A DNA stretch of 64,000 nt from Chiloscyllium plagiosum. Taxonomy: Eukaryota. The notes below the pieces were generated by a model. That model did not search any database and was not told where the DNA came from. It saw only the letters and a list, made by a program, of their open reading frames with translations. Shown here one piece after another: positions 1 to 64,000 of this stretch (position 1 is the first letter of the stretch; the number at the start of each line of letters is the position of its first letter). The stretch spans positions 35,683,092 through 35,747,091 of the forward strand of contig NC_057719.1 in NCBI RefSeq assembly GCF_004010195.1, written 5' to 3'. The position numbers were made by a program, and so were the translations under genes.

Positions 1-1030
1 CAATAAGCTTCTATCTGCAATTTGAGAGGGAGAGGGTACAGTCGGAAGTGACAGCATTTCTGTTGAATAAAGGGAATTATGGAGCTATGAGGGAGGAGCT
101 GGCCAAAGTTCAATTGTGCAATACCTTAGCAGGGATGACCGTGGAGGAACAATGGCGGATATTTCTGTGTATAATGCAGAAGTTGCAGGATCAGTTCATT
201 CCTAAAAGGAAGAAAGATCCCAGGAGGAGGCATGGGCGGCCGTGGCTGACGAGGGAAGTTAAGAAACATATAAAGTTAAAAGAGAAAAGGGAGAACATAG
301 CAAAGATAATTAGGAAAACTGAGGACTGGGAAGCTTTTAAAGAGCAACAGAGGATTACTAAGAAGGAAATACGCAGAGGAAAAATGAGATATGAAGGTTA
401 ACTGGCCAATAATGAGTGGTGGGGGCATGGAATGCGCTGCCTGTGGGAGTGGCAGAGTCAGAATCATTGGCGAACTTTAAGTGGCAATTGGATAGGTACA
501 TGGATGGGTGCTTAAGCTAGGACAAATGTTCGGCACAACATCGTGGGCCGAAGGGCCTGTTCTGTGCTGTATTGTTCTATGTTCTAATATTTTGAGCCAG
601 TTTTTACTGTTGAGAAAGAAATGGAGGCTAGACATCTTGGGGAAATAAATACTGATCTTTTAAAAACAGTTCACATTGTGGAAGAGGAAGTGCTGGAGCT
701 CTTGGAAAACATCTCCAGGACCTGATCAAGTGTATCCCAGAACGTTGTGGGAAGTTAGGGAGCAAATTGCAGGACCCCAACAGAAATGTTTTACCATCTA
801 TAAACATGGGTGAAGTACTGGAGGGTGGCTAATGCTGTGTCATTGTTTAAGTCTGTGAGGAGAAGCCTGGAAACTATAGACTGGCGAGTCTGGTATCAGC
901 GGTGGATAAGTTGTCAAAGGAGATTCCAAAAGATATAATTTATATGCATTTGGAGAGAAAAGGACATGTTTGGGAATACGGTCAGTGGGAACTGATTGGA
1001 CTGAAGGGCCTGTTTCCCGCTGCATGACTA
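1..1030 (+). mobile_element. Cluster of CR1/HER1-type LINE fragments
   Basis: ORF 48..401 is a CR1 ORF2 linker (PWLTREVK). 3' tail GGGCCGAAGGGCCTGT...TGTTCTATGTTCTA at about 545-586; further decayed ORF2 at 590-980. Confidence 0.85.
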
Positions 1031-1754
1031 CAACAGAATAAAGTAAAATCTAAATAAAGGTAATTTAAGAGTAGAACAGTACCAAAAAACCTCATGCTAT
1101 TTGGGCACTATGCTTTCGACATGCTGGATATTCTTATGAGGAGAAACTGGCATTTGATTTGCTTGCATTTAAGAGGTGAACTATAGGTTTTAAAATGCTA
1201 CAATAATTGCAAACCAGAGTAGAGAATAGAAGGGCATTACTTATTCACAGAGTTGTGGCTGTACTATGGATCCAAACAACAGGTTAATGCTAGGTCAAAG
1301 AACTCCTTTAAATAATAAATAGCACTGAATGCAAAATTAAGCTCAAGTTCGAGCTTTGGAGGCAGATCAACTATTTTATTGTACAGAATCCAGTTGAGCA
1401 CTTGGATAAATGTATTCTAGTGTTAACAGATGCTGATGACATTTCTAGAAATGTCTCAACTTTGACTCCAACAAATTACCAGTTAACGACACAGATCAAT
1501 CATATTCATTGAAAATTTAAATAGGTGCCTAGGTATTAACAATGGAACTGGGGTGCCGAGGTCAAGCTTCCTCCTCCCTCCAAACGATAACCTGGGTTTA
1601 TGTTTAGCCTAGGTCCTAAAACAACAATCTTGTCACTGAGCAGAGTAACAATTTAAATTGTTACTGGTCTGATCATGTGAGATGCCATAGTTAATTAAAT
1701 GCAAGAAATGAAATTCTTAATCCCAATTTAAAAGGAAGTATGAAATCTAGAGCA

Positions 1755-2105
1755 AGGACACAGTGGCACAATGGTAATGTTGTTTGATGAATAGCCTAAA
1801 ATCATAGGTTAACGTTTTAGGCACATGGATTCAAATCCTCTTTTGGAAAACTGTGAAATTTGAATTCAGTAAAAATTTGGAGTAGGGAGACATTGTACTG
1901 GTGACCACGTAACCATTGTTGATTGCTGTAAAAATCCAAGTGGATCACTAATGTCCTTTATGGAAGGAAATCTTACACCCTTACCTGGTCTAGCTGACAC
2001 ATGACTCAGCCAGTGGTTGACTTTTAACCACCACCTGGGCGGTTAGGAATGGGTAAAAAATGCTGGTGAAACCAGCGATGCCCATACCCCATAGATGAAT
2101 AAAAG
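1755..2105 (+). mobile_element. tRNA-derived SINE (family B, tail shared with LINE-B)
   Basis: A/B-box-like head, core CACTAATGTCCTTTA.GGAAGGAAA, tail ATGCTGG..CCAGCGATGCCCA..ATGAATAAA. Homologous to 31620-31955. Confidence 0.75.
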
Positions 2106-3027
2106 TAATTCTATTTAATATTGTGAAAACTAAGCCTTCTCTTGCCAACTCAACTAAATCTTGAAGAAGGGGAATTTCCTTGACAGGCATGGCTAATAAC
2201 AACTTCAAAACTATTTAAAGATCTGCTGCACAGATGCCCAGTAAAACCACCCAGCAATCCACAACACCAGGCCAGCTTCCCAAGGAATCCAAAACACCAA
2301 CCCTGTCCCGAAAACACTAACACAACAGCCTTCCTTGACTTGAAAATGAGAACCTACCAGCCTTATCACGAATTTGAAAGCACACATAACACAAAACTAT
2401 AGACATATAGACAGACATGAAAGAAAACCAGTTCAAAACTTTAGAGTACCCCTACGTTTGCTACAAACTTTGCTTTCCTTAAACACCCATAGGTGAGGAT
2501 CAAGCAAGAAATGCAACTATCCCTTGCCCATTCTGCTCTCATTATATTGCCCAATCATAGAACCTTTCAAATCACCCATAATTAAGAATTACCTAAAACA
2601 TTGCACCAAAACAAATTATTTGGCTCAGGCCAGCTTTTACATTGTTCACAAGCTTCCAACCACAAGGATTTGCATACATAATTAAGCAAAGATCCCAATG
2701 CTGATATTACATCTGTAATGAGGTGCACAATTAATCACAAATCTGGCCTCAAAGCTTGACAATTGCTCTGGACAAGTTCCCCAACCATATTCATCTGAGG
2801 AATCAGCATAAGCACAACTTATCATGTTAAGCTCAATGTTCATAAAAGAAAATAGTTGGCATCATCACGGGAAGATTGATTCTAATTCTGAACTCTAGGA
2901 AATTCTGCAACAGTGTCAGAATCTAACACTTTTGTGAAATTGATGGCGGTCTAAACAAGTAATGTGTAAAGCTTCTATGCAGAACTAGATCAATTCTGAG
3001 ATTAATTGCATAGCACACAGGTATTAT

Positions 3028-3240
3028 GAGGAGGCAGTGGTGTAGTGGTAATGTCAATAGACTAGCAATCTGGAATTCCAGATTAATACTCTGGGTCTAA
3101 AAGTTTGAATTTCATATGATGGATGGCAAAATGTGAATTGAATAAATCAAAACTGGGAATTAAAAGCTGGTATAATAATGCCTGTACAGCCTGTCATAAT
3201 TACCCATCTGATTTGATTATGCCCTTCAGTGAAGGAAATT
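3028..3240 (+). mobile_element. SINE family B, 5' part
   Basis: GGAGGCAGTGGTGTAGTGGTAATGTCA head; truncated at the PLE fragment. Confidence 0.7.
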
Positions 3241-3247
3241 GGTTTTC

Positions 3248-3340
3248 CTCCTGAAGAAGGGCTTATGCCGAAACGTCAATTCTCCTGCTCCTTGGATGCT
3301 GCCTGACTTGCTGCGCTTTTCCAGCAACACATTTTTCAGC
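3248..3340 (+). mobile_element. Penelope pseudo-LTR fragment (family A) with hammerhead-like motif at 3251-3277
   Basis: CTGAAGA-AGGGCTTATGCC-GAAA-CGTC followed by the same arm as at 30765-30850. Confidence 0.8.
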
Positions 3341-3428
3341 AGAAGAAATATGGACAGACAATACAACTTTGAAGGGAGTACAGCAGCAGAGGGACCTCAG
3401 ATTTCATGTGCATTCTTCTCTGATGGTG

Positions 3429-3670
3429 AAAACTGAAAGAACTGCAGATGCTGTAAATCAGAAGCAAAAACAGAAGTTGCTGGAAAAGCTCAGCAGATCC
3501 GACAGCATTTGTGAAAAGACATCAAAGTTAATGTTTCGGGTCCAGTGACCCCTCCTCAGACCCTTCCGCATGACTGAGGAAGGATCACTGGACCAGAAAC
3601 ATTTACTTTGATTTCCTTCACAGATGCAGCCAGACCAGCTGAGCTTTCCCAGCAACTTCTGTTTGTTTTT
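3429..3670. mobile_element. Palindromic PLE-derived element (family B) with two opposed hammerhead-like motifs
   Basis: Inverted arms around a ~14 nt spacer. Motifs at 3530-3559(-) and 3574-3603(+). TSD TTCTCTGATGGTG/TTCTCTAATGTTG. Confidence 0.8.
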
Positions 3671-3683
3671 TTCTCTAATGTTG

Positions 3684-4310
3684 GCAAGGCAAGTTGAAAC
3701 AGTTGCGACGGAGGCTTTTACAGGATAGGATCTTTAGGTTTATAAATGGGGGCATATTCAGTATCAAAGCTAGGAAGTGATGCTACACTTTTACAATCAC
3801 TGGTCAGACCATATTTGGAGTAGTGTGTTCAGTTATGCATACCTTATTTAAGGAGGGGTGGAGAGACTAAGGAAGTTTACTAGAATGATACGAGGAATGA
3901 GAGATTTTAGATAGAAGATTAGAGAAATTGGTTTATTTGCCTTGGAACAAAGAATATTAAGAGCTAACCTAATTGAGGTTTTCAAAACTATGAACAATTT
4001 TGACAAGGTAAAGAAGGATATTCTGTTTCCACTAGTTGGTACATCATTAACTAGGAGTCACTATTTAAGATAAGGAGAAACTTCTTAGAGCTGTTAGGAT
4101 TTGGAATGCGCTGCCTGGGAGAATAGTGGAATAGACTCCATACGAGGTTCAAAAGAGAGCTGGGGATATATTTGAAAATAATGAAGTTGGAGCGTTACAG
4201 AGATAGGGCTGGAAAGTGGGATCAGCTGGGTAGCTTTTTCAGCAACTAGCACAGACACGATGGATCAAATGGTCTCCTTCTGTCCCACAAAGTTTATGAT
4301 TCTATGGTTG
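3684..4310 (+). mobile_element. Decayed CR1 3' end
   Basis: Degenerate LVRPYLE and FTRMI motifs followed by a 3' UTR. Confidence 0.75.
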
Positions 4311-4330
4311 ACTTTTGACCGTCCTTTTAG

Positions 4331-5110
4331 GTTCATCCCCAAGAGGAGAAAGATTATCCAGGGAAGAATTAGACAGCCATGGCTGACAAAGGAAGTCAGG
4401 AAATCTATCAAAGAAAAAGAGAGAGCCTATAAAGTGGCCAAGAGCACTAGGAAATCAGAAGATTGGGAAGGCTACAAAAACAAACAGAGAATAACAATGA
4501 GAGAAATAAGGAAAGAGAGGATCAAATATGAAGGTAGGCTAGCCAGTAATATTAGAAATGATAGTAAAAGTTTCTTTCAATACATAATAAACAAACGACA
4601 GGCAAGAGTAGACATTGGGCCACTTCAAACTGATGCTGGAAGCCTAGTGATGGGAGATAAGGAAATAGCAGGAGAACTTAATAAGTACTTTGCATCAGTC
4701 TTCACAGTGGAAGACATGAGTAATATCCCAACAATTAAAGGGAGTCAGGGGGCTGAGTTGAGTATGGTTGCCATTACAAAAGAGAAAGTGCTAGAAAAGC
4801 AAAAAGGTCTTAAAATTGATAAATCTACTGGCCCTGATGGGCTACATCCTAGAGTTCCGAGGAGGTAGCTGAGGAAATAGCGGAGGCGTTGGTTGAGATC
4901 TTACAAAAGTCACTGGAGTCAGGGAAAGACCCGGATGATTGGAAGATCGCTGTTCTAACCCCCTTGTTCAAGAAAGGATCAAGACAAAAGATGGAAAATT
5001 ATAGGCCAATCAGCCTAACCTCGGTTGTTGGTAAAATTCTAGAAACCATCATTAAGGATGAGGTTTCTAAATTCTTGGAAGAGCAGGGTCAGATTAGAAC
5101 AAGTCAACAC
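4331..5110 (+). mobile_element. CR1 ORF2 fragment (linker and RT N-terminus)
   Basis: ORFs 4260..4868 and 4889..5146 (GPDGLHPRV, NYRPISLTSVVGKILE). Confidence 0.92.
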
Positions 5111-5337
5111 ATTTCCAGTGGCATTGTGGTCATTTCACAGTATTAGTAAGATACAGCCTCAGGCTGATGGTCTGGGGATATGGGTATGAACCCCACTATG
5201 GAAAACGTTAGCATTTCAATTTAATAAAATCTATAATTTTAAAAAAAGTGTCTAATGGCAACTACTATTGATTATTATAAAAAATTATCTGCTTCATGTA
5301 AATGAGGCAGACTTCCTTACATGTGACTCCAGACTCA

Positions 5338-6275
5338 CTGGGGGGCATTCTAGCAAAGTTTGCCGATGATACAAAGTTAGGTGGACAGGCAGGTAGTACT
5401 GAGGAAGTGGGGAGGCTGCAGAAGGATCTAGACAGTTTGGAGGAGTGGTCCAGGAAATGGCTGATGGAATTCAATGTGAGCAAATGCGAGGTCTTGCACT
5501 TTGGAAAAAAGAATACAAGCATGAATTACTTTCTAAACAGTGAGAAAATTCGTAAAGCCAAAGTACAGAGGGATCTGGGAGTGCTAGTTGAGGATTCTCT
5601 AAAGGTAAACATGCAGGTTGAGTCGTGATTAAGAAAGCGAGTGCAATGTTGTCAATTATCTCAAGAGGATTGGAATATAAAAGCACTATTGTGCTACTGA
5701 GATTTTATAAAGCTCTGGTTAGGCCCCATTTGGAGTACTGTGTCCAGTTTTGGTCCCCACACCGCAGGAAGGACATACTGGCACTGGAGCGTGTTCAGCG
5801 GAGATTCACACGGATGATCCCTGGAATGGTAGGTCTAACATATGAGGATGAGGATCCTGGGATTGTATTCATTGGAGTTTAGAAGATTAAGGGGAGATCT
5901 AATAGAAACTTACAAGATAATACATGGCTTGGAGAGGGTGGATGCTAGGAAATTGTTTCCGTTAGGCGAGGAGACTAGGACCCGTGGACACAGCCTTAGA
6001 ATTAGACGGGGTAAATTCAGAACAGAAATGCGGAGACATTTCTTCAGCCAAAGAGTGGTGGGCCTGTGGAACTCATTGCCATAGAGTGCAATGGAGACTG
6101 GGACGCTAAATGTTTTCAAGGCAGAAATTGATAAAATTCTTGATGTCACAAGGAATTAAGGGCTATGGGGAGAATGCGGGTAAGTGGAGTTGAAATGCAC
6201 ATCAGCCATGATTGAATGGCGGAATGGACTCGATGGGCCAAATAGCCTTATTTCCGCTCCAAGTCTTATGGTCTT
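5338..6275 (+). mobile_element. CR1 3' part (RT C-terminus and tail) inside a family-B SINE
   Basis: KFADDTK and LVRPHLEYCVQFWSP motifs; tail TCTTATGGTCTT. SINE halves at about 5115-5337 and 6276-6352. Confidence 0.92.
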
Positions 6276-7189
6276 TGAAATGGCCTAGCAAGTCTCTCAG
6301 TCTAAGGGCAATAGGAGGTGAATAATGCTCACATTACACGAATGAAAATAAAACCTCTGCAGTCCTATAGTAAACGGCCTGCATATTTTTTGATCTTAAC
6401 AGTTCTACACCTGCAACCCCTTTTCCAAGCCCTAAGTTTCCAGTGACCAGGCTTGGATCTTGACTTTCCCATCATGCATCTAAGTAAGTAATACATATAA
6501 AAGAACTAAAGAATGCTAACCACTCCCTGCCCAAGATACATAAATGTGCTCAAATACTGTGAAATCTCTATTATAACATACTGCTGTGATGCAAGCTCTT
6601 AAACTATCTAAACTTCCAGCGAATATGTCCTGATTTGAGAATTTGGAGACAGATGTGTCTCTCCTAGCATCCTTTCCGTTGTTCCCCTTCAAATACTAGC
6701 ATAAACAAATGAATTAGTAGCTGTTTATGGTTGGTCATGTTCAAAACAGCTGACACAATGGCCAATATAATGACTACCACATTCAAAATAATTCATGGAA
6801 TACTAATCGTTTTAAGGTAACTGAAACAGCACCCCATCATAACCTCACAAGGTGTGAAAGAATTTCTCAATGAATAAACCACTTTCACCAGTATTCATGT
6901 AGGCAAATATCAGAACACTTTATAAGCTTTGCACTTCATTCCAAAAATAGAAAATGAAGCCAAAATTTAACCAGTATATTCTATGCATCACGTCTGCTGT
7001 CAACAACTGCTGTGAAAGATCTAACTTAATGTGATCAGTTTGAATAACCAGAAGGTCGCCAAAGAGTTGAAAATGCAAAGGAAGGAAGGCACTGCCACCT
7101 ACACTGCAGAATTATCGGCATACTTTAAAATTGTTTTAGAATGGAAAAATTGAAAATGGCTTGATCAAGTAGCTGGGTATTTCTCTTAC

Positions 7190-7282
7190 CTGCATTACAA
7201 ATTTCTGGTCAATGTACTTCTTTGCTATATTTGGTTGAAAATCAGGAGACTCTAAAAACCTCAAGAAAAATTCATACACCAA
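7190..7282 (-). CDS. PPP2R5C: B56-gamma coding exon 4 (93 nt): [31 protein letters not shown]
   Basis: Manual translation. Acceptor tttctttcttTAG, donor CAG|GTAAGA, phase 0-0. No further exon recognised in 1-7189. Confidence 0.96.
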
Positions 7283-8349
7283 CTAAAGAAAGAAAATTTT
7301 AAGAAAGTTTATTAACATTAACAGATTATCAAGATAAAATTACATTGCTTAAACAGATAATTTTAAAAAAGTCATGTTCTAATTTTAAAGCACTTTTGGT
7401 TATATACCATTCCAGCTGAGCTGCAATATGCTAAGCTGGCTTGTAGGACATGTACAAATTACTTATAGCAATCTGTCCACTATCTTTACCCCTCCATGGT
7501 TGGAAAGTGCTTGATTTCCAGCTGTTGAGCCTGCAGTAACTACATAAAAATAACTCTTTAAAAAAATACAAAAAGAATAGCACTTTGTGTGGATAAATTG
7601 CTTCATGCGAAGACCAGAAGAGACAGTACCCTTAGGCTTTTTATCCACATTCCAAGAACACCTCGCTCTCAGGTGGTGTTTCAACTGGAATACAAATAAC
7701 CTACTCAGCAATTAATTTCACAATTGTTTTTGTTTTTCCAGATTTGTACAGGCCTATAGCTTCTTATTACCAATTGCCAGTGCTCAGGTAGTAATTGCAT
7801 ATTAGTGGTACAATGCTGATTTGTAGTAAGCAGCAATTAATGCTGGTTGTTCCATGCAGATTTTTTTTAAGGATCAAAACACAAAAGTCTAGTGTGGAAT
7901 CATACATGGCAAAACAAATTTAAAATGTTATGCAGAAGTTTGGAACTATTTTCTACTTGTATCGGGAAGGGTTTTGCTTTGAGACATACAAGCCTTTCAA
8001 TATGGTTCTAAGGTAGGACCTAGTTTGAATAGCAGAGTCAAGGTAATTGGGCATCTCGAACCCTGGTGACCAATAGAAAAGACACAGAAATAAACAGGAG
8101 GAGAATGGAGAAAGAGGGTGAACTGGAGTGTGCATTCCTTGTCAAATCAGGTATAGAAAGATGCAAGAAGATTGGATTGACAGAGGGGGAAAAAAGGCAG
8201 AAACATTTTAGATTTGACATTTGTATACTGTCCAAAATAAATAACAAACTGAAAATGTCTTTTAAATAGTGTAATTGTGCCCACACCCACCACTTCCTCA
8301 GGAAGTTCATTCCACACTTGAACCATCTTCTGTGTGAAAATCTGGGCAA

Positions 8350-9060
8350 CTGCAGAGTATTCCATCACATTCTTGACTTTTGTCTTGTAGACAGGCTTTG
8401 ACAAATCCAAAAGTTAAGTCACTCACTAGTGTCTGACCTGGTCTTGCAGTGTAAGTATTTATATGGCTAGGCCAGTTCAGTTTTTAGTCAATGGTAATCC
8501 AAGTAGGTTGACAGTGGGAGAGTCACTGATGTTTGAATGTCTGTGGGAGACGTTAAGAGGTGGTGGTGGTTGGATTCTTCTGTTAGGGGTGGTCATGGCT
8601 TGGACTTGCTTGGCATGACTGTTACTTAACATTTGCCAGCTCAAAACTGGATATTGTCCAATTTTTTATGATCAGGACTGCTTCAATATCTGAGGAGTTA
8701 TGAATGGTGCTAAATATTGAGCAGTCACCAGTGAACAGTTCCACTTCTGACCTTATAATAGAGGAAAAGGCATTGACGAAGCAGCTGAAGATGATTAGGC
8801 TAAGGACACTCCCTATGAAACTCCTGCAGAGATATCTGGAGCTGAGATGACTGGTGTCCAACAACCTCACCATCTTCTTTTGTGCCAAGTAGGACTTAAA
8901 CTGCAACTCCCCTTTTCCCAGTGCCTCCAGTTTTGCTGGGACTCCTTGATGCCATAGTCGATAACCTTTGAAATTCAACTCTCTTGTTTGCACCCAGGGC
9001 ATAATGAGGCCAGGAGCTTGGCTCTATCAGAAGCCAAACTGTCTGTCCGCAATCTGAACT
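8350..9060 (-). mobile_element. Decayed LINE-B (second CR1-group family)
   Basis: ORF 8622..9002 (FSCFVNAFSSIIRSEVELFTGDC) is homologous to 37190-38585. Confidence 0.75.
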
Positions 9061-10149
9061 ATCAGTGTGACCTGAGCGTACTGCTGATGAGATCTTCCAT
9101 CACTTTACTATGCACCTTGCCTACGCCGCTCTCATAGATCCTTCAAACACAGCTCAACCTTTACCACCCAGTCACTTAACCAGTTTCTGAACCTGATTTC
9201 TTTGAAATCAAACCATTCATTTAAATGTCTATCCTAAGGCACTTACTGCTTTTACTGGAAATCAAGTGGTGTTGGAGAAGTAGCTAAGCAAAGATTCATG
9301 GACATAGGAGATAGGGGTTTATTGCTTTAATTACTGGGAAAATCTAGTTTTAAGATGAATGGAGACACTGTACTATTTGATGTCAAGCAACTTTTTCTGG
9401 ATTTAAAGAGTTTTATTTTACAGACCCAGTAGTCAGAGTAAAGAAACAACTCAAAGTTGTTGTCTGTCTTGTGAAATTTTATTCTCTGTAGTAGTTTCAG
9501 GGAATCTGATGGTTTCTAAATGCTAGTTTTCCAGTTTCTTAGTAAAACCTGAAGCTGTGGGATGTGGCCAATTCTCAACAACTTGAATCCAAGTTAAATG
9601 AAATCAGAACTGAGCACTTATCATCAATCTACAGCTATTTACAATTCACTTTTGTCAACAAGATATCCAATTGATGTGAAAATTCATATTTCTATTCCTT
9701 TGGCCGAGAGGGGTTACGTTTCATTCCTTTATCGAAAAACAATTCTAGGATGACGGGTGTGGGATTAAGAAACTCATTTTTATCATGTTACTTGCTCACT
9801 CTCTTTCATATTCTACTTTCTCTCTTTACTTAGTCATTCTTTACACCACGGCTGAGAGTACTGTTGATGACACATAGGATTTTACAGAATTAGATGACGA
9901 AAGATCAGAGGAGCTTTCTGTATATCCTACCAAATAGGATGCCTCACATACATTCTTTTCTTGTATGGTTTCACAACTGTCTATTAATAATAACCAGAGC
10001 ATTTCTGTGAATGGGTTATTTTGCCATCTACCAAAGATGAACACTTGAATCTCTCTATTAGTTATTTACATATGATCCCTTGGTGATATCACATTGTGCC
10101 AGCTTTCAGATGTACAATGATTATACCTAGCTCTACAGTCAACCATCTA

Positions 10150-11439
10150 AGCTGAATTCCTCGTCCCATTGATGAACAATATCCCAGGATTTTAAAAGTA
10201 GTAGCTGATGGGATAAGTAAACATCGATTTTAAATTTTCCAAAATTCCCTGAACTGGAAAGGTCCCATCAGTTTGGAAAACAGTGAAAATGACTCTTCTA
10301 TTCAAGAAAGAAGAAAGTGTGACATCTATTATGGGAAAAATACAGGAATCTATTAAGGGGGTAGTAACAGGGCACTTACAAAACCTTAATACATCAGGCA
10401 GAGTCACCATGGTTTTGTGAAAGGGAAACCATGTATGCCTGACTTATTGGAGCTCTTTGGGGAAGTAAAAGGCAATAGAAATAAAGGAGAGCCAGAGAAC
10501 ACACTGCAGTTGGATTTCTAGAAGACATGTGGAAAAGGTTACCACCTAATACATAAGTTCTAGTGCACTGGGAGTATATTAGCATGGGTAGAGGAGTATT
10601 AGCTATTGGAAGCAAAGGGTGAGCAAAAGGATTGGCAGGATGAGACAAGTGGTGCACTAAAGCGACTATTACTTACAATTTATGTCAATTATTAGGATGA
10701 AGGGACTGAAAGCACAGTGGCTAACTTTGCTAATGCTATAAAGGTACATGGAAAACCAAGTAGTGAAGAGGATGCAAAGAATCAGCAAAGGAAGATATGT
10801 AGGATAAGTGAGTAAGTGAAAAACATTCCAGAATGTCGTAAAATGTGAGCTTACCCACTTTGGCAGGAACAACAGGAAAACAAAATATTTAAATAGAGAG
10901 ATTGCAGAACTCTCAGGCACAGAGAAATCTAGATATACTGGTACATAAATCATATTAGGCAGGATGTCAAGTCATTGGGAAGGTAAATGGAATGTTGGCA
11001 TTGAACACAACGGAAAAAAACATACAAGTAGGAATATTTTGTTACATTTGCATAGCACATTGGTGAGGCCACATCTGGACTATTGTGTACAGTTAGGTCT
11101 CCTAATTTAAGAAATTATGTAAACACATTCGAATGAATTCAAAGAAAGTTCATTTAACTCATACTTGGCATGAGATTGGGGCGATTTATAAGGAACGTTG
11201 GAAAAGTTGAGCTATACACACTAGACTTTAGAAGAACCAGAATGCAATCCTATGAAACTTATAAGATCCTGAGAAGACTTGATAGAATGGAGGCTGAAAG
11301 GATGCTTCCTTTGTGGGAGAGACTTGAACGAGGGGACACAGTTTGAAATAAGGGACCTACCATTTAAGATGAAGATAAGAAGGAATTTTCTCTGAGAGTG
11401 GACTCTTTGGAACTCTTCCCCAAAGAACAGTATTACAGT
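10150..11439 (+). mobile_element. Old decayed CR1 (its 3' end resumes at about 13969-14150)
   Basis: Degenerate RT motifs, e.g. LVRPHLDYCVQ near 11060-11095. Confidence 0.75.
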
Positions 11440-13968
11440 AGCAGAAAGGACATTTGAGGACTCGTCTACTGAGGTAATATGAGCTGAGGTTAGAAAAAGA
11501 AAAGGAGAGTTCACCCTGTTGGGAGTTTTCTATAGGCCTCCGAATAGTTCCAGAGATGTAGAGGAAAGGATAGCAAAGATAATTATGGATAGGAGCAAGA
11601 GTAACAGGGTGGTTGTTATGGGGACTTTAACTTTCCAAATATTGACTGGAAACACTATAGTTTGAGTACTTTAGAGGGCCAGTTTTTGTCCAATGTGTGC
11701 AGGATGGTTTCCTGACACATATGTAGACAGCGCTGAAAATGGGTAATGAACCTGGCCAGGTGTTAGATTTGGAGGTAGGTGAGCACTTTGGTGATCGTGA
11801 CCACAATTCGGTTATGTTTACTTTAGCGATGGAAAGGGATAGTATATAAAGCAGGGTAAGAGTTATTGCTGGGGGAAAGGAAATTATGATGCGGTTAGGC
11901 AAGATTTAGGATGTATAGGGTGGGAAAGGATACTGCAGGGGATGAGCATGATTAAAATGTGGAGCTTATTCAAGGAACAGCTACTGTGCGTCCTTAATAA
12001 GTATGTACCTGTCAGGCAGGGAGGAAGTGGTCAAGCGAGGGAGCTGTGGTTTACTGAAGAAATTGAATCTCTTGTCAAAAGGAGGATTGCTTATATTAGG
12101 ATGAGATGTGAAGGCTCAGTTAGGGCACTTTAGAGTTACAAATTAGCCAGGAAAGACCTAAAGAGAGAGCTAAGAGGAGCCAGGAAGGGACATGAGAAGT
12201 CATTGGCAGATAGGATCAAGGAAAACCCTAAAGCTTTCTGTCAGTATATCAGGAATAAAAGAATGACGAGAGAAAGATCAGAGCCAATCAAGGATAGTAG
12301 TGGGAAATTGTGCATGGAGTGCGAAGAGATAGGGGAAGTGCTAAATGAATATTTTTCGTCAGTATTCATACTGGAAAAAGACAATGTTGTTGAGGAGAAT
12401 ACTGAGAAACATGCTACTAGACTAGTTGGGATTGAGGTTCACAAGGAGGTGATGGTAGGAATTCTGAAAAGTGTAAGAGTAGATAAATCCCCCGGGCTGG
12501 ATGGGATTTATCCTAGGATTCTCTGGGAAGTTGGGGAGGAGATTGCAGAGCCTTTGGCTTTGATATTGATGTCAGCATTGTCTATAGAATAGTGCCAGAA
12601 GACTGGGAGATAGCAAATGTTGTCCTTTTGTTCAAGACGGGGAGTAGAAGCAACCTTGGTAATTATAAACCAGTGAGCCTTATGTTGGTTGTGGGTAAAG
12701 TGTTGGAAAAGGTTATAAGAGATAGGATTTATAATCATCTAGAGAGAAATAAGTTGATTAGGCATATTCAAAACAGTTTTATGAAGGGTAGGTCGTGCCT
12801 CTCAGAGTTCTTTGAGAAGACGACCAAACAGGTGGATGAGGGTAAAGTAGTTGATGTGATATATGTGGATTTCAGTAAGGCGTTTGATAAGGTTCCCCAC
12901 GGTAGGCTATTGCACAAAATATGGAGGCAGGGGATTGAGTGTGATTTAGCAGTTTGGATCAGAAATTGGCTAGCTGAAAGAAGACAGGGTGTTGTTGTAT
13001 GGGAAATGTTCATCCTGGAGTTCAGTTACTAGTGGTGTACCGCAAGGATCTGTTTTTGGGGCCACTGCTATTTGTCATTTTTATAAATGACCTATATGAG
13101 GGCATGGAAGGATGGGTTAAGAAATTTGCGGATGACACTAAGGTAGGTGTTGTGGATAGTGCTGAAGGATGTTGCAGTTACAAAGGGACACAGATAAGAT
13201 GCAGAGCTAGATTGAGAGGTGACAAATTGAGTTTATTGCGGAAAAGTGTGAGGGGATTCACTTTGGAAACAGTCACTGGAATGCAGAGTACTGGGCTAAT
13301 GATAAAATTCTTGGTAGTGTGGATGAGCAGAGCGATCTCGGTGAACATGTATATAGATCCCTGAAAGCTGCCACCCAGGTTGATAGGGTTGTTAAGAAGG
13401 TGTTCCACCTTTTATTGGTAGAGGGATTGAGTTTCGGAGCCACAAGGTCATGCTGCAGCAGCACCTAGAGTATTGCATTTAGTTCTGGTCATCGCATTAT
13501 AGGAAGGATGTGGAAGCTGTGAAAAGGGTTCAGAGGAGATTTACTAGAATAGAGCGAAGGTCTTATGAAAAGGCTGAGGGACTTGAGGCTGTTTTCATCA
13601 AAGAGAAGGTTGAGAGGTGATGTAATTGAGACATATAAGATAATCAGAGGGTTAGATAGGGTGGACAGTGAGAGCCTTTTTCCTCGAATGATGATGGCTA
13701 GCACGAGGAGACATAGCCTTAAATTGAGGGGTGATAGATATAGGATAGATGTCAGAGGTAATTTCTTTACTCAGTGTAATAGGGACGTGGAACGCACTGA
13801 TTGCAACAATAGTAGACTTGCCAAATTTAAGGGCATTTAAATGGTCATTGGATAAACATATGGATGAAAATGGAATAGTGTAACATAGATCTGCTTCAGA
13901 TTGATTCCACAGGTCGGCACAACATTGAGGGCTGAAGGGCCTGTACTACACTGTAATGTTCTATGTTC
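11440..13968 (+). mobile_element. Long HER1-like CR1 LINE (partial endonuclease, RT and tail), frameshifted
   Basis: ORFs 11942-13840 (GDFNFP, VDFSKAFDKVPH, KFADDTK); tail CTGAAGGGCCTGTACTACACTGTAATGTTCTATGTTC. Confidence 0.92.
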
Positions 13969-15517
13969 TTACAGTTGAGTCAAAACCTTTTAATACTTTT
14001 ATGCCAGAGGTAGATAGATTCTTGACTAATAAGGAAGTCAATAATTATCAGGGGTAGCTGGAACAAGACCTCAAGCACATCAGCTATGATCTATCGATAG
14101 TACAGGTGGCAGGAACGGCCAAATTACTTAAACCTGCTCCCAATTACTATGCTCGAATCACCAAGCTGTAGGATTCGTCATCAGACAGTGTGACATGCAG
14201 AAGACCTAACTTTTTTGAACTGCTTATCGCCATCACCACTGGTTATGCAACTCTATGTCCATTATCTAAGACTAAACCAGACCGTTTGCAACATGGCACT
14301 CTATTCAAGCTGTGCATCCAACGATATACTGTAGCAAAAACCATTTACTTCCACGTTCAACACTTCCCATTTCTACACTTTTGCTGCTGAAAATATAATT
14401 CATTCTTGCCATTGGCGAATTCCATTAATCTAATACTCTCTTGGGTATTTTCTGATCTTCTACGCTTCTAAAGTTACGCCCTTCCTCATACTTTAATTTT
14501 CTTTTATGCCACAAGATTCTCTGAAGCTTTATTCTTTACTTTAGCTTCCAGTGTATACCATCCTCACTTCAGTTCATTATTGGCAGATATACTTTTGGCA
14601 ATAAATGCCCTCTCCAAAATTGTCTACCTAAACATCAGTTCATCACCAAATTTTCTATTTAAAATTTTTTGTTACCAAGTTTTGATTCCACTCCTAATGG
14701 CTCCTTTTTAGTTCAGTATCTATTTTTGACTTATGCCTCTGTGAAGCACCTTAGGACATTTTTCTACCTTAAAGGAACTGTATAAGTGTAAGTGGTCATT
14801 ACGCTTTATTCTGTATTGTGATTGCATGCCAGTTGTGTTGATGGTGATTAGATCATGCGAGTACATTTAAAATCGTCCAATAAAGGATTAGTGTCAATAA
14901 TAAAGTAAGTTAATAAAGTTATAGAAATCAGAATCATAGAATGATAAGACACAGGAGTCCATTTGTCCCTTTTGTCTCCCTTAGCTCTGAAGTCTACTCT
15001 ACCAAATTTACATCCCACCTGCTTTCTCCTTATTTGAATCAAACTGCGTGCTGAGTTTGGACGAAGTTTCAAAGTTTGGGGCCTACTTTTTTTCAAAAGT
15101 TCTAATTGTTTACCATAGGACAATCTGCATGAAAGTCTAAGACAGACTTTGAAACAAACTGCACATTGGTTGGCCTGACAAATTTGCCAGGCACAGATCT
15201 CAGCAGATCAAGATTTGTGGTGTAAGCATAAATTCTCCTTTTAAAAAAATCCTGAAGTATAGAAAACACAAACAAAACTGTCTCATTATGTGTCAACATA
15301 TCATGGTCCTGAAAAATATTTCATCTGTACCACCGAAAGACCTCCTGAACAAAATGGTGTCATGATGATGCAAGGTTTCCAAAACAACACTGCTTCAAAA
15401 TCATTTTCTACACCACGGATATTTTGCACTGCTGTACTCAACAACTGAACAGGAAACATGAAATCAAATGTATTATTTCAGAGCAAAACAGCTCGTGTCT
15501 GACATGTCACAATGTTA

Positions 15518-15841
<324 letters not shown>

Positions 15842-16954
15842 TTAATCACATTTGATAAATTTAAAAAAAAATATTTTGGTACAGTTTAGCCACTGAAAAA
15901 ATACTTTAAAAATTTTCATGTCTCATTCTAGTTCAAAACTAATGGTACGAGCCTGTAACAGTCTTTTAAAATTAAAATACTGTTTGCACATAAGCTACAA
16001 ATATGATGCTCCAACAAAAGACAAAATTCACTTCAGTGCATTGATAAGTAACTGCCATTTTAAACTATTTTAAATAAAATGGAATTTGGCCTTTGAGAAT
16101 CCAACAAATTTCTATACAGTTATGCACATGTAAACTAAATATTTGATCTGGGGACCAGAATGTCGATTGCAACAATGTAGCATTTAAGCATTGTTACATC
16201 ACTTGTGTTTATTTTTTTAAAATCTCTTTATTTAGACTTCTGAATGGGTGCAACGGTCAATACCAGATATTCTGATTTAATTCTTAGGAACTAAATATCG
16301 CATTTGGAACAGAAAAATACTATTACTTTACAAACATACAGACTTAAGATAACCAAAAAGACCCCAGGAAAACAATCTTAATTATTCTTCTCAAAGAAGC
16401 CAATCCTTTAAGAGTGCAAAATACAAAAAAAAGTGAACGTCATTTAACAAAAAAGAACAAAGTTGGAAATGGGTTATGAAGTCTGCACTCAGTGGCCTCT
16501 GATCTGGAGCGACAACATTTTGAACACATCACTCTACTCCAAAAAAAAAGTTGCAGTCTTTTTCTGTGTTCTGACTAAACGTTTTAAGTGTTCTCGAAAG
16601 GTGATGGTTACCTTGTAAATTGCAGTTTTCAATAATACATGGAAGGCAAATCTCACTGTCTTACAAGAATCCATCAGAGTGTCAATGGATCTAGATGGTT
16701 TGCTGGAGGCATGAGGCACTTCAAGCGTTTGTATACAGCCTCCTGGACAGTTGGCAAGGCACACAGAATGAATAAAAATGTTGTCTGAACTACACCATGG
16801 CAGTCTTAATTCATCATAAAGGCTATTAAATTGTACTCCCATTACATCAGCCAACACTGACCTTGCTGCAGTACATCTGCTGATGAAACTTTCTTTCATG
16901 TCTGTTACTGCTGGATTTTTAATTTTTCAGTGCATATCTGGTTGGCTTTTAAAT

Positions 16955-17666
16955 ATAGAGTCATAGTGATGTACAGCACGGAAACAGACCCTTCGGTCCA
17001 ACTCACCCATGCAGACCACCCCCACCCCAGGGAAAAGACATGTCTATTTATCCTATCCACGCCCCTCATGATTTTATAAACCTGTATAAGGTCACCCCTC
17101 AGCCTCCGACGCTTGAGGGAAAACAGCCCCAGCCTATTCAACCCCTCCCTATAGCTCAAATCCTCCAACCCTGTCCACATTCTTGTAAATCTTTTCTGAA
17201 TCCTTTCAAGCTTCACAACATCTTTCTGATAGGAAGGAGACCAGAATTGCACGCAATATTCCAACAGTGGCCTAACCATTGTCCTGGATAGTCACAACAT
17301 GACCTCCCAACTCCTGTACTCAATACTCTGACCGATAAAGGAAAGCATACCAAACACCTTCTTCACTATCCTATCTACCTGCGACTCCACTTTCAAGGAG
17401 CTGTGAACCTGCAGTCCAAGGTCTCTTTGTTCAGCAACATTCCCTAGGACCTTACCATTAAGTGTATAAGTCCTGCTAAGATTTGCTTTCCCAAAATGCA
17501 GCACCTCTCATTTATCTAAATTAAACTCCATCTGCCACTTCTCAGGTCATTGGCCCATCTGATCAAGATCCCATTGTAATCTGAGGTAACCTTCTTCGCT
17601 GTCCACTACAGCTCCAATTTTGGTGTCACCAGCAAACTTACTAACTATACCTCTTATGCTCACATC
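16955..17666 (-). mobile_element. CR1 3' fragment
   Basis: ORFs 16905..17279 and 17292..17504 (VRPLLEYCVQFWSP, LHFGK). Confidence 0.9.
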
Positions 17667-17679
17667 CAATATCCTTGGA

Positions 17680-17840
17680 AGTTAAAAATCACAACACCAG
17701 GTTATAGTCCAACAGGTTTAATTGGAAGCACACTAAGCTTTCGGAGCGACGCTCCTTCATCAGGTGATTGTGGAGGGCTCGATCGTAACACAGAATTTAT
17801 AGCAAAAATTTGCAGTGTGATGTAACTGAAATTATGCAAT
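17680..17840 (-). mobile_element. PLE pseudo-LTR fragment (family C) with hammerhead-like motif at 17731-17768
   Basis: Minus strand CAC-CTGATGA-AGGAGCGTCGCTCC-GAAA-GCTT-AGTG. Exact 13 bp TSD CAATATCCTTGGA. Confidence 0.78.
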
Positions 17841-17851
17841 CAATATCCTTG

Positions 17852-18075
17852 GAGAAAGTGATGACTGCAAATGCTAGAGATCAGTCATAAAGTAAGGCGC
17901 TGAAAAAGTACAGCAGGTCAGGCAGCATCCGAGGAGCAGGAGCATTGACGTTTCGAGCATAAGTCCTTCGTTAGGATTCCCAAAAAAGGCCTTATGCCCG
18001 AAATGTCAACTCTCCTCCTCCTCGGATGCTGCCTGACCTGCTGTGTTTTTCCAGCGCCATACTTTTTGACTTTTA
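17852..18075. mobile_element. Palindromic PLE-derived element (family A, diverged)
   Basis: Inverted arms CAGCAGGTCAGGCAGCATCC.../...GGATGCTGCCTGACCTGCTG; TSD AATATCCTTG; catalytic cores mutated. Confidence 0.8.
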
Positions 18076-19766
18076 AATATCCTTGCTGAAAATGAGGATA
18101 TTCAAAACTCTAAGGTCTATCACCCAGTCTGACCTTACATACATTAATGAACTGCTTAACCAGGCCCAATATTAAAATTCTCATTTAAAAAAAAATCAAG
18201 GTTTCTAAATTTCCAACCACAGATCTCTAATTTCACACTTCGCCATTTCTTGAGCACCTTTGATTTTAATCATTCCACCACGGTGGCAAATATTTATTTG
18301 ACGTGCCCTAGGATGGGGAAATTGTTCTTTCTCTCCATTTGCCACTAAGATAATCCTTAAAACCTACCTTCTTGACCAAGCAATTGCATATGTACCTGTG
18401 TTATATTTTTGTATTGTAATACATGAAGTGCTTAGGGATATTTTATTATTTTAACACCTTCATATGAAGACATGCTGCTGTAAAATTTTAAAAATCTTAT
18501 TCGTGATACGCCCAAAATCAGATAATTACCATACAAAAAGTTAGCCAACTATACCTGTGCCAGCTCTTAACTGAGTAATCCAAATCTACTCAGCCTAATT
18601 TTGAAACAGCAATGATATACATGAAGTAAAAGAATTCAAAGCAATGACAAAAATATTTACTCTAATTTATATCATGATTTCATTTTCTTTATATGCACAA
18701 TAGATACCAAACTGAATAGCTTGGTTTGTTACATTTTGACTCTGGAATTGTGCAGATTTTTTTGAAGATATTATGGATAATAACAGATGGATGCCAAATA
18801 AAACTGAAATTTTGACAAAATAGTGATGGAAACTTTGATAAAGCTACAATGTGAATTTTATACTGTTTCAATCAATTGCTTAATGTGTACTACAATCCAT
18901 TTTCACATGATTTGAATCAATCAGAGGCTCTGCAACAAACTTTACTCTTTGAAGTTTTAGATAAAAGGTATAACTTCAAAGCCATTTTGATAGATTAAAA
19001 ACTAAGTTATTCAAATATTGACAGGTGACCTATTTGTTGATTCTTTCCCAGCAGAATCATTTTCTCAATTGAACCCTAAACCCATTTGCTTGAGGATATG
19101 GGGGAAAAGCGGGAACAGGCTACTGAATTGGATGATCAACCATGATCATAATGAATAGCATAGCAGGCATGAACGACTGAAGGGCCTGTGCCTACTTCTA
19201 TTTTCTACGTTTCCAACTTCAAACCTCAGCCAAATTCTCTGTTGTGATTCCCGTGATGTACAGTCTGTTTGTGTACGGGGGCAGAAGTGACACATTTAAA
19301 CTGGAGACTCTGAAGTCAGAGCAGCACAGCCAGAAGTTAAAACTATGATATGGGCCTGCCTTTCTATTAAGAACAACATTGAACAATGTTTTTCACATTT
19401 TACTGGCTAGTACATTTCCAATGACATACTCTCCATTCACTAACACGTCAATCTTTTCTTACTAACTGCACAGATTACCCTTTCACTATTAAGCAGCTTG
19501 CAAGTCATGAACCCACTACTTCCTTCCTGTGATTGCTAGATCTGTTATCCATAACCAAAACACTTGCATAACTTCCAGTCTTCAGGTTTTGTAAAGGTAA
19601 ACACCTGAAATGCTATAATCCATCTTTTTAATTTACAGGTTTGTAACTTGCTCTTTTATCTCCAATACAACACTAAACATATTGGCATTGAGCCCCAGGT
19701 CTTACAAACTACAAAGCTGCCTACTTTTGAGGCTTGTTTTTAAAAAAACTTTACTAAATATGTGAC

Positions 19767-19925
19767 AAAATTAGGATTTGGTCTTTTAATATGAATAATA
19801 ACAAAATTAACAATACAGCATAAATATGTGTTATAAATATTTATAAAAATTAGGATTTGGTCTTTTAATATTAATAATATCATATCATATTTATGCTGTA
19901 TTGTTAATTTTGTGTTATAAACATT
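19767..19925. repeat. Local tandem duplication with a 27 bp internal inversion
   Basis: A-B-C followed by A-B'-C; B (19802-19828) is the exact reverse complement of B' (19886-19912). Confidence 0.9.
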
Positions 19926-20095
19926 AATTATTTTATCACCTTTCGTCTGAACAGATATCAAAAGATTTTACATCCTTTCTTTTTTCTGTGGAATTCTGGA
20001 TACTAGCTTACATTGACACCTATGGTAAGAAGTTGCAAAATATGAGGTCTAACTGGAGTTACAATTAACTGATTAATCTGCGTCTTGATTAGAAT

Positions 20096-20403
20096 GATTA
20101 GATTAGATTCCCTACAGTGTGGAAACAGGCCCTTTGGCCCAACCAGTCCACACTGACCCTCTGAAGAGTAATCCACCCAGACCCATTTCCCTCTGACTAA
20201 TGCATCTAACACTATGGGCAACTTAGCATGGCCAATTCACCTGACCTGCACATCTTTGGACTGCGGGAGGAAACTGGAGCACCTGCAGGAAATCCATGCA
20301 GACCCAGGGAGAATGTGAAAACTCCACATAGACAGTCACCAGAGGCTGGAATTGAACCTGGGACCCTGATGCTGTGAGGCAGCAGTGCTAACCACTGAGC
20401 TAC
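20096..20403 (-). mobile_element. HE1-type V-SINE
   Basis: tRNA-like head, V-domain-like core and CR1-like tail GGGCCAAAGGGCCTGTTTCCACACTGTAGGGAATCTAATCTAATC. Confidence 0.88.
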
Positions 20404-20419
20404 TCTTCCCACCTATACA

Positions 20420-22345
20420 TGATTCTTGACACAATGTCAGCTCTACGATTTCCAACTTCTTGCCTCCAGCCGCCTTCTCTCCACCTTCTACACCAATTCT
20501 TCTACACCGCTATCATCTGACAGGAGCGTCTGAGAGTTCTTACTTTCTTCTTAGAAAGGAGGTTGGAACAGTGCCCATTTACTATCACCCTCCGCTACCT
20601 GGCTGCACTTGTTCTCAATTTAAACAATCTCTTCTTTTACTCCTTTCACTTTCTCAGAGTTAAAGGTGTGGCTATGGGTACCTCTAGGAATCCCAGTTAT
20701 GCCAGTTCCTTTCTGGGGATCCTCCCACAACCTTTTCTCTGGGAAATGACAACTGCTTTCATCCAAAATTGGGAAAATTAAGCTATTTTGCTTCCAATTT
20801 GCTTCCTTCTCTCACCTTCACCTGGAAAATCTTTTGACTCTTCCCTTCCTCGACATCTCACTTTTCATTTCTGTGGACAGATTATACCCATTACAAATGC
20901 ACCAACTCTCACAGTCACCTTCATTATGCTTCCTCACTAGCTGCGTAGTTGCACAGCCACTCAGGTTACGCACATGCCAATTAGTATACCAGCACATTGA
21001 CTTCAGGTTCTGGAAGCTGCTACCTCAAACATCCACAAGGTGGGGAAAATAAATTGACACATCCTACTTCTTGTAAGAACTCTATTTCATTTTCTCTGTT
21101 CCTCTGGCTGTATTGCACTTATTCTAATGATGATACATTCCACAAAGGTGTTTCCAGTATACCTTCCTTTGACTTTAACTGAAGACTCCCCACTGGCATG
21201 GTGGACAGAGCCTTTAGCCACGTCCAATTCATTTCCCACACTTCTGCTCTCATCTCCTTCCCCAACCCAGAATAATAGGGTTCTTCTTGTCCACCAGCTT
21301 CTGCATTCAAAGGATCACCTGAATCATTTCTGTCACCTCACTCAGACTTCTACCACCAAACACATCCTGCTCTCATGTCAATGATTCCCTCCATAACACC
21401 TTGGCATCTGTTCTTCCCAACACTTTTTTAATCTTCCTATGCAACTGCAAAAGGTACAATATTTTGATCATCATCTTCTCTCTCCTCTCTATCCAAAGCC
21501 CAGGTGATGCAGTGATTTCCTTGTACTTTTTTAAAAATTCATTCATGGGATGAGGGCATCACCAACCAGCCTAGCATTTATTGCTCATCCCTAACTGCCA
21601 GTGGGCAGTTTAGATTCAACCATGTTGCTGAGAGTGCAAAATCATATGCAGGTCAGACCAAGTCAGGATGGCAGTTTCCTTCCCTAAAGAGCATTAATGA
21701 ACCAGATGGGTTTTTCCTCACAATCAGCAATGGATTAGTAGTCTCTTAATTTCACTGAATTCAAATTTTTACCATCTGTTGGAATTCAAACCTGGATCCT
21801 CAGAACACTACCTGGGTCTCTGTATTAACAGTCCAGCTACTAACAATGCAGCGTCCCCTACACCAGCAAATCCAAATACAGAATAGGTGACTGCTTTACA
21901 GAACACCTCTGTTTTGTTTATGAGAATGACCTCGACCTTCCGGTTGCTTGACATTTCAATAAATTATCTTACTGTCAAGGTAACATTTGTATTTGAGGCC
22001 TACTGCAATGTTCCACTGAAGTCCAATGCAAGTTGGAGGAACAGCACGTAATTTTCCAATTAAGCACTTTTTAACCTTCTAGAGTTTAAACCTTCTAGAC
22101 CACTAAGTCTGTCCTCCATTTTAACAACTATCTTTCTATTTTGCAGCCATTAGCACACTCCATTGTATATTGATCTTGGGCACTCTTACCAACGCTCCAC
22201 TTACTACTTATTCGCCCTTTTCTAGAACATAGAATCCATTACTTTTCCAGCTATCTTCAATTCTGAAAAGTCACGATGGACTTGAAATGTTGGTTGATTC
22301 TCTCCCACAGATGCTGTCAAGCCTTCTGAATAGCTATAGCACATA
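20420..22345 (+). mobile_element. Decayed Penelope-like element (RT, GIY-YIG and pseudo-LTR remnants)
   Basis: KGVAMGTSRNPSYA (PLE RT motif GVAMGT.MGPSYA) and LPFLDI motifs; KLEEQH-like end near 22030; degenerate pseudo-LTR at 22260-22340. Interrupted by a SINE. Confidence 0.75.
21535..21850 (-). mobile_element. SINE family B
   Basis: Reverse complement of the 31620-31955 type (TTTCCTTCCCTAAAG..CATTAATGAACCAGATGGG). Confidence 0.75.
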
Positions 22346-22622
22346 GTTATATTTATGATTCAGTATGCATGGGTGACATTTGCACAGCTACTAATTTGGA
22401 GTACTGTGCATAGTTTTGCAGGAATACCATTCAAATTCCAATTGAGAAGTTCAGCCAAAGTGGTGCCAGTTTAACAAATGTGATTTGAAATATTTTTGCT
22501 TTTCCCATTGGCAGCCAATCAAAATAAAATAATTTTTACAGATATAGTAGATAAAAAGGCACATGTTCATTCCCTATCAAACATTAACTACTTATCCCTG
22601 GTCAAGAACAGTACAGTAATTA

Positions 22623-22892
<270 letters not shown>

Positions 22893-23319
22893 TCAAGGCA
22901 CAAACGTTAACTTTGTTTTCATCTTCCAACCACTTTAAAACAATCTTTAAGATGAATGTATTCAAATCAGGACTAACACAGCAAGCAAGTAGCGTAACCA
23001 TTTGAATGTCACAGTTAGCTTTATTACACAAGGGAACAAAATAGTTAGAGAAACAGGATTCAGTTACACAAACTTTGGAATTTATGTAGCAACAGTACAA
23101 GTGGCAACTACTCACAGCCTATGCTAAAAACGAGACAAATCCAATCCAGCTAATTACTCACCTACCAGCCTACTCTACGTGATGGAAGGTATTGGTGACA
23201 AGGTTATTAAGTGCTACTAAGCAAGAAGCTTCTCAGTTTCGATTCCACCTGGCTATTCAACTCCGAACATCAATACATGTTTAATGCAGACATGGAAGAA
23301 AGACTGAACTGAAGAGGGA

Positions 23320-24340
23320 AAGTAAGTGACAGCCTTTGACATCAAGATAGAACTTAGATGAGTGTGGCATTAAGGAACCTTAGGAAAATGGAAGTCAATG
23401 GGACACAGCACTGCTGGGAAAGGCTCTTCACTGATTGGAGTCATAGCTGGCACACAAGAAGTGCCTGAATCAACTCAGTTATCAAAATATTACAGAAGAG
23501 TTCCTGAGAGCACGCCCTTGCCCAAACTGCTTCAAAAGTAAGCATCCTTCTATCATTAAGTCAGAAGTTGGAATGTTTGCTAATGATTGCATAATGGTCA
23601 ACACTATTTCTAACTCTTCTGACACTAAAGCCATTAATAGTCATATACAGTAAAGCCCAGACATGAACCAGGTTTGGGCTGTTAAGTGGCCCAAATTCAT
23701 GCCTCATACAGGCTGGACAACGGCCGTCTCCAACAAGAGAGAATCTAATCATGTCCTCTTTGCATTCAATGAAATTAATATTGTCCAGTTTCTCCACAAT
23801 CAACATCTTAGGGGTTACCACTGTCGAGAAATTGAATTGGAACATCCCTACAAAACCGCAAGAGCAGGTCAGAGGCTGGGAACTCTATAGTAAATAAACA
23901 CATCTCCTGATTCCACAAAGCCTGCTCACTATGTACAATGCAGAAGTCAGGAATGTGACAGAATACTCTCCCACCTATTTGAATCAGTTTGGCGTCAACA
24001 CTGAAGGTTAACTCTATGCAGGATAAAACAGCCCACTTGATTGGCCCTATTCGCCAAATAAGCTTCACTTAAACTTGGAACAACTCACAAAGACTCCATC
24101 GATAGCAGCATTCAAGGCCCATGAACTCGTCACCTAGCAGGACAGTACATGGGAAGACTACCACCTGCAGTTGTGCGCCTGCATCACCCCATCCCCCGCT
24201 ACTGAGACCACGCATCCTGAATCAAAATTCTGGAACTCCCCAACTGTAGTCCAGGCAAGGATTCAAAAATATTATCTCAAAGGCAATTAGGAGATAGGTA
24301 ACAAATGATAACCTAGCCAGCAACCTTATCACATAAAAGA
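23320..24340 (+). mobile_element. Decayed LINE-B
   Basis: GTCAGAAGTTGGAATGTTTGCTAATGATTGCA and tail GGCAATTAGGGAGATAGG, homologous to 37190-38585. Confidence 0.72.
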
Positions 24341-27300
24341 AAACAAAATGCTAGATAGCTACCATTCATTACTTGTTACTAAAAAATACTATGCATTTCA
24401 GAAACTCGTCAATTTTACATAATGACCCATTCTATAGCTAGATGCATTATTTAGACAGAATTTCAAAACTATACCATGCATTCAAATGTGCTCTAATAAA
24501 ACTGTAAATTCATAAAAACACATGGGAAAATAAAGTGTCAATTTTGAAATGCATATGGTTTAAACTAATACATGAATGAAAAAGAACTGACGAGTGGCAA
24601 ACCTCAAATATTTGCTTTAGGTTAAGCTGTATAAAAACTGAAGTCATGCACCTGTACAGTACTAGCAACTACAAATCCCCAAATGCAGTTTTGATCAAAT
24701 GGTGATACAGAATTTGGCATATCTGAGGCCAATGTAACTACTGAGGGAAACAGTAAAATGCTCCAAAGAATAAGTGAGGTATTGTTGCAGTTTTCATCAG
24801 CAGTGACTTATTGGTTGAGCCACAAATCAGGCCATCTTTAAAAACAGCCCATAACCTGTTGGATAGCTGAGAACTGGTTGCAAGCAATCAGGAAACAAAA
24901 TACCCATGTTTCACAATGAAAATTTGAGCTTATGAGTATTGTATGTCATGGCTGAAAAAAAAAGGCAAGTTGAGGTATATGGCAGATATATACATAATTT
25001 TTGGGGCTAAAAGATGCTTTTTATACCATGACCTACAGTATGTACTTTTACTCCAGTGACTGTATAACCTTTCACCAGAGGAAAATGTTTCTGTGTATAC
25101 TTTATCAAACCTTAAGTTAAAGATTTGATTATATTACTTAATATTCCATACTTGAAAGAACATAAGCCAAGATCAGACAATTTGCCCTCGCTTTGACCCT
25201 TTAAAGCTCAAATTCTGGTGAAATAGGACTGCACCACTGAAGTTGATCACAACTCTCCCAAGGTTTGGTACCGAGCATGAATACTGTAATTCAACGGATG
25301 TTTCATCAAAATTCAATAAAAATCCTCACTTTTGTATACCTACTCTCTAGAGATAAAGACCAACATTCCATTGAGACTTGAATAAAAGGACCCTTAAATG
25401 CCTACTGTTCTTTTATACCTTCTCTCTCAAAATAGTCTGATTTAATTTTCTTGGATCTATAAGTAGTGACTTCATACTGAACTTGAATGACTACTGCGTT
25501 GTCCACTTAGTGTGCTCAAATACCTATGTAGCTTCTTTCCACATACACTACTTACCATACTCTCTAATGTACAATGTCTTATTGATTCATTCAAGAGCAC
25601 AACCCTTGGGAATACAACTGGTCACACCCAGCAAATCAGAAAGCATTCTCTTTATCTCTATTCTTTTTTTTAAACTCTCAACAAATTACTAACCTTTGCC
25701 TTTACTTTTCAAAGAAATTTGTGGTATACATAGCTATATGGTTGCATTCATTTAGATGCCTTTCATTTTTAATAATCTCGAGGTATTTCACTGTCTTCTG
25801 AAAATCTACATAGGCAACACTCATGCCAGACACCACTTCAAAAAATTCCAACTAAGCTAATCCGACTCGGACCTATACTTCACAGCTTAAAACCGACTTG
25901 ATCAATTCAGTCTTAAATTGTTGGAAATTGTGCCTCTTTAGGATATTACAGCTAATTAGAGAAACCAATTTTCATTTCCTTAATGATGTTGTATCCATGT
26001 AATGATTCTTTTCCAGGTTCAAAATCCCCGTGTCCCTCCAATCTTCTAATAAATTAGAGTCTTAACAATAGAAACCAGCATCTCAGGCCCGCTTTGTACT
26101 GCTTCCAAGTTCCATGATAAACACAACCAAACAACGTACTCAAGATGTAGTCTAAACAGACCACCATACAGTTCAGGCATAACTTTCTTGCATTTGCATT
26201 GCGCAGTTTTAACTAGGAGATTCAACTACCTTTTAGTTTTGGCCATTGGTATTCCAAATTGGTTTGACATGTTTAGCATCGACTATAAAACTCTTACCTT
26301 TTCAGCTTCACTTTCATGGAGTAAACAGTTTTCATGGAATAAATTAATCACAACCTGGAGGCAATTAACCTTTGCTTTTTACTTTTCAAAGAGATCTATG
26401 TACATAGCTAGTCAATTAATCAATTTTTTAAAAGGAGGGGAGTAATACACAACATATTATTCTGTTGCCAAGATGATGAAGTTGTCTCTCTCTTTCAGGG
26501 CACAAAGTCTAATTGTTAAACAGATAACAGTCTGGACCACAGTCCAGTCTCATTGTGATTTGTAGGAAACTCCGTTAGGAAGTGTTCAATTCTTTTCAAA
26601 CTCAGGTTAGTGCACCCACCATTCTGTGAATGTTACAAATAAGAAAGTCAGTGAGCAACATCTAGAGTACAAAATGCACACAGGATGTTGTTTTAGCTAT
26701 TAAGAAGTGTCTTAGACTATATTTTTCCAAAGTGACAAAGGTATCAATAAAACTATATTTCTTAATGTTTGCTATGACACTTTTGGAAGTTACTTTGAGA
26801 TTTTAGTCATGGAGACAAAGAAGCCACCAGTAAATTTCAAAATAATTTTAAAATGCATGCGTTGCAGTATTCAATAAAAGGCAAATAATGAGGAAATTAG
26901 CAAGTGAAGGGCTTCATCAAAGCAAACTGTTCAGCATGTGAAAACAAACCAACTTTGTGCTTTTATCAGTGTTATGTGATGGTAAAACATTCTATCAGCT
27001 AAGCAATAGCTTTTGTTCCTCAAAATAGCCATACCGATTTATATTCTAAGATAATCGCAGCGGACTTAAAATACAAGTGCAAAACATTTGGAAAATCACT
27101 GCAGACTAATTTTTGTTATCTGCTTTTTTTAAACTGAAAATTGATCACCATAGACAGGCAGTAGAAACATCTGATGAATTATCACCTTTTCTCGTAAACT
27201 AAAAGGTATGCAATTGTACATTGTGGATGCCTGCTAAACAAACCAATTGGCTGTCTAGAAGGAAAACAAACTAATTTATGTTTTCATGTTTTTGCAACAT

Positions 27301-27687
27301 ATTGTTATGCTTCTGGAAGACGATTTGAAAATAAATCAAATTTTACATGTAGTCAATTACATTTTTTTAAGTTTCACTTGTGAATCTGGACTGCACAGGA
27401 CCTCAATCAGATTGTCTGGCTATGTTCAAGACAACACTGACCAAACTACTGAGTAGGAGAGGAACAGAAGTATAAGGAGGGAGTTATTCAGATCCATCAA
27501 TCCATCAATCTCATACATTTTAAAACTTTTATTACTGAAAAAGCACACATTTATTAAGTTTAAAGTTTGGAAATGTGTCTCACCTATTATTAATCTCATT
27601 CTTAACATTTATCTAACTGTCGTCCACTTAAGTTGTTTGAATCAGATAAAATGTTCTCCTATCCTGCTGACCAACTTTAAGCTCCAC

Positions 27688-27779
27688 TCTGATGAAGAGT
27701 CATTAGACTTGAAACATTAGCTTGCACTCTCTCGGATGCTGTGTAAACCACTGTGATCTCCAGCATTTGCTGCTTTATG
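27688..27779 (+). mobile_element. Solo 92 bp PLE pseudo-LTR beginning at a hammerhead-like motif
   Basis: T-CTGATGA-AGAGTCATTAGACTT-GAAA-CATT-AG; TSD TTTAAGCTCCAC/TTTAAGCACCAC. Confidence 0.68.
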
Positions 27780-28359
27780 TTTAAGCACCACAGAACTTGG
27801 TGACATGAGAACACAAGAGATAGGAGCAGGAGTAAGCCTCAAAGCCTGTCACGCAATACAATAAGATTGTGGCTGTTCTGCCCCACGCCTCAATTCCTTT
27901 TTCATGCTGGCTCCATCTAATGCTCACTCTCCAATATTTCAAAAGTCTCTCCTCTTTAGATACTTTATGATTTTGCCTCCCCAGTTCTGATAGAACATTT
28001 CAGACACTTATTACCATCTGGGAGAAGAGATGCCTTCATATCTCAGTTTTAATTAATTGTCCCTCTATTGTGGAACTATGTATCCCAGTTTGAGACTGAT
28101 TCTAAAATAAATTTAAAATAAAATTTTTACGGATCACAAATATCTGTTCTAATCTAGCTACCGAACTGCTTGCGAGCAAAGTTATCACCATGAGAACTTA
28201 TTCACTGAAGGGTGACTGCTTTAGCTGTTCTTACTAATTTGGTAGCAGAACACACAGTAAAGATGATCTGGAATGCATAAACAGCCAAGAATTGAACCGT
28301 GCTTTAAAGTAAAGTCTGCCAATGTTTGGATGTAAACACAATGTTAGAAACCTAAAATG

Positions 28360-28700
28360 TCAGGTGTGAGGTTCAAAAGCTAATTTCCACTCCGGGTCAT
28401 GAACACAAAAGTCAAGCCTGGCAATTCGGTGCAGTACTGAGGGAGTGCAGTAGGTGTCATCTTTTAGAATGGATTTTTAAATCTAACAGAGGCTACATTA
28501 GTATGTTGGTTTAAAAGACTCCATGCCACTGTTTCAAAGAGGAGCCGGAATTATTTCCAATATCCTGGCCAATCTTTATTCCCCAGTCAACATAAAACAA
28601 AAACAGGTCATCATAGAGACAATCCCGCAGAAGCACTTCATTGTGCTTTAAGAAATTCAGCAGTCATTGAAGTGTAACATAAACTGAAGTTTTTTTCTTT
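28360..28700 (+). mobile_element. Deu-domain SINE (SacSINE1-like), decayed
   Basis: GTGCAGTACTGAGGGAGTGC...AAAAGACTCCATGCCACTGTTTCAAAGAGGAGC...TCCTGGCCAATCTTTATTCCCC resembles the Deu domain as recalled. Confidence 0.65.
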
Positions 28701-28783
28701 TTACAATGCAACCAGTTCTGAGAACTAAATAATTTGGAGAATTCATTTTAAATATACACTACTTGTATTATTCCTGGAAGGAT

Positions 28784-31212
28784 GAACATAGAACATAGAA
28801 CATTACAGTGCAGAACAGGCCCTTCAGCCCACGATGTTGTGCCGACCATTGATCCTCATGTATGCACCCTCAAATTTCTGTGACCATATGCATGTCCAGT
28901 TGTCTCTTAAATGTCCCCAATGACCTTGCTTCCACAACTTCTGCTGGCAATGCATTCCATGCTCTTACAACTCTCTGTGTAAAGAAACCACCTCTGACAT
29001 CCCCTCTATACCTTCCTCCAACCAGCTTAAAACTATGACTTCTCGTGTTAGTCATTTCTGCTCTGGGAAATAGTCTCTTGCTATCGACTCTATCTATGGC
29101 TCTCATTATCTTGTATACCTCAATTAGGTCCCCTCTCCTCCTCCTTTTCTCTAATGAAAAAGGTTTGAGCTCAGTCAACATCTCTTCATAAGATAAGCCC
29201 TCCAATCCAGGCTGCATCCTGGTAAACCTCCTCTGAACCCTCTCCAAAGCATCCTCGTCTTTCCTATAATAGGGTGACCAGAACTGGATGCAGTATTCCA
29301 AGTGTGGTCTAACCAAAGTTTTATAGAGCTGCAACAAGATCTCAAGACTCTTAAACTCAATCCCCCTGTTAATGAAAGCCAAAACACCATATGCTTTCTT
29401 AACAACCCTGTCCACTTGGGTGGCCATTTTAAGGGATCTATGTATCTGCACACCAAGATCCCTCTGTTCCTCCACACTGCCAAGAATCCTATCCTTAATC
29501 CTGTACTCAGCTTTCAAATTCGACCTTCCAAAATGCATCACCTCGCATTTATCCAGATTGAACTCCATCTGCCACCTCTCAGCCCATCTCTGCATCCTGT
29601 CAATGTCCCGCTGCAGCCTACAACAGTCCTCTATACTGTCAACAACACCTCCAACCTTTGTGTCGTCTGCAAACTTGCTGACCCATCCTTTAATCCCCTC
29701 ATCCAAGTCATTACTAAAAATTACAAACAGTAGAGACCCAAGGACAGAGCCCTGTGGAACACCACTCACCACAGACTTCCAGGCAGAATATTTTCCTTCT
29801 ACTACCACTTGCTGTCTTCTGTTGGCCAGCCAATTCTGTATCCAGACAGCTAGGTTCCCCTGTTTCCCATTCCTCCTGACCTTCTGAATGAACCTACCAT
29901 GGGGAACCTTATCAAATGCCTTGCTGAAGTCCATATACACCACATCCACAGCTCGACCCTCAAACTTTCTAGTCACATCTTCAAAGAACTCGATAAGGTT
30001 TGTGAGGCATGACCTGCCCCTCACAAAGCCATGTTGACTGCATTTGATCAAGCCATGCTCTTCCAGATGGTCATAAATCCTATCCCTCAGAATCCTTTCT
30101 AACACCTTGCAGATGACAGACCTGAGACTTACTGGTCTGTAATTGCCGGGGATTTCCCTATTTCCTTTCTTGAAGAGAGGAATTACATTTGCCTCTCTCC
30201 AGTCCTCAGGTACGACTCCAGTGGAGAGCGAGGATGCAAAGACCTTCGCAAGTGGCGAAGCAATTGCATTTCTCCTTTCTCAAAGCAGCCGAGGACAAAT
30301 CTGGTCCGAGCCTGGCTTAATGTTTGACAAAATTTTCAGCACATCAGCTTCCTCTATCTCTATCCATTCCAGCATGCACACCTGCTCTTCAAAGATTTCA
30401 TTCACTGCAAAGTTCGTTTCTTTCGTAAAGACAGAAGCAAAAGACTCATTTAAGGGCTTCCCCTACCTCCTCAGACTCCACACACAAATTCTCTATGCTA
30501 TCCCTGATCGGCCCTACTCTTCCTTTGACCATTCTCTTATTCCTCACATAAGTGTAAAGTGCCTTTGTATTCTCCCTAATCCGTTCTGCCAAGCCTTTCT
30601 TGTGCCCCCTCTTGGCACTCCTCAGACCATTTTTGAGCTCCTTCCTCACCTGCCTGTAATTCTCTCGAGCTGAAAATGTGTTGCTGGAAAAGTGCAGTAG
30701 GTCAGGCAGCATCCAAGGAGCAGGAGAATCGACGTTTCAGGCATGAGCCCTTCTTCAGGAATTCCTGAAGAAGGGCTCATGCCCGAAACGTCGATTCTCC
30801 TGCTCCTTGGATGCTGCCTGACCTGCTGCGCTTTTCCAGCAACACATTTCCAGTTCTGATCTCCAGCATCTGCAGTCCTCACTTTCTCCTAGAAGATGTA
30901 ATCCTCTAGAGCTGAGCTTGACCCTAGCTTCCTCCACCTTATGTAAGCTACCTTTTTCCTTTTGACGAGAAGCTCCACCACTCTCGTCATCCAAGGTTCC
31001 TTTATCTTACCACTTCTTGCCTGTCTCAGAGGGACATATTTATTCATCACTTGCAACAACTGTTCCTTAAACAGTCTCCACATGTCTATAGTGCCTTTAC
31101 CATGGAACAATTGCTCCCAATCCATGCTTCCTAACTCATGTCTAATCGCATCATAGTTTCCTCTTCCCCAATTAAATATCCTCCCATTTTGCCTAATCCT
31201 CTCCTTAGCTAT
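28784..31212 (-). mobile_element. Young HER1-like CR1 LINE with an open 411-aa RT segment (28870-30105)
   Basis: YMDFSKAFDKVPH, VPQGSVLG, KFADDTK and LVRPHLEYCIQFW motifs; tail (TGTTCTA)n; 5' truncated and interrupted by the PLE palindrome. Confidence 0.95.
30674..30896. mobile_element. Near-perfect palindromic PLE-derived element (family A) with two hammerhead-like motifs
   Basis: ~88 bp arms centred on GGAATTCC (30758-30765), 3 mismatches, no spacer. 19 bp TSD (17/19 identical) at 30655-30673 and 30897-30915. Confidence 0.9.
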
Positions 31213-31619
31213 GTATTTTCATTTCTTTCTGAATAAATGCACAAGTTTCAGGACCAATAATATCGAACCATGCTAACTAAAATAAAATAGGTTTTGCAGC
31301 ATTTGTATTTTGTGGGATCCAGGAAAGGAAGCATTGCTACTATATGTGACTGCACATCTTTAAAAGAATTAAGAAATTTATGGATGATTTTGCTTGATCA
31401 ACAAATTCAAAGAACAACTCCAACAGACTTCAAATGGAAACAAAATACTGGGGAAATTCCACAGGTCTGGCAGCATCTGACAAACAGTCAACATTTCAAG
31501 ACCTGCTCGATTTCTTCAGCATCCAGTTTTTGTTTTACATTAAATGTTTTCTTAAGTCATTACATCTGTTGTGTCTAAGTGTCAAAATAGAGAGCCAGCT
31601 GCAATCAGCATTTTGCTCA

Positions 31620-31955
31620 AAGGAGGTGATAGCCTAGTGGTAGTGTTGCTGGATTGTTATTACAGAGACCCAGGTAATGTTCTCAGTTCTACCCACAGAT
31701 GGTAGAAATTGAATTCAATAAAAATCTGGAATTAAGAGTCCAATGATTACCATGAACCTATGGCTGATTATCGGAAAAACCCATCAGGTTCACTAATGTC
31801 CTTTAGGGAAGGAAATGTGCCATCCCTTACTTGGTCTACATGATTCCAGACCCACATCAACATGGCTGACTCTTAACATTCTTCTGGGCAATTAGGGATG
31901 GGCAATAAATGCTGGCCTGGCCAGTGATGCCCTCATCTTGTAAATGAACAAAACA
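31620..31955 (+). mobile_element. SINE family B, near full length
   Basis: tRNA-like head, central AAAACCCATCAGGTTCACTAATGTCCTTTAGGGAAGGAAA, tail GGCAATTAGGGATGGGCAATAAATGCTGGCC. Confidence 0.82.
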
Positions 31956-32421
31956 AAAGCATTGCCATTGTGCAACAGCTTTTCTCTTCAGAAATGCTGC
32001 CAGAGACAGTTTTTCAGCACTGTGATTTGGTTTTAGCACCTTATGTGCAGACACTATAGGCCAATCTCGTCAAGCAAAGGTTTCAATCACATATCCGTGT
32101 CACCACAAATTTAGCCTATTTTGATATTGTTTCATGTTACACCAATGTCATTTCATCTCTATTGCCTCGAGACTTGACAGTTTCTATACATTCTTGCATG
32201 ATCTCCCATATTCTACCTGTATGGACAATGGTCATTCAAAAGCCTGTAGCTCCTGCCCTTAATCATAGAAAGTACTATTCACTCATCATCCTGGTGCTCA
32301 TTATATTGCCTCTAAGTTAAGCAACACCTTGATTTTAAGATTCTTAACCCCATTTTCAAATCCATGGCCTCAGCTTTCATTGTCTCTAATCATGTTCAGC
32401 TGAACGCATCAGATTTTGAGG

Positions 32422-32540
32422 GGCCCCCTTGTGATGCAGCGATAGTGCCCCTAGTCCTGGACTGAACAGTCCACGTTCAAGTCCCACCTACTCCAGAGGT
32501 ACATATTACAATCTCTTAACAGATTGATTAGAAAAAAAAA
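32422..32540 (+). mobile_element. Short tRNA-derived SINE (family C)
   Basis: Homologous to 44361-44476; B-box GTTCAAGTCC; ends GATTGATTAG(A)n. Confidence 0.62.
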
Positions 32541-32782
32541 GTGAAATGCGTCACATTTTGGCCTCTTGTTTTTCATTGTTTCACGGTTGGTAGCTTCAGC
32601 TACTAGGACCCAAGATCTGAGATATACTCCTCACACCTCCCTTCCTGCTCTTCTATCTTAAAGATACTTCTTTACACTATCTCTTTGACTCAGTTGTTAA
32701 TCATTTAACTCTAACTACTTCAGTGGCTCAATATTGTATTTTGGCTTGTAATGCTTCTGGAGACCTCCTTAGGATGTTTTAT

Positions 32783-33331
32783 TGAGAATGTGTATAGGTT
32801 ATGAGCAGGTAGGGAAAGAGTTAAGTTTTGTGAAACAAGAGGTTCAGCTGAGCATGACTCGGATCAGATAAGAACTTGCAGTTAACAATGGGTGCCGGAA
32901 GTAATGGTAATAGGTTAATAAGGTGGAAAAGCATTCATTATGTAGAGCCATTAACAATATTGGAAGCATTCAGTACGTAAGATCAGTTTAACAAGTGAAA
33001 AGTATTCATTATGTGAAGTCAGTTAAGGTTAAGAACAGTCATTGTGTAACAGCAGATGGCTTAATCTTTACTACTGACATTCACTGATTGTAACGGTCAC
33101 CCATCAATATGTATGTTGCCTTAACTGGATGTTCCTCCCTGTAAAATGACTGCATAATTCATTAAGAAACTGCTGCTCGAGAGAGAAGACCGAGAACTCA
33201 CGTCTCTGTGCACATGGGCAATCGTTCTCTCTCCCTCCAGGGCCTAGAATAAAGATGAAGGAGGCAAAACTATACTGTCTCTCTGAGGGTTTTGTTTCAA
33301 CTGAGGGCAGGTGGGTGGGAACAGGACGACA
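32783..33331 (+). mobile_element. Solo LTR (549 bp)
   Basis: TG...CA termini, 4 bp TSD TTAT, AATAAA at 33248-33253, internal ~35 bp imperfect repeats. Confidence 0.75.
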
Positions 33332-33739
33332 TTATAACAAGTAAATTTAAATAACATACTGCATTGTTTTGTTAAAGAAAAGACAAAAACAAATTTTCCT
33401 GATATTGCAAGTTTAACGAAAGCTGTATGAAAGGAAGCAAATACTGTTATTTACAAATGGGCAGATACCATTCTGAAAAGAAATCCAAATAACCAGGTTT
33501 CTAAAATGAGACATTTTGATACCACCTTATTCACATAAATCCATTTATTTTCTTCTTTGCATTTGTAGCTGAAGAACGTATCAGGCTGGCAATATGAAGT
33601 TACCATATTGCTAAATTATAAACTTGCTCATGGCTTAATTTTTAAAAAATGTTATTCAAGATACTTATGATATTTTTAGTGCAGCATGGTCAGTAAAGTC
33701 CAAAAATAATCCCACTGCTCTGAATCTTACTTTGCTTAG

Positions 33740-34050
33740 TTAAAAATCACACATCACCAGGTTATAGTCTAACACTTTTATTTGGAAGTACTAGTTTTTG
33801 GAACGCTGCTTCTTCATTAGGTAGCTGTGGAGTAGGATCATAAGACAGAATTTATAGCAAAAGACCACAGTGTCGTGCAACTGAAATATACTGAACAAAC
33901 CTAGAATGGTGTCTTATGATCCTGTTCCACAGCTACATGAAGGAGCAGCACTCCGTAAGCTAGTACTTCCAAATAAACCTGTTGGACTATAACCTGAGAG
34001 AATTTCAATTTTGTCCATCCCAGTCCAACATTGCCATCTCCACATCATCA
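33740..34050. mobile_element. Inverted-repeat PLE-derived element (family C)
   Basis: Arms CAGGTTATAGTC..ATCATAAGACA / TGTCTTATGAT..GACTATAACCTG; homologous to 17680-17840. Confidence 0.78.
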
Positions 34051-34901
34051 TTCTGCTTAAACTATTAAAGCTTCATCCATCATTCAACAATTCTAAATAA
34101 AGAACTCCCTCAATTTCACTTCCGTGACAATTTAAAAAATTGTTAAACCCCATCTCTGCTCCAGAGGATATATTCTCAGTACTTTGTTTCACTTCGTAAA
34201 ACAAAAGCAGGATAAATGTCATCTGGCAAGCTATCAGAATGCTCAATTAATTGGCAAAGTGATACGAGGTGTCATTAACTACTACACAGTTGTACTTACT
34301 CACCAATAATTTGCTTATTGATGCTCAATTCGGATTCTGCCAGGACCACTTAGTTCCGGACCTCATTACAATTTTGAGCAAAAGAGGTGAATTCCAGGAG
34401 TAAGATAAAAGAAACAAAAATAGCAAGACCAAGGACATAACTGGCATAATAGTGACAACAACAGCAAGATCACAGTCTGGATATTCTGCAGTTCTAGAAG
34501 CCTTTTCGGTATTTAAAAGGGTACAACTGAAGAGCAAGAATACTGTCCGCTGGAGACCATCGCAGGAGATGGTCACATTAACACTCAACAAGTTCGACAT
34601 AGCCAGTTAAAAAAAAAGCAGTCTGCTTGACTGATACCCAGACACTCAAACATTCACTCCCTCCAGCTTCTGCACATATACACTCTGTAATCAATCTAAA
34701 AGCTGTACTATAGTAACTCCGAATGCTTCTTCAACTGCCTCTACAAAATCCATAGCCACTACATCCTTAAAGAACAAGGGCAACATGCGCATGGGGATAC
34801 AACAAACATGCAAGCTTCTCTGACATGGAATTACACCACTCAGTCTTTTATTATTTACACCACTCAGTCTTTTATTATTAACAGGTTAAAATCCTACATT
34901 T

Positions 34902-35601
34902 GCTGGAAATGTGTTGCTGGAAAAGCGCAGCAGGTCAGGCAGCATCCAGGGAACAGGAGAATCGACGTTTCGGGCATAAGCCCTTCTTCAGGAATGGGGA
35001 AGGTTTGTCCAGCAGGCTAAGATAAAAGGTAGGGAGGAGGGATTTGGGGGAGGGGCGTCGGAAATGCGATAGGTGGAAAGAGGTCAAGGTGAGGGTGAAA
35101 GGTCAGACTGGGGTGGGGGCGGAGAGGTCGGGAAGAAGATNNNNNNNNNNNNNNNNNNNNNNNNNNNNNNNNNNNNNNNNNNNNNNNNNNNNNNNNNNNN
35201 NNNNNNNNNNNNNNNNNNNNNNGGGGGCCAGTGGGGTTCTGTCCTGGTGGCGGTTGGAGGGGCGGGGTTCAAGGGCGGAGGAGCGGGAAGTGGAAGAGAT
35301 GCGGTGGAGGGCATCGTCGACCACGTCGGGGGGGAAATTGCGGTCCTTGAAGAAGGAGGCCATCTGGGTTGTGCGTTTTTGGAACTGGTCCTCCTGGGAG
35401 CAGTGCCGGCCTGTCTCCCCAATATAGAGGAGGCCACATCGGGTGCAGAGGATGCAGTAGATGATATGTGTGGAGGTGCAGGTGAATCTGTGGCGGATAT
35501 GGAAGTTTCCTGTTCCCTGGATGCTGCCTGACCTGCTGCGCTTTTCCAGCAACACATTTCCAGCTCTGATCTCCAGCATCTGCAGACCTCACTTTCTCCT
35601 C
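34902..35601 (-). mobile_element. Young truncated Penelope-like element (family A) with GIY-YIG fragment and inverted pseudo-LTR
   Basis: IIYCILCTRCGLLYIGETGR in ORF 35103..35579. Exact 15 bp TSD TAAAATCCTACATTT. Hammerhead-like motif at 34964-34991(-). Confidence 0.9.
35141..35222. other. Assembly gap (82 N)
   Basis: Run of N. Confidence 1.
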
Positions 35602-37189
35602 TAAAATCCTACATTTCCCTACCGAGCATCACTGTAGCCATTTCAATGAAATGCAGACTAATGCAATTCAAGGCAGATGTTCACACTTTCAAAGGCAAGA
35701 AATGCTGTCCTTGCCTGCAACACTCAATGCCACAAATGAATAAAAAACAATTTCCCTTGTGAATCGGTGGTACTAATATTGTTTCTTTAAGAAGGCTTTT
35801 AAAATATCAATCTGCATTGTAAATATAATCTAATAGTTGTTTTTTTTGTTCTTATTTATTAAACTCAGAATTCTATGACTTAATCTACCTTGTGTTTCAA
35901 TATAATGTACTTATACACAGACCCATTCATTTATGCACAATGCCTTTCAGACTCTTATCCAATGAGCTTCTTAACTGAAAACGCATCATCATACCCTCCC
36001 ATAAATCAATCTTTAACTACTCTATCCTGACAAATGATTATCCAATAACTGTTGTTCAAAATCATGAAACAGGATAGCCATCTACGTTCACCTTTCCTGC
36101 CATTCAATGTCTGAATCTCTCAATTAGAATTCCACCTTGTCAGAGAAGTCAAAATGTTTTAAAGAAAGTCAAATTACATTCATTTCTCACAGCAAGGATT
36201 CTCTCTTCAAACTTCCTGCAGTCTTTTAACATAGTTGATCATGTTATCCTCCTTCAACAACTCTCCTTTGTCCCTCATAACATTTTGCAACTTTGGGCCA
36301 TCAAAAGTAATTGCTGTTTTCTCTATCCAGAACAGCCAAAACTGAAGTGCACAAACTTCACAGCTTTGCCAACAGAGGTTCACTTTTCCATACATCTTTT
36401 GGACTAGTCATACTTGATGCTGTCTGACTAAACGTGAAGAATTGGTTCCATGGATACCTTGTCAAACAAGATGCACACGAAAGGTTGTGTACCAAACTGA
36501 AGCCTGACAATGCAGTGTGACAACTTTGGGGCTTTATTTTTAATTTTAAATTTGTCAGGTCTTGTGAAACATCAAAAAGTTACACAAATTCCCAACTTAA
36601 TACCAATTGTAATTCCTAACAAAAATTATACATGGACCGATAATTGCATCTTATTCTTAAGGAGCATGAAATAGTGACTAGGACGTGTGGGGAGAAAATG
36701 AAAACAGAAAACAGAAATCATCACTTCCAGCAACATTATGAAGATGAAAATGGATTACATTATTACTGCATCAACATTGATTCAGTAGTTCAAGCTGTAT
36801 TTCAGTCAGCACTAAGCACTAATATTTCAATTTCTGTTTAATTAGTTACCTTCATGTCTACTGTCTACCTTGAAAAAAGCATGCATCCAACCATTTGACC
36901 AATTAAGAAATGGTAAACATGTGGAAACAAAGCACGCTAAATGTAAGCAAGCCTAAATTTCAAAAAGACAAAATCTTTCAGCTAAGAATGTCTAGTCTGC
37001 AGTTTTCAACAAAATTGGAAGAAACTTGAAAAGAGTGAAGATTCCAAAATTGAACATAAGCAACAGATAGCATTAATTCTGGCACTTCTAGACATATGGC
37101 TGAAGGGAGAAAGGTCATATTTATTGAAGTGTTTGGTATATAATGAGGTGAACAGTTTATGTTTAAAAGAGTAAGAGTAAGCTGCTCCA

Positions 37190-38585
37190 ATACAGTTACA
37201 ACTGGCATCAACCAATGTGGAAAATTGCCCAAGTAAGTCCTGTATATAAAAAGCAGGACAAATTCAACACTGCCAATTATCACCCCATGAATCTACCTTT
37301 AATCAACAGTAAAGTGTAATCAAGCAGCACCTGCTCAGCAATAACCAGTTTGGGTTCCACCAGGGACACTTCACTCCTGACCTCATTACAGCCTTGGTTC
37401 CTATATGGACAAAACAGCTGAACTCCAGAGGGAAGGTGAGAGTGACAATCCTTGACGTCAAAACTGCATTTGACCTACCGTGGCATCAAGGACCCTGGCA
37501 AAGCTGAAATCAATGGGAATCGGGTGGTAAACTTTCCAGTGGTTGGCGTCATATTTGAAGCCCAGGATAGTTGTGAGATCTGGGAGGTCAGTCATCTCAG
37601 CTCCAGGACATCTCTGCAGAAGTTCCTCTGGGTAGTGTCCTAGGCCCAAACTTCTTCAGCTGCTTCATCAATGACCCTCCCTCCATCATAAGGTCAGAAG
37701 TGAGGATGTTCTCTCATGATTGCACAATATTCAGCACCATTCTCAACTCCTCAGATACTGAAGCAGTCCATGTTCAAATGCAACAAGATCTGGACAATAT
37801 CCAAGCTTGGGGTGACAAGTGGCAAATAACATTTATGCCATACAAATGCCAGACTATGACCATCACCCATAAGAGACAATGTAACCACCGCCCCTTGACA
37901 TTCAATGGTGTTACCATCACTGAATCCCTCACTATCAACATCCTTGGGTTATCATCGACTAGAAACTCATCTGGACTCACCAAATAAACACTGTTGCTAT
38001 AAAAGCAGATCAGAGGCTAGGAATACTCCAGCAAGTTACACACACCTTGAGACACCAAAACCTGTCCACCATCTACAAGGCATAAGCCAGGAGTGTGATG
38101 GAATACTCCCTAAGTGCAACTCCAACAACACTTAAGCAGCTTGACAACATCCAAGACAAAGCAGCCTGCTTGATTCTCACTACCACAAGCATCCACTCCT
38201 TCTACCACCGACGCTCAGTAGCAGCAGTGCGTACTATCTACAAGACACACTACAGAAATTCAACAAAGAACCTCAGACAGCACCTTCCAAACCCACAATC
38301 GCTTCCATCTAGATGGACAAGGGCAGCAGATATAAGGGAATAACACCACCTTCAAGTTCCTCTCCATGCCATTTACCATCCTGACTTGGAAGCATATTGC
38401 CATTCCTTCACTGTCACTTGGTCAAAGTCTTGGAATTCCCTTCCTAATGGCATTGAGAGTCAACCCATAGCAGGTGGACTGCAGCAGTTCAAGAAGGCAG
38501 GTCCCCATCACCTTCTCAGGGGCAACTAGGGTTGGGCAATAAATGCTGGCCAGCCAGCGATATCCACATCCCACAAATGAATAAA
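37190..38585 (+). mobile_element. LINE-B (CR1-group non-LTR element), RT to 3' tail
   Basis: Degenerate LDVKTAFDLPWHQG, VLGPNFFSCFIND and MFSHDC (FADD) motifs; tail GGCAACTAGGGTTGGGCAATAAATGCTGGCCAGCCAGCGA..ATGAATAAA. Confidence 0.85.
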
Positions 38586-38604
38586 GTCAATTAAGAATTA
38601 AGAA

Positions 38605-40315
38605 CCTCAGTCATGGGTAAGATCCTGGAATCTCATTGTGTGGAGGATGCGATCTCTGAATACTTGGAAACTTATGGTAAATAGGACAAAGTTAGGATGG
38701 TTTCATCAAGGAAAGATCGTGCTTGACAATCTGGTTGGCATGGACAGGTTGGACCGAAGGGTCTGTTTCCATGCTGTACATCTCTATGACTCTAAGTAAT
38801 GAGCAGGTCAGACCAAGGAGAGCCAATGGATGTCATCTACCCGGACTTCAAAAAGGCCTTTGACAAGGTGTCTCACAAGAAGCTACTGGGTAAGATAAGG
38901 GCATATGGTGCTAGTATGGATAAAAGCTTGGCTGTCTGGCAGAAAGTAGAGAGTGGGGATAAAAGTGTCCTTCTCAGGATGACAGCCGGTGACAAGTGGT
39001 ATTCCACAAGGCTCAGTGTGGGACCACAGCTTTTCACTATACATTAACAATCTAGATGAAGGAACTGAGGGCATTCTGGCGAAGTTTGCAGACAATACAA
39101 AAATAGGTAGAGGGACAGGTAGCATTGAGGAGGTGGGAAAGCTGCAGAAAGGTTTGGACAGGTTAGGAGAGTGGGCAAAGTAGCAGCAGATGGAACACAA
39201 TGTGGGAAAGTGTGACGTCATGCACTTTGGTAGGAAGAATAGAAGGATGGACTATTTTAGGAAAGGGGAGAAAATTCACAAGTCTGAAATGCAAAGGGAT
39301 CTGGAAATTCTATTTCAGGATTCTCTCAAGGTAAACTTGCAGGTTGAATCAGTAGTTAGGAAGGCAAATGCAATAATGGTATTTATTTTGAGAGGACTTG
39401 AATATAAAAGCAGATATGTACTTCTGAGGCTCTATATGGCTCTGGTCAGACCACATTTAGAGTATTGTGCAGAGTCTTGGGTCCCATATCTCAGGAAAGA
39501 CATACTGGCCCTGGAGCGTGTTCAGAGGAGGTTCACGAGAATAGTCCCAGGAATGAAGAGCTTAACATATTAGGAACGTTTGAGGACTGTGGGTCCGATA
39601 CTCGAAGTTTAGAAGGATGTGGAGGGTGGGGGAATCTAATTGAAACACACAGAGTACTGAATGGCCTGGATAGAGTAGATGTTGGGAAGATGTTTCCACT
39701 GGTAGGAGAGACTTAGAGTAGATTAGATTACTTACAGTGTGGAAACAGGCCCTTCGGCCCAACAAGTCCACACCGACCCGCCGAAGCGCAACCCACCCAT
39801 ACCCCTACATTTACCCCTTTAACCTAACACTACGGGCATTTTAGCATGGCCAATTCACCTGACCCGCACATTTTTTTGGATTGTGGGAGGAAACCGGAGC
39901 ACACGGAGGAAACCCACGCAGACACGGGGAGAACGTGCAAACTCCACACAGTCAGTCGCCTGAGTCGGGAATTGAACCCGGGTCTCTGGCGCTGTGAGGC
40001 AGCAGTGCTAACCACTGTGCCACCGTGCCGCCCACAAGTAAAGGGAAGACATTTTAGAACAGAGGTAAGGAGAAACTTTTTCAGACAGACAGTAGTGAAT
40101 CTGTGGAATTCATTGCCATAGAAGGCTGTGGAGGCCAGGTCATAGAGTATATTTAAGACCGAGATAAATAGGTTCTTGAGTATCAAAGGGATCAAGGGTT
40201 TTGGGGAGAAAGCGGGAGAATGGAGTTGAGAAACTTTATCAGCCATGATTGAATGGCAGAGCAGACCCGGTGGGCTGAATGGCCTAATTTCTGCTCCTAT
40301 GTCTTATGGTCTTAA
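38605..40315 (+). mobile_element. CR1 LINE (RT to tail) with nested HE1
   Basis: ORFs 38799-39716 and 39846..40121; tail ATGTCTTATGGTCTT. Confidence 0.9.
39719..40033 (-). mobile_element. HE1-type V-SINE, full length and CpG-rich (young)
   Basis: GGGCGGCACGGTGGCACAGTGGTTAGCACTGCTGCCTCACAGCGCCAGAGACCCGGGTTCAATTCC head; tail TTGGGCCGAAGGGCCTGTTTCCACACTGTAAGTAATCTAATCTA. Confidence 0.92.
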
Positions 40316-41101
40316 TAAAGAAACTAGGTAAAGTTGGAGTAGTAACACACCCAATCAAAGGGGACACTGATGTAATATTCAAATGATTGTGATTCAGGGG
40401 GTCAGGAAGGGGAATCAGTTTGGGTGTTGGAATTGTACGAGAAATAAATCACTTGTGGGAGTGATCTACAGGCTCCCTAACAGTAATCATCATGTAGGAC
40501 GAAGTATACAAGATGATACATTAGGTGCTTGTGATAAAGGGATGACAGTAGTTATGGGTGATTTTAATTCACATATAAAGTGAAAAAGTAATATTGGCAA
40601 TAGTAGCCTCAATGAGGAGTTCACAGTATGTATCAGTGCACACACTTATAGAAGCAAAAAGTTAAGGCATAAGCTTACTTCACCATTCTATCAGATCATG
40701 GCTGATCTGTACTTGACCCCCATCTAACTTTTCTCAATGCTATTACTTACAAAATATATTAATTTAAGTGAGTTGAATGTTGCTTTACGTCAAGAGCAGC
40801 TAATCTCAACCCACTTCAGATCTTCAGCTCATGCCTCCAGATCTGAAACAAACCTGTTAATGAACTGTGGATCAAAACGTACACCAAGTTTTACCAAAAT
40901 TGAGCCACAAACAGTTTACTGGTGAGTAATTCTTACTACTGATAATTTGTTCTACCACATCAGTAATGCCCAAGAAGGGCTGTAATTAACCAGATTAGTT
41001 ATTTCCTTTCTTATCGCTATGATATTCATAAGTAATTTTGTACAGTATGGTAGGTGCAGCTGAAATTGTGCAGTATTTCCTGCCAAAGATCCACTAGGCC
41101 A

Positions 41102-41239
41102 GTTTTGATATAAAGTCTGGCGCTGGAAAAAGTACAGCAAGTCAGGTAACATCTGATGCTGCCTGATTATCTCTGCTTTTTCCAGTGCCACACTATCAAT
41201 TCTTGACTCTCTAGCATCTGCAGTTCTCACTTTCTCTTA
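41102..41239. mobile_element. Short palindromic PLE family A remnant lacking the ribozyme core
   Basis: GGCGCTGGAAAAAG..CATC/GATG..CTTTTTCCAGTGCC; TSD about CCACTAGGCCA/CCACAAGGCCA. Confidence 0.72.
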
Positions 41240-41339
41240 GATTCCACAAGGCCATTCCAATTTGAATCTTTCCCTCCATTTTCAACCTTACTATTAACAG
41301 TATAAAAACTATCATAAATCTGCCACCCCATCAGTAGCC

Positions 41340-42897
41340 AGACAGACACTTTGTTACAGGGACAAAGCTTGGTGTAACGAGTAATGAATGGCTCCACACG
41401 GGTAAGAGGCATGGTCAACATGAGATCAGGACCAGTGGCATATAAACTTGGTTAGAGACAAAAAAAAACTTCAGATGCTGGAATCCAAAGTAGCCAAACA
41501 GTATGGGAGATGGTGGCTCAATGGGCCATGGTAAGGTTTTGTTAAAGGGGGAGGTAGGACATGGTGGCGGAGAGCTGGCATTCAACCTCTGCAAAATAGA
41601 GGTCCATCCTCAGGCTACCACTGCTTCGCCTTTGTCAGCAGTCTACTGCATCCAGTGCTCCCGATGTGGTCTTCTCTACATTGGTGAGACCAAATGTAGA
41701 CTAGGTTACTATTTCACAGAGCATGATCGACAGGCTGTAACAGCCAGCCTGACCTCCCAGTTACCATCCATTTCAATTCCCCTTCTACTCCCTCTCTGAC
41801 ATGTCCATCCTCGGTCTCCTCCAGTGTTGCAATGAATCAGACTGCAAACTGGAGGAACAATACCTCATCTTCGCCTGAGCAGCCTACAGCCAGGAGGATT
41901 TACATCGAGTTCTCCAATTTCAAATAACCTTTTGACTCATTCCCCGGCTCCCTTTCCAGCACCACCTCCTGCCTCACTAGCTTTACTATCATCCCAATCT
42001 CATCCTATGTGCTCTTGCTCTTCTCCCTGCCTCCTTGGCCTGAACTGCCCATCTTCCTTCCCACCTATCTGCTCCACCCTTGCATCACAATAACTCCCTT
42101 CCTGCCTCCACCTATCACTAGCCCACCTAGCTTTGCCCCAGCCCCACACTGCCCCTATTTATTTCTGAGCTCCCTTCCCCCTCCCCAATCCTGATGAAGG
42201 GTCTCGACCTGAAATATTGACTTCCCAATATTCTGATGCTGCCTGACTTGCTGTGTTCTTCCAGCCTAGTTTGTCTGCAGTGAAATATAAAGTTCAGATA
42301 GGTGAGACAGCCCTGAACAAGCACGTGAACCATACTAAAAGCAAGAATTCCCATACAGTGTGGGAGCAAAGGGTGCGCTACATCTTGGTAAAATATGAAA
42401 CGGTGCCAGAACCCGTGGATTCACCCTCTCCATCAAGTGTTGTCAAGTCCTCTGCATCAGAGATGGAGATAATAGCTTTGCAACAGAAAGAGAGAAGCAA
42501 ATTCTACTCAGGTGATCCTGGTGTAGAGGTCAGCTGTCGTGCATTACACACTGCATGCATCACGGGGTTGGAGAAACTTGACCTGGTTCAAAAACACCCC
42601 ATGGGGGTTCTGCACAAGAAAGGACTAGCCTATGTCCTCCGACTCCGCGGGGTAGGGATGTAGTCTCTGTAACAAGGTCAACCGGCTGGACCTTATAGAA
42701 TACGAGTTCCCTGATTGGACCAAATTATCAGCCCCAAACAGGGAGCCCTGGCTAACATATGAAAAAGGAATGCGTCAGAGATTATGACACTCTGGTATCT
42801 TACTTTGAATGAGGCAGTCCTAAAGTCAAGAACTGTTCTTGTGCAAATAAAGAGTGACTTGGTGACAGAATACCTGGCAATGAATTATCTTCCTCAA
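41340..42897 (+). mobile_element. Gypsy-like LTR retrotransposon 3' part (integrase tail, PPT, LTR from 42659)
   Basis: RSGPVAYK|VKYKVQIGETALNKHVNH across the PLE insertion; purine tract GGGGTAGGGA then TGTAGT..TGTAACAAGG; AATAAA inside the LTR. Confidence 0.68.
41447..42277 (+). mobile_element. Truncated Penelope-like element (GIY-YIG and pseudo-LTR) nested in a Gypsy remnant
   Basis: AVYCIQCSRCGLLYIGETKCRLG. Motif CTGATGA-AGGGTCTCGACCT-GAAA-TATT at 42191-42218. TSD CAGTGGCATATAAA/CAGTGAAATATAAA. Confidence 0.85.
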
Positions 42898-43496
42898 TTT
42901 AGGTCTAAGAAGGACTCTTTTGCTGTCAAGGGTCTGCATACCAGCAATAACTTCAAAGGCTTGTCAGCCAAGATCCTGAAGAAAATTTGAACTGTTTGGC
43001 TGAGGCTTAACTTTGATTTTGGGATTTTGCTGTGGGCCACCCTCGAGTCCCTCTGATCAGGGTACATCCTAAGTGAGGCTATACAATTGCCTTCAATCAA
43101 GTTGTGTTCCCGAGTTAGGCTGGTAACGGTGTCCACTTCCATTGGAATACCCTGCAACTCATATGCTCCATTTACTGCATTTTCCAATGATAAAGGCTGA
43201 TGTAATGCCTGTTTGAAGTCCAATTGGGCTTCAGCTAATAGGCATTTTTGCATAGTTACCTCATTATTCCCACTCTCATCGCCATTCAAAGAGCTCCGCA
43301 GAGCCTACTATTCTGTCACTAAGTTGCCCTGTACTCAACAATAATCCTCTGCTTTAGTACTGCCTCAGAGTCAGGTACCAGAGTGTCAGTATCTCTGACA
43401 CTCACTTTTCAAAAAACAAATTAGCCAGATTAACCGTTCCAATCAGGGAACTCATTTTCTGAGGTCCAGCTGGATGACCCTGTTACAATCACGACA
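42898..43496 (-). mobile_element. Gypsy-like 5' part (LTR, PBS-like TGGCGATGAG, gag fragment)
   Basis: LTR homologous to 42659-42897 in the opposite orientation; gag-like NEVTMQKCLLAEAQLDFKQAL in ORF 42894..43289. Confidence 0.68.
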
Positions 43497-43983
43497 AAAA
43501 ACTGGTGAGGACATTTATTAATTTGGAGTTCTCCCTACTCATCTGTTACCATTGCTGCATCCTAATTACTACGAAAAGACTTCAAGTATCAGTGTGAAAA
43601 CCTTTGCTTTCATCTAGTGCCTTGTTTTCACTTGGCTGATGGCTCCATAGGATGTAGATTAATTGACATTCTTCCTCGGTACTGGGTTCCATTTGCGAAT
43701 GATTGAGAGGCCAAAAAACCCATTATAGTTATATATACATAACCCTCCTTCAGCTAATAAATCAGTAATGCTGCACGCTGAGGTTGGAAAAAGCATTGGG
43801 GTAAGCAAGGGCAGAGAATGGACTTGAGATGCTGGAACCTGATGACCAAACCTAAAAGGCAGTGCAGATACAAGTGAAAATGTATGTCAATGTTACAAAG
43901 TTTATTAATGAAATTAATGAATATCTCACCAGTGGTTTCAAAGGTGCTATCCTGAAGCTGCAAACTCTCTTCCCAATCATTTA

Positions 43984-44200
43984 CAGGTAGTTCTGTTATA
44001 TTACACTTTCATTAACACAGATAGGCTGTACCACGATTGGATGAATATGAAACGTGTTTTCTAAAATGTGAACTTTAAAGTGTGTGTTGGCTATAATGCG
44101 ATTAAATCAGCAACACTTCATGTGTATTCATATTGCGCAATTTTTGTATAGCGTGGGGTCGCACAAGAATGCAATTATCATGTAATAGCAGAGCTACCTG
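43984..44200. mobile_element. Tigger/pogo-like MITE
   Basis: TA|CAGGTAGTTCTGTTAT...ATAGCAGAGCTACCTG|TA. Confidence 0.85.
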
Positions 44201-44360
44201 TAGTCGATGCCAACAAGTAAAAACATCAAACACTTCCATTGATCGGCATTCTTCAGTTTTATCAGCAATGTATCTAAATATCCAACAATACCCCTCAATT
44301 TAAGAGAATGTTCGAGAATTGAACTTCATGCTTGGCGCTTCATAGGAGATTGCTTTGAAC

Positions 44361-44476
44361 ACACCTTTTGTGGCACAATGGTAGTATTCCTATCCTTGGA
44401 ATAGGAGGCCCAGGTTCAAGCCCCACAGGCTCCAGAGATGTGTAATAACATCTCTGAACAGGTTGATTAGAAAAAT
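44361..44476 (+). mobile_element. Short tRNA-derived SINE (family C) with 14 bp TSD
   Basis: A-box TGGCACAATGG, B-box GGTTCAAGCCC, exact TSD AGATTGCTTTGAAC. Confidence 0.8.
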
Positions 44477-45199
44477 AGATTGCTTTGAACTTCACTTGTG
44501 CTTTATTTCCACTGTAATAGTTCAAACTATTTTTAGTATTAACTTCTTGATGACACAGACCTACTTATGCTGTTGACAGTTTCACTAATGGGGGAAGAGA
44601 CAAATGTAGCAACATAGAGAAGGAAAACAAAATGCCATCTTGTTAAATTTTCACTAAGTGGTTGAAACATTTTTCATCTGTAGCAGCTTGCTACCTTTTT
44701 AAAAACATGCATACTTTCAGAGACTGTTTTAAACAAAGCTTACAACTGATAATAAAGACTAGCAGAGCATTTGAAGTGCTAAATTCCCCATCAATGGAGA
44801 ATCCTCAATTCCCCATGGAGGTTCGCAGAAGTTTAAGTAGATCAGCCTTATATTTACTCTAAATTAAAGTCAAAAACTGAGTATTCTACAGCATGCAATT
44901 CATCATGACTTCACCTCTCTGGATGGTTGATATGGGCAACTTCACAGCTCCCAGGACAAAGCAGTCTAATTGACTGTCGTCCCACCTACTACTTTAAATA
45001 TTCATTACCGTCACCACCAGTACTGCAGAGTGCAGCAATAAAATGATTCACTCACAACAACTCATTAAGAATCTCTCAGAAGGCCCTAACAATCTGAAAT
45101 GTCTACCACCTTGAAATACATGGCCACTTGTTACATAGGAGTACCAGCACCTGCATGTTCCCCATTATATTGTTACGCACAATATACATTATATTAATA

Positions 45200-46090
45200 A
45201 TTTAGACAATAAAACGGAATGTAATATCTCAAAATTTGTAGATGACACAAAGCTGGGCGGAAGATAAAGCGTTGAGGAGAATGCAGAGATGATTCACTGA
45301 GATTTAGACAAGCTGAAATGAGTGGATAAATGCAAAGCAGATGCAATATGTGGATAAATGTGAGGTTCTCCACTTTGGGAGCAAAAACACGATGGCAAAT
45401 TATCTGAATCGCTATGAATTGATGGAAGGGAAAGTGCAACAAGACCTGAATGCCCTCACCCACCAACTGCTAGCAGGCACAGCAGGTGGTAAAGGCGGTA
45501 AATGTTCTGTTGGTCTTCATAGAGGATTTGAGAAACAGGGAGTGTTGCTGCAATTATACAGGGCTTTCATGAGACCACATCTAGAACAGTGTGTTCATTG
45601 TTGGTCTCCTTAGTTGTGGAAGGATGTTTTAACTTTAGAGGGAGTGTAAGAAGTTGAATTGGTTAAGATTATCTTTCATGAACTCAGATGAATAATGGGG
45701 GATGGGCAGGGTGGGGGGTCTCAAACACAAACTTCCAACTGGACTACATGGGGTAGACACAGGAAGGATGTCCATGATGGCAGGGAAGTCCAGAACCAGG
45801 GATACATTCTGAAGTTGTAGCTAAACCACTCAGACTGAGATGAGGAGAAGTTTCAACCATAGAATGGTGAGTCAGTGGGATATGCTACCACAGAAAGCAA
45901 TCAAAGTCAAAATATTGTACAATTTCAAGAAGTAGAATGCAGAACTTGCGGCTAAAGGGATCATTAAGAGTATGGAGGAAAAGCAGGAATGGGCTATTAA
46001 GCTGGATGATCAACCATGAACATAATGAATGATAAAACAGACTTTAAGGGCTGAATAGCCTACTCCTATTTTCTTTGTCAATGTCTATCA
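45200..46090 (+). mobile_element. Decayed CR1 3' part
   Basis: ORF 45341..45613 (KCEVLHFG, RPHLEQCVHCWSP). Confidence 0.8.
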
Positions 46091-46289
46091 CAACTGGGAA
46101 AAAAAAATCTACTTCCCACTACTGGTTCAAAATCTCACCCTAGCATTTTTCGGCATACCTACTCTATAATGTAATATAGTGGCCAAAGACAGCTACTCAT
46201 TACTATATTTTCAAGGGCAAAAATGCTGGTCTTACTAATGCTGACCACTTCCTAAAACACAAATAACCCAAAAGCTGGGTGACATTGTA

Positions 46290-47045
46290 AATCACTGCAA
46301 AACCGATCTTTCTGCACCTGCATCATTACCCCAGTTTCCGAAGGATCTATCCTTGCCCCCCTATTCCTCGCTTACATGCATTGATTCTCTCCCTCTTCCT
46401 AGCAACTCAGAGGCTGAACCAGCCAATTCACAACTTTGGCTTAGTATTTACTGAAAAAAGCTACCATGTCAACCCCATATTTGTGCCAACATGACCTCCT
46501 GCATTTTCATCTCTAGCTTCACTTGACTCTGTGTGCCTCAACTCATCTGCTGCTGAAACCTCATCACACTCCTGGTCAGATTCCACCCTCCATAAACTTA
46601 AGCTCATTCAAAATGTATCTGCAGTCTAACTCATATCAAGACCTATAGATAATCACTCATGATTTCTGGTCTACAATGGCACCTTTTACATAGTATCTCA
46701 ATTTTAAAATCATCTCCTTGTGTTGCTTCACTGCATCTTCTCTCTGTACACTCTTCTAGCCCCATAATTGCCTGTATTATCTGCATCCCTTCAATTTCAG
46801 CCTTTTGATGATTTAAAGTGATCCCTCTGTTGGTCGCCACGAATTCAGCTGTCAAAACCCTAAACTCAACATTCTCTATGAACATTTCTTCCACTCTCAT
46901 CACTTAACAGGCCTCTTCAAACCAACCTCTGAGAAAATAAAAAGCTTGATCAATGTTGCTTAGAGTCAAATTTTGCTTGATAACATTCCCATGAAATGCC
47001 TTTGGATGGTTTAATGCTGAGGTGCAACATAAATATAAGTTGCTG
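46290..47045 (+). mobile_element. Decayed L2-like LINE 3' part
   Basis: GSIL.P-like remnant near 46340; tail GCCTTTGGATG..ATAAATATAAGTTGCTG similar to ends near 14740-14800 and 18430-18480. Confidence 0.5.
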
Positions 47046-47861
47046 CTCAGATGGAAACTAAGGCCATTTCTGCCTGCTGCCCTGATTCAGAGCAGCATAA
47101 AAGATCCTAAGGACTGATTCAAAAGCACCAACATACTAATCAACACCTCTGTCACTTTACTGTGTTGTGACATGGAGACAGAGCCGAACCAAATCAGCGT
47201 TTCTACTGCTGTATATGCAACATAGTAAAATTAAATGCAGGTTACCCCCAGTAATTACTTCAATGATTCCTAATCAGACCTTTGAAAATAATCCCAAATG
47301 CCAGTTTTGCATCTCAAACAAAAACTTAACTGTTTATTAAGTACACAATAACTTTTGCAGAGGAAAAATTAAAGTTAAGCTGATAAGCTGATTAACATGT
47401 ATACTTTAAACCCAAGACATTTGTTTTTAGCCCCCATTCACACAAAAGACAGACAAATAGACACACACACAGTTGAAGAGATAAATAAAATTTTAAAAAA
47501 GTCAGATTACTCAAATAGCTTTCACAACGTATTTTTTCACAGATAAAGATGTTGACTCTTGGTTGTTTTCCTGAAAGGCATCACTTTTTCCATTCACTGA
47601 GGTATAGTCAGTAATGCTTCAAACTCAGTTTTCTCCTCTTCAGACTTCCTGCTGTGTGACAGATTAGACAGGGAATTTTCGAATCTTCACGCTGTCTCAG
47701 GAGCAGACAACAATGCTCTCTCACAAAACATCCAAATTTGCCTCCAAAGCTTGTTTGATCTCTTCTTTTGTTTTTACCACAAGGTATTTCAAAGCCCACA
47801 AGTAATTTCAAGCTCTCAATTCAAAACTGTAAAGGAATAAATTTCAAAATAATAAAACTTT

Positions 47862-48355
47862 TATAGGTGAACCATCTAGATCATTCTGTCTGGATATATT
47901 ACTACCTGGTATGGCAACTGTACCATTCAAGATTGGAGATGATTACAGAGAGTGGTGAACTCGGCCCGGATAATCACAAATGCCAACCTCCCATCTACAG
48001 AATCCATCTACCAGGCCCGCTGTCAAGAAAAGGCTGCCTGCATTCTCAAAGATCCATCCCACTCTGGCACTGTTTTTCTACAACCTCCACCATCGGGGAG
48101 AAGGTACAGAAGCCTGAACACACACACCAGCTGGTTTCGAAACAGTTTCTACCCTACTGTTGTTAGAATACTGAATGGGCTCACAAACTTAACATTCGCC
48201 TGTACCTGTGTTTTTGCCATTTATTTACCTGTTATTTACTGTTTGCCTATTTTTAATTATCTATGCTACTTAACTATATGATCTTTGTCTTGCAAACAAT
48301 ACGGGCAGCTTTTCACTGTACCTTGGTACATGTGACAATAAATTCAATCAAAAAA
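47862..48355 (+). mobile_element. Rex1/Babar-like LINE 3' end
   Basis: ITTWYGNC, LQRVVNSA and ILKDPSH..PSGRRYRSL..FRNSFYP (ORF 47952..48281). Confidence 0.8.
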
Positions 48356-49474
48356 AATCAGTATATACGCACTGATAGGGTGGTGAGTGGCTGGTTGGGA
48401 CTTGTACTGTTCTTTGTGAACAAAAGATTTGAAGGCAGTTTTCCTCATTGTCACGTAACAGTTACTGGAATAACTTGAGTACACGCATGGCTGGTTCTCA
48501 AGTACAGGTCTTCAGTAGTACAGATGGCACGTTGTCCAAGGCTCAAAGCCTCGACTATCTCCAGGGTCTTCTGCCATTTCTTGATCTTAGTCAACTGAAT
48601 GGGCTGAAGACAGGAATCTGATGAGGATCTGAGAAGGAGACTGCTGATTGAAGATTAATGAAAACTTTTAGCATCATATTTTGCACTGCAAGATAGACTC
48701 TGCTTTAATTGATTTTTTAAAACTGGAAACTGCATTCCAAAAATAATTTATTAAGTATTTTGGATAGATGCCCAAATATGTGCTATAATGTTTACAGGTG
48801 CACTTAAATAAACTGAATTAAAGCTCAAGTTTTTGGACAAAGGAATCTTTACTAAATGAAATGAACTTGATAACCTTTTAACATTTAACAAAATACTGTC
48901 ATTAGTTGCTGCACTGCACTCAACTTTACAATATTATTGACAAAATCAGTGAATTAGAATGAATAGTTTACAAGTTGAAATACTAATGTTTCCAAACTAA
49001 ATCTGGGAAGGGTGAAAGCATCAATATTAAAACACCTTTAAGAGATATTTTGGCCTAAGAAGTTTTGAAAGATTTTCTACAGGCTCATTATCAGGGTCAA
49101 TGAAACAAACAAAACTAAAATGTGTACTAAACATCAGATGTGGGAACAGTGTAAATCGTTTTGGGTAGTTTCAATCCAGTTTCTAATAACATGGGTCTAC
49201 AGCACAAAAGCTACCACTAATCTGATATTATTCAAGACAGGCTGATTAAAAAAAGTAACACTGCTACAAGATAAAGTACCAAGGTTTAGACTGAAACATA
49301 TTAAGGTGGAACAGGGAATTCTGATAACCTTGTGCTTTCTGATCTCTGGGTTCTTTGTAATAATGCCATGTGGCATTAAGGTATTGATATCCCTGACTAC
49401 AAAATCTTAAACATAATTTTCACGTTGCTTTTTTTAAAAAAAAAAAGTGAATTACCGTATGTTTTAACTTATAG

Positions 49475-49778
49475 AATCCCTACTGGGTGGAAGGAATCCA
49501 CAATAATTCTCCGAACAGCATCCCAAGCAGACCTACACCCTACCCTATTGCTGCATTCCCCATGGTTAATCTACCATCCACATAACCCACATATACCTGG
49601 ACACCATGGGCAATTTAGCATGACTAAGCCACAATTTTGGAAGTGGCGAGAAACCAGAGCACCTGGAGGAAATTCATGCAGACATGGGGAGAATGTGCGA
49701 ACTCCACACAGTCACCTGAGGGTGGACTCAAACAGGGTCTCTGAAGCTGTGAGGCAGCAGTGCTAACCATGCCACCTC
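49475..49778 (-). mobile_element. Decayed HE1-like SINE
   Basis: GTGAGGCAGCAGTGCTAACCA and GGGCAATTTAGCATG match the other HE1 copies. Confidence 0.75.
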
Positions 49779-50665
49779 TGTTCAGATGCATAAAATAAAG
49801 TGTGCATAAATTGTGCTGCCAAACTCATGGAAATAACAGATGTCTTTTAGCTAAAAATATTAAATTAATTTAGATGCACCAATAATTAGAATTTTGATTT
49901 AATACTTGGCAAATGTTCAATATTTTAATGAAGAAACAAACATGTGACAAGTAATCAACCTTGTGCACCCATATGTTTTTTTTTAATTCAATGGCTTTAA
50001 AAACTGAGCAACAGTTGGAATGTTTTAAGTCAAAATTGAATGTTTATTCCTCCTTGTGATCAATTTACTGCCATTACAAAAATAAAATGTAGTACTGTTA
50101 CAAAAAAGATCAAAATCAGTTGTGGGACAGTGCCTTTAAAATGAAAAACATTAATAGCAATCTTTTTCTAAGACAATATTTGAAATTGTAGCTCTGTGCA
50201 TGACGTTATAAATATTCATTTCTCGTGGTAAATTAACATGCTACACATGAATTTTTTTTTAAACCATTACTTACAAAGACTTGCCCTGCCTTCAATTATT
50301 TGTAGATCTTAGTACCAATATAACGTAATAAACTTACAATTTAACAGAATAAGTCATTGAATCATTACAAATTTGAAACAGATTAAATATCCAATGAAGT
50401 GTTTGCCATAATCATTCAATTCACCCTAGATTTGATGGAAGTCCCAGAGGATTAAAAAGTCTGAAATGCATTCAAAAAATGTGCGCAAGGACATGGTCAC
50501 TTTAATTAATTAAACAATTAATAGACAAATTCTTTAAGAAATTTGAATTAAAGGGAGCCAACACAATTCCGAAAAAGCTAAAAGTTAGGCTGCAGTTGGA
50601 TTGATTGCTGTAGAACAAAGAAGATAGTTGGATGATAGAGGTGTACATGATGATAGATCAGGTAG

Positions 50666-50993
50666 TTTTGTGAGAAGATTTGTAGCTCGAGTGCTCGTTG
50701 CTGTGGTTCTGTTTGCCGAGCTGGATGTTTTTTGTTGCAAACGTTTCGTCCCCTGTCTCGGTGACATCCTCAGTGCTTGGAAGCCTCCTGTGAAGGAGGC
50801 TTCTGTGGTGTTTCCTCCGGCATTTATAGTGGCCTGTCCCTGCCGCTTCCAGTTGTCAGTTTAAGCTGTCCGCTGTAGTGGCTGGGATATTGGGTCCAGC
50901 TCGATGTGTTTCACAGAAGCGCTTCACAGGAGGCTCCCAAGCACTGAGGATGTCACCTCGACAGGGGACGAAACGTTTGCAACAAAAATTTCC
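50666..50993. mobile_element. Inverted-repeat PLE-derived element (family D) with two intact hammerhead-like motifs
   Basis: GCA-CTGAGGA-TGTCACCTCGACAGGGGAC-GAAA-CGTT-TGC at 50941-50980(+) and a near-identical copy at 50737-50776(-). Exact TSD AGATCAGGTAG. Confidence 0.88.
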
Positions 50994-52736
50994 AGATCAG
51001 GTAGATTAAGAAAAGCTGTTTCCATTATTTGATGGTACAAGTATTGGCGACACAGTTCTGGGACACAGATATGGGAAGACAGAAGGAAGAACAGTTTTTT
51101 TTAATCCAAGATTGCATTGACCTACAACTCGCTACCTACATGGGTGGATGAAGCGAAGACAATTAATGATTTTCAATAGAAATTGGATGCCAACGTGAGG
51201 TAAATAAAACTTACATGGTTACAGGGATCGGGAAAGAGACAAACTGATTGTTCTGCAGAGTGTGAACATGGATCTGATGGCTTGGTGGCATCTTCTACAT
51301 TAAAACCGGACTTCAACTGTTTGCAACATATTGCAGAAATCCAGTAACTAAGAATTACAAGTTACTCTGCAGTCAATATAGAAAATCCTAGTACTTATAG
51401 TTATGTAGCTGTTTCCAAGTACTTTCTTTTTAGATGTACGAGAAAATGCTCAAGTTCTACAGTAACAATAACATTCTTTCCATTGATTGTCAAAAATTTT
51501 CTAACTAGTCACAGTGAAACTGTTAACTGCACAGAAATTCCTAGTATCACATTAATTTTGATGTGCAAAGTATCTGCAACTTCTAACCACAATTTAAACA
51601 GGACTGGTAAATACCGTCCACATCCTGGACTGAGAAAGTAACTAAAACTTGAAAAGTTAACATTGCAGACTTGCAAATAGCCAGAATCATAATTCATTTT
51701 GTTTAATATTAATTTTGAAAGATACAATAAATAACCTTAAAATACTTTAGTTTTAAATATAATCATTCTATCTGATCTTTAAGAAGGTTTTTCAATATTA
51801 GTGTTTGCAGTTACCTTCAGGGTAGCCAGTTAAATTCATGACCACACGCAAGTGCAAAATATCACGCATTACGAAACTGGCTTCCACTGCAAAAACTATT
51901 TTTAATAAATGATGGTAGTTTTTTTTTTTAAAAATAGCTTTACTTAGCATCTGCCCATATGTGGAGCACTGTCAATTACAATAGTAAGTTTTAAATTTTT
52001 GAACGCATACCCAATAAACATGAATCACAAATTAGGGAGGCTTCCTTTTTGAATACACAGCTAAATTCTAACAGTAGCTTTCAAATACTTGGCTAATTAG
52101 GTCCCATCTTGTACACAACATTCCAAAAGTTTGAAAACAAAACAAGCAAAACACTCCGAGCTTGAAATACATTCAGCAAGATAACACCGAGACTCCATCA
52201 AAACACTTATGTAATGATACATTAAATATGAAATATATGTATTTTGCTTTAAAAGGACAAAACCGTACTGAATAAATGAAACGGTGCAGATTTTTCTCCC
52301 GCACTTGAAAGTAAGCAGGCAAAAAAAAAGTTATGTTACAAAACAACCTCCGAAAAGATCCAAACCTGGGCTAAAGCCCAGCCCCCAACAATCACTCAAC
52401 CTCTCCTAAAGGCTAATGACCTCACTTCCTTTGACATCAGCACGCTTAGTTGGGGGATGGGACAGTGACAGCAGAAAGCAGCAAACTCAGATTCAAGATA
52501 GGAAGGAAATGCTTCAATGAACCAGAGCTGCCTTACTAATCGTACAATTGAAGCCTATTACAGAATTTGCTCTTTGATTTTAAACAAGAGCAAACAACGC
52601 CCTGATGGAATACAGGCTTCAACAGAATTGCTCTCCAAGTGCGCACTTCCTTTATTTCTAATCTCCCCTCACAAAAGCACCGCACGAACAGATAAGCAAG
52701 CGTAACATTCCACTGCCGCATACATTATAAACCCAC

Positions 52737-52830
52737 CTCGAAAATGAAGAAGGCCCGTGGGCTGGAAGGGCCCATTCGAACTGGCTGCATCCACCACCAT
52801 CCTGCTACCAGCTCTGTTACATGTCAACAT
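52737..52830 (-). CDS. PPP2R5C: PP2A B56-gamma coding exon 1 (94 nt): [31 protein letters not shown]+G
   Basis: Manual minus-strand translation closely matches the vertebrate B56-gamma N-terminus as recalled ([24 protein letters not shown]). In-frame TAG immediately before the ATG; donor GAG|GTGGGT; phase 1 fits the next exon. Too short for the ORF track. Confidence 0.95.
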
Positions 52831-52860
52831 CTAGCCTATACCAGCAGAACTAGCTATTCC

Positions 52861-52884
52861 TTAAGGCAAGAAAGCAGCTTCCAT
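52861..52884 (-). promoter_or_regulatory. uORF (MEAAFLP*) in the putative PPP2R5C 5' UTR
   Basis: aaaATGGAAGCTGCTTTCTTGCCTTAA, strong Kozak context, ending 30 nt before the main ATG. Requires that transcription starts upstream of 52884. Confidence 0.6.
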
Positions 52885-52939
52885 TTTAGCACAAAACACT
52901 ACGAAAATGAAGCTACACCGAAGGGAAGAGACTAGTTAG

Positions 52940-53035
52940 TGATGTCAGCACCTCGCAGAAAGCTGATTGGGTAGGAATGACTACATTAAATGACAGTAAC
53001 AAACTGCAAATAGAAAGACATTTCTGATTGGCCAT
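52940..53035 (-). promoter_or_regulatory. Probable proximal promoter: two CCAAT boxes and a CRE/ATF-like TGACATCA
   Basis: Minus-strand CCAATCAG with CCAAT at 52966-52970 and 53027-53031; TGACATCA at 52940-52947; repeat-free DNA just upstream of exon 1. Confidence 0.6.
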
Positions 53036-54684
53036 GACTGTGCATTCAGTGTATACATTGATCAGATTACTGTTCAAACTCTGTTCATTACCCAGGTTTA
53101 ATTTGGAGCAAGAAATTAATCCTTCACAGGAAACACAAATTTTAAATATCAGACTTGATTTCTTGGGATATACATTTCAGATTTTGAGAGACATTCATTT
53201 TCATTATTGTCCTCTCAAGTCCTCTCTTATTTCAAATGAAAAATCCATTTCACATATTCCTGAATCCTTTCATTAGATCACCATACATTGTTCAGCTGTA
53301 ACGGGAAATTAAAGCCCATCAGGCTTTGGAAATGTCCAGTTCAACCAAATGAATCAATTCCTAAGCAATGGCACTAGTCTTAAATGACCGCGATGCATTT
53401 TCGCCATCTGAGGTTTGAATCCATTAGATTAATTGTTTCACCTTCAAACCTGACATACCAGTTGACCCAAACAAACTGAAAGAAATCAAGCAGTTACTTG
53501 AATTTTTAAAAATCATGGAAAGTTCCAAACCAACCTAGCCATCATCGGTGCCAATTATCTCCCAGCCTGAAATACATCAATCTACCAGCACTCTTTGATT
53601 CCCTGAATATTCCACTTCATATCCTTACTGTCTGCCAGTCCAGAATTGCAAGTTTCCATCTCTTTTGTAGCTCTTTGTCGAATGCTGTCCAAAAGCACAC
53701 ATAATAACTCAGTCAATTTAGGAATTCAAACCAGTTAGTTTGACATGATGTGTTTTTGATTAGCAGATGCTTTCCAAACAAAAGTCTATTTTAATGCAAA
53801 TTATGATTTCCAATAACTTCAACATCACCAATATTAGGATAAGTACAATGGAAATAAATTACTTTGAATTGGAAGATGAAAAAAAAGACAAGTAGGAGTA
53901 ATTTATAGCAGGGTAATTACAAAGAAATAAGGGCAGAGCTGGCTGGAGTGGACTGGGAAAGTGAATGAGGACTAATGACAGATTTTTAAGTCAATAGCTC
54001 ATTTCTCTTGCCAAAGACACATTTTAGAGAGGAAAAAAAACGTTTAGGAAGGGGATAAGCCAACCATGGTTAACCAGGGAAGTTAACATCACTATCAAAT
54101 TGAAAGAAAAAAAACGTGGAAAAGACTAGTGGTAAGCCAGAGGATTGTGAATATTTTTAAAAATCAACAAAAGACTATCAAAACAAAGGGAGAAAAAAGC
54201 TTGCAAATAATATCAGGACAAACAGCAAGAGTTTCTTTATTTATATAAAAGAATCCAAAGTGAACTTAGGCTCCTTAGAGAATGAGGCTGGTGAATCAGG
54301 AATAAACGCTTTGCATCAGTCTCCACAGTAGGAGACATTTATAGTATTCTCTGACTCTATAATCAAGGGGCAAAAGGAGGAGAAGTAGTAAATACAATAA
54401 TATCACTAGAGAAAAAGTGCTAGGGAAACTAAAGGAACTAATGGTCTATCAGTTTCTGGAGCTGATGGAATGCATCCTAGGACATTAAAAGAAAGCACCT
54501 AAAGGGATAGTGGATACACTGGTGGCAATCTTTCTTAAAACATGGCCAAAGGATTGTAAACCTGCTAATGTAACCCTTATTTAAAAACAAAAGGTGACAA
54601 AAAAAGCACTGACTGAAGGGCTGTAAACTAAAATATAATGGGTTAACAGCCTATGGAATCCCACAGCATGAATCAAGAACCAAA

Positions 54685-54797
54685 GAAACAAAACAGAAGT
54701 TGCTGGAAATGCTCAACAGGTTTGGCAGCATCTGTGAAGAGGAGTCAGAGTTAACGTTTTGGGTCCAGTGAACCATCCTCGGTTTTTTGGTTTTTTT
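54685..54797 (-). mobile_element. PLE family B pseudo-LTR remnant
   Basis: Homologous to the left arm of 3429-3670; TSD ATCAAGAACCAAA/ATCAAGTACCAAA. Confidence 0.72.
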
Positions 54798-56009
54798 ATC
54801 AAGTACCAAAAAGCCTGGCTCAAACTGCTTTTGCTAGACTAAAACTGTGGCATAAATAACTGTTGATTGGGTTAAAACAAATGATGCAATTGCAAACTGT
54901 TGTATATCAAGATGAAGCATTGATTGAGCTAAAAGGATCTTTGAGTTACATACTAACTGACAAGAAGAGGATGCAATAAGGATGACATTTGAGTAAAGGA
55001 TCTTGGAAAAGGGATCAGCGTGAACAGCTCCCAGCAGCTGAACTCATGATTAACACTAGAAGACTACAAGCAAAAAGACCTGGAAGAACCTGACCAAGCA
55101 TCCATGAATAAAAGTATCATGATCCCACATGAGTGTAATGATCTAAAACTGTAAATTGATTAAACTTTTCAATGAGTCAGACCTGACAAATCTACGAGAA
55201 TTCTTTAAGGTGGTACCAAAACAGGATAAAGTGGAGGTAGTAGATTTAACATTTTTGAAATTCTGTAAGATCTTTGATAAGGTACTACACATTAGGCTAC
55301 TTAAGATCCCATGATGTTGTAGGTAGTCTATTATCATGGAAAACAAAAAGTTAGCAAATAGAAGACAGGATAAGGGGACATTTTCAGGATGGCAACCTGC
55401 AACTAGTGGTGTGTCACAGGGATCAGTGCTGGGACCACAATTATTTACAATATATATTAATGACTTGGGTGAGTAAAGTGAATGCACTATAGCTAAGCTT
55501 TCGAATGACACAAAAATAGGTAGGAAGGCAAGTGGTGAAAATGACACAAAGGGTTTGCAGAGGAATACAGACAAGTTAAGTGAGTAGAAAAGAAAATTTG
55601 GTAAATACGTTTTCACATGATAATCTGAGGTTATGCACTTTGGCTGGAAAAGTGCAGGAATGGAATATTATTTAAATGGAGAAAAGTACAGAAAACTAAA
55701 GAACAGAGGAATTTGAGAGCCCTTGTCTATAATTACAAAAGACTAGCATCCAAGTCCAGTGGATAATACAGAAGGTAAATAGAATTCTGGACTTTATTTT
55801 GAAGAAATGGAGTATAAAAGTAAGGAGGTTTCACTAAAACTATACCAGATACTAGTTGGATCATGGCTGAAATATAGTGAACATTTTTAATCTCCTGATC
55901 GAAGAAAAAACTTATTGGCATTAGATGCAGTCTAGAGAAGGTTCACTAGGCTGATATCAGGTATGGAGGGACTGTCTTATGAAGAGAGATCAAGTAGGTA
56001 AAGCCTGTA

Positions 56010-56228
56010 TAGGCCGTTCTGCTTTAAGGCATGTTTTGCTAATGTGAATTCGCTATAACGCGATTGACGAATTGGGGACACTGTTTCTGTAGCACAAACT
56101 TTTAAAGCATGTGTTGGTTATAAGGCAATTCCAGCCCCATTAGTTTAAATTATGCTGCTAATATGCAATTTTTGTATAACACAGGATTGTATGAGAACAG
56201 AACTAACACGTTACAGCAGATCTGACTG
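56010..56228. mobile_element. Tigger/pogo-like MITE, same family as 43984-44200
   Basis: TA-flanked, degenerate TIRs, shared TTTAAAG..TGTGTTGG.TATAA and GCAATTTTTGTATA. Confidence 0.75.
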
Positions 56229-57149
56229 TACTCATGGCCATTTACAAGAGTAAGAGGCAACTTTACAGGGTAGCTGCAAAAAGGTTGGGGCAACTTTTTC
56301 CACGCAGAGGGTGGTACGTGTTTGGAATGAACTGCCAGAGGAAGTGGTGGAGGCTAGTACAATCGCAACATTTAAAAGGCATTTGGATGGGTATATGAAT
56401 AGGAAGGGTTTGGAGGAATATGGGCCGGGTGCTAGCAGGTGGGACGAGATTGGGTTGGGATATCTGGTCGACATGGACGGTTGGACTGAAATGGTCTGTT
56501 TTTGTGTTGTACATCTTTATGACTCTATGCTAAAGTCTCAATCCAGAAGGCATAAATTCAGAAAAAAAGGTTGCATATTTAAAACAGAGATGAGGAGGAA
56601 TTTGTTTCCTCAGAGGATAGCGAATCTGTGGAATTCTTACTGAATAGGCTGAGTCATTAAGTAAATTTAAAGCTGAGATACACAGATTTGTCATCAGCAA
56701 GGGTATCAAGCGTTATGGGAAAAGGCAGGAAAAGTGGAATAGAGATTTATCAGTTCAGTCATGATCTTACTGAATGGTGAAGTAACTCAAATGGACAGAA
56801 TGGCCTAATTCTGCTCCTATGTCTTATGGCTGATGAGCCTTTAGTTTTTTGATTTACCTTTCCTTTCTTGAATAAAGTCATATACATTAATAAGGTTTGA
56901 AAGACCTTTTTTTCCCCTCAGCAAGTTGCCACAAACAGGACTGCGATAATCATTAAATAATTTGTTGCTTTGAGGTGTAAATATTGGTCTAATTGTCTTT
57001 AGCAGCAACCAAATGTTCATCTGCACCCACTGTGGGAGAATCTATAAGGGCAAGGATAAACCTGACTAGCCACCAGCAGACCCGTAACTAATGATTTCAA
57101 GCTTCCTAAAATCTACGTCTGCAAAAGAAATTCCAAGAGATTAGTTAGT

Positions 57150-57368
57150 ACACTAGGGATAACACCTCTGCTCTTCTTTGAAACAGTGCCAAAGGATCTT
57201 TTAGATCGACCTGAGCAAATAGAGGTTTGGTTTAACTTTTCGTTCCAGCAGTGCTCCTTTGCAACTGCACTTGAATGGCAGACTCAACTTTTGTGCTCAG
57301 CCACTGGAGTGGGATTTGAACCCAGAACCTTGTGATTCAGAGGTGAGCACCTACCTACTGAGCTACAG
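57150..57368 (-). mobile_element. Deu-domain SINE (SacSINE1-like), 5' part
   Basis: tRNA-like head (GTAGCTCAGTAGG..GGTTCAAATCCC) followed by Deu-like AAAAGATCCTTTGGCACTGTTTCAAAGAAGAGCAG. Confidence 0.7.
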
Positions 57369-58469
57369 TTGCTGCAGATAGGGAAGCATGGCATTTCAGA
57401 AAAAGGAGTTGCTAGATTGTGGGTTGCAGCTTTCAATTGGGAGTTAACTCAGCATTGCCTATACCTTTCAACTCAAACACTACCCTATTACCTTCCCCAT
57501 ATCCTCACTCCCATTTCGATTTCTACCTCACTTCCTTTGAGTTACTTATTGAACATGTGTATGCTCTCTTCCAATTGACTGAGACTGAGATTTACGAGGG
57601 GACAGAAGAACCTGGTTCTTATCCAGACCTGGGCTTTAGCTCCATTTTAACCTGAACAGCAACATACAGAAATAACAAAGGAAAGGAGAAAATGAACTAA
57701 AACGAGAAAAAGAACAAACCACAGCATTAAGAGTCGATGGCGAGAAAAATGACCAAAGGTACAGATTATGAGCTCTGCAGTTCTGTTCCACAGTGTACAT
57801 GGGAACATGTCTTAGTATTGCAATCCACAGGCATGTGCCAACTAAACTACGTAAAAACACAGTTTTTGGCTGGTCCACATCAAAAACCACGGGGTTGCCT
57901 AACTGCCAGTTACTTACTGACATTGTCCTCCTTAGAGAATGCATAGCAAGAGTACTCAGAACCAGCTCAACCAAAGTGCATGTGGGTATTTGTTGAGTGT
58001 CCTGTTGAGAATGAGATGAAACCCCTTTACATTAAAGTAGACTGCTGAGTTAAATAAATAAAACTGCTACTCATCATCAGCAATTAGCAATAGTCTGCAG
58101 CTTGAACTCTGAATGCTGCAAAGCATCAGAGAAGAGGAAAACTACTTGGACATTTTGCTCCAGGAGGCAGTAACATCTCTTAGGTTAGATACTGCACGTT
58201 TGGTTTGTGGCCAGGGACAATTATTAGTGGGGCTAAGGGAATATAGTTCTAATTCCATATTATAGCTTAGATGGTAACCAGTATTTGTGACTTATTTTAA
58301 GAATATATATTATAACTGAAGGAAATTTTAATTTATTGAAGAAGCTCGGTGGAAGAAGCTCGGTGAAAGTAGCCTCTCTCAGGCTACCCAAAATTTCACA
58401 AAATATTTGCTGCATAGCTTAGTCAATGCCTTTAGTGTTATGAACTTCTTAGAGACCAGATAAGTGTTT

Positions 58470-58802
58470 TTGTTTAAAATCATGAGGGGCATGGATAGAG
58501 TGAACGGGCAAGATCGCTTCCCTGGGTAGGTGGGCATACATTTAAGGCGAGAGGGGAAAGATTTAAAAGGGACCCAAGGGCCAACATTTTCATGTAGAGG
58601 GAATGATCTGCCAGAGGATGTGGAGGAGACTGGTACAATTACAACATCTAAAAGGCATGTGGAAAGGTATATGAATAGGACGGGTTTACAGCAATATGGG
58701 CCAAATGATGGAAAATGGGACTAGATTTATTTAGGACATCTGATCAGCATGGAGTTGGACTGAAGCATCTGCTTCATCCTGTGCATGCTATGGGTCTATG
58801 AC
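58470..58802 (+). mobile_element. CR1 3' end
   Basis: KIMRGMDRV motif and a tail resembling 56290-56530. Confidence 0.75.
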
Positions 58803-60736
58803 TAAAACACTGATATTTACTAGAAGAATGAAGCCACAAGGTTCACAGTTTGAAAGAAAGAACTTCATTACATCAAAATCAAAGAACATGAATACTAATC
58901 ATTACACTAACTAGTCAGTTATGCTAAAGGCCTCAAAAGTACAAAGGACACACTTATATTTGAAACTAAACACAACTCAACTTTCCTTATGCCTCCATTT
59001 GATTCCCTCAAAACCGCACGATAACCATGCAGCTTGAGTTCTGTTTCAAAGGTTCATATAAGGTTTAAGGTTTTTTGAGCCCAGTATATACTTCTGACCA
59101 GGTGGTCCCTGCAAATCTCCTTCAATTGCCCCTCTCAACAAGTGTGTCACGAGCATCTTAAACATGGTCACTTCAGGTCAGAATTCTCCTAGTTCGAATA
59201 TTCATTAACTCCGAAGTCTTCATTTAAAATTCTATCTCCACAGCTTTGTTATCCCTGGAAGTCAAACCCACTGCTAGTACTCCAATTTCCAAGAATTTTA
59301 AGCTCTTCTATCATTAAATGGCAAAATGTACTTTAATACAGAGGCACAGAATCTGTTTTACCACTGCACGCAAGTACAGCATATCTCAAATGATTCAAGA
59401 TGTTCACAGTACAGAAGGCAACCATTCAGCCATCATGCCCATGCCAAACAATTAACTTCCCTCACTCCATTTAGAAAATCTTGGTCCGTAGCTCTGTAGA
59501 CTATGGCGAATCAAACAAATATCTATGGCTTTTCAAATATTTATCATTTTTGATCCAAAAATGCAAATCACATGCATAACAAGAAGGAAATATTTTTGAA
59601 AATACAAATTGTAAGTTTAATTCAAGGAAAGGTTTCACACAGGAAGATCACATTTTTGCCCTCTTATAAATGTAGTCCTGCTAAAAATGGCGATGTTAAT
59701 CTTTTAAATTATCTTCAATAGGGTTGACTATCTAATCTGGTTATCATCTGGTACAGCTGGTGAATATGTTTAATTGAGCATTCGCCTCTCTTAGCTATTG
59801 GAAATGACAATTGATAACCAAAAAAAGTTGTGTTCTTACTTAATCTACTTATAATAGCTTACTGAAATGTATTTTTGAATAGTTATTTTACATTTATTAT
59901 CCTCTGCTGCCATTAAAGATGGTTTCTCTCTGCTGCTCCACTGAGGCAATGTTATGAGGTCAGAAGCAATTGCTGTTTTTTGGACTGCAAGAAATGTCTC
60001 ATGCTTCTTAAAAAAAGCTAAAAGTTTTAGTTATCAAAAATATCTATGCTTGAAAACAAATAGAGGTCAGCATTGCGTTAAACTTAGAAAATAATTTGGG
60101 GGGAAACTGAACGTGGCTACTTAGTGCATTTTATTAGTTTGCGTGTTTCACAAGTGTTCCTTTTTCCCCTCAGGATAAACAGTCAGAGTAAACTGCAGTT
60201 TCCTTTACATCTCTTACAATTGAAAGATTTCGATTTGATAACTGGCTTTGTCAATTCTTCAACTCCAATTCAACTTGTGGTATTGATACACCAAGTTTTC
60301 TGGCAGTATTATATAAAATTCAAATTACATTTGCAATAGCTAACATGTTAAATTCAAAATGTCAGGTCATAACACATTAAACACTCCTGAAATAAGATTT
60401 TTAATGCCATGCTGAAATTAATATTTCAATCCAAAGTGTGAAAATTATAAATTGATAAACCCAGAAATTGAGCTTCCAACATTTTTAAGCGCAAAATTAA
60501 TGAGAAAAGTCTCAAACGCATTTTCTCACTAATATTAACTCCCCATTCTTACTCTCTACCAACACACTTTACTCACACCTTTCCTTTTGAGAAATCTTGC
60601 TATCTATTTTAAATTTCTAGCTAGCTTCCTCTCATACTCCAATGTCTTCCTTCTGATTAATCTTGTAGCCCTTCTCTGCAATTCTTCATATTCTGTCCAA
60701 CCATTTGACCTGCCATTCATCTTTGTGCAAGATATG

Positions 60737-62692
60737 CTTTTTCCTCAGGTTGGAAGCTTTTCTTAATTAATCACAGATGGTGGGTATTCCCTTTAGAATT
60801 TTTCTTCATAGCAGAGACATATTTATTCTGAAATGTCCCCTTAAATGTTGACCACAGTTTGTCTATTGACCTATTATCTTGCCTAACACTCTAGGTCACT
60901 TCACTAGTTCAGCTCTCATGCCCACACAATTGCATCTATTTAAATTTAAAATACTTATCTTAAATCCACTCTTTCCCCCTTCAAACTGGATGTAAAATTT
61001 AATCATATTGTAGTCTTTTATCTGGGCTGCCTTTAATCTGAAGTCATTGATCAATCCTGCAACATTACACAATCTCAAGTCAAACCTGCTCTTTGGCTGG
61101 GCCCAGGCTCCATTACGCGAGAAAACTCTAAATCATTGTATGAACACATCATATCTCATTTTTCTAGTTTGATATGTAGATGATATTTCTATACCTTAAT
61201 CATAAGCACCCTATATTCATTCTTGTATACTTTGTGTGTTCCATATACTGAATACTGCTGTGGTTCTGTTCGCTGAGCTGGAAGTTTTTGTTGCAAACGT
61301 TTCGTCCCCTGTCTAGGTGACATCCTCAGTGCTTGGGAGCCTCCGGTGAAGCGCTTCTGTGCTGTTTCCTCCGGCATTTATAGTGGCCTGTCCCTGCCGC
61401 TTCCGGTTGTCAGTTTCAGCTGTCCGCTGTAGTGGCCGGTATATTGGGTCTAGGTCTATGTGTTTGTTGATGGAGTTTGTGGATGAGTGCCATGCTTCTA
61501 GGAATTCCCTGGCTGTTCTTTGTTTCGCTTGCCCTATAATGGTAGTGTTGTCCCAGTCAAATTCATGTTGCTTGTCGTCTACGTGTGTGGCTACTAGGGA
61601 TAGCTGGTCGTGTCGTTTCGTGGCTAGTTAATGTTCGTGGATGCGGATCGTTAGCTGTCTTCCTGTTTGTCCTGGACAAACACATAGACCTAGACCCAAT
61701 ATACCGGCCACTACAGCAGACAGCTGAAACTGACAACCGGAAGCGGCAGGGGCAGGCCACTATAAATGCCGGAGGAAACAGCACAGAAGCGCTTCACAGG
61801 AGGCTCCCAAGCACGGAGGATGTCACCTAGACAGGGGACGAAACGTTTGCAACAAAAACTTCCAGCTCGGCGAACAGAACCACAGCAACGAGCACCCGAG
61901 CTACAAATCTTCTCACAAACTTTGAATACTGAATACTGTTAGGAGGCCTGAAGACTATTCCCCAACACACTTCTTTAGCTTATTAATCTTTATTTCCACC
62001 CAAACCATTCAGACACCCTGATGTCCTGAATCAAGAAAATCTATAACTATTGCACCAGCGTCATAATTAATTGTGCTACCCCTTCAACTTTACCTAGCTT
62101 GCTATTCTTCTCAAATGCCATATGACAGTCACACGTAGGACCAAACCATAACATTATGCAGTCACGGCTCCAGAAGTTCTCTCAGATCACATTTATTTAC
62201 TTTAATTTGCACTATCGATTCATTTACATTGTTATGAATGCTACGGGAATTTGATTGTGCCTTTTTGTTTCTTGCCAACATCTAGCCTCGACTGTCAGCG
62301 TATTCTTAGGTCTACATTCTATGCACTTTTTTGCCACCTCTGGCCTTCATTACCGAAATTACTATTTGTTTTCTTGCCTTGACTCTATTCTTTGATTTGC
62401 TATACCTACCCAAGTTTAATCCCTCATCCCCAGTGTTAAGCTTAAATCCCTCCCTACTTGCTTGATTGCGCAGTTTTCAGGAACACTAGTTCTACAACTG
62501 TTCAAACTGACCCAGTCCCCACTTCCTCCAGTATGGATGTCAGTACTTTTTCCTCAGGTTGGACGCTTTTCTTAATTTAATTAATCACGGATGATGGGTA
62601 TTCCCTTTAGAATTTTTCTTTATAGCAGAGACATACTTATTCTGAAATGTCCCCTTAAGTGTTGACCACAGTTTGTCTACTGACCTATTATC
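60737..62692 (+). repeat. ~145 bp dispersed direct duplication (60737-60878 and 62546-62692)
   Basis: Both copies run CTTTTTCCTCAGGTTGGA...TGACCTATTATC with only a few differences. Confidence 0.9.
61258..61925 (-). mobile_element. Young truncated Penelope-like element (family D): GIY-YIG C-terminal half with ~210 bp inverted pseudo-LTR
   Basis: Minus strand reads GQTGRQLTIRIHEH*LATKRHD...AREFLEAW. Exact 13 bp TSD ATACTGAATACTG. Hammerhead-like motifs at 61293-61332(-) and 61811-61850(+, core mutated to CGGAGGA). Confidence 0.9.
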
Positions 62693-63009
62693 CAGCCAAC
62701 TCCTCCCGTATAATCTTTGACCCTTGCATTCATTTCAGTAATCTTATGTGCCCTTTGCCAACTGATGTGGTTCAGGTAATGATTCAGCAATTAATATTTG
62801 AAGTTCTCGTCTTCAGTTTTGTACATTTCTCCTTATACTGTCTAAACAGGACCTCTTCATTAGACCTACACCCATACAGTTGGTATCTACATGGATCATG
62901 ATATCTGGATCCTCCCCACCCTTTCAAGTTCTTATCCCTCCCTGAGTAGATGTCCTGAAACCTGGCACTGGGTAGACAACATAGCCTTAACTTATATTCT
63001 TAGTGTGTA

Positions 63010-63810
63010 AATAGTGTGTAGGCCTATTTCTCTCTGGTCCTAGACTTCCCACAAAGGGAAATAGCCTCTCAGCATCTACAGAAACTCCCTACAGAGCAAG
63101 TGTCAACCTAGTGAACCTTCTCTGGACTGCAATTATATTTTTGCATACTTAAGGGCTCCAAAACTGCTCACAGTATTTTAGGTGTGGTCTAACAAGTGTC
63201 TTGTAAAGTTTTAGCAAAACTTCCCATTTTTATATTCAATTTCTTTTGCAATAAATGAAACATTTCATTTGCCTTCCCTACTAACGGAACTCGTATGCTA
63301 GCCTTTCATGATTATGCACAAGGACAGTCAAAATGTTTGTGCTTCAACTTTTCTCCCTTGAAGCAATATTTCATTCCTCTATTCGACCAGCCAAAGTGCA
63401 TAATGGCACATGATATTTCATCTGCCAAGTTTCTGATCACTCACTTAACCTGTCTATATCCCCAAGTAGGCTCACCACTTGTGTTTCCACCAGTTTTTGT
63501 GCCATCCACAAACATGTATATTCACTTCTGTTAGCCAAGTAATTTATGTATGTTGCAAATAAGCGTGGCCCCAGCACCAACCTCTGTAACATCTTGGTAT
63601 ACCATGGTTAGCTTATCTGCTTCCTAATGACAGGTTGCCATTGTGAAAATACTCCATTTATCTCAACTCTTATTGACTAGCCAATTGTCTATCCATGTCA
63701 ATACACTATTTCTGACAGGGTGGTCTATTAATTTTAATCAATTGGCCTTCCAAATATTACACCTACTAGGTCCCTTTTATTATCCAGCTTGTTAATTAAA
63801 AGAATTCTAA
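63010..63810 (-). mobile_element. Decayed CR1 RT/3' fragment
   Basis: Reverse complement of LVRPHLKYCEQFW near 63160-63205. Confidence 0.7.
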
Positions 63811-63812
63811 TA

Positions 63813-64000
63813 CAGGGGAACCTCGATTATCCGAAAATTGGATTATCCGAAGAGGATCTCGAAGTCCCAATAGAAACATTACATCAAAGACGTGTTTCCA
63901 GCAGTGAGCGCGTCTTTTATTTATAGTGATGAAACAGGCACCGTCTCCAAATGGCTGACATCCCACCCTCTCTCTCCCCACACTTTCCCTGGAGTTCTAC
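63813..64000. mobile_element. Left end of a Tigger/pogo-like DNA element
   Basis: TA|CAGGGGAACCTCGATTATCCGAA with a repeated GATTATCCGAA sub-motif; runs off the window. Confidence 0.65.

What the first reader, a model, noticed from the sequence alone, without database searches (positions are those of the whole stretch)
3251..61850. Dispersed system of minimal hammerhead-ribozyme motifs on about four Penelope-derived families
Seen: the pattern CTGANGA - stem II - GAAA - short tetramer recurs at 3251(+), 3530-3559(-), 3574(+), 17731-17768(-), 27689(+), 30731-30758(-), 30765-30792(+), 34964-34991(-), 42191(+), 50737-50776(-), 50941-50980(+) and 61293-61332(-). The best copies have a palindromic stem III (ACGT, AACGTT, AAGCTT). 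Stem II differs completely between families (GGGC-TTAT-GCCC; GGGTC-ACTG-GACCC; GGAGC-GTC-GCTCC; GTCACCT-AGAC-AGGGGAC) yet always pairs, while the core nucleotides stay fixed, which is covariation support. Known: PLE pseudo-LTRs carry minimal type I hammerheads with a vestigial stem III, thought to work as dimers. Inference: these are the elasmobranch versions, present at about one per 5 kb.
Basis: partly seen in the sequence, partly recalled or inferred. Interest (0 to 1): 0.8.

Follow-up and report, generated by a model that had tools for sequence, protein, structure and literature searches.

The report
Hammerhead-tipped Penelope retroelement stubs
The small hammerhead-ribozyme motifs are real and sit in the end pieces of several Penelope-like jumping-gene families (more than 160,000 intact-core copies in this genome), which is a known kind of element, and the shape of the copies suggests that most were likely copied from RNA the ribozyme had not cut.

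Summary
Confirmed: all 12 listed motifs are there, far above chance (7 strict motifs against 0.09 in shuffles). They are minimal type I hammerheads in the pLTRs of Penelope-like elements (PLEs), as described by Cervera and de la Peña 2014. GIY-YIG remnants lie upstream of four window copies, and the elements carry the PLE tail, inverted 5' copies and 11-19-nt target duplications. The window holds six families from two PLE lineages, not four. Elsewhere in the genome a further family carries the compensatory U3-A8 core. The genome holds over 160,000 intact-core motifs. Two patterns bear on mechanism. In head-to-head pairs exactly one arm carries the tail (56 of 59). Neptune-type copies start at the first bases of helix I (59 of 113 young copies within -15..-44) with no peak at the cleavage site, whereas Poseidon-type copies show no such edge (0 of 13). 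Cleavage was not tested, and RNA reads did not show transcript ends. The scan noted these stubs and their 5' edge before, on other pieces of this genome. Verdict: new members of a known kind, with a useful mechanistic handle.

The parts
3249..3340 (+). Family A solo stub; hammerhead C3-C17 at 3251-3277, 1-nt deletion in stem II, no tail
3427..3665 (.). Family B head-to-head pair; minus arm with tail (hammerhead 3559-3530), plus arm without tail (3574-3603, stem II mismatched); candidate target duplication 3413/3668
17680..17835 (-). Family C (Neptune-type) stub, hammerhead 17763-17735, no tail; flanked by CAATATCCTTGGA repeats
17858..18071 (.).
21844..22345 (+).
27685..27780 (+). Family E stub, hammerhead from 27689; 12-nt candidate target duplication 27676/27780
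30667..30890 (.). Family A head-to-head pair centred at 30761/30762; hammerheads 30758-30731 (-) and 30765-30792 (+); both arms start at -31; tail on plus arm only; 19-nt target duplication (2 mismatches); inserted in a LINE RT remnant
33738..34040 (.).
34902..35600 (.). Family A insertion: long minus arm with GIY-YIG remnant (35394-35510), assembly gap 35141-35222 and hammerhead 34991-34964; short plus arm 35508-35600 starting 6 nt past the cleavage site, with tail; 15-nt target duplication
41656..42265 (+). Family F copy: GIY-YIG remnant 41656-41872, 3' region, hammerhead from 42191
50667..50998 (.). Family D (Poseidon-type) inverted pair; hammerheads 50773-50740 (-) and 50944-50977 (+); tail on minus arm; 11-nt target duplication
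54699..54785 (-).
61256..61927 (.). Family D inverted pair; minus arm 61673-61256 with GIY-YIG remnant and hammerhead 61329-61296; plus arm 61676-61927 with U4-to-G core mutation and tail; 13-nt target duplication

Best explanation
These are minimal type I hammerhead motifs in the terminal repeats of several endonuclease-bearing Penelope-like retrotransposon families, scattered as short, mostly protein-less, 5'-truncated retrocopies; the ribozyme was likely selected on the active master RNAs, where it would cleave only as a dimer or with protein help, and the genomic copies were likely reverse-transcribed from uncut RNA. Shown: motif, helix I/II/III pattern, linkage to GIY-YIG and RT, two discrete 3' ends about 40 nt apart, target duplications, one-tailed head-to-head pairs, and a 5' edge at the start of helix I in the Neptune-type families. 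Inferred: the element's protein nicks both target strands and primes one cDNA at each of the two internal start sites (short end and tail end); the two cDNAs grow towards each other and are joined head to head. Inferred, less sure: in the Neptune-type families the RNA begins about 4 nt upstream of the core, so priming at the 5'-proximal copy of the start sites runs off the RNA after 90-130 nt and leaves a stub that begins with the hammerhead.
For: Features outside the search descriptor, in 72 strict hits (65 sample, 7 window): U16.1 70 of 72, non-G at 17 71 of 72, helix I pair 1 63 of 72 and pair 2 59 of 72 against 52 and 40 on shuffling partners (copies are related, so this is descriptive). 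Across 11 subfamily majority lines, helix I pairs 1 and 2 pair in 11 of 11, with C-G, U-A and A-U at pair 1 (families E and F rest on 2 and 1 copies). One family has U3-A8 in place of C3-G8: 2,760 pattern matches against 902 control, the same core covariation as reported in Schistosoma (PMC4209133). Protein links. Family D has its ATG at the start of stem II, 28 nt before the cut site (26 nt in the anole PAc element, PMC11167929). Exactly one tailed arm in 30 of 33 A, 22 of 22 C and 4 of 4 distinct D pairs (p about 1e-13). 5' ends within -15..-44 of the cut site: A 49 of 88, C 10 of 25, D 0 of 13 (Fisher p 2e-4); only 7 of 88 A ends lie at +5..-4. Genome-wide, D shows no drop across the helix I edge (14,013 against 14,151). 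Raw reads reproduce the A edge as a four- to fivefold fall in depth at the A four bases before C3.
Against: No cleavage assay. Rfam has no match. Whole stubs fold no better than shuffles (z +0.2 to -1.0), and isolated-motif folding gave the hammerhead's helix I for 1 of 3 motifs; none of 3 dimer folds gave the stem III dimer. Pfam GIY-YIG and RT scores are below curated cut-offs. No full-length intact element was recovered: the 876-aa frame was an assembly gap. For families B, E and G no young copy with an adjoining coding region was found; they are tied in by a shared downstream block and tail and by one degraded copy. RNA reads show no pile-up of molecule starts at either the proposed start site or the cut site, so the transcript-start step has no direct support.
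Confidence: 0.82

Rival explanations
1. The 5' edge is not a transcript start but a stop or cut during integration: RT arrests, or the endonuclease nicks, just past the folded or protein-bound hammerhead.
For: The edge coincides with the first pair of helix I in families A, B, C and G although the sequences differ. In family A it falls on ATT, the motif the PAc endonuclease prefers (PMC11167929). No RNA 5' ends were seen there.
Against: A structural block should stop RT on the 3' side of the helices, yet most copies read through the whole motif. Family D has a longer stem II and no edge. Families B, C and G lack ATT at the edge.
Confidence: 0.3
2. The stubs are a SINE-like or retrozyme-like non-autonomous family that propagates as a unit, palindromes included, rather than truncation products of full-length PLE RNA.
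For: Most Neptune-type copies are 90-130 nt with target duplications. No young coding copy was found next to B or G hammerheads. A 2026 preprint derives retrozymes from pLTRs.
Against: Palindrome centres differ between insertions while the arms share subfamily marks (loop II identical in 7 of 8 pairs against 2.1 shuffled; junctions), so palindromes are made anew at each insertion. The same subfamilies have long copies reaching GIY-YIG. No tandem arrays of hammerhead monomers in the window. Some mobilisation of stubs in trans is not excluded.
Confidence: 0.2
3. Head-to-head pairs arise by fold-back self-priming on an antisense template (proposed in PMC3846280), not by two primings on sense RNA.
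For: Many junctions have short overlaps or palindromic centres, as noted in that paper.
Against: A fold-back copy does not by itself predict that one arm ends at the short site and the other at the tail site (56 of 59), while PAc primes at two such sites on sense RNA and extends both strands in vitro. Endonuclease resolution of a hairpin could still give the asymmetry.
Confidence: 0.2
4. The dispersed hammerheads are a host-selected regulatory system acting on the pre-mRNA in which they sit.
For: A B56 (PP2A regulatory subunit) exon lies at 22623-22892 on the minus strand, so minus-strand motifs are probably transcribed in sense; family A sequence is present in RNA reads in both orientations.
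Against: In 68 family A copies found without using the core, core positions are no better kept than the downstream block (0.94 against 0.96, non-CpG; the block was the search anchor, which favours it), and only 42 of 68 keep an intact core. Fold-back pairs would pair arm to arm instead of folding as hammerheads (inference).
Confidence: 0.04

Closest known systems
Minimal hammerheads (min-HHR) in pLTRs of metazoan Penelope-like elements (Cervera and de la Peña 2014, PMC4209133)
   Same: Type I, short helix I, one extra base between positions 9 and 10.1, G10.1-C11.1, palindromic 15.1-16.1 tetramer, many families per genome, mostly solo copies, some opposite-strand pairs, a U3-A8 variant.
   Different: Copy number: at least 160,000 intact-core matches here against about 9,000 in Xenopus and 4,000 in coelacanth by their descriptor (methods differ). 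The text read names no cartilaginous fish; its supplements were not seen.
PAc, Poseidon-clade PLE of the green anole (Frangieh et al. 2024, PMC11167929)
   Same: Family D: ORF start at the beginning of stem II, cut site 28 nt downstream (26 in PAc), two 3' ends bounding a tail. Uncut RNA as the apparent template.
   Different: In the Neptune-type family A the likely ORF start lies past the tail, and the sharp 5' edge at helix I is not described in the parts read.
Canonical EN+ PLE insertion unit: pLTR, inverted 5'-truncated copy, 30-40-bp tail (Craig et al. 2021, PMC8557442; Arkhipova et al. 2013, PMC3846280)
   Same: All three features plus target duplications; tail often at one end only.
   Different: Here the one-tail rule is counted (56 of 59 pairs), and most units are reduced to 90-260 nt.
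Non-LTR retrozymes (PMC7229834; bioRxiv 10.64898/2026.07.22.740005)
   Same: Type I hammerheads, very high copy number (up to 120,000 in axolotl), PLE connection.
   Different: Retrozymes are head-to-tail tandem arrays, mostly with canonical hammerheads; these are solo or head-to-head stubs continuous with PLE coding sequence.

Membership tests
PLE minimal type I hammerhead | Core CUGANGA...GAAA with U16.1 and H17 | tested here: met
   U16.1 70 of 72, H17 71 of 72 strict hits
PLE minimal type I hammerhead | Helix II with an extra base at its 5' end and G10.1-C11.1 | tested here: met
   Bulge is A in 64 of 72, G-C in 55 of 72 (most others G-U); the bulge and pairing were part of the descriptor
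PLE minimal type I hammerhead | Short helix I closing the motif (type I topology) | tested here: met
   3-4 bp; pairs 1-2 pair in 11 of 11 subfamily majority lines with three pair types at pair 1
PLE minimal type I hammerhead | Vestigial palindromic stem III | tested here: met
   Self-complementary loop dinucleotide in 51 of 72 hits; palindromic tetramer in 8 of 11 majority lines, the other three ACAT, consistent with CpG decay of ACGT (inference)
PLE minimal type I hammerhead | Self-cleavage as dimer or with protein help | not testable with these tools
   No assay; RNA reads show no ends at the cut site
EN+ Penelope-like elements | C-terminal GIY-YIG endonuclease upstream of the pLTR | tested here: met
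   Families A, C, D, F by translation and tblastn; Pfam E 0.012-0.085, below cut-off; not shown for young B, E, G copies
EN+ Penelope-like elements | RT domain in the same element | tested here: inconclusive
   D: RVT_1 E 2e-5 in L209 next to the EN; C: YIDD-bearing remnant in L105, no Pfam hit; A: not recovered; no intact full-length ORF
EN+ Penelope-like elements | 30-40-bp optional tail, inverted 5'-truncated copy, target duplication | tested here: met
Neptune clade (families A, C) | CX2-5CxxC motif in the RT-EN linker (PMC8557442) | tested here: met
   C: motif in L105, with a stop inside. A: seen in a related copy, L216, overlapping L126 sequence. No tree was built
Penelope/Poseidon clade (family D) | No linker Zn-finger; ORF start in stem II as in PAc | tested here: met
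   L202 and L208 translations; frame starting in stem II. No tree was built
Non-LTR retrozyme | Head-to-tail tandem monomers each with a hammerhead | tested here: not met
   No such arrays in the window; 12 same-strand neighbours under 1 kb among 157 copies, one examined in detail and found to be a PLE partial tandem

The most novel reading that the evidence does not exclude
This genome is a fossil record, hundreds of thousands of events deep, of how PLEs integrate: each fold-back insertion is made by two primings at the two internal start sites on one uncut RNA, and in Neptune-type but not Poseidon-type elements the RNA begins on the first base of hammerhead helix I. The ribozyme would then be a 5'-end switch of the mRNA (decapping or processing tandem read-through RNA), not the maker of the transposition template.
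Probability: 0.4. Interest if true: 0.6.

Novelty: new member of a known kind. Interest (0 to 1): 0.36.

Why it matters
The role of PLE hammerheads and the origin of inverted pLTRs are open questions (PMC8557442, PMC3846280, PMC11167929). The counts here argue that cut RNA is not the usual template and that inverted pairs come from two primings, and they give a clade contrast that 5'-end mapping can test. The motif itself and its link to PLEs are not new. The copy number exceeds the figures in the papers read (9,000 minimal motifs in Xenopus; 120,000 retrozyme copies in axolotl).

Tried and rejected
Rfam scan: no hammerhead family, only miRNA-hairpin look-alikes on two palindromes. Folding z-scores uninformative; dimer co-folding did not reproduce the stem III dimer. 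Search for an intact element: the 876-aa frame and three other long frames were gaps or repeats. Run search: no RNA holder listed among indexed runs. Of two raw poly(A) single-cell runs, one gave 1,830-2,451 reads dominated by read-through of genomic copies (94% run on into unrelated flanks) and the other gave none; neither tests transcript ends. One row of 5 molecule ends 12 nt upstream of the edge was judged too weak. The first 5'-end tally was confounded for old subfamilies lacking long references and was redone with same-subfamily references; in that call the family C offset was wrong and was corrected by hand and, and 3 of 28 C hits on a CA repeat were dropped. One D pair sharing an arm with another was dropped (5 to 4). 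Rejected: MITE or fixed palindromic master (variable centres); a peak of 5' ends at the cleavage site; a spliced short 5' exon (solo stubs abut their target duplications). Lünse et al. 2017 could not be read; it is cited only through a review and may already list cartilaginous-fish motifs. Paper searches for shark or elasmobranch with hammerhead ribozyme and Penelope, and for truncation or twin priming with PLE hammerheads, found no description of these families or of the 5' edge; supplements were not read.
Full report
OBSERVATION. All twelve listed motifs are present at the stated places. A strict descriptor finds 7 in the window against 0.09 in shuffles, and 65 in 80 genome stretches chosen by round coordinates (782 kb without N) against 0-2 per shuffle. 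It misses family D because of a fixed A.G mismatch in stem II. Exact-pattern counts in the 3.56-Gb genome are 88,166 for the GGGC-NNNN-GCCC family (reversed control 0) and 75,815 for cores with longer stems (control 3,521). These patterns differ in length, so together they give about 160,000 intact-core motifs as a lower bound. Stem II does not always pair, and several further copies were missed (see parts).

IS IT A HAMMERHEAD? The best evidence comes from features not used in the search. In 72 strict hits, U16.1 is present in 70, position 17 is not G in 71, the loop 3 dinucleotide is self-complementary in 51, and the bases flanking the motif pair as helix I: pair 1 in 63, pair 2 in 59, pair 3 in 35, pair 4 in 49, then background. 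The copies are related, so the family level is fairer: in 11 subfamily majority lines pairs 1 and 2 pair in all 11, with C-G, U-A and A-U at pair 1, and pair 3 pairs in 8 (E and F rest on 2 and 1 copies). A family absent from the window replaces C3-G8 by U3-A8 and keeps everything else (2,760 matches, control 902). That is a compensatory change in the catalytic core, reported before in Schistosoma (PMC4209133, parts 1-2 of 4 read). Against: no Rfam match, no folding signal, and co-folding did not give the stem III dimer. Activity is untested.

WHAT CARRIES IT. Family D (GTCACCT stem) continues upstream into a GIY-YIG frame in the window and in loci L019 and L202, and into an RT remnant in L209. 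It lacks a linker Zn-finger, and a frame opens at an ATG at the start of stem II, 28 nt before the cut site, as in the anole Poseidon element PAc (26 nt; PMC11167929, parts 1-2 of 4 read). Family C (GGAGC) has RT and GIY-YIG remnants with a CxxxxCxxC linker in L105. Family A has GIY-YIG about 490 nt upstream of the hammerhead in 3 of 4 close hits and in the window at 35394-35510. F has its own remnant at 41656-41872. B, E and G share A's downstream block and tail; no young coding copy was found beside them, only a degraded one at 21844-22345. By the linker criterion in PMC8557442 (passages), A and C are Neptune-type and D is Poseidon-type; no tree was built. Pfam scores are below cut-off, and no intact element was recovered because the assembly has gaps between inverted arms. 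In a partial tandem of family A the sequence runs on past the tail into an ATG frame, so the stub is the 5' untranslated part of the next unit. Families A-D each have two discrete 3' ends about 40 nt apart (the A query itself included the tail, and A's short end is seen), frequent inverted 5' copies, and target duplications of 11-19 nt at most window insertions, not found at three of twelve.

MECHANISM 1: THE TAIL RULE. In the sample plus window, head-to-head pairs have the tail on exactly one arm in 30 of 33 (A), 22 of 22 (C) and 4 of 4 distinct pairs (D); unpaired copies have it about half the time (46 of 86, 7 of 19, 3 of 6). Arms of one pair share loop II in 7 of 8 scorable pairs (2.1 on shuffling), while centres vary. 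PAc primes at two internal sites that bound the tail, cuts and extends both strands, and is predicted to be a dimer. The simplest reading (inferred) is one priming at each site from opposite nicks, with the two cDNAs joined head to head. Self-priming on an antisense template, proposed in PMC3846280 (passages), is the rival.

MECHANISM 2: WHERE COPIES START. Counting from the cleavage site, and using only copies at least 88% identical to a long reference of their own subfamily, 49 of 88 A copies (of 152 found) and 10 of 25 C copies start within -15..-44, with the mode at -28..-31, the 5' strand of helix I. None starts between -40 and -65 (A) or -37 and -99 (C). Only 7 of 88 start at +5..-4, no more than in neighbouring positions. 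In family G, 7 of 11 true members end within the four helix I bases (read by eye). Family D shows no edge: 0 of 13 (Fisher p 2e-4), and genome-wide 14,013 matches inside the motif against 14,151 for a window 15 nt further upstream. For A, 15,713 copies reach -39 against roughly 42,000 of the same loop types with the core (48 of the first 100 rows, scaled; rough). Raw reads show the same edge as a four- to fivefold fall in depth, but they are read-through of genomic copies and show no molecule ends. So the template was normally uncut, as for PAc in vitro. The edge lies in initiator-like sequence in A and B (TCATTC, TCAGTT; consensus recalled, from no call), and D. virilis Penelope has an internal promoter in its pLTR (PMC2377424, passages). 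I therefore favour a transcript start (about 0.55) over an RT stop or endonuclease cut (0.3).

HOST FUNCTION. The window contains a B56 exon on the minus strand, so these copies are probably intronic. Core positions in family A copies are no better preserved than the downstream block (0.94 against 0.96). The dispersed motifs look like decaying passengers.

COMPARISON AND NOVELTY. Membership in the PLE minimal-hammerhead class is met on every sequence feature; activity could not be tested. It is not a retrozyme array. Dimer cleavage is taken from PMC4209133 and a review (PMC6765202, passages); the primary Lünse paper was not available. PMC6155905, PMC7229834 (passages) and the 2026 preprint (part 1 of 5 and passages) do not describe these families; the preprint reports retrozymes in one chondrichthyan. 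Supplements were not read. That the host is an elasmobranch was not tested; it rests on recalled resemblance of the SINEs and on earlier scan notes. Earlier notes of this scan report the same stubs, fold-back pairs and 5' edge on other pieces of this genome and in other genomes; I reached the edge before reading them. A word search found no note combining the clade contrast with the tail rule.

VERDICT. Real, correctly identified, new members of a known kind. Interest 0.36, carried by the copy number, the U3-A8 family, the tail rule and the clade-specific 5' edge.

Noticed in passing
window 22623-22892 (-): Exon of a PP2A regulatory B56-family gene (Pfam PF01603, E 5e-20); the window is probably mostly intron of this gene.
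   Followed up: partly
L217-L228 (G000:C1); absent from the window: Family G hammerhead with compensatory U3-A8 core, about 1,900 matches above control; its true upstream is a pyrimidine tract ending in TAG, resembling a 3' splice site.
   Followed up: partly
window 17667-18090: The family C stub and the old family A pair are nested at one target: three copies of AATATCCTTG flank them, suggesting insertion into an earlier target duplication.
   Followed up: no
window 41090-41240: A-lineage fold-back pair truncated past the hammerhead on both arms, with tail on one arm.
   Followed up: no
window 28873-31218 (-), 4185-5625 (+), 11843-13837 (+): LINE RT remnants (RVT_1 E 6e-31 at 28873-30279; CR1-like by recall); the 30667-30890 pair interrupts one.
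   Followed up: no
window 20096-20403, 39716-40023, 49643-49769: Three related SINE-like repeats; V-SINE-like by recall, not tested.
   Followed up: no
L229-L248: Family A partial tandems in which the ORF start (about 30 codons) is fused to the 3' region at varying points; many break near the same place.
   Followed up: partly
window 30793-30890 and equivalents in families B, E, F, G: A conserved block downstream of the cut site that can pair with the tail, a candidate protein-binding structure.
   Followed up: no
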